A stretch of 30,581 bases of DNA from Oscillospiraceae bacterium (GCA_963628375.1 CAVGFB010000157.1:1-30581); one strand, 5' to 3'. Positions 1 through 30,581 are shown, counted from the first letter of the stretch. Numbers and translations: made by a program. Notes: generated by a model not told the origin, from the sequence alone.

Positions 1-945
1 GGACAAATCAAGTAGCTCAATAAAATACTTATAGTTCAAATAATTTATACAATCAAACAGATACTTATTTACAATTACTCTTAACAATTTAACATCTTTA
101 ATAAAAGAACAAATTTCATAAATTCTTGCATAATCGCTATTTCTGACCATTTGTTCAATTATTTTGTCTAATAATCTTTTGTTTGTAAGTACACCTGAAA
201 CATTTATATAGGAATTAAACAGTCCTACTAGGTCTTTTATTGTAAAATCTGCTGTAAAGAATTTATTGTTGCTTTCATTTATCGAAAAAATTAAATAACT
301 ATTTAGTTTTGCAGAGACTTGATTTTTATCTTTGATTGAAAACAGTTGACTAATATCATTTAAGTTCCCATTTTTAATTAAAGTCATCAAAAAAATAAGG
401 CTTATTGTGTCCTTGCCCACTTTCTTAAAAATTTCTTTAACGTTATTACTTAAAACTTTTATTTTTTGATTTTTATTAAAATATACTCCTGGAATCCTTG
501 AAATAGTATTCTTGAATATCGCATACTTATCGGCAGGATTGATAAATTCGTTGGCGTTAAGTTCTTTGTCATCTAATATAAAGTCTTTTGTTTCTATAAC
601 TTCAGCATTCTTAAACTTGTGTACTAAAGGCATGTTTTCAATATGCAAATTTATAACAACTTCTGTTTCATTTAATATGTTTTCAATAAGTTCTTTTATT
701 AGATTAGCTCTTCTTATGTCAGCCACAAACAAATTGTCAAAAACAACTAGGTTTGGTTTTTTCTGTAAAATAAATTTGGCAACTAATCCATTATCAAGAT
801 CTCGCATAAATTCTATTGAACTAGCATCTAATCATATAACATTTTTGTTGTTGTATACAACACTTGCATATTGTCTACATACTGACGTTTTTCCAAAAAA
901 ATTCGGCGAGATTAATATTCTCAGTTTGTTTCTGTTCATAAGCAT
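1..945 (-). CDS. P-loop NTPase domain protein (MalT-like N-terminus), 3' end runs off the window; true start may be 1042 across a frameshift
   Basis: Frame is open from ATG 945 to position 1 with one TGA (832-834, NVI-W-LDAS). Walker A-like SPNFFGKT and Walker B-like LVVFDN. Missing from the supplied ORF track. Confidence 0.7.
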
Positions 946-1216
946 TTTTCTTAAAATACTATCTCTAACGACATTGTTTTTTTTGTGCTTTTGCTGTGCT
1001 ATCGCTAATAGACAGAAAACTCTCTTCTAAAAAAGCATTCATTTTGACCCCATTCTTATTTATATTTCTTGAACGTGTAAGAATTTACACAAATTTTATT
1101 AACAATATAAAATCAAAAAATAAATAAAAATGTTCAATAATAAAAATAATTAAATTTTCTTAATATATTAAGAGCTGAACTGGTATTTTAAAGGATTGAC
1201 GGCTTCTTTGAAAGCT

Positions 1217-1990
1217 TTATTCTGCTGTAATTGTTATACTACGTAAAGTGTCAGCCAAATTTCCACTTTCGTTAGCTTTTGTATAGTCGTATAAAATGGA
1301 TGTTGACCATGTATATTTAGAATCATTTTTATAGGATGTACCAGTAAAGTTATAAGTTAAAATTGTTGCGGTTGTTCCGTCGCTTTCATAACTTGTGTAT
1401 TTAGTATTATCAAGAGGCAAGGAATTTGTATGCTCAATATTTTCAAGTCCAGCTTCTTTTAAGCTTTTATCTACAATTTTCTCGTTATTTATAATGTCTT
1501 TGAAACTTATATTCGCATATCCAAGCGATGTTATATCCCCTTTGAAACTAATCTTTAAAATGTTATCTGTATTGTCAGTATAAAAAATCACATTAGTAGA
1601 TATAGTTTTAGAGCCAGATTTTTCATTTGTCAAATCATAAGTATATTGTTTTGTAATATTGCCAACTCCAGACACATTATCTAATTTATTTAAATTAGCG
1701 CCTCTGCCAATAGCTTCAACTCCAATAGCTAATTTTTTATTTAGCATGTTGGTAAGATTAGGAATATATAGAATTTTTTCTGGAGTTTCTTTGTCCGATA
1801 CCTCAATTTTATAATTATTTTCTAACTGTACACCTGTGCCAGTAAGATCTTGTTGAGTCAAAATGTTTTCTTTTGTTTTATTGTATTGAAAGATTAAAAA
1901 ACCTAATATACAAAACAGCAAGAACACCCCAAACAAAACAAAAAAAATGGTTATTCTTTCATTTTTATTTAAATTATTTAAATTCTTCAT
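1217..1990 (-). CDS. Hypothetical protein with single N-terminal membrane anchor
   Basis: ORF ending TAA; hydrophobic ITIFFVLFGVFLLFCILGFLIF followed by a soluble domain. ATG 1990 preferred over the TTG at 2032. Confidence 0.7.
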   Translation of the reverse strand: MKNLNNLNKNERITIFFVLFGVFLLFCILGFLIFQYNKTKENILTQQDLTGTGVQLENNYKIEVSDKETPEKILYIPNLTNMLNKKLAIGVEAIGRGANLNKLDNVSGVGNITKQYTYDLTNEKSGSKTISTNVIFYTDNTDNILKISFKGDITSLGYANISFKDIINNEKIVDKSLKEAGLENIEHTNSLPLDNTKYTSYESDGTTATILTYNFTGTSYKNDSKYTWSTSILYDYTKANESGNLADTLRSITITAE

Positions 1991-2074
1991 TTCTTTATTG
2001 TTTAAAAGTATAACATACAGGCACAAAAGCAATTTCAGTAGTTATGATTTTTTGCTAATATTTTAAGGAGAAGA

Positions 2075-3661
2075 ATGTCAAGTTTAAAAAATAGAAGATC
2101 TGGAGTGTTAATGCCAATATTTTCTCTTCCGAGCAAATATGGCATTGGATCATTAGGAAAAGCAGCCTATAAATTTATAGATTTTTTAAATAAAGCAGGT
2201 CAAACTTATTGGCAAATTTTACCTATCGAGCAAACTGGTCCTGACAATTCTCCCTACCTAACTTATAGCTCTCGTGCTGGTAACGTAAAATTTATAGATA
2301 TAGATTTACTTATAGAAGATAACTATATTACTAAAAATGACCTAGATGAATGTGGCATTAAAATTTTAAACACACCTGAGTATTGTAAAATAAATTACAA
2401 GAACATAACAAAATCCAGAGACATTTTATTTAATAAAGTATTTGTTAAATTTTTTGAAAATCCTCCAAGTGATTACAACTCTTTTTGTAAAGAGAACAAT
2501 AGCTGATTAGAAGATTTTGCTCTGTTTATGACAATAAAAAAAATACAACAAGAAAAATTTAACAATATAGAGAGTACTAAAATTCAACAATGACCAGATA
2601 AGTTCAAATATAGAAATGAAAAAGCACTTATGGAACTTCACCAGAACTATTCTAAAGAAGTAGAATATTTTAAGATGCTTCAGTATTTCTTTTTTAAGCA
2701 GTGAAACATGTTAAAAGAATATGCACATAAACAAGGCGTCAAAATAATTGGTGATATTGCTTATTATGTATCAGTAGATAGTAGCGATGCATGAACAAAC
2801 CCTCACATTTTTAAAATTGACAAAGATTTTACATTTAAAACATATTCTGGTTGCCCACCAAACAAAAGCAATAATAAAAAAAGCAAGGGTCAGGTTTGAG
2901 GAAGCCCTGTTTATGACTGAGAGTATCTAAAATCATCTAATTATAATTGATGGATTTCACGTCTAAGAGACGCTCTCAATCTCTATGATGTTATAAGAAT
3001 TGACCATTTCAAAGGATTTGAGAGTTATTACTGTATTGATGGTAAAACTATGGATCCTAAAACTGGCGTTTACAAGCCTGGGCCAGGACTTGGCTTTTGA
3101 AAAATAGCAGCAAATGAGCTTAATTTTAAAAATATAAGTGACATGCCTATATTTGTTGAAGATTTAGGTCTTATAAATCAAAATTTAAAAAAACTTATTG
3201 CTGACACTGGCTTTTATGGAATTAAAGTCTTACAATTCGCTTTTAATAAAACCAATCATCCAGAAATATATAAAGGGCAAAACAGGCTAAAATCTAGTGA
3301 AATGTACTTGCCTCATAATTATCCTACCTCTTCAATCGCTTATGTTGGAACACACGACAATGACACTTTAATGGGATGAATTAACACAATAGATAAAGAC
3401 ATATTGCAAAATGCAAAAAATTATTTTGAAGAAAACGACATACACAAATTGTTTGATAAGATGCTGCTTTCTGTAATTAATTCAAAATCAAATATATGCA
3501 TTTTGTGTGTACAAGATTTGCTAAAATTAAATACGGAAGGTAGAATAAATGTACCAGGGACAATAGAAAATAATTGAACATGACAACTAAGTAAAAACCA
3601 ATTTAATATATTAGATCCTAAAAAATTATACGATTTGACAAAAAAGGCAAACCGTTTATAG
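2075..3661 (+). CDS. malQ: 4-alpha-glucanotransferase (amylomaltase, GH77), 528 aa under table 4
   Basis: RRSGVLMPIFSLPS, RIDHFKGF, VEDLG and YVGTHDNDT motifs. AAGGAG RBS. 11 in-frame TGA (e.g. S-W-LEDFA 2504, FKQ-W 2702, QV-W-GSPVYD-W 2897/2918, N-W-T-W-QL 3575/3581). Ends TAG. Confidence 0.95.
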
Positions 3662-3701
3662 ATATAAAATCAAAAGATAACAAACATAAATAAGGAGAAA
3701 C

Positions 3702-6065
3702 ATGAATAAAACTTTATCTGATGTTGCAAAAATTCTTGATAATACAATATTTCAATTTGACATACATGATTTGCATGTTGATCAACTTCATACAGTTTTA
3801 TCTAAGTCAGTAATTGACATTATTACACCTAATTGAAGACATTCTCAAGACCTTCATAACAAACAAAAAAGAGCATATTATTTTTCTGCTGAATACCTAA
3901 TGGGCAGAGCAATATATAACAACCTTTTTTGTAGCGGCCTTTTAGATGAGGCTAAAGAATTATTAAAAAAGGAAAACATAAACATTAACTGTTTTGAAGA
4001 AATCGAGGATGCGGCCCTTGGAAATGGAGGCCTTGGGCGCTTAGCTGCATGTTATTTGGACAGTGCAGCAACACAAAATATTCCACTTGATGGCTATGGA
4101 ATTCGCTATGGATATGGCTTGTTTAAGCAATCGTTTAAAAACGGTTTCCAGCACGAAAGCGTAGACAACTGAAGACGTCTTGGAGATCCATGATCATCTA
4201 GGCAAGAAAACCAAAAAGTTAAGGTTCACTTTCATAATGGTGATGTATGGGCAGTGCCATATGATATGCCAATCATAGGGCATAATACAGACCATGTCTC
4301 CACGCTTAGACTTTGACAAGCAGAGCCAATACATGAATTTGACTTTGGACTGTTTGACCAAGGTAGATATGACGAAGCAGTTTCAGAAAAAACTCAAACA
4401 GAAAATATCTCTCGTGTTTTATACCCAAACGACTCTAACGATCAAGGAAGACAGCTAAGACTAAAACAACAATACTTTTTCTGTTCTGCTAGCTTGCAAG
4501 ATATTTTACGTAAATATGAAGCCGAACATGGAAACAACTACAGCAAATTACCTGATTGTGTACAAATACAACTTAACGACACACATCCAACTATCTCTAT
4601 TCCTGAATTAATAAGACTGCTTATGGAAAAAGATGTTTCTTTTGAACAGGCTCTATATATTACTCAACATACTTTTAATTATACTAATCACACAATTATG
4701 GCTGAAGCTTTAGAAAAATGAGATGTTAAATTCATTAAAAATATTTCTCACAAAATAACAAGCATTATTAAAAAAATTAATGTTTATTATAATGAGGTCT
4801 TTGCTGCCCACGGTTTAACAAAAAAAGAAGATCTTAAAAATTTAAGTATTATACAAGGCAATACCTGCCATATGGCAAACTTGGCTTGTTGTGTGTCTTC
4901 TCACATTAACGGTGTAGCTAAACTTCACACCAATCTATTAAAAGAAAGTGTTCTAAGCGACTTTTACAAAATTTGGCCAGAGCGTTTTTTAAATGTTACA
5001 AATGGAATAACACAAAGAAGATGACTTGGAGTATGTAATCCTAAACTATCGGCTTTTATTACAAAGCTTCTAAAAACTGATAAATGATTAGAAGACCTTA
5101 AGCTCTTAGCTAAGTTAAAAAATTATGCTAACGATAATGATGTTATTGACGAATTTATTAAAATCAAAAAATCAAATAAAAAAGATTTAGCAAAGTATAT
5201 AAAAAACAAGGACAAGAAAATACTAGATCCTAACAGAATAGTAGATACTCAGGTAAAACGCCTTCATGAATATAAAAGACAGTTTTTGAACATTTTAACT
5301 ATATTAGAACTATATTTTGAAATTAAAGAAGGCAGCTTAACTGATTTTAAGCCAACAACATATATTTTTGGAGGCAAGTCTGCACCGGGCTATGTAAAAG
5401 CAAAGGCAATAATTAAAGTTATAAATGCAGTTGCAGACTTAATTAATTCAGACAAAGAAGTGAGCAAATATATTAATGTTATTTTTGTTTCTAACTTTGA
5501 TGTCAGTTATGCAGAAAAGATAGTTTCTGCTTCTGATGTTTCTGAACAAATTTCAACTGCAGGTACAGAAGCAAGCGGAACTGGAAATATGAAGCTCATG
5601 CTTAATGGTGCTGTTACATGTGGTACTTATGATGGTGCAAACATAGAAATTGTAAAAGAAGCAGGAGAAGAAAATAACTACATATTCGGAGCAAGGGTCG
5701 AAGATATCGAAAAAATTAAAAACACTTACAACCCAAGAAAACACTACCGTGAAACTCCTGGAGTTAGAAGAGTATTAGATGCATTAATAAATGGAACACT
5801 AAGTGATGATGGTTCTGGGCTTTTCGAGATGCTGTATGGTGGAATGATGCACCAAGATCAATATTTTGTTTTTGAAGACTTTAGAGCATGTCTTGAAGCA
5901 AAAAAACAAATTAATTTTGATGCAAAAAATGAACGTGAATTTGCAAAAAAGCAGTTTATGAATATGTGTAGTGCAGGAAAGTTTTCATCTGACAGGGCAT
6001 TATTAGAATACGCAAACAATATTTGACATATTGAAAAGTTAGCTGCTTTTGAAAGCAAAAAGTAA
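3702..6065 (+). CDS. glgP: Glycogen/maltodextrin phosphorylase, 787 aa under table 4
   Basis: LGNGGLGRLAAC, QLNDTHP, KRLHEYKRQ and PLP-site EASGTGNMK. AAGGAG RBS. 8 TGA (LRL-W-QA 4314, EALEK-W 4719, TQRR-W-L 5022, NI-W 6024). Ends TAA. Confidence 0.95.
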
Positions 6066-6102
6066 AATCACTTTAAGTTATATAATTAGATAAAATTTTT
6101 TT

Positions 6103-6125
6103 GGGGCGTAAAATGCCCCTTTTTT
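6103..6125 (+). terminator. Probable rho-independent terminator after malQ-glgP
   Basis: GGGGCG-taaaa-TGCCCC hairpin followed by a T run. Confidence 0.65.
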
Positions 6126-6152
6126 ATAATTAAATTAAATACAAGGATCAAA

Positions 6153-9053
6153 ATGGACAATAAAAATAAAGTTGAAAAATATAAGATTACAAAAGAGTTA
6201 GCTTCTTTTTATGATCACATTAAAACTGAATGAATTGGTGAAGTTTCTTCTTGAAGTTATGAACTAAAACATAAAAAATCTTTAGCTAAAATATTACTGT
6301 TACACAACAATGATATTGAAAAATCTTTTACAATAGGCTTTAAAACCCCTCCTAAAGATAGTACTGGAGTGTTTCATATTATTGAGCACAGTGTGCTTTG
6401 TGGTTCAAAAAAATTCCCATTAAAAGAACCTTTTGTTAACTTGATTAAGTCTTCCATGGCAACTTTTCTTAATGCTATGACCTTTGACGATAAAACTATC
6501 TATCCTGTTGCAACAACAAATGAGAAGGATCTATACAACTTAATGCAAGTCTACCTTGACGCTGTTTTCTTTCCGAATATATATAAAAATAAAAATATTT
6601 TTTATCAAGAGGGTGGCCATAAAACAGTTGACGAATCTAATAAACTTAATTTTAGTGGAGTTGTTTACAATGAAATGTGCGGTAATTATTCCAGTACAGA
6701 AAATGTTTTATACGAACATGTAATGAGACAGTTATTTCCAAATACTTGTTACGCTAACGTATCGGGCGGAAGACCAGATGCTATTAAAAATCTAAGTTAC
6801 CAAGAATTTCTTGAAGAACATAATGCCCACTATAATTTATCAAATGCTTATATTGTCTTATACGGAAATTTTAATATAAATAATATGCTAAAGTTTTTAG
6901 ACGCTGAATATCTGTCAAAAAAGGAAGAAATTGACAAATGAAGGCAAGAATCAAATTCTGGTGTCAAGTTACATACTTATTCTACTAGAAGTATTAATAC
7001 ACAATCTTTACATACGGCTTCACATAAAAAAGTGAAAATGAAAACAAGCCCTGATAATACTGACGCTGTTTTAGGTTATGTTATTGAACGTGATCACACA
7101 AAAATAATTGCAACAAATATTTTACTAGATGTTATTGCTGGATCTGAATCCTCTCCATTAAAAAATAAACTTTTAAAAACGGGATTATTCGCAGATATTA
7201 ATTTTGAATTGGAAGACAGTATTTGCCAACCTGTAGTGTTTGTTAATTGTAAAAAAACAAAGGCAGGCGTTGCAGAAACTCTCAATAAAAAAATTTCATC
7301 CATATGCACTGACTTGTTAAAAGATGGGTTAGACCACACGTTAATTGAAGCGGCAATTAAACGTTTTGAATTTTTGTTAAAAGAAAACAGTCCTGAATAC
7401 TCTCACGGAATTGACGCAACAATAAGTTTAATGTCTACTTGATTATATGACGACTCACAATCAACTCTCGGGCTCAAATATAATGATGTTATAACGTTTT
7501 TAAAAAAGAATATAAAATTTGGTTACTTTGAAAAACTTCTTTGTTCTTTATTTATTGAAAATAACTTTTTTGCTAGTGTTGAAATTGTTCCTACAAAAGA
7601 TACACAAGAAAACGCAGTATACGCTACAGAATCTGAAAAATTAGCAATTGAAAGTATTTGTAGAGATCTTGATCTATGGCAACAAACGCCAGACACGAAA
7701 GAAGCAGAAAATAGTCTTCCTGTTCTAACGTTAAACGATATTGAACAAAATAAACCTTTGCCTTCTTATAAAAAACAAGATAACTTTTTAATTCATGACA
7801 CTAAAATTGATGGAATTACTTATACAAATTTTTACATAAAAGTAAACTCTATAGACTTTGAAGATGTTCCTTATTTATCTTTATTAGCAAGTTTATTTTC
7901 TAAGTTAGACACACAAAATCACAATGCACTTGAACTTGATACCATAATAACTAATCATTTAGGTCATTTAAACTTTAGTCTGCATGTCTCTAATGTATAC
8001 AAGAAAAACAATAAGCCAGACTTATACTTTGTTATAAAAACTTCTTGTTTAGACAATGAATTAAACAACTTAACTGATATTTTAGAAGAAATTCTATTTG
8101 CTACAAAATTTGAAAATAAAGAGCTAATCCGTTCTCTTATTAAACAGCAAATTGCATTTATAGAACAAAAGTTTATAGAAAGTGGGCATATATCTTCTTT
8201 TAATAGAGCATTGTCATATTTTTCACCATCAGCAGTTCTTAACGAGAAAGCTTATGGAATTGAATACTATAAATTTATAAAAGACCTTGACCTAAATTTT
8301 GAAACCAATTTTAATGATTTGTCGTCTAAATTTTTTAATCTAAAACAAAAACTTTTGGACGCAAGTTTGTTGGTCTCCTATTCTGGAGAGAATGAAAGCT
8401 TAAAAATTATTAAATCTTGAGTTGATACTAATTTCAAGCAGAATGAAAATTCATCCTCTTTAAATATTCCTCGCCCTAAAAATTTAAATGAAGCTTTTAT
8501 TATTCCTTCAAATGTTGGATATGCATCATGTGTTGTTGATTTAAATATTTTAGATTATTTAAAAGGAGCAATGAAAATTGTCTGTTCAGCTATTACTTAT
8601 GATTATTTGTGAAACGAGGTACGAGTAAAAAATGGAGCTTACGGCTCACAGGCTATGCATACAAAATTTGGTAGTTTGATTTTCTACTCCTACAGAGACC
8701 CAAACTTCAAAAACACTTATTCTGTATATGATAATGTTTCTAATTGGTTAGCGAATTTTGATATAACTAAAGAGCAGTTAGATCTCTATATTATTAGTAC
8801 TATAGGCAAGCTTGATAAACCTAAAACTGTAAGAGAAACAATAAGCCTACTGGACCATAACTATCTTTCAAAATACCCTAATACTTTAATTAATGTTATA
8901 AGAACTCAAGCTCTTAACACCAAACTGAGTGATATAAAAACAATTGCTAACGCTTTAAGCAAAATAAACAATAACCAATACAGGTGCATGTTTAATTCTG
9001 AAGAAACCTGTAAATACTCTGAAATGAATGTAAAAAATATATTTTCAATATAG
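6153..9053 (+). CDS. Insulinase-family M16C zinc metallopeptidase (PreP/Cym1-like), 966 aa under table 4
   Basis: Inverted zinc motif HIIEH(SVLCGS), FLNAMTF, GVVYNEM and YL-W(TGA 8610)-NEVRVKNGAYG. 6 TGA join four ORF-track fragments in one frame. Ends TAG. Confidence 0.92.
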
Positions 9054-9095
9054 ACTATTGTATAATTCTTCAAAATTTTTACCTTAGGAGGTCAT

Positions 9096-10049
9096 ATGAA
9101 GTGTCACAATTGTAATACAAACAACGAGGACAATCTTATCTTTTGCAAAAATTGTGGAGAGAGACTTGTTGATACAAGCGAAGAATTAAAAATCAATAGC
9201 TCGGAAAACAAAAATTCTAATACTTCAAGTTCTAACTCAGCAAACAGTAATGCATCAAAATCAAATTCCCAAAAAAAATTAAAAGGTAAAGACTTTTTTG
9301 GTCGTGCATTCTGTGACGTTAGAAACACAGATAAAGTTGTAAAAAACACATTCTTATTAGGTCTTTTAAATGCAATTCCAATTCTTAACTTTGTTGTAAC
9401 AGGCCTAGCACAAAATTGAGGCTATGACGATTTAAACAAAAACGCAGGCAACGAGTTACCCAGACCGTTTGTTTCAAAAAAGAATTTTGTTCAAGGATTT
9501 TACGAGTTTTTAACAGTAATTTTATACGGTCTTGTATGGTTTCTAGCTTTTAGATTGGTCGATATGATATTTGACAAAGTACCAGTTATTGACACAATAG
9601 TATCTATTGTACTAATATGTGCTTCGTTCATATGGTTTAGTATTGTGTGCTACGCAGCACAAAGAAGCAAAATTAACAATACTCTTTCGAATTCTTTCAG
9701 TATAAAAAAGATATTTAAAACTTGGAAATCTGGTGGTGCTGATCTATTTTTGTGCTATTTTGTTCCGCTTGTTGTTTGCTTTTCATTTGTGCTTTTGCTT
9801 ACAGTTTTTATACTAATTGCCTTTTTGCCATCTATAGTAACTTTATGAGAAGTTTTAAACTATGTTCCAGCTTCATACTTTTACACAAACTCTAATGCAT
9901 TATCTCAATTGAATCAATTCCTTCCTTCTATTGGATCTCTTTCAATCTCTGTAATTTTATTGCTAATTGTGTCAGGAGTTTTTGGAACATTTGAAAAATT
10001 ATGAAGATATAGAGCGATTAGCTATTGAATTAAAGAATACGAAAAATAA
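9096..10049 (+). CDS. Zinc-ribbon + DUF4013-like multi-pass membrane protein
   Basis: N-terminal CxxC...CxxCG, Ser/Asn-rich linker, several TM segments. AGGAGG RBS. TGA at 9417, 9846, 10002, 10026. Ends TAA. Confidence 0.75.
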
Positions 10050-10074
10050 AATTTTAAACATTTTATAACCATAA

Positions 10075-10105
10075 AAAAAGCCCGAGTAAAATTCTCGGGC
10101 TTTTT
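10075..10105. terminator. Bidirectional rho-independent terminator between convergent genes
   Basis: AAAAAGCCCGAG-taaaatt-CTCGGGCTTTTT perfect inverted repeat with A/T tails on both sides. Confidence 0.9.
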
Positions 10106-10134
10106 GTTTTTGCTCTGAATTTTAAATGAATAAA

Positions 10135-11280
10135 TTACATTAGCTGTCTAAACATTTCCTCAAATTGCTCAATAGTTGCTTCACGAGGATTTCCTGGTGC
10201 ACATGCATCTGCGGCAGCACTTTCACATAAGAATGGCAAATCTTCTTCTTTAAGCTTGTCTAATTTTGTAGGAATACCAACATCAACTGAAAGCTGTTTA
10301 ACAGCACTAATAGCAGCTTGTCTGTATTCTTCTTGTGACATATTAGAAGTATCAATACCAAAGGCTTCTGCTATGTTTTTATACTTCTCTCCAGTATACT
10401 CTTTGTTAAATTCCATAACAATAGGAAGCATCATTGCACAGGCAACACCATGAGGAGTGTCATAAACAGCACCTAGGGTATGGGCCATACTATGAGCAAC
10501 ACCCAAGCCCACATTTGAATAAGCCATAGCTGTTACATATTGGGCAAGTGCCATACCTTCACGTCCTTCTGGTTCGTTTTTTACAGCAGAACGCAAGTGT
10601 TTTGCTATAAGCTTAATTGATTCTAAGTCAAGACAATCAGATAGCTCTCATGCTGCTTTTGTAGTATAACCCTCGATTGCATGTGTTAAAGCATCCATAC
10701 CAGTTGAAGCTGTTAATCCAGCTGGCATTGAAGACATCATCTCAGGATCTACAACTGCAACGTCTGGAATATCGTTAGGATCAACACATACAAATTTACG
10801 CTTTTTCTCAACGTCTGTAATAACGTAATTTATTGTGCTTTCTGCTCCTGTTCCACCTGTTGTTGGGACTGCAATTGTAAATACAGTGCGCTTTTTTGTT
10901 GGAGCTACACCTTCTAGTGATCTAACATCAGCATATTCAGGGTTGTTAACAATTATTCCTATTGCTTTGCCTGTATCCATGGAGCTACCACCACCAATTG
11001 TAATCATAAAATCAGCTCCAGATTTTTTGTAAGCTTCTACTCCGTGTTTAACATTCTCAATAGTAGGATTAGGTTTAATGTCGCTATAGATCTCAAAGTC
11101 TATATTGTTCTCTTTGAGCAAATCCGTAACTTTTGATGTAACGTTAAACTTAATTAAGTCAGGATCAGAAGCAACAAAAGCTTTTTTAAGTCCCTTGCTT
11201 TTAATAATCCCTGGAATCTCTTTAATGGCACCAGCACCATGATAAGACATTCCGTTCAAAACAAATCTATTTACTGCCAT
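10135..11280 (-). CDS. fucO: Lactaldehyde reductase / iron-containing alcohol dehydrogenase
   Basis: IGGGSSMD, PTTGGTG, MDALTHAIEGY and HSMAH...HG iron ligands. AGGAGG RBS before ATG 11280. One TGA (10648, KAA-W-EL) joins two fragments. Confidence 0.88.
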
Positions 11281-11365
11281 TTTTCCTCCTTTATTTATTA
11301 GGCTTTTTATATTATACAACAACTAACACGAGTAATACTTGACACAATTTTAAGATTTTATTAAA

Positions 11366-11374
11366 TGATATAAT
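11366..11374 (+). promoter_or_regulatory. Extended -10 promoter (TGnTATAAT) of tRNA-Ser
   Basis: TGATATAAT 11 nt upstream of the tRNA 5' end. Confidence 0.6.
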
Positions 11375-11385
11375 ATCAAATATAA

Positions 11386-11476
11386 GGAGAGGTGGCTGAG
11401 CGGCTGAAAGCGGCGGTCTCGAAAACCGTTTTGCCATACAATGGTAACGAGGGTTCAAATCCCTCCCTCTCCGCCA
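11386..11476 (+). tRNA. tRNA-Ser, anticodon CGA
   Basis: Acceptor stem GGAGAGG/CCTCTCC + G + CCA, anticodon arm GCGGT-CT-CGA-AA-ACCGT, long variable arm, T-loop GTTCAAATC. Confidence 0.95.
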
Positions 11477-11511
11477 TAATATTTTGCCCAACCTTTGTAT
11501 TTAATATGTCA

Positions 11512-11823
11512 TTAGTTTTTGTTTATAAAAATACATAGACATATACAACAAATAGTAATAGAAATAACTCCTACTGCTAAAAGTTTATACTTTTCAATAT
11601 TCCTGCGTTTTTGGTGGGAAGCATAATCTTGAGATAAATATTTACTTTTTAAAAACACATACAGCCCCCCAAGAATTAAAGCTCCAATTCCTACGATAAG
11701 TCAGACTAAGTTATCTCCTGTGGCTGCACTATTTATGCTACCAACACGGAAAATCAGTGTTTGAAAAAAGTCGCTAGCATTTGATGAGTGTAAGTTAAAA
11801 ATTTCATCAAGTTCTATAATCAC
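11512..11823 (-). CDS. Small two-TM membrane protein with AATGD sorting-signal-like motif (103 aa)
   Basis: AAGGAG RBS and GTG start. Reads ...[10 protein letters not shown](TGA 11701)[20 protein letters not shown]...[27 protein letters not shown]. Absent from the ORF track. Confidence 0.6.
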
Positions 11824-11966
11824 AATGCTCTCCTTTAGTAAAACAATGTTGTATGTACTATATTTTCTACAAAATTAATTTATCAAGCTTATTTTAAAAT
11901 ATATATAAAATTTGTTTAATTGTAAAATTAAATATAAATTTGATCCGGTTCTTGTATTTTATTAAA

Positions 11967-13774
11967 TTATTTTTTCAATCTGTTTTCTTCAATTGTCATT
12001 TTAATAACATTTGCTCCAAAATCTGACGAGTACATTACGCTAGAAGTTACTCCTTTAAGTAATTTCATCGAAACTTTATCTTCATTTTTTATAACAATTT
12101 CAGGATTTGGTTTTAATGGATTAAAAATCTCATGTGTATCTATTATAAAAATTCTATATTTGATTTTTCTTTATAAATAGTTACATCTAATTTCAAATTT
12201 TTATTTTCTGTATTGTTTTTTCTATCTATTACTAATTTAAGATATTCTTCAATAATCAAGTTCATTTTTTGCTTTGTTTTTATAGAAGTTTTATTCTTTT
12301 CGCAAAATTTATCTATCTCTTTAGTAAGGTTTTTTAAATCGTCAACTGAAGAAATAAATACATTTAAAAATTCATCTTCATTAGTATTAAATTTTTTATT
12401 TATTAGAAAAACGTTTTCAAATTTAAGGGAAATTTTTTTGTTATAGAAAAAAGATATTACAATCAAAACTAATATGATTATTATTTCGCCTACTGTAACA
12501 CTAAGTCAAAATCCATTAATGCCGATAGCTCTGCCTAATAAAATAGCTATAACAGCAATAGTAATATTTTCTGCAAAAGCAATTAGATTAACTATTTTTG
12601 TATACTGTGCACAATAAAAACTCTTTAGTAATATGTTATACGTTGTATTAAACAACAAATAAGGAGAAAACAAAAATAACATGTTCACACACATATCAAA
12701 AGCTTCTTGGTCATCAGAAATAAATAAAGAGGTGATTTGTTCATTAAAAAAAACGATTATTGCGATAAATAATAATGAAAAGCTAATACCAACTCAAATA
12801 GAGTGCCTTAAGAGCTTTTTATACATTACAACATTGTTTTGGCCACGAAAATAGGTTCCTAGAATTAATATAGAATTACCAATTGCAAGAGAAAAACAGC
12901 CTAAAAAAGAAAGCAAAATATTTTCGACATTCATAACAGCAACAGCATTAACACCGTATATATTTATTAATTCGATATTGATTAAATATGATTTTACCGT
13001 TACACCTAAAGTAAACATTGCTTCAGGAAGACCTAACCTAAATACATTAGGAAAGTCTCTAAAGCTTATGTTTTGAAAGTCAAAGTAAACAATCTTATTT
13101 GAAGATTTTCCTACAAAAGAAGGAATAATAACACAACATGAAACAATATAACTAAGACCACTAGCAAGTCCTATTCCAAATAGGCCAAGTTTAAATACAT
13201 AAATATTAGCTAAGCAAAAAAGGATATTGGTAAAAAACATAACAACAATTGAGATATAAGACATCTTTATTTTATTATTAACCTGAAGGAATGCTAACAA
13301 CATGTTCAATAAAAACATCATGGGAATACCAACACTATAACCTTTTATATATGATATTAATAATGACGAAACACTGCCAGTAGCACCTAAAATAGAAGCA
13401 ATTTGATTAATAAAAATTCAAATTAATAATAATATACCTAGTCCAACCAAAAAAAGAAAAACAGAAATACTAGTAAAAACACTGCTGGATTCCTTTCTTT
13501 TATCTAATCCAATATATTCACAACACTTTACATTTGCCCCAACACAAAAAATATTTAATATGCAAATCAAGGTTAACAAAGGTGAAAACAGACCTACTGC
13601 AGCAATGCTTTCTGCACCGTAAAATTGACCAATAAGAGAGTTACTAACAAAGCCATTTAAGTTACTAATAACTAATGAGAAGAATTGAACTACAACAATT
13701 TTATTGTAAATATTGTTAATAACAAGCATTTTGTTGCTCTTATTAAACATACCGAAGCGTTTTATTTTTGTCAT
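11967..13774 (-). pseudogene. MATE efflux transporter fused to an RsbW/HATPase_c-like C-terminal domain; one frameshift near 12147-12151 (real or assembly error)
   Basis: Four fragments are joined by TGA at 13418, 12794 and 12506. MATE motifs (LGLFGIGLASGLSY, FRLGLP, INGF-W-LS). The tail KMNLIIEE... continues in another frame as IIDTHEIFNP...SMKLLKGVTSSVMYSSDFGANVIKMTI to TAA 11967. Confidence 0.75.
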
Positions 13775-13806
13775 AAGTTACCTAAATTTAAAAATCTTTT
13801 AATTAT

Positions 13807-14619
13807 TTAATTTTGTTTATTACTTTCAACCATTTGAGAAACCTCATTTGAATCAAAGATTTTAGCATTGACAGACTTTGCAGGAGAAACTAGCACAATG
13901 CTACATTTGTAATAACTTGGGATCTGTGAAACGTACACTCCTGAAACAGTTGTTCCTTCACAGTTTTCCCCTTCAACAGTATCGGCAATCACGCAATCAA
14001 TATGATTGATGTACCTAGATATTTCGGACGTGGGAGACACACAAACAACAATGTCTACTTTATTGACTTCTTTTAGATTATCAACCTTTTTTTGAAAGTT
14101 TGATACTGCCTGTGTTTTAAGTTGATCTTTGTAAGATGAAGTTTGACTTATAAGATTTGGACCGTTCTGATTACCCGATGCTATTGTTTTAAGTTCGCTG
14201 TCAGTTAGAGAAACGTACCCAATCTTTCATTTATCTTGAGAGACAGCAATTCCGCTACTGTATAGTGATTTATTGTCTACATCAATATTTAAAACGCTGG
14301 ACTTTTTTTCTAGATATATACTTTTTAATGTAGAAATATCAGCTCTAGAATCTATATTTTCTTTGTCTTGATTTTTATCTTTTGTGTTGCTTTGTACTAG
14401 AATCGCAGCATAACCATTGAGTTGCCCTGCATTGTCATCAATTATAAGCGCCGTTTTATCAAAACCATGACCTGCTCAAATATAAAAACTAATTATCCCT
14501 ATAAAAAACATTACAGAAAGAAAGAACAATAAGATACCAAGCTTTTCCCTTTTGTTTTTTTTGTTTGTTTTAACAAAATCTATTTTTTGAGTATTATGTG
14601 TTATTTTTTTATCTTCCAT
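13807..14619 (-). CDS. Hypothetical membrane-anchored protein (270 aa)
   Basis: Open frame from ATG 14619 with TGA at 14476 and 14227. TM segment LGILLFFLSVMFFIGIISFYI. Starts 5 nt after the uvrA stop. Confidence 0.75.
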
Positions 14620-14624
14620 AATTT

Positions 14625-17558
14625 CTATAACATTTTACTTAAAAATTCTCCTGTATAACTCCCTGTTTTTTTATAATTCTTAGATAACTCTTCAGGTGTT
14701 CCACTATCAATTATATATCCACCAGCCTCACCGCCTTCAGGTCCTAAGTCTATAATGTAGTCAGCACTTTTAATAACATCTAAATTATGCTCAATAACAA
14801 GAACAGTATTACCTGCATCTACAAGCCTATTTAACACAGCCAAGAGTTGTTTAACGTCTTCAAAATGAAGCCCAGTTGTAGGCTCGTCCAATATATAAAA
14901 AGTCCTACCGCTCTGAACACGCTGAAGCTCGCTAGATAGCTTTACTCTTTGAGCCTCTCCTCCAGATAGTGTTGTTGCAGGTTGCCCTAAATGTATATAA
15001 CCAAGCCCTACGTCATGTAAAGTTTTAAGCTTTCTGGCAATTGGAGGAATTGAGCTAAAAAAGGAGAAAGCCTCATCAACTGTTAAGTCAAGAATGTCTG
15101 CAATTGATTTGCCTTTATACTTAACCTCTAACGTTTCACGGTTATATCGTTTACCTCCACATTGTTCACAAGTAACATAGACATCAGGCAAAAAGTGCAT
15201 CTCAATTTTGTTTTGCCCATCACCCTTACATGCTTCACATCTTCCTCCTGGCATATTAAAACTAAAACGACCAGGACTATACCCTTTTATTTTACTGTCT
15301 TGTGTAGAAGCAAACAAAGCTCTAATATCATCTCAAAGCCCTATGTATGTTGCAGGATTGCTCCTAGGGGTTCTTCCAATTGGATTTTGGTCAATGACTA
15401 TTGCCTTATCAAGGTGTTTTAGTCCTGTAATAGCTTTATGCTTTCCACAAACAAGGTTAGACCTATTAAGCGCGTTTGTTAGTACTGGAGACAATGTATC
15501 AATTATCAACGATGATTTACCTGAACCTGATACTCCACTAACAACACACAAACAAGATAGAGGAACTTTTAAATTTATATTTTTTAGATTGTGTTGTGTT
15601 GCGCCTTTTAAAGAAATAAATTTATTATTTTTATTAAAGCGTCTTTTATTTGGAACTTCAATTTTTCTTTTTCCATTTAAATAGTCTGCTGTAATAGATT
15701 TCTTGCTTCTTTGGATTTGTTTAGGGCTACCACATGCTACAACTCTTCCTCCTTGATGACCTGCATAAGGACCAATATCAACAATATAATCAGACATGCG
15801 AATTGTTTCCTCATCATGCTCAACAACAACAACCGTATTGCCTAAGTCTCTCAAACCTTTTAGTGCGTTAATTAGACGAATATTGTCTTTTTGATGAAGC
15901 CCAATAGAAGGCTCGTCAAGTATATACAAAACTCCCATAAGCCCTGTTCCAATTTGTGTGGCAAGTCTTATTCGTTGAGCTTCTCCTCCAGATAAGGACG
16001 CTGTTGTTCTTTCAAGTGTTAAATAATCAAGTCCTACATCGTTTAAAAATTTAAGTCGAGTTAAAATCTCTTTTACTATTGGTGTTATTATCTTTGTTTC
16101 TGCTGTGCTGAATTTAGAATAGATAGTAGAATTTTTGTCGGAAACTTCTTTAAAGAATTTATAACATTTACCTGCTGACATTTGACATACTTCATAAATG
16201 TTTTTGTTTGCTACAGTTACACTTAAGAATTCTGGTTTTAGTCTCATACCATTACAGCTTTTACATTTACTTTGAACAAAATACCTTGATAATTTAGACT
16301 TTAAACTTTGAGATTTTGAATTTGCAATTTTCTCTTTTATTGCGGCTTCTACTCCTTCTCATTTAATAGCTCACTTTGATGTTCTTCCTGATAAGTTTTT
16401 GTAATTTACATCAATTATCTCGTCACCACAACCATTCAATATCTTATCTTTACTTTGTTTAGAAATCCTTTTTCAAGGAGTGTTAGGTTTGATTTTTAAA
16501 TGTTTTGCAACAGCAACAATAATTTGTGGATAATAATTACCATTTTTGAAAGGTTCTATGCATCCTTGTTCTATACTTAAATCACTATCGGGAATAACAG
16601 TCTCTAAGTTTAAATTTTCACTAAATCCAAGACCTAAACAATCACTACATGCCCCGTAAGGTGCATTAAAAGAAAAATCTCGAGGTTCTAACTTAGATAT
16701 AGAATAACCGTGTTCAGGACATGAAAAAGCTAGAGAAAACGTATGTTCATTTTTGTCTTTTATTCTTGTTGCGCCTGATGAGAACTTGACTTCATTATTT
16801 TTTTTATTATTTTCTAAAGTTTCGTTATCATTTAATATTTTAACTGTAACTACACCATTGCTAAGTTTAGAACTAAGTTCAACTGCTTGTGCAATGCGAG
16901 ATCTAGATTCTTGTTTGATTTGTATTCTGTCTACAACAACATCAATAAAATGTTTAATTTGCTTGTTTAGTCGAATTTCTTGACCTGTCAATTTAATGAT
17001 TTCGTTATCAATTCTTACTCTACTAAAACCCTGTTTCAATAAGCCTTCAAAAAGTTTTGTATACTCTCCCTTTTTTCCTATAACTACAGGAGACATTATG
17101 GTTGCCTTTGTGTTTTTATCGCTCTCTTTTAGTTTTAAAATCTTTTCTACAATGCTGTCTGTTGTTTGAACAGAAATTTCTCGTCCGCATTTAGGACAAT
17201 GAGCGATACCAGCTCTTGCGAACAATAATCTTAAATAATCATAGATCTCTGTTGTGGTTCCTACAGTTGAACGTGGATTTTTAGATGTTGTTTTTTGGTC
17301 AATAGAAACAGCTGGAGATAACCCCTCTATTCTTTCCACTTCAGGTTTTTTTATCTGCCCTAGAAACATACGCGCATAACTCGATAATGATTCAACATAC
17401 CTACGCTGTCCTTCAGCATATATTGTGTCAAAAGCTAAACTGGACTTGCCAGATCCGCTAAGCCCTGTTATTACAGTAAACTTATCCCTAGGAATTTTTA
17501 CATTTATGTTTTTTAGGTTGTGCTGGTTAGCTCCGTATATTTCGATATATTTTTGCAA
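14625..17558 (-). CDS. uvrA: Excinuclease ABC subunit A, 977 aa under table 4
   Basis: Two Walker A motifs ([18 protein letters not shown]), two LSGGEAQR signatures, zinc fingers. TGA at 16473, 16371, 16359 and 15333. TTG start uncertain. Ends TAG. Confidence 0.97.
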
Positions 17559-17607
17559 AATAGAGAGTAAAAGCCAGATTAATGTATGAAATAAACTTTA
17601 GGTGTTT

Positions 17608-18054
17608 CTATTTACTGTCGTCCAACAATATTTTTCTTGTAACAAAGTTTCATACCATTACTACGCATGTCGCAATAATTTTTGCGATATTGTCCTTCAG
17701 TAGAATCGACATTTGAAAAGGTCATTCAATAGCATGAGCAAAAAATCAAACAACTAAGTTATTAATTCCTAGCCCTATTATGGACAAAATTAAAAAAATT
17801 AAAAATTCATGAACTTTGTTCATGTTCTCTTTATGAACAAAAACATACTTCATACTAGCTATATAATTAAAGATCACAGAGATAGTGAACCCAAGTGTTG
17901 TTGCCGTTGCTGTATATCATTGTTGAGAAACTACTGTTTCTCCATATAGTCTAGACCCAACAATTAAAATTATATTAAAAATTCCCCAATCAATGAGAAA
18001 AGCGATAATTCCAACAATGCCAAATTTTCAAATTTGATTAAATAAGTGTTTCAC
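17608..18054 (-). CDS. GtrA-family flippase-like membrane protein (148 aa)
   Basis: QI-W-KFGIVGIIAFLIDWG...FNYIASMKYVF...AKIIATCVVMV-W-NFVTRK. 5 TGA hide it completely from the standard-code track. Confidence 0.88.
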
Positions 18055-18069
18055 AATAAGCTCGCTAAT

Positions 18070-19059
18070 TTAGTTCTTTTTTATTGTCAATTTAGTATTT
18101 TCAAAGTAAATATTGTTTACTTGAAGCTCGTATTGCTTTCTTTGACCTTTAATAATAGATGACAAGATACAACCTGTTATAAAGTTAACAAACCCAATGC
18201 CAACTAAAGCAACAGCAAGTAATGCAGTGGGTAGTCTTGGCACTAAACCTGTGTTTATAAACTCACCAACAACTGGAATACCCTCTATTAAGCCTACTAA
18301 GATAAAAATAAACGACAATAATGTAAATAAAGCAAAAGGCTTATACTCTTTAAAGAGCTGAACGATTAAAAGTAAAACTTTAAATCCATCTTTAAAAGTT
18401 GAAAGTTTACTCTCAGATCCTTCTGGTCTATTTCTATATGTAATAGGCACTTGTTTAATTTTTCAATTTTTGTCTACTGCATGAATTGACATCTCTGTTT
18501 CGATTTGAAATCCGGTAGACAAAATAGGGAACGTCTTAGCAAACGATCGGTTATACGCTCTATACCCTGTCATAACATCTGTATATTCATATCTATAAAT
18601 AACTTTAATTAGTCACCTAACTAAGTTATTTCCAAAACCATGAAATGCTCTATCGTTCTCAGACCCATAGGTTCCATTACTTAACCTATCTCCTACAGTC
18701 ATATCTGCAGAACCATCAATTAGTGGAGACAAAAGCTGTCTTGCTTGATTAGCGGGATAGGTATCATCCCCATCAACCATAATGTAGTAATCAGCATCAA
18801 TATCACGGTGCATTTGGCGTACAACGTTACCTTTGCCCTGTCTCGGCTCAGGCTTTACAATTGCACCACATTCTTTTGCAATTTTATATGTGTCATCTGT
18901 ACTATTATTGTCATAAACATAAATTTGAGCATTTGGTAGCTCTTTTTTGAAATCCTTGATTACTTTAGCAATTGTTTGCTGTTCGTTATAACAAGGAATT
19001 AATACGGCAACATTGCTATTGTCAATTATTGTATCTATGTTTAGCTTTTCATTCTCCAT
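18070..19059 (-). CDS. Family 2 glycosyltransferase (DPM1/GtrB-like) with two C-terminal TM helices
   Basis: LIPCYNE, YDNNSTD, QGKG, MVDGDDTY, DVMTGYR and GFQIETE motifs. TGA at 18613 and 18463. Confidence 0.92.
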
Positions 19060-19066
19060 ATGTAGC

Positions 19067-19075
19067 ATTATAACA
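19067..19075 (-). promoter_or_regulatory. Extended -10 promoter, probably giving a leaderless mRNA
   Basis: TGTTATAAT followed by 7 nt and then ATG 19059, with no SD sequence. Confidence 0.55.
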
Positions 19076-19082
19076 AATAATT

Positions 19083-20078
19083 TTATTTAGCAAATTTAAA
19101 AACACGTAACGAATTAGGAATTACCTCAACATTAAATTTGTCAGCTTTATGCTCTTCTCCATCAAGTTGGCAAGGAATAGACTGATCAAATGATATACTT
19201 AACTTCTTGCATCTATCCATTGTTATTTCATCCAGCTTTACATGATTACCCATACAAGCTCTACCAAAAATATAAAGAGATTTAGTTTTAGATAAGTTAC
19301 CAACACAGTAACAAACATCTAAAAACCCATCATTAATAGAGGCCTTTGGTGTTACTTTAAAGCCTCCTCCATATGTAGGACCGTTTTGAATAGCAAACAT
19401 AAAACAACTACCTTGGATTTTTTTATTATCAATAGTTGCTTTGTAATTGTACGTTTTTAAGTTGTGATTTATTTCATGTATTGAAGATTCAAAATAAAGC
19501 CTAAAACCTCTTAATGACTTTTTCTTTCTTAACTGGTTTGAATATATAGCAATACCAGCATCAATTCCAAAAGACATCGTCTGAGCAAAATACTCCCCAT
19601 TACAGCATCCAACATCACATGGAGTTACATAACTATTTAGCAGTTGATTTACTGCCGTTTCACAATGAAAGCTTATATTTAAGCTTCTAGCAAAATCGTT
19701 TCCTGATCCAACAGGAATTACACCAAATTTTGGACGTGCATTTTTCGGTAGCGACATCAAGCCTTGTAGGACCTCATGAACAAGCCCATCTCCTCCAACA
19801 GCTATAATAGTGTCAAAATTAGAAGCTTTTTTTACAATTTCAGTTCCATGCCCGTTATGCTGTGTATAAATCATTTCAACTTGCTGGTGATATACGTTTC
19901 TTAGTATGTTATATGCGTCTCGTCCATTTTTTGACCCTGTTCCATTTTGTGAAACCGGATTTATAATTAAAAGAGTTTTACCTAAAAGTCCTATTCCGTG
20001 GTCGTGCTGGGCAGAAGTAAGACTGTCTTTTACTATGTTTTGCTTAACGTTCTTTAAAGGTTTTTTGTAGCTTCTCAT
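19083..20078 (-). CDS. Diacylglycerol/lipid kinase family protein (YegS/Rv2252/BmrU)
   Basis: IINP, GGDG, IPVGSGNDFARSL, NGPTYGGG and QLDGE motifs. Confidence 0.92.
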   Translation of the reverse strand: MRSYKKPLKNVKQNIVKDSLTSAQHDHGIGLLGKTLLIINPVSQNGTGSKNGRDAYNILRNVYHQQVEMIYTQHNGHGTEIVKKASNFDTIIAVGGDGLVHEVLQGLMSLPKNARPKFGVIPVGSGNDFARSLNISFHCETAVNQLLNSYVTPCDVGCCNGEYFAQTMSFGIDAGIAIYSNQLRKKKSLRGFRLYFESSIHEINHNLKTYNYKATIDNKKIQGSCFMFAIQNGPTYGGGFKVTPKASINDGFLDVCYCVGNLSKTKSLYIFGRACMGNHVKLDEITMDRCKKLSISFDQSIPCQLDGEEHKADKFNVEVIPNSLRVFKFAK

Positions 20079-20113
20079 TTTTAAATTTTATTGAATAAGT
20101 TTTGATTATATTT

Positions 20114-20818
20114 TTAATCTAACTTTGCTCTGTCAATGTGATCTCATGGGTGCCCACAGCACATTTTTCCTTCTTTGCACTTTCCTCTCACACAGCTAGG
20201 GCCTGCATCCATAAAAATAAATGGTGCAGTTGGTCTAACAAGCTCTAACATTTTTTTTGCAAGATCTCTGATTTCCCATTGTGCTCTATTGCAACATCTA
20301 ACACTAAAGAAGTGTAAGAGTTCTCTAATATTCATTGTTACAACAATTTTGGTCTCACAGGCATTTGGGAGAAGGTATCGAGCATCTTCTTTTGGGACGT
20401 CTAATTCATTAAGTTTTGTGTAAGCTTCCTGACATGCTTCAATACAAGAATCAAAAACCTCTTTTGCTTCTTTGTTGTTTTTGATGCTTTCTGGAATAAT
20501 TACATCTAACTCTTTGTCTGCTTTTACATATCTTTGAGACTGTTGATTGTAACTTGCCATTCTATGTCTTACTAGCTGGTGTGTTAAAGCTCGACTTACT
20601 CCTTCAATAGCAAAAGTATATGTTGCATGTTCTAAAGTAGAATTATGACCGCTCTCTAGGATAGTAGATAAAATTTTTTTAGCCTGCTCTTCTTTCATGT
20701 TCTCTACAAGATCAGCCGCTCCCACCTTACTATAACATAGACGAGCTGCAGTGGCAACAGCACGAGCAGGATCTTTTGTGTAGTATAGAAGATCAACTTT
20801 AATGTTTGAGTATGCCAA
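20114..20818 (-). CDS. thyX: FAD-dependent thymidylate synthase
   Basis: H-x-S-x-LEH, SRALTHQLVRHR, SQRY, EDARYLLP and AQWEIR motifs. AAGGAG RBS with TTG start. Under table 4 it reads through TGA 20144 to TAA 20114. Confidence 0.95.
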
Positions 20819-20921
20819 TATTTCTCCTTAAATGAATCTTATGATTTGTTAATAGTATCAAAATTATTATGTATTGTGACTACTTATAGTTTAAAATCAA
20901 AGCAGAGAAAAGGTTTAGATT

Positions 20922-21782
20922 ATGTTTGGATTTATAAAACCCAACTACAAAAAATTAAGTGATAAAGAAAAGCTTCGCTACCAAGAGGTGTACTGTGGGC
21001 TATGCTATTCTCTAAGAGATAATTATGGCCAAATTGCAAGACTTGCTTTAACTTATGATTTAACCTTTTTAATTCTGTTTTTAAGTTCTTTATATGAACC
21101 TAAAGAAAAAAAACAGACTTGTAAGTGTATCTTTAAAAACAAAAAATTAAAAGATGCAAATGTTGCTCTAAACAAATATTCCGAGTATGCAGCAGATATG
21201 ACAATTTTGCTCACGTATTACAAATTTTTTGATGATAAAGTTGATAAAGACCATAAAATCAGAGGAATAATTGGAGAAGGTTTAATTTCAAAGTCTTTCG
21301 AAAAAGCAAAGGCAAAACACCCAGATTCTGAGTCTGCCATTAAAGAAATCATGAATCATATTGTATCTCTTGAGAATAAAGATCATCCAAGTGCAGATGA
21401 AATTTCTAAATTGTTTGGAATTTTACTTGCTACCGTTTTTTGTCCTAATGATGATATTTGAAAAACCCAGTTGGGGAAGTTTGGTGCAAATTTAGGTAGA
21501 TTTATTTATTTTATGGATGCAGCTCTTGATTTAAAAAAAGACAAAAAAAATGGTTGTTATAATCCTTATTTAGAAATGTCCTATAAAAAATCACAAATAA
21601 AAGATGATCTATGTATTCTTGCAGGAAGAACGACACAGGAGTTTGAAAAGTTTCCCTTATTTAAAGATATTAATATTTTAGAAAATATATTATATGAAGG
21701 AGTATGAACGTCTCTAAACCAAAACTTTTCAAAGAAATTAAAAAATAGATTTCGTCTAAGAAAAAATAATAACAATATTTAA
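20922..21782 (+). CDS. DUF5685-family protein
   Basis: MFGFI...YCGLC...LTYDLTFL, LGRFIYFMDA, YNP and NILYEGV-W(TGA 21705). Second TGA at 21459. Confidence 0.8.
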
Positions 21783-21783
21783 A

Positions 21784-22545
21784 ATGGATCCTTATAAAGT
21801 ACTTGGAATATCAAAAGATGCCACAATGGCAGAAGTAAAAAAAGCCTACAGAAAAAAGGCTCGTGAGAATCATCCTGATTTAAATCCAGGTGATAAAGAT
21901 GCAGCTGAAAGAATGAATAAAATCAATGAAGCATATGACAGAATCACAAATCCTGACAAGTACGTTCAAGAAGATGCAAGAAGAGCTGCTGCTAATAGCT
22001 ATCGACAATCTGGAGGCGTATACCCTGGGTACGGTAGTTATAGACAAGGCGGGTCATCTTATTCATGATCTGGTTTTTATGGTTTTGATATGGATGACTT
22101 ATTCAACAATGCCCGTGCGTATTCTAAAAAAGTAGAGTTTTATATAGAAGCAGAGGAAACTGACTCAGGAATTATACTACAAGCAATAAGCGCGATTAAC
22201 TCAAAGAATTATGTTCTGTCATTAAAGCTTCTTAACACAATTGCCAAAGATCTTAGAGATGGTCGATGATTTTACCTTTCTGCAATTGCTAATTACTGTG
22301 AAGATAATTTAATAATTGCTAACGACCATATAAAAAAAGCAATGGAGTTTGATCCGTCTAATGAAAACTATAAAAAAGTGTCTGAGATTATTTCTTCATT
22401 TGGAAAATCTTATAGGCAATCAGGCAAACGAAGAGGCTTTAGTATAAGTACAATTGACCCTGGGCTTTGTTGTTGTGTATGTTTAGGTATTCAGATGTGT
22501 ATTGGTGGAAGTATAGGAATTCCTTGTAGAACGTTTTATTTTTAA
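21784..22545 (+). CDS. J-domain (DnaJ-like) protein with TPR-like region and Cys-rich C-terminus
   Basis: DPYKVLG...HPD...INEAYD J-domain, G/Y/S-rich linker, RDGR-W(TGA 22267)-FYLSA, MEFDPSN and LCCCVC tail. Starts 1 nt after the DUF5685 stop. Confidence 0.88.
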
Positions 22546-22997
22546 GGATAAACTTCTACAATGCCATTATCTTTAACCTTTATATTCATGCCATTTTTCA
22601 CGTAGTTTAAAAATTCACTTCCGAGCGAATCTATAACAGGCATTTTTACCTCTTCTAACCATACATCAGCTAAAATAGAACCAGCTGCTGCTAGAGAATC
22701 GATTTTTTTGCTAAATAGCATACAAGCAGGTTGAGACTTTAGTGCAACAGCACAATAAATAACAAAACCTCCAGTTGTTGAACCTATTGTTTCCGGTAAA
22801 CATAATGCGCTTCCAGCAAGAGGCTTATTGTATAAGTATGAATTGTTTTGATCGCCACACACTGCTTTTTTGTCCCCTTTTTGGAGAGCGCCTTGGAAGC
22901 TTGCAAGTGTGTTTAATCCATCCTTAGTTACAAGTGCTTTTGCTTCTATCTGGCCTTTTACTACAACTCTACCTTTAAATGTTTTCTTATTTGCCAT
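22542..22997 (-). CDS. Aconitase X small (swivel) subunit, DUF126
   Basis: FKGRVVVKG...LCLPETIGSTTGG...MPVID. Start overlaps the stop of the large subunit. Confidence 0.82.
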   Translation of the reverse strand: MANKKTFKGRVVVKGQIEAKALVTKDGLNTLASFQGALQKGDKKAVCGDQNNSYLYNKPLAGSALCLPETIGSTTGGFVIYCAVALKSQPACMLFSKKIDSLAAAGSILADVWLEEVKMPVIDSLGSEFLNYVKNGMNIKVKDNGIVEVYP

Positions 22998-24270
22998 TTG
23001 TGCCTCCAACTAAGATGTTTAAAATCTCTTCGTCCGTATAATAGCGTGCTGTTGTATAGGTTCTAAGCTTATTGCTGCTTGTAATAACAGGCATAGATTT
23101 ACATAAAGGATTGTTCATATACATTAATGGACAAATATAACTAAGTATTACACCTGCGTTCTTAAGTTTTTCGTAATAATCATTACTTTTTTTGAACTCG
23201 TTTATTACATCTGGACTTGCAGTAAACACTGTTTTTATTGAAACTTTGTTTTTGTTATTCTTTTTAAGACCCTCTGTTATTTTTTCTGTTCATTTTTGTA
23301 ATTGATTTAAACTCATATGAGGACAACCTAAAAAACAAAGTTTTGGTTTTGCGTTTTTTTTCTTTCAAATAACAGGATAATTTTTATACGTGTATTCTAA
23401 GAGTTCATCGTCAACAATAAGTGTTTTGTGCTCGTACTTTATAAGATCCCTTCCAAGTTTTTTTGCTTCTGGGGTGAGGTTGTCAATATGATAAAGCCCC
23501 ACTGCTCCATTACTTGCACACGCTGCTCCAAAGTCTTTTAAATATGTACATGTTTCATCGTTTAACTCATCTCCAATTCATTTATTTAAGCCTGTTATAT
23601 ATGGAACTTCGTCTGTAACAGCCATACCAATCGCACTTCCTAAAAGCTGAGCTTCAGGTTTTTTTGTTGTTCTAATCTCAACATGTCATGTTGCACGTCT
23701 GCCTTCATCTTTTAATAGTCCAAAATAAGGGACATATCCTAAAATCGACCCCATAAGATCAATAATTCCACTGTTTCTATTACATCTAGCACCTAATACA
23801 GAATTTGCATAAACAACAGCGCTACTCTCTGCTCAGCTCAAAATATCACCATATTTAGGAGTGTTTCCTACGTCGCTTAAATAACAAGTACATGTAAATG
23901 CGTCTTTGTTCTTTAGTCCAAAGCGATTTAGCGTGTCTTCATACTCATCTTGTAAGTTGTACATAAATTTCTTAAATATCAATTTTTGTAGTAGATTAGC
24001 AGGAACTTTTGGATCATAAGGGCGTGGATCAACACTAAATTTTTGTTTTGAAATTTCACCCGAATCTAAAATTTTACCTAGTAAATCATATACAGGCTTC
24101 ATTACTTTCATTCCAAATGACGTAACAAGATGGTTATATTTTGACGTTATAGGAACCATTTTTTCTGCACCAAAAAGCTCACCATAACGAACACAAGTCT
24201 CCATGACTTTTGCCATTACTTCCCCTTGTTTGCCATTTAGGATATCGGTTTGTTCTTTAGTTAAATTCAT
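22987..24270 (-). CDS. Aconitase X catalytic (Fe-S) subunit, DUF521, 427 aa under table 4
   Basis: TCTCY, LS-W(TGA 23833)-AESSAVVYANSVLGARCNR, GAVGLYHI, LGCPH and ITSSNK motifs. 5 TGA. Confidence 0.88.
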
Positions 24271-24288
24271 CTTAATACCTTTTATATT

Positions 24289-26352
24289 TTATATTTTCAT
24301 TGCAAGTCTATATGCGTCTCAAATTACTGTTCTTAAATTTCCGACTTTTTTACAATCACCGATTACATAAGTGTTCTTTCCAAGAGTAAATAACGGATTT
24401 GGAACATATCCCATAGAAGTTATAACAGCAGAACACATTATTTTATTTGCTTTATCGTTAATGTTTGTGTATATAACAGAATCGTCCCTAATTTCTCTAA
24501 GCTTACATTCCAAGTGAACTTTAATATCATTAAGCTTAAATCACTCCCTTAAATAAGAACTATTAGCAAGACAAACTCCTGTTTGTTTAATTAAATCATC
24601 CTCTGCTTCAATTATTTCTACATGTTTACCCTGCATAGCAAGCTCGTAGGCAATTTCACACCCTGTAATCCCTCCACCAACAATAACTACACGTTTTCCG
24701 ATTTTAGGGTTTTCTAATAAAAATTTACTAGCTTCTATGCCTTTTTGAAATCCTGGTATGTCTGGATAATATGTAGGTTTAGCTCCTGTAGCTACAACAA
24801 TTGGTTCGCCCTTAAAGTTTTTAGCATCAGTTTGTTTAATTTCACGTTTTAGTTTTACTTTAATATCGTTATCTTTAATTTGTTTTTTGTATCACTCAAG
24901 TAAATCACGTAAGGGCTGTTTGTAGCTTTCTTTACTAGCTGCTACAAAAACTCCACCTAAATAATTATTTTTTTCATAAATTATAGGATTGTGTCCTTTT
25001 TGTTTTAATCTTAAGGCTGCCTCCATTCCTGCAATTCCTCCACCAATAATATGAATACGACGAGACTCTTTAGTGGGAATAATAAAATGCCTGTCTCATT
25101 GCATAGTCTCAGCATTTACAGCACAACGCGCTAAGTGAAGGCTATCGCTTAGCTTTTGATCGTTTGGAACACCTTTGTAACTGCACATGTTAAAACATCC
25201 ATTGTGACACAAAATACAAGGTTTTATATCTTCTTTTCTGCCTTCAATTAGCTTAGTAATTCATGCTTGGTCGCTCAAGAAATTTCTAGCAAAACCTGCA
25301 GCTGTAATTTTGCCCTCTTTTATACTTTTGCTTGCTTCTTCAACATTTATTCTACCAGCACAAACTATTGGTTTTTTTGTATACCTACTAATGTCTTGTG
25401 CTTCTTTCAAATTACAATTCTCAGGCATATAAATTGGAGGATGAGACCAATACCATGCATCATATGTACCATTATCACAATTAAACATGTCATATCCTGC
25501 ATCATCTAAAAGTTTTATTGCTTTTATGGATTCGTTAAAGTCTCTACCTGCTTCTTTATAATCTTCACCCGGCAAGGCTCCAGATCTAAAGCCTTTAGTT
25601 TTACTCTCAACACTATATCTTAAAGACACAGGAAAGTCGTCCCCACATGCCTTTTTTATTTCTTGCACTATTTCTGTTGCAAATCTGTATTTATTTTCAA
25701 GTGAACCACCGTATTTATCAGTTCTTTTGTTTACATAATCAAGAGTAAATTGATCAAGCAAATAACCCTCATGAACGGCATGAACTTCAACTCCGTCTAC
25801 TCCAGCATCCATAAGTAGTTTTGAAGTCTTACCAAAAGCGTCAACATATTCTTTTATTTCTTTAACAGTTAACTCTCTAGAAGGTACCTTGTCAGACCAT
25901 CTGTTAGGAGCAGGAGAAGCACTTGCTGTAATCTTGTCTAAGTCCATTACTGGCTTTGAAAGTTTGCGTAATACCTTGTTAGTGTAGAGCTTTTCCATCA
26001 TGGGGCTTATAGTAAAACTTCTACCAAAACCTGCAGTCAACTGAATAAAAATTTTAGCTCCTGTTTTATGAAATTCTTCTAACCAAACCTCAAGATCTTT
26101 ATACATTTTTTTATTTTTATACAATCATGAACCAAACATTGGGTTTCATACTGGTTGACACCCCGGTAATACAAGACCACAATCGTGTTTTGCTACCTCA
26201 TATATAAACATAGCACCTCATTTATCAAAATGATGATGCTCCATTCATCCAAACAGGTTAGTTCCGCCCATACTTGTCATTACAAAACGATTTTTTATTT
26301 GGACTTTCCCAATTTTTCATGGTGTTAGTAGTGGTTCTAAGACTTTATCCAT
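24289..26352 (-). CDS. Old-yellow-enzyme/2-enoate reductase family NADH:flavin oxidoreductase (FMN, Fe-S, FAD), 687 aa under table 4
   Basis: KNRFVM, DGVEVHAVHEGYLLDQF, NKRTDKYGGS, PCILCHNGC Fe-S motif, two Rossmann motifs (IIGGGIAG, IVGGGITG). GGAG RBS. 10 TGA. Confidence 0.92.
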
Positions 26353-26387
26353 GTGACTCCTATGAATTTAAATTTTATTAGTTTATG

Positions 26388-26396
26388 ATTATAACA
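26388..26396 (-). promoter_or_regulatory. Extended -10 promoter of the OYE-AcnX operon
   Basis: TGTTATAAT 35 nt upstream of the ATG. Confidence 0.5.
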
Positions 26397-26500
26397 AAAT
26401 TTTTAAAGTGAATTTTTGTTTTAAAATTTAGTGCTTCTTCTAACTTTTACATATTAAAGTTATTTGATACGTGCACTATTATATTAACTGTTATTAAAAC

Positions 26501-26555
26501 AAAACTCCCACTTCTAAATCTTTCAAAAATGGGAGTTTTATATTTTTAATTATAT
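26501..26555 (-). terminator. Terminator hairpin after the surface-protein gene; copy 1 of a 55-bp direct repeat
   Basis: AAAACTCCCA...TGGGAGTTTT inverted repeat. On the minus strand the stem extends by G-U pairs and is followed by a T run. Confidence 0.85.
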
Positions 26556-26565
26556 GTTTTACACT

Positions 26566-29500
26566 CTACACAAAAGGAAGCTTTAGACTATTGAAAAAAG
26601 CTGTAATACTGCTCGTAAAATTCAACAACACATTTAAAACAGGTTCTGCTTCCTCATCTTTAGTATCAGTTTGCTGAGTGTCTGTTTTACTTGCTGTTTT
26701 ATCTATCGCTTTGTCTTTTGTATCTGCTTTTGTACTGCTTGATTTGTCTTGTTGAGTGTCAGGTATTAAACTATCAACGTTTTCTGAGTTTTTGCTTGCT
26801 GACTTATTGTCAACTTTTTGATTTGTATTTGTATCACTAGTTAAAAGTTTTTCATTAGAAGCTGATGTTAAACTTTGTGGAGTATCGTAATAAGTTACCG
26901 GTTGAGTTCTGGCAACTATCCCCATTCCGCAGTTTGTGTATGTGTTGCCATGTTCGTCGTATCATGTTGCGTTTTTCGTATTGCTACTATTAGATAGATA
27001 CGCTCCTGAACTGGTCAAGTCTTTATTTCAACCTTCTCCTAATTTGATTTTTTTTAGTCTAAATAGGTCTAGCATTCTATTATGGTTTGTTACCTGACTT
27101 GTATTAAAACTAGATAAATCTAATTCATATGAATAATTATTAGCGTAGTTTCCATAACCGACGAACATTTTTTCCATAGTTTTTACATTTGAGGTAGTTC
27201 ATTTTGATACATCTGGTACATCAACGAGTACTTTTGAGTAACAACCATAACAATCAAACATACTTTTAGTAGTTGTTAAGCTTGAAGTGTTTCATTTAGA
27301 AACATCAGGAACTACACTTGATGAAATTCTTTCTCCATAGGCACCAAACAGCTGCTCCATATTTTCAACTTTAGAGACATTTCATTTAGAAACATCAGGA
27401 ACTTTATCTAAATTCTCTGATGACGCACCATAAAATCAAAACAAATAAGACATATTAGTTACCTTAGAAGTGTTTCAATTAGAGACATTAGGGACAGAAT
27501 TGAAAGATGTTTTTCTTCGTGCAAAACTTTTAAACATAGAATCCATGTTTGTTACTTGTGAAGTGTCTAGATATTCAAAACCTGAGATATCTGACACATT
27601 CATGAAATTATTAAACATAAAGGCAGTACTTGTAAGTCCACTATAGTTTTTAAAACTTTCATTAATTGCAACATTTGTAGTTGTGCTTCTAACTCCGTCT
27701 CATTTTCAATTACTAGCTTGTGTAGCAGCTGTAGGAATTTCATATACCGTATGCCCTTCTGCAGTATGTGAAGCTTTCTGGTAGTCATAAGTTAAAGTAA
27801 GAGAAGTTCCGCTCAAGTATGCATAGGCATCAGGTGGTAAATAATCATAATATGTTACAACATCAGAAGAAAGCCCTGTTCCTACAGGTAAAGTTTGAGA
27901 TGTGTACGTAGTTTTTCCTTGATCGTATCATGTTTTATCAGTTTCTCCAGATGAATTAGTAAGCCCAATAGAACCTAAATTTAATGTAAATGTTTTTGAA
28001 ATTTTAATAGATTTTAACTTTATTCCACTTAATGCTAACAAATAATCACCTACGTTTGTTATGTTGGTTGTATTAAAAGTAGACAAGTTTAAACATTCAA
28101 AGCTTTTATTTTGACCATAACCTGCAAATATGCTTGCAATATTAGTAAGAGATGACGTGTCTCATTTTGACACATCAGGAACAGAACTTAAAGTTTGAGA
28201 GCTATAACCATAACCACTAAACATGCCTGTCATTTTTGTTACGTTTTTTGTTGTTCAGTCTTCTACATTAGGTACTATATTTAAATCTTCAACTTGATAA
28301 CCATAATTAGTAAACATGTATGACATGTCTGTAACGTTAGTTGTATTTAAGTTTTCAAAACCTTCATGGCTTACCACCTTTTGAAAATCATAAAACATAT
28401 AAGCGGTACTCCTTAGCTCATTATAGTTTTTAAAGCCAGTATCTATCTTAACCTTGGTAAAAGATGTTCTATCTTCTGTACCTCATCATTCACTCGCTTT
28501 AGTAGCAGCTGTAGGAAGTTCATATACAATATCATGTGAAGATTTTTTTGTATCATATATAAGCACAAGAGATGTTACACCACTTTCGCTTGTGTCTTTA
28601 TAACCATAAGCTTCTGCAAACTCTGCTTTGTTGTTGGAACTTTTACCTGTATATTTCCCGTCTGTATCATAAGCCTTACAGAAAATTTCAGCCCCTAAAT
28701 CTTCTTGTGTAACTGTGTAGGTGTCTCCTTCTGTTAACTGTTGTGTTTCACCTGATAACGTTCTATACCAAGTAAATTTTACTGTTACCCCTTCAGGTAC
28801 GTTTGTAGCAGTAGGTTTTAATGTATCGCCTGTTTTTACAATAATATTAGTGTCGCTCTCGTTTATTTTTACAACCATATCGTCCGGAAACACTTTATAA
28901 ACAAAAACTTCTTTGCTTGAGACGTCTGATACGTAAAGACCTGTTGAATCACTTACTTTTACTATAATTTTATATCCTACATCTGAATCGGTTACTGTAT
29001 AGTTGTCGCCTTCTGCTATAGAAGTTTCCTCACCTTTACTGTCTACTCTATATCAAGTGTATTTTGCAGTTGCATCTTTAGGGAAGTTAGATAAATTAAT
29101 TCCTAAATTATCACCTGCCACAATCTCTTTTCCTTCTTGAGGTAGCTTGATTGAAATTGTTGTATCTGTAGGGAATGTTTTATGAACTAAAACAGGATCG
29201 CTTTCTATATAAGAATAATAATTACCTAGCTCATCATATACCTTCAAAATGAGGTCATTACCAGCGTCATCATTAGTTACTGTGTAGTTTTTTTCTTCTC
29301 CTACTAAAGTTTGTTTTCCTTCTGTGTCAACTCTATATCATTGATATTTTGCAACTGCATCAGAAGGAAATTTATCTAATTCGCAACTCAAACTATCACC
29401 TGGTACAATATCTTCTGCTGCTTTTGTTGGTTTAATATTAACTGTCGCATCTACAAAAGTTTTATAAACAAAATTTTTCTCGCTTACAACTTCTGTTGTA

Positions 29501-30435
29501 TACGTACTTGTAGAGTCTGAAACTTTAACTATAATATTAAACGCTTCATCTCCTGATGTCACAGTATATTTTTCACCTTCACTAAGTAAAGTTTCATTTC
29601 CATCTTTATCAACCTTGTATCATTTAACGTTAACAGTTGCATCACTAGGAAAATTAGATAATTTAACACTTAATACATCACCTGCAAATACGCCATTTGG
29701 ATTAGGTTTAACAACTTCAACTTTGGTATCGCTTGGGAAAGCTCGTTCTTTATTAATTTCAATTTTATAAAAGCTTTCAATTTCAGAATTATTTTTCGCC
29801 TTCTCGATTAATGAAGCTGGCATAACGTCACAATTAAGTTTACCTTCATAAGAAGAATTACTTGAAACTTCTGTGCCTATTGCATCAGAAAAGAAAGACT
29901 TATATTCTTCATCGGTTGTAATATTTTCAATCTTTAAAGTATACTTTGTACTATTTACAATTTCAAACTTATTGTCTAAGATTGTTCCTGATTCGTCAAA
30001 TTTCAAATAAGAAGAAGTTTCAATACCTTCTGTTTCAGATTTGCCGTTGTCAGCTGCATTAGCAACAATTGTTTTTGTACCATAAACTCCAAAAGACACA
30101 ACTAAACATAGAGCAAAAATGCTTAAAGTTTTATTTTTTATTTTGCCTGTTTTGTACAAATATACAAGAAGCGCAATAAGACCAACTGCAAAAATTCCCA
30201 ATATTATCGGAAAAAAGTTAAACGCTCCAGTTGATGATGACGTGCTAGCATCAATTACTACACTGTCCCCACTTCCACTAGATACAAGCTCTAATGTAAG
30301 GCTTCCTGTAATGCTTTCACTCGTTGCAAATGCGTGCATAGGCAACATAACGCCACAGCACATGAATGCAAAAATAAAAACTCCTAAAACTTTTGCTATA
30401 TTGTTCTTTAATAAATTCCCGATTTTACTTTTCAT
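26566..30435 (-). CDS. Large BspA/DUF285-type leucine-rich-repeat surface protein with four Ig-like repeats, 1289 aa under table 4
   Basis: Single frame with 17 TGA, AGGAGG RBS and TAG stop. Signal peptide, four ~95-aa repeats, two modules of VPDVSK-W-NTSxVTNMxxMF repeats, and a D/K/T/S-rich tail. Confidence 0.9.
28620..29739 (-). repeat. Four diverged tandem ~94-95-aa Ig-like repeats
   Basis: Approximate consensus FP...GD.L....FP.DA....WY.V.....YTVT..D.G. The Trp codons lie at 29620, 29338, 29053 and 28768 (spacing 282/285/285 nt). Confidence 0.85.
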
Positions 30436-30474
30436 AATTCCTCCTTTTTAAAATTTAAATTTTGGATTCTGCGT

Positions 30475-30502
30475 ATTATACTCTCTCTCTCTCTCTCTCT
30501 CT
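30475..30502 (-). promoter_or_regulatory. -10 box (TATAAT) immediately preceded by an (AG)11 microsatellite
   Basis: (CT)11 at 30481-30502 on the + strand. TATAAT at 30475-30480 on the minus strand, 39 nt upstream of the surface-protein ATG. Confidence 0.75.
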
Positions 30503-30526
30503 ATTTTTTTAAAATCACTTTTAGTA

Positions 30527-30581
30527 AAAACTCCCACTTCTAAATCTTTCAAAAATGGGAGTTTTATATTTTTAATTATAT
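30527..30581 (-). repeat. Copy 2 of the 55-bp terminator direct repeat (runs to the window end)
   Basis: Identical to 26501-26555. Confidence 0.92.

Follow-up and report, generated by a model that had tools for sequence, protein, structure and literature searches.

Systems in which UGA is a sense codon

In the Mycoplasmatales and in insect endosymbionts (NCBI translation table 4), UGA encodes tryptophan, release factor 2 (RF2) has been lost, and most members carry a tRNA(UCA), the genomes are reduced and AT-rich, and the lifestyle is host-associated (Table 2 of PMC13462651). UGA-to-Trp reassignment has also already been reported in Eggerthellaceae of mammalian guts (PMC13462651, Microb Genom, Aug 2026), where the code-4 genera were named Gorillivita and Equivita and the genomes are given as 0.81-1.92 Mb in size and 31.3-39.9% in GC content, with TAA forming a mean of 75.6% of stops. 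The Gracilibacteria and Absconditabacteria (table 25) also use UGA as a sense codon and have lost RF2, with glycine as the residue. Suppressor tRNAs with a UCA anticodon that insert Trp at TGA are described for TGA-recoded gut phages in the preprints 10.1101/2021.08.26.457843 and 10.1101/2025.10.30.685624.

The DNA considered here (the window, that is, the whole stretch of 30,581 nucleotides that was analysed) is a contig of the genome labelled G000 in the genome collection. As judged from sequence comparisons, UGA is almost certainly a tryptophan codon (table 4) throughout this roughly 1 Mb, 32% GC genome of a gut bacterium of the Eggerthellaceae (Actinomycetota). Because the UGA-to-Trp change of the same lineage is in print (PMC13462651), the reassignment in G000 is already known, and the window represents a further confirmed case of a published reassignment, and no discovery of a code change.

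The genome collection puts G000 and 338 further genomes in a single family. By UvrA, its nearest named relatives are Eggerthellaceae, Eggerthella, Collinsella and Coriobacteriaceae (Coriobacteriia), at 58-66%, and an actinobacterial-type mIHF-gmk gene pair follows secA. The collection grouping, the UvrA relatives and this gene pair together would make G000 a member of the Eggerthellaceae; the lineage is no mollicute. By the descriptions given in PMC13462651, G000 resembles its Eggerthellaceae in size, GC content, UGA at conserved Trp positions, loss of the RF2 gene (prfB), possession of both tRNA(UCA) and tRNA-Trp(CCA), and TAA as the main stop codon (77%, against the mean of 75.6%), with no difference in kind, and its 32% GC best fits the genus Gorillivita. 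The Mycoplasmatales and insect endosymbionts are like G000 in all of the traits listed for them above, but belong to another phylum, and G000 differs from them in that many C34 anticodons remain in its tRNA set. From the Gracilibacteria and Absconditabacteria it differs in the residue, which is Trp and not Gly.

Gene content and TGA usage of the window

Family names were assigned to the window genes on the basis of Pfam profiles, with the following result (coordinates, strand, feature, in-frame codons).

1-945, minus: protein without Pfam match, running off the window start; 1 TGA, 0 TGG
1217-2032, minus: 271-aa protein, no family assigned, with a 35% identical orthologue adjoining malQ in the sister genome G019; 0 TGA, 1 TGG
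2075-3661, plus: malQ, 4-alpha-glucanotransferase (GH77); 11 TGA, 2 TGG
3702-6065, plus: glgP, glycogen/maltodextrin phosphorylase; 8 TGA, 2 TGG
6153-9053, plus: M16C (PreP-like) metallopeptidase; 6 TGA, 2 TGG
9096-10049, plus: zinc-ribbon membrane protein; 4 TGA, 3 TGG
10135-11322, minus: iron-containing alcohol dehydrogenase; 1 TGA, 0 TGG
11386-11476, plus: tRNA-Ser(CGA)
11512-11823, minus: candidate 103-aa ORF, the 21st gene of the preliminary description; 1 TGA
12143-13774, minus: MATE-family transporter; 3 TGA, 0 TGG
13807-14619, minus: 270-aa membrane-anchored protein, no family assigned; 2 TGA
14625-17558, minus: uvrA; 4 TGA, 0 TGG
17608-18054, minus: GtrA-family membrane protein; 5 TGA, 1 TGG
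18070-19068, minus: family 2 glycosyltransferase; 2 TGA
19083-20078, minus: diacylglycerol/lipid kinase (YegS-like); 0 TGA, 0 TGG
20114-20818, minus: thyX, flavin-dependent thymidylate synthase; 1 TGA, 1 TGG
20922-21782, plus: DUF5685 protein; 2 TGA
21784-22545, plus: DnaJ-domain protein; 2 TGA
22542-23009, minus: aconitase X swivel-domain subunit; 0 TGA, 1 TGG
22987-24270, minus: aconitase X (AcnX) catalytic subunit; 5 TGA, 0 TGG
24289-26352, minus: FMN/FAD oxidoreductase (2,4-dienoyl-CoA reductase-like); 10 TGA, 4 TGG
26566-30435, minus: 1289-aa surface protein with DUF285 repeats; 17 TGA, 1 TGG

The preliminary description, made from the sequence alone, had counted about 85 in-frame TGA codons in 18 of 21 genes. 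This was reproduced, with 84 TGA (versus 18 TGG) in 17 of the 20 clear genes, and 85 in 18 of 21 once the 103-aa ORF at 11512-11823 (minus strand) was included; its TGA:TGG ratios for malQ (11:2), glgP (8:2) and the surface protein (17:1) were exact. It had also stated that the complete genes end in TAA or TAG, as do all 19 complete clear genes (TAA 14, TAG 5), a count that partly follows from the way the frames were called, with TGA left open. Independent support for the gene ends was provided by Pfam matches that extend to the profile ends (positions 1-464 of 465 in MalQ and 2-713 of 713 in GlgP). With TGA read as a residue, 16 of the 20 products passed the Pfam curated cut-offs, many of them spanning the whole profile.

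Across G000 (1.04 Mb, 32.0% GC), the share of the genome in frames of at least 300 codons rises from only 18.4% under table 11 to 71.8% when TGA is opened, tables 4 and 25 opening frames equally, but is only 19.8% when TAG is opened instead and 27.6% for TAA; the TGA-open pattern is far beyond chance. TGA occurs in 451 of the 508 long frames, at 2026 TGA versus 466 TGG codons, and is present in frame in all 76 contigs of at least 5 kb that have such frames. One contig (C151) is exceptional in having more TGG (49) than TGA (20). With TGA constituting 81% of Trp codons and prfB absent (see below), the reassignment is fixed and not leaky, as had been proposed.

It is exceedingly improbable that TGA specifies selenocysteine here, or that the genes are pseudogenes or products of sequencing error under the standard code. 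ARAGORN does label the tRNA(UCA) of G000 ‘SeC(tca)’, owing to its anticodon, and many relatives have a true tRNA-Sec, but the number and spread of in-frame TGA codons (2026, in 451 of 508 long frames) are far above any selenoproteome, and the 75-nt tRNA matches the general tRNA model RF00005 and not RF01852, for which the best score in G000 (44 bits, below the 47-bit cut-off) fell at another tRNA. Against pseudogenes or errors, no frame shifts were seen and the products match full Pfam profiles.

The residue encoded by TGA

The identity of the residue was assessed in 23 TGA columns (MalQ 11, GlgP 8, UvrA 4) aligned with standard-code homologues, and Trp was the commonest residue in 20 of these. 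In 17 of the 19 MalQ and GlgP columns, Trp was found in at least 98% of distant homologues (106 for MalQ and 113 for GlgP): 10 of the 11 MalQ columns had Trp in at least 104 of 106 sequences, and seven of the eight GlgP columns in all 113, whilst the remaining two columns were F 62/W 41 and W 78/113. The four UvrA columns, compared with 76 standard-code loci, were W 67/76, W 64/76, Y/F/W and F/W. As a caveat, F or Y predominates among the homologues in three of the 23 columns. Of the conserved Trp sites singled out in the preliminary description, those of MalQ (W-G-x-P-x-Y-D-W and N-W-W / N-W-T-W) carried Trp in 104-106 of 106 homologues and those of GlgP (LRLW, EALEKW and RRWL) in 113 of 113, and the Trp of WAESSA in AcnX aligned with Trp in the solved structures 7cnr and 7d2r. 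Only two of the five AcnX TGA sites have Trp opposite them in such structures.

A second comparison was made with G019, a sister genome which uses the standard code, has RF2 and shows no in-frame stops, over 25 orthologue pairs. Here 61 of 76 aligned G000 TGA codons correspond to TGG in G019 and, conversely, 61 of 95 G019 TGG codons correspond to TGA in G000. The other 15 TGA codons align to TTT (4), TAT (2), CAT (2) and seven further codons once each, including GGC. Both these codons and the columns dominated by F or Y fit Trp at variable aromatic sites, without proving Trp. TGA is the stop codon of five of the 25 G019 orthologues, and the G000 counterparts of all five end in TAA or TAG within a few residues of the corresponding position, a second independent support for the gene ends. 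The old TGA stops of G000 would have given way to TAA or TAG.

A reading of UGA as glycine (table 25), as in the Gracilibacteria and Absconditabacteria, is compatible with the equal opening of frames under tables 4 and 25 and with the single TGA of 76 that aligns to GGC in G019, but is very improbable, given that Gly was the commonest residue in none of the 23 columns (it was seen in 2 of 76 sequences of one UvrA column), that TGG stands opposite 61 of the 76 TGA codons in G019, and that the tRNA(UCA) has A1-U72 and G73 like the tRNA-Trp of G000. A tRNA-Gly has G1-C72 and U73. The earlier proposal of Trp, and neither Gly nor Sec, is therefore upheld by columns that are Trp or aromatic and never dominated by Gly, and by a tRNA that fits RF00005.

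Loss of release factor 2

G000 was found to have a single gene with a release factor domain, which encodes RF1 with its P-K-T motif and adjoins prmC; a search of the genome for prfB returned no RF2. In the relatives, prfB scored above the cut-off in 40 of 40 genomes checked, and within the family it is present in 318 of 339 genomes, only two of 64 genera being without it throughout. The gene order in G019 is secA-prfB-mIHF-gmk. The corresponding locus of G000 is assembled, on contig C125, with prfB missing between secA and mIHF:

645-3584, minus: secA
563-637, plus: tRNA(UCA)
86-421, minus: mIHF

The tRNA(UCA) gene lies within the 224-bp gap left by prfB. No sequencing run was listed as containing this secA-tRNA-mIHF stretch, and no RNA data set either. 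No convincing prfB remnant was found in the secA-mIHF gaps of G000 or of G195 and G196, the genomes of the other RF2-less code-4 genus. Because the G000 assembly is 88% complete and in 158 contigs, gene absence is soft evidence in this genome, except at the assembled secA-mIHF locus.

There is a slight chance that UGA is ambiguous, read mostly as Trp but still ending translation at certain positions, with RF2 unassembled or termination achieved by another route. The 88% completeness of the genome would allow for this, and PMC13462651 weighs an ambiguous intermediate in the ancestor. Opposed to it are the conserved prfB locus, assembled and empty of prfB, the TAA- or TAG-ended G000 orthologues of all five TGA-ended G019 genes, and the standing of TGA as the majority Trp codon. 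Under fixed reassignment, no termination would occur at UGA in G000.

The tRNA(UCA) of G000

One tRNA(UCA) with Trp-type acceptor features was identified in G000. It is 75 nt long, folds as a normal cloverleaf with a UCA anticodon, and scores 64.2 bits on RF00005 with no fit to tRNA-Sec. Its A1-U72 pair, G73 and anticodon-loop features (CUUCAAA loop) are as in the tRNA-Trp(CCA) that is also present in the genome. The single resident TrpRS would charge it with Trp, and it would read UGA and probably UGG too. A second, foreign TrpRS was sought in five genomes and not found: trpS gave one match above the cut-off per genome in four of the five and none in G196, the weaker matches being to another synthetase. 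A promoter scan upstream of the tRNA gene placed a sigma-70-like site ending 10 nt before it, which is no promoter evidence because two sites were found against 1.4 expected.

Of the 34 tRNAs of G000, the one most like tRNA(UCA) is tRNA-Trp(CCA), which agrees with it at 58 of 73 aligned positions, and the two genes do not adjoin. In mycoplasmas, the UCA and CCA tRNAs are arranged in tandem. G000 is unlike the Mycoplasmatales and insect endosymbionts in having its tRNA(UCA) apart from, and only 58/73 like, tRNA-Trp(CCA).

Derivation of tRNA(UCA) from tRNA-Sec was considered and rejected, in that neither the 75-nt form of G000 nor its 96-nt counterpart in the other genus fits RF01852, both fitting RF00005, and nothing beyond the anticodon loop is held in common with the tRNA-Sec of the family.

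A shared tRNA(UCA) and an extra-arm family in phage contigs

At 13 of 60 compared positions, the UCA tRNAs of both code-4 genera have a shared, derived difference from tRNA-Trp(CCA); they also share a 1-nt D-loop deletion, with three and five private changes, and tRNA-Trp(CCA) is 99-100% identical among the five family genomes checked. We defined an extra-arm tRNA(UCA) family by a D arm of the GTGTAATGGTAGCA type, a U11-A24 pair and a UCA anticodon arm, all of which the G000 tRNA displays. This pattern occurs in three of 339 family genomes, and these three exactly make up the two genera that lack RF2 throughout. A first scan of viral sequences with a 32-nt D/anticodon-arm pattern gave no matches, and looser patterns then recovered the family.

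The hallmark of the family is an extra arm located between the anticodon arm and the T arm; its stem is about 5 bp long, and its 7-nt loop (N-U-C-C-A-A-A) is a copy of the Trp anticodon loop. It was found in G195, G196 and six of six metagenome relatives, and in 36 of 51 distinct phage tRNA(UCA) from an unbiased sample. The tRNA of G000 has a 5-nt variable loop and no such arm, and its copy has therefore lost the hallmark. Seventeen of 17 positions of the extra arm agree with the anticodon arm of the neighbouring tRNA-Trp(CCA) in one pair only (L143), the other 10 distinct pairs being alike at 11-15 of 17 positions, mostly the invariant core; since co-variation was seen only in L143, gene conversion of the extra arm is not general. 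No printed description of this arm was found within the limited set of journals covered, nor is it mentioned in the searched passages of Borges et al. (10.1101/2021.08.26.457843) or Seki et al. (10.1101/2025.10.30.685624).

The D, anticodon and T arms of the G000 tRNA(UCA) are 85-90% like those of many tRNA(UCA) in phage contigs, and, over the body and T arm, 47 of 87 tRNAs from phages or metagenomes are more like it than its own tRNA-Trp(CCA) is. Of 75 distinct long tRNA(UCA) from phages, 39 have the D-arm signature, which is absent from all 10 tRNA-Trp(CCA) of phage or metagenome origin and occurs in seven of 113 other tRNAs. In sequence, the body of the G000 decoder resembles phage-borne opal-suppressor tRNAs more than it does the resident tRNA-Trp(CCA). 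It differs from the gut-phage suppressors in being chromosomal and the sole UGA decoder of the cell, with a host-like acceptor stem and without the extra arm. When 14 ORFs beside metagenome tRNA(UCA) genes were compared with PHROGs and Pfam, most had no match and the others included one HNH endonuclease, one DprA/SLOG-like and one HslV-like match, which hints at phage DNA without proving it.

The Hirsh UGA suppressor is reportedly a tRNA-Trp with a G24A change. This suppressor, mentioned in PMC13092985, resembles the UCA tRNAs of both genera and those of the phage family, in which A24 pairs with U11, as opposed to the G24 of the resident tRNA-Trp(CCA); the tRNA of G000 differs from it in that the anticodon itself is UCA.

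Origin of the decoder

We tentatively suggest, at somewhat less than even confidence, that tRNA(UCA) is a captured phage opal suppressor of one lineage in both genera, its arrival being followed by RF2 loss, settlement in the prfB gap and shedding of the arm. The extra arm may enable TrpRS, which recognises a CCA anticodon, to accept a tRNA that in fact bears UCA. One phage-family lineage would have reached both genera through a common ancestor or by phage transfer, the loss of RF2 would have come after the arrival of tRNA(UCA), and the gene would have ended up in the prfB gap of G000, later shedding its extra arm.

An alternative suggested in the Discussion of PMC13462651, origin by duplication, would have tRNA(UCA) arise within the lineage from tRNA-Trp(CCA) by duplication and then C34U, independently in each genus, the phage copies being exports or convergent. 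This appears unlikely, though not markedly so. It accords with the rank of tRNA-Trp(CCA) as the closest of G000's own tRNAs (58/73), with the identity of the first three acceptor pairs and G73 in the two tRNAs, and with the neighbouring genes of tRNA(UCA), which differ between the two genera, as is also evident from PMC13462651 and its Fig. S3 legend. It sits poorly with the 13/60 joint differences and D-loop deletion as against three and five private changes, when tRNA-Trp(CCA) itself is 99-100% identical, with the 47 tRNAs, of 87 from phages or metagenomes, whose body and T arm are closer than those of the resident tRNA-Trp(CCA), and with the D-arm signature of the long phage tRNA(UCA) (39/75, against 0/10 tRNA-Trp(CCA) and 7/113 others).

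In the searched main and supplementary text of PMC13462651, no mention was found of a tRNA(UCA) in the prfB gap, of homology of the two genera's UCA tRNAs to each other, or of their kinship with phage suppressor tRNAs. Its Discussion leaves open whether the tRNA was gained before or after RF2 was lost, and the independence of the two Eggerthellaceae reassignments, and that of Borges et al. (10.1101/2021.08.26.457843) leaves open the charging of phage TGA suppressors with Trp by host enzymes; the side results from G000 bear on both questions. For annotation, the window contig and the entire G000 genome need to be translated with table 4. The shared phage-type tRNA(UCA), the decoder in the prfB gap and the anticodon-arm mimic are testable leads on how the code changed, and if capture from phage is the true origin of the decoder, a permanent change of the genetic code in hosts can be seeded by phage suppressor tRNAs.

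In-frame TGA codons in the window and across the genome

Under the standard code (table 11) the window contained 31 open frames of at least 100 amino acids, few of which were long, whilst reading TGA as a residue resolved it into 20 clear genes occupying 93% of its length. In-frame TGA was present in 17 of these 20 genes, with a TGA:TGG ratio of 84:18. The preliminary description had counted about 85 TGA codons in 18 of 21 genes, which is recovered when the single TGA of a 103-aa ORF (11512-11823, minus strand) is included, and its ratios for malQ (11:2), glgP (8:2) and a surface protein (17:1) were exact. As had also been described, complete genes terminate without TGA, the 19 complete genes of the window ending in TAA (14) or TAG (5). 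When translated through TGA, 16 of the 20 products passed the curated Pfam cut-offs, commonly with coverage of the whole profile (MalQ, 1-464 of 465; GlgP, 2-713 of 713; ThyX, 2-190 of 191); of the remaining four, three had no Pfam match and one had weak zinc-ribbon matches only. The surface protein (26566-30435, minus strand) is 1289 aa in length and contains repeated Ig-like modules as well as four DUF285 stretches, with TGA constituting 17 of its 18 Trp codons.

The window is the entire contig C157 of an assembly (G000) of 1,044,520 bases in 158 contigs, estimated as 88% complete and having a GC content of 32.0%. Coding density, measured as the share of the genome within stop-to-stop frames of at least 300 codons, had been proposed as a check on the reassignment, and it rose markedly over table 11 when TGA was opened.

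Share of the G000 genome in stop-to-stop frames of at least 300 codons
Table 11: 18.4%
TGA open: 71.8%
TAG open (control): 19.8%
TAA open (control): 27.6%

TGA was found in 451 of 508 non-overlapping frames of at least 250 codons, which together contained 2026 TGA and 466 TGG codons and ended in TAA (390) or TAG (118). All 76 contigs of at least 5 kb holding such frames contained in-frame TGA, and TGA outnumbered TGG in 74 of them; a binning artefact was therefore ruled out as the source of the signal. The two contigs of this size in which TGA does not outnumber TGG are the small C2 and C151 (20,046 bases), the latter with 49 TGG and 20 TGA codons in 10 long frames. C151 may represent a recent acquisition, a highly expressed gene set or a foreign contig.

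The residue inserted at TGA

The TGA columns of MalQ and GlgP were compared with 106 and 113 database homologues, respectively, the 13 closest MalQ (48-54% identity) and 6 closest GlgP sequences (68-74%) having been omitted because they may come from relatives for which table 4 had been assumed in translation. At 17 of the 19 TGA columns Trp was present in at least 98% of homologues, and the other two columns contained F in 62 and W in 41 sequences, and W in 78 of 113; the mean Trp share elsewhere in these alignments was 0.2-0.7%. For UvrA, 76 of 80 standard-code loci from other phyla were utilized, four lacking an uninterrupted frame having been dropped. The four UvrA TGA columns contained W in 67 of 76 loci, W in 64 of 76, a mixture of Y (41), F (19) and W (14), and F (61) with W (8). 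Gly occurred twice, in a single column.

The most discriminating comparison was with a standard-code sister genome of the same family (G019; 1.5 Mb), which has RF2 and no in-frame stops; it covered 25 orthologue pairs located on one G019 contig. At 61 of 76 G000 TGA positions the sister encodes TGG, the others being TTT (4), TAT (2), CAT (2) and seven single codons. Conversely, of 95 TGG codons of the sister, 61 are TGA and 14 are still TGG in G000. Five of the 25 sister genes terminate at TGA, and their G000 orthologues have TAA or TAG no more than a few residues from the same point.

In AcnX, two solved structures have Trp at the position of the TGA-encoded Trp of the WAESSA motif, and one of them also has Trp at a second TGA site, the three other sites falling in variable or unaligned stretches. 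The placement of TGA at family-conserved Trp, as originally proposed, was thus borne out for MalQ, GlgP and the WAESSA site. The two AcnX subunit genes, encoding the swivel domain (22542-23009, minus strand) and the catalytic subunit (22987-24270, minus strand), overlap by 23 bases; among proteins of solved structure, a DUF521 protein and cis-3-hydroxy-L-proline dehydratase are closest.

A tRNA(UCA) in the place of prfB

ARAGORN predicted 34 tRNAs and a tmRNA in G000, including tRNA-Trp(CCA) on contig C115 and a tRNA with a UCA anticodon on C125. The latter is 75 nt in length, its acceptor stem having 7 bp and its variable loop 5 nt; it scores 64.2 bits with the general tRNA model, and has in common with tRNA-Trp(CCA) the pairs A1-U72, C2-G71 and G3-C70, together with G73 and an encoded CCA end. 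It gave no match to the tRNA-Sec model, and the best hit of that model in G000 (44 bits, below the 47-bit cut-off) lay at a different tRNA. A search for tRNA-Trp(UCA), advised in the preliminary description, had thereby returned a candidate with Trp-type acceptor features.

Only one RF-domain gene was identified in G000, encoding RF1 (best match NCBIfam prfA, P-K-T motif) and followed by prmC. The gene for RF2, prfB, was above cut-off in 40 of 40 relatives, and was found in 318 of 339 family genomes (213 of the 215 of high quality). It is missing from every member of just two of 64 genera, namely that of G000, represented by one species in the collection, and g63 (genomes G195 and G196), in which secA also contains in-frame TGA. 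Contig C11 of G019 is syntenic with both the window and C125, in the order M16C, glgP, malQ, a 271-aa gene, a large gene, secA, prfB, mIHF and gmk.

Features of the secA-mIHF locus on contig C125 of G000
86-421, minus strand: mIHF, 141 nt beyond tRNA(UCA)
422-644: 224-bp gap between secA and mIHF, the place of prfB in G019
563-637, plus strand: tRNA(UCA), sole copy in G000, opposite in strand to secA and 7 nt past its stop
645-3584, minus strand: secA

No prfB remnant was detectable in the 224-bp gap. The loss of prfB, also raised as a check, was evident at a conserved locus that is assembled without the gene, hence the absence of RF2 from G000 is not an assembly gap. The sole predicted UGA decoder of this genome is located in the former place of the gene for the UGA terminator. 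In G195 and G196, secA is followed directly by mIHF and gmk, with no tRNA in the gap and tRNA(UCA) encoded elsewhere. The homologue columns, the TGG codons of the sister genome, the tRNA(UCA) and the absence of prfB together support the reading of UGA as Trp.

Lineage and relation to the published reassignment

The placement of G000 in the Eggerthellaceae rests on the family label of the collection, its UvrA neighbours and a published clade (PMC13462651; Parks et al., Microb Genom, August 2026). The nearest named UvrA relatives were from Eggerthellaceae, Eggerthella, Collinsella and Coriobacteriaceae assemblies (58-66% identity), and the mIHF-gmk pair is of the actinobacterial type. Despite its 32% GC, G000 retains many C34 anticodons (CGC, CCG, CTG, CTC, CCC, CAG, CGG, CGA, CGT and CAC), which fits descent from GC-rich ancestors, of which this tRNA set looks like a leftover.

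According to the portions of PMC13462651 considered here, UGA is reassigned to Trp in 34 Eggerthellaceae genomes from mammalian stool, of 0.81-1.92 Mb and 31.3-39.9% GC, which have lost prfB and possess tRNA-Trp(UCA), secA and prfB being adjacent in standard-code relatives; a standard-code genus lies between two code-4 genera. G000 agrees with this clade in size, GC and these features, the best fit being Gorillivita, a genus of approximately 32% GC. The observation made from the window is confirmed and its interpretation supported, and the finding is, in view of this clade, correct and already known; the kind of reassignment is on record as table 4, and in the same lineage since August 2026. 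The Discussion of PMC13462651 describes the whole clade as being without selenocysteine genes. In the standard-code sister G019 we observed a tRNA-Sec match of 64.2 bits (C6:15597-15689; cut-off 47 bits).

The malQ and glgP genes, forming with M16C a block at 2075-9053 of the window, were found among 24 other family genera sampled only in G019, in which the two are likewise neighbours. The homologues next in rank (GlgP, approximately 62% identity; MalQ, 42-45%) carry Clostridia names (among them Acutalibacteraceae, Ruminococcaceae and Lachnospiraceae), which suggests that the block came from Firmicutes and was acquired before the G000 and G019 genera split. A second MalQ paralogue (C16:6208-7677, minus strand), 44% identical to that of the window, contains 10 in-frame TGA codons.

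A tRNA(UCA) family with an extra arm

The tRNA-Trp(CCA) of G000 is nearly invariant across the five family genomes examined, being 100% identical to that of G017 and 99% to those of G009, G019, G195 and G196. Its tRNA(UCA) matches this resident tRNA at 58 of 73 positions and the tRNA(UCA) of G195 and G196 at 65 of 75. In a three-way comparison of 60 stem and loop positions, 37 were the same in all three tRNAs and 13 were alike in both UCA tRNAs and unlike the CCA tRNA, including the compensated pairs 6-67 and 27-43 and A24 opposite U11; three positions were private to the G000 and five to the g63 tRNA(UCA). Both UCA tRNAs also have a 1-nt deletion in the D-loop. This comparison, based on approximately 70 positions, shows the predicted tRNA(UCA) genes of the two code-4 genera to be homologous, with a common origin apart from the resident CCA type.

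The tRNA(UCA) of G195 and G196 is 96 nt in length (complement of 1448-1543 at both L107 and L106, respectively) and contains an extra arm between the anticodon and T arms, which that of G000, inside the prfB gap, does not. When metagenomes were scanned with the 32-nt D/anticodon-arm pattern that the tRNA(UCA) of both genera share, six more tRNA(UCA) were retrieved, all of 93-96 nt with the extra arm, and unconstrained folding gave a five-armed cloverleaf for five of seven long tRNA(UCA) folded. The arm consists of a 5-bp stem and a 7-nt loop, N-U-C-C-A-A-A, the same as the anticodon loop of tRNA-Trp(CCA). Among 45 distinct long tRNAs with TCCAAA, all five stem bases pair in 34 and at least four in all 45, through 36 different stems; with shuffled partners (500 trials) full pairing averaged 2.9 with a maximum of 9, indicating that the hairpin is conserved by compensation. 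Text searches of the literature covered returned no account of this arm. At metagenome locus L143 (584-1003) the extra arm of the tRNA(UCA) and the anticodon arm of a tRNA-Trp(CCA) 250 nt away agree at 17 of 17 positions; for the 10 remaining distinct pairs, taken from loci with both genes, the agreement is 11-15 of 17.

A scan of viral contigs for TCCAAA after a UCA anticodon arm yielded 58 loci (viral loci overall, L148-L324), 44 of which had a called tRNA(UCA) of 93-100 nt, in 39 distinct sequences. Many of these genes reside in contigs of 60-230 kb and adjoin arrays of other tRNAs. The anticodon arm alone retrieved at least 119 viral loci; among the matches listed were 51 distinct tRNA(UCA), 36 long and 15 short, with TCCAAA in the extra arm of 22 of the 36 and near variants in about five more. 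Of 75 distinct long viral tRNA(UCA), 39 carried the G000 D-arm signature GTGTAATGGTAGCA with at most two changes; it was absent from all 10 tRNA-Trp(CCA) of phage or metagenome origin and occurred in 7 of 113 other tRNAs. Of 87 tRNAs from phages or metagenomes, 47 were nearer in body and T arm to the G000 tRNA(UCA) than was its own tRNA-Trp(CCA), although only the viral ones count as independent, the six metagenome tRNAs having been selected on that body. Exactly three of 339 family genomes (G000, G195 and G196) contained the phage-type pattern. Judged by sequence, and with a viral collection that possibly includes misfiled bacterial fragments, these results show that the putative decoder of both code-4 genera belongs to a type whose other known occurrences here are on phage contigs.

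A 177-kb metagenome contig of 32% GC (L145) carries an extra-arm tRNA(UCA) within a run of tRNAs (His, Leu, Ser) interleaved with ORFs of approximately 170 aa, on one strand and mostly without family matches; the stretch resembles the tRNA-encoding part of a very large phage genome.

Origin and charging of the decoder

PMC13462651 proposes duplication of tRNA-Trp(CCA) as the origin of tRNA(UCA), and regards the differing tRNA(UCA) neighbourhoods as support for two independent reassignments. An internal origin of this kind would have to be combined with fast divergence and export to phages, and we consider it rather unlikely. Our own suggestion, offered tentatively, is that a phage-type suppressor tRNA may have entered the lineage, its acceptor stem becoming host-like; that of the G000 tRNA(UCA) equals the stem of the resident tRNA-Trp at five of seven pairs, and extra-arm tRNAs with the G000 acceptor type also occur on viral contig L159 and metagenome contig L142, beside tRNA arrays or an HNH endonuclease. 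A single entry into a shared ancestor could have been followed by loss of the tRNA from the standard-code genus; alternatively, the tRNA may have passed from genus to genus. RF2 would then have been lost after this entry, at the same locus in each code-4 genus.

Bacterial TrpRS depends on the anticodon and G73. It is conceivable, if doubtful, that the extra arm presents its CCA loop to TrpRS, such that a tRNA with a UCA anticodon would still be charged with Trp. The charging of phage TGA suppressors was left open in the text considered of a preprint by Borges et al. (10.1101/2021.08.26.457843). It is the tRNA(UCA) results, extending beyond the considered text of PMC13462651, that constitute the part of this reassignment worth following up.
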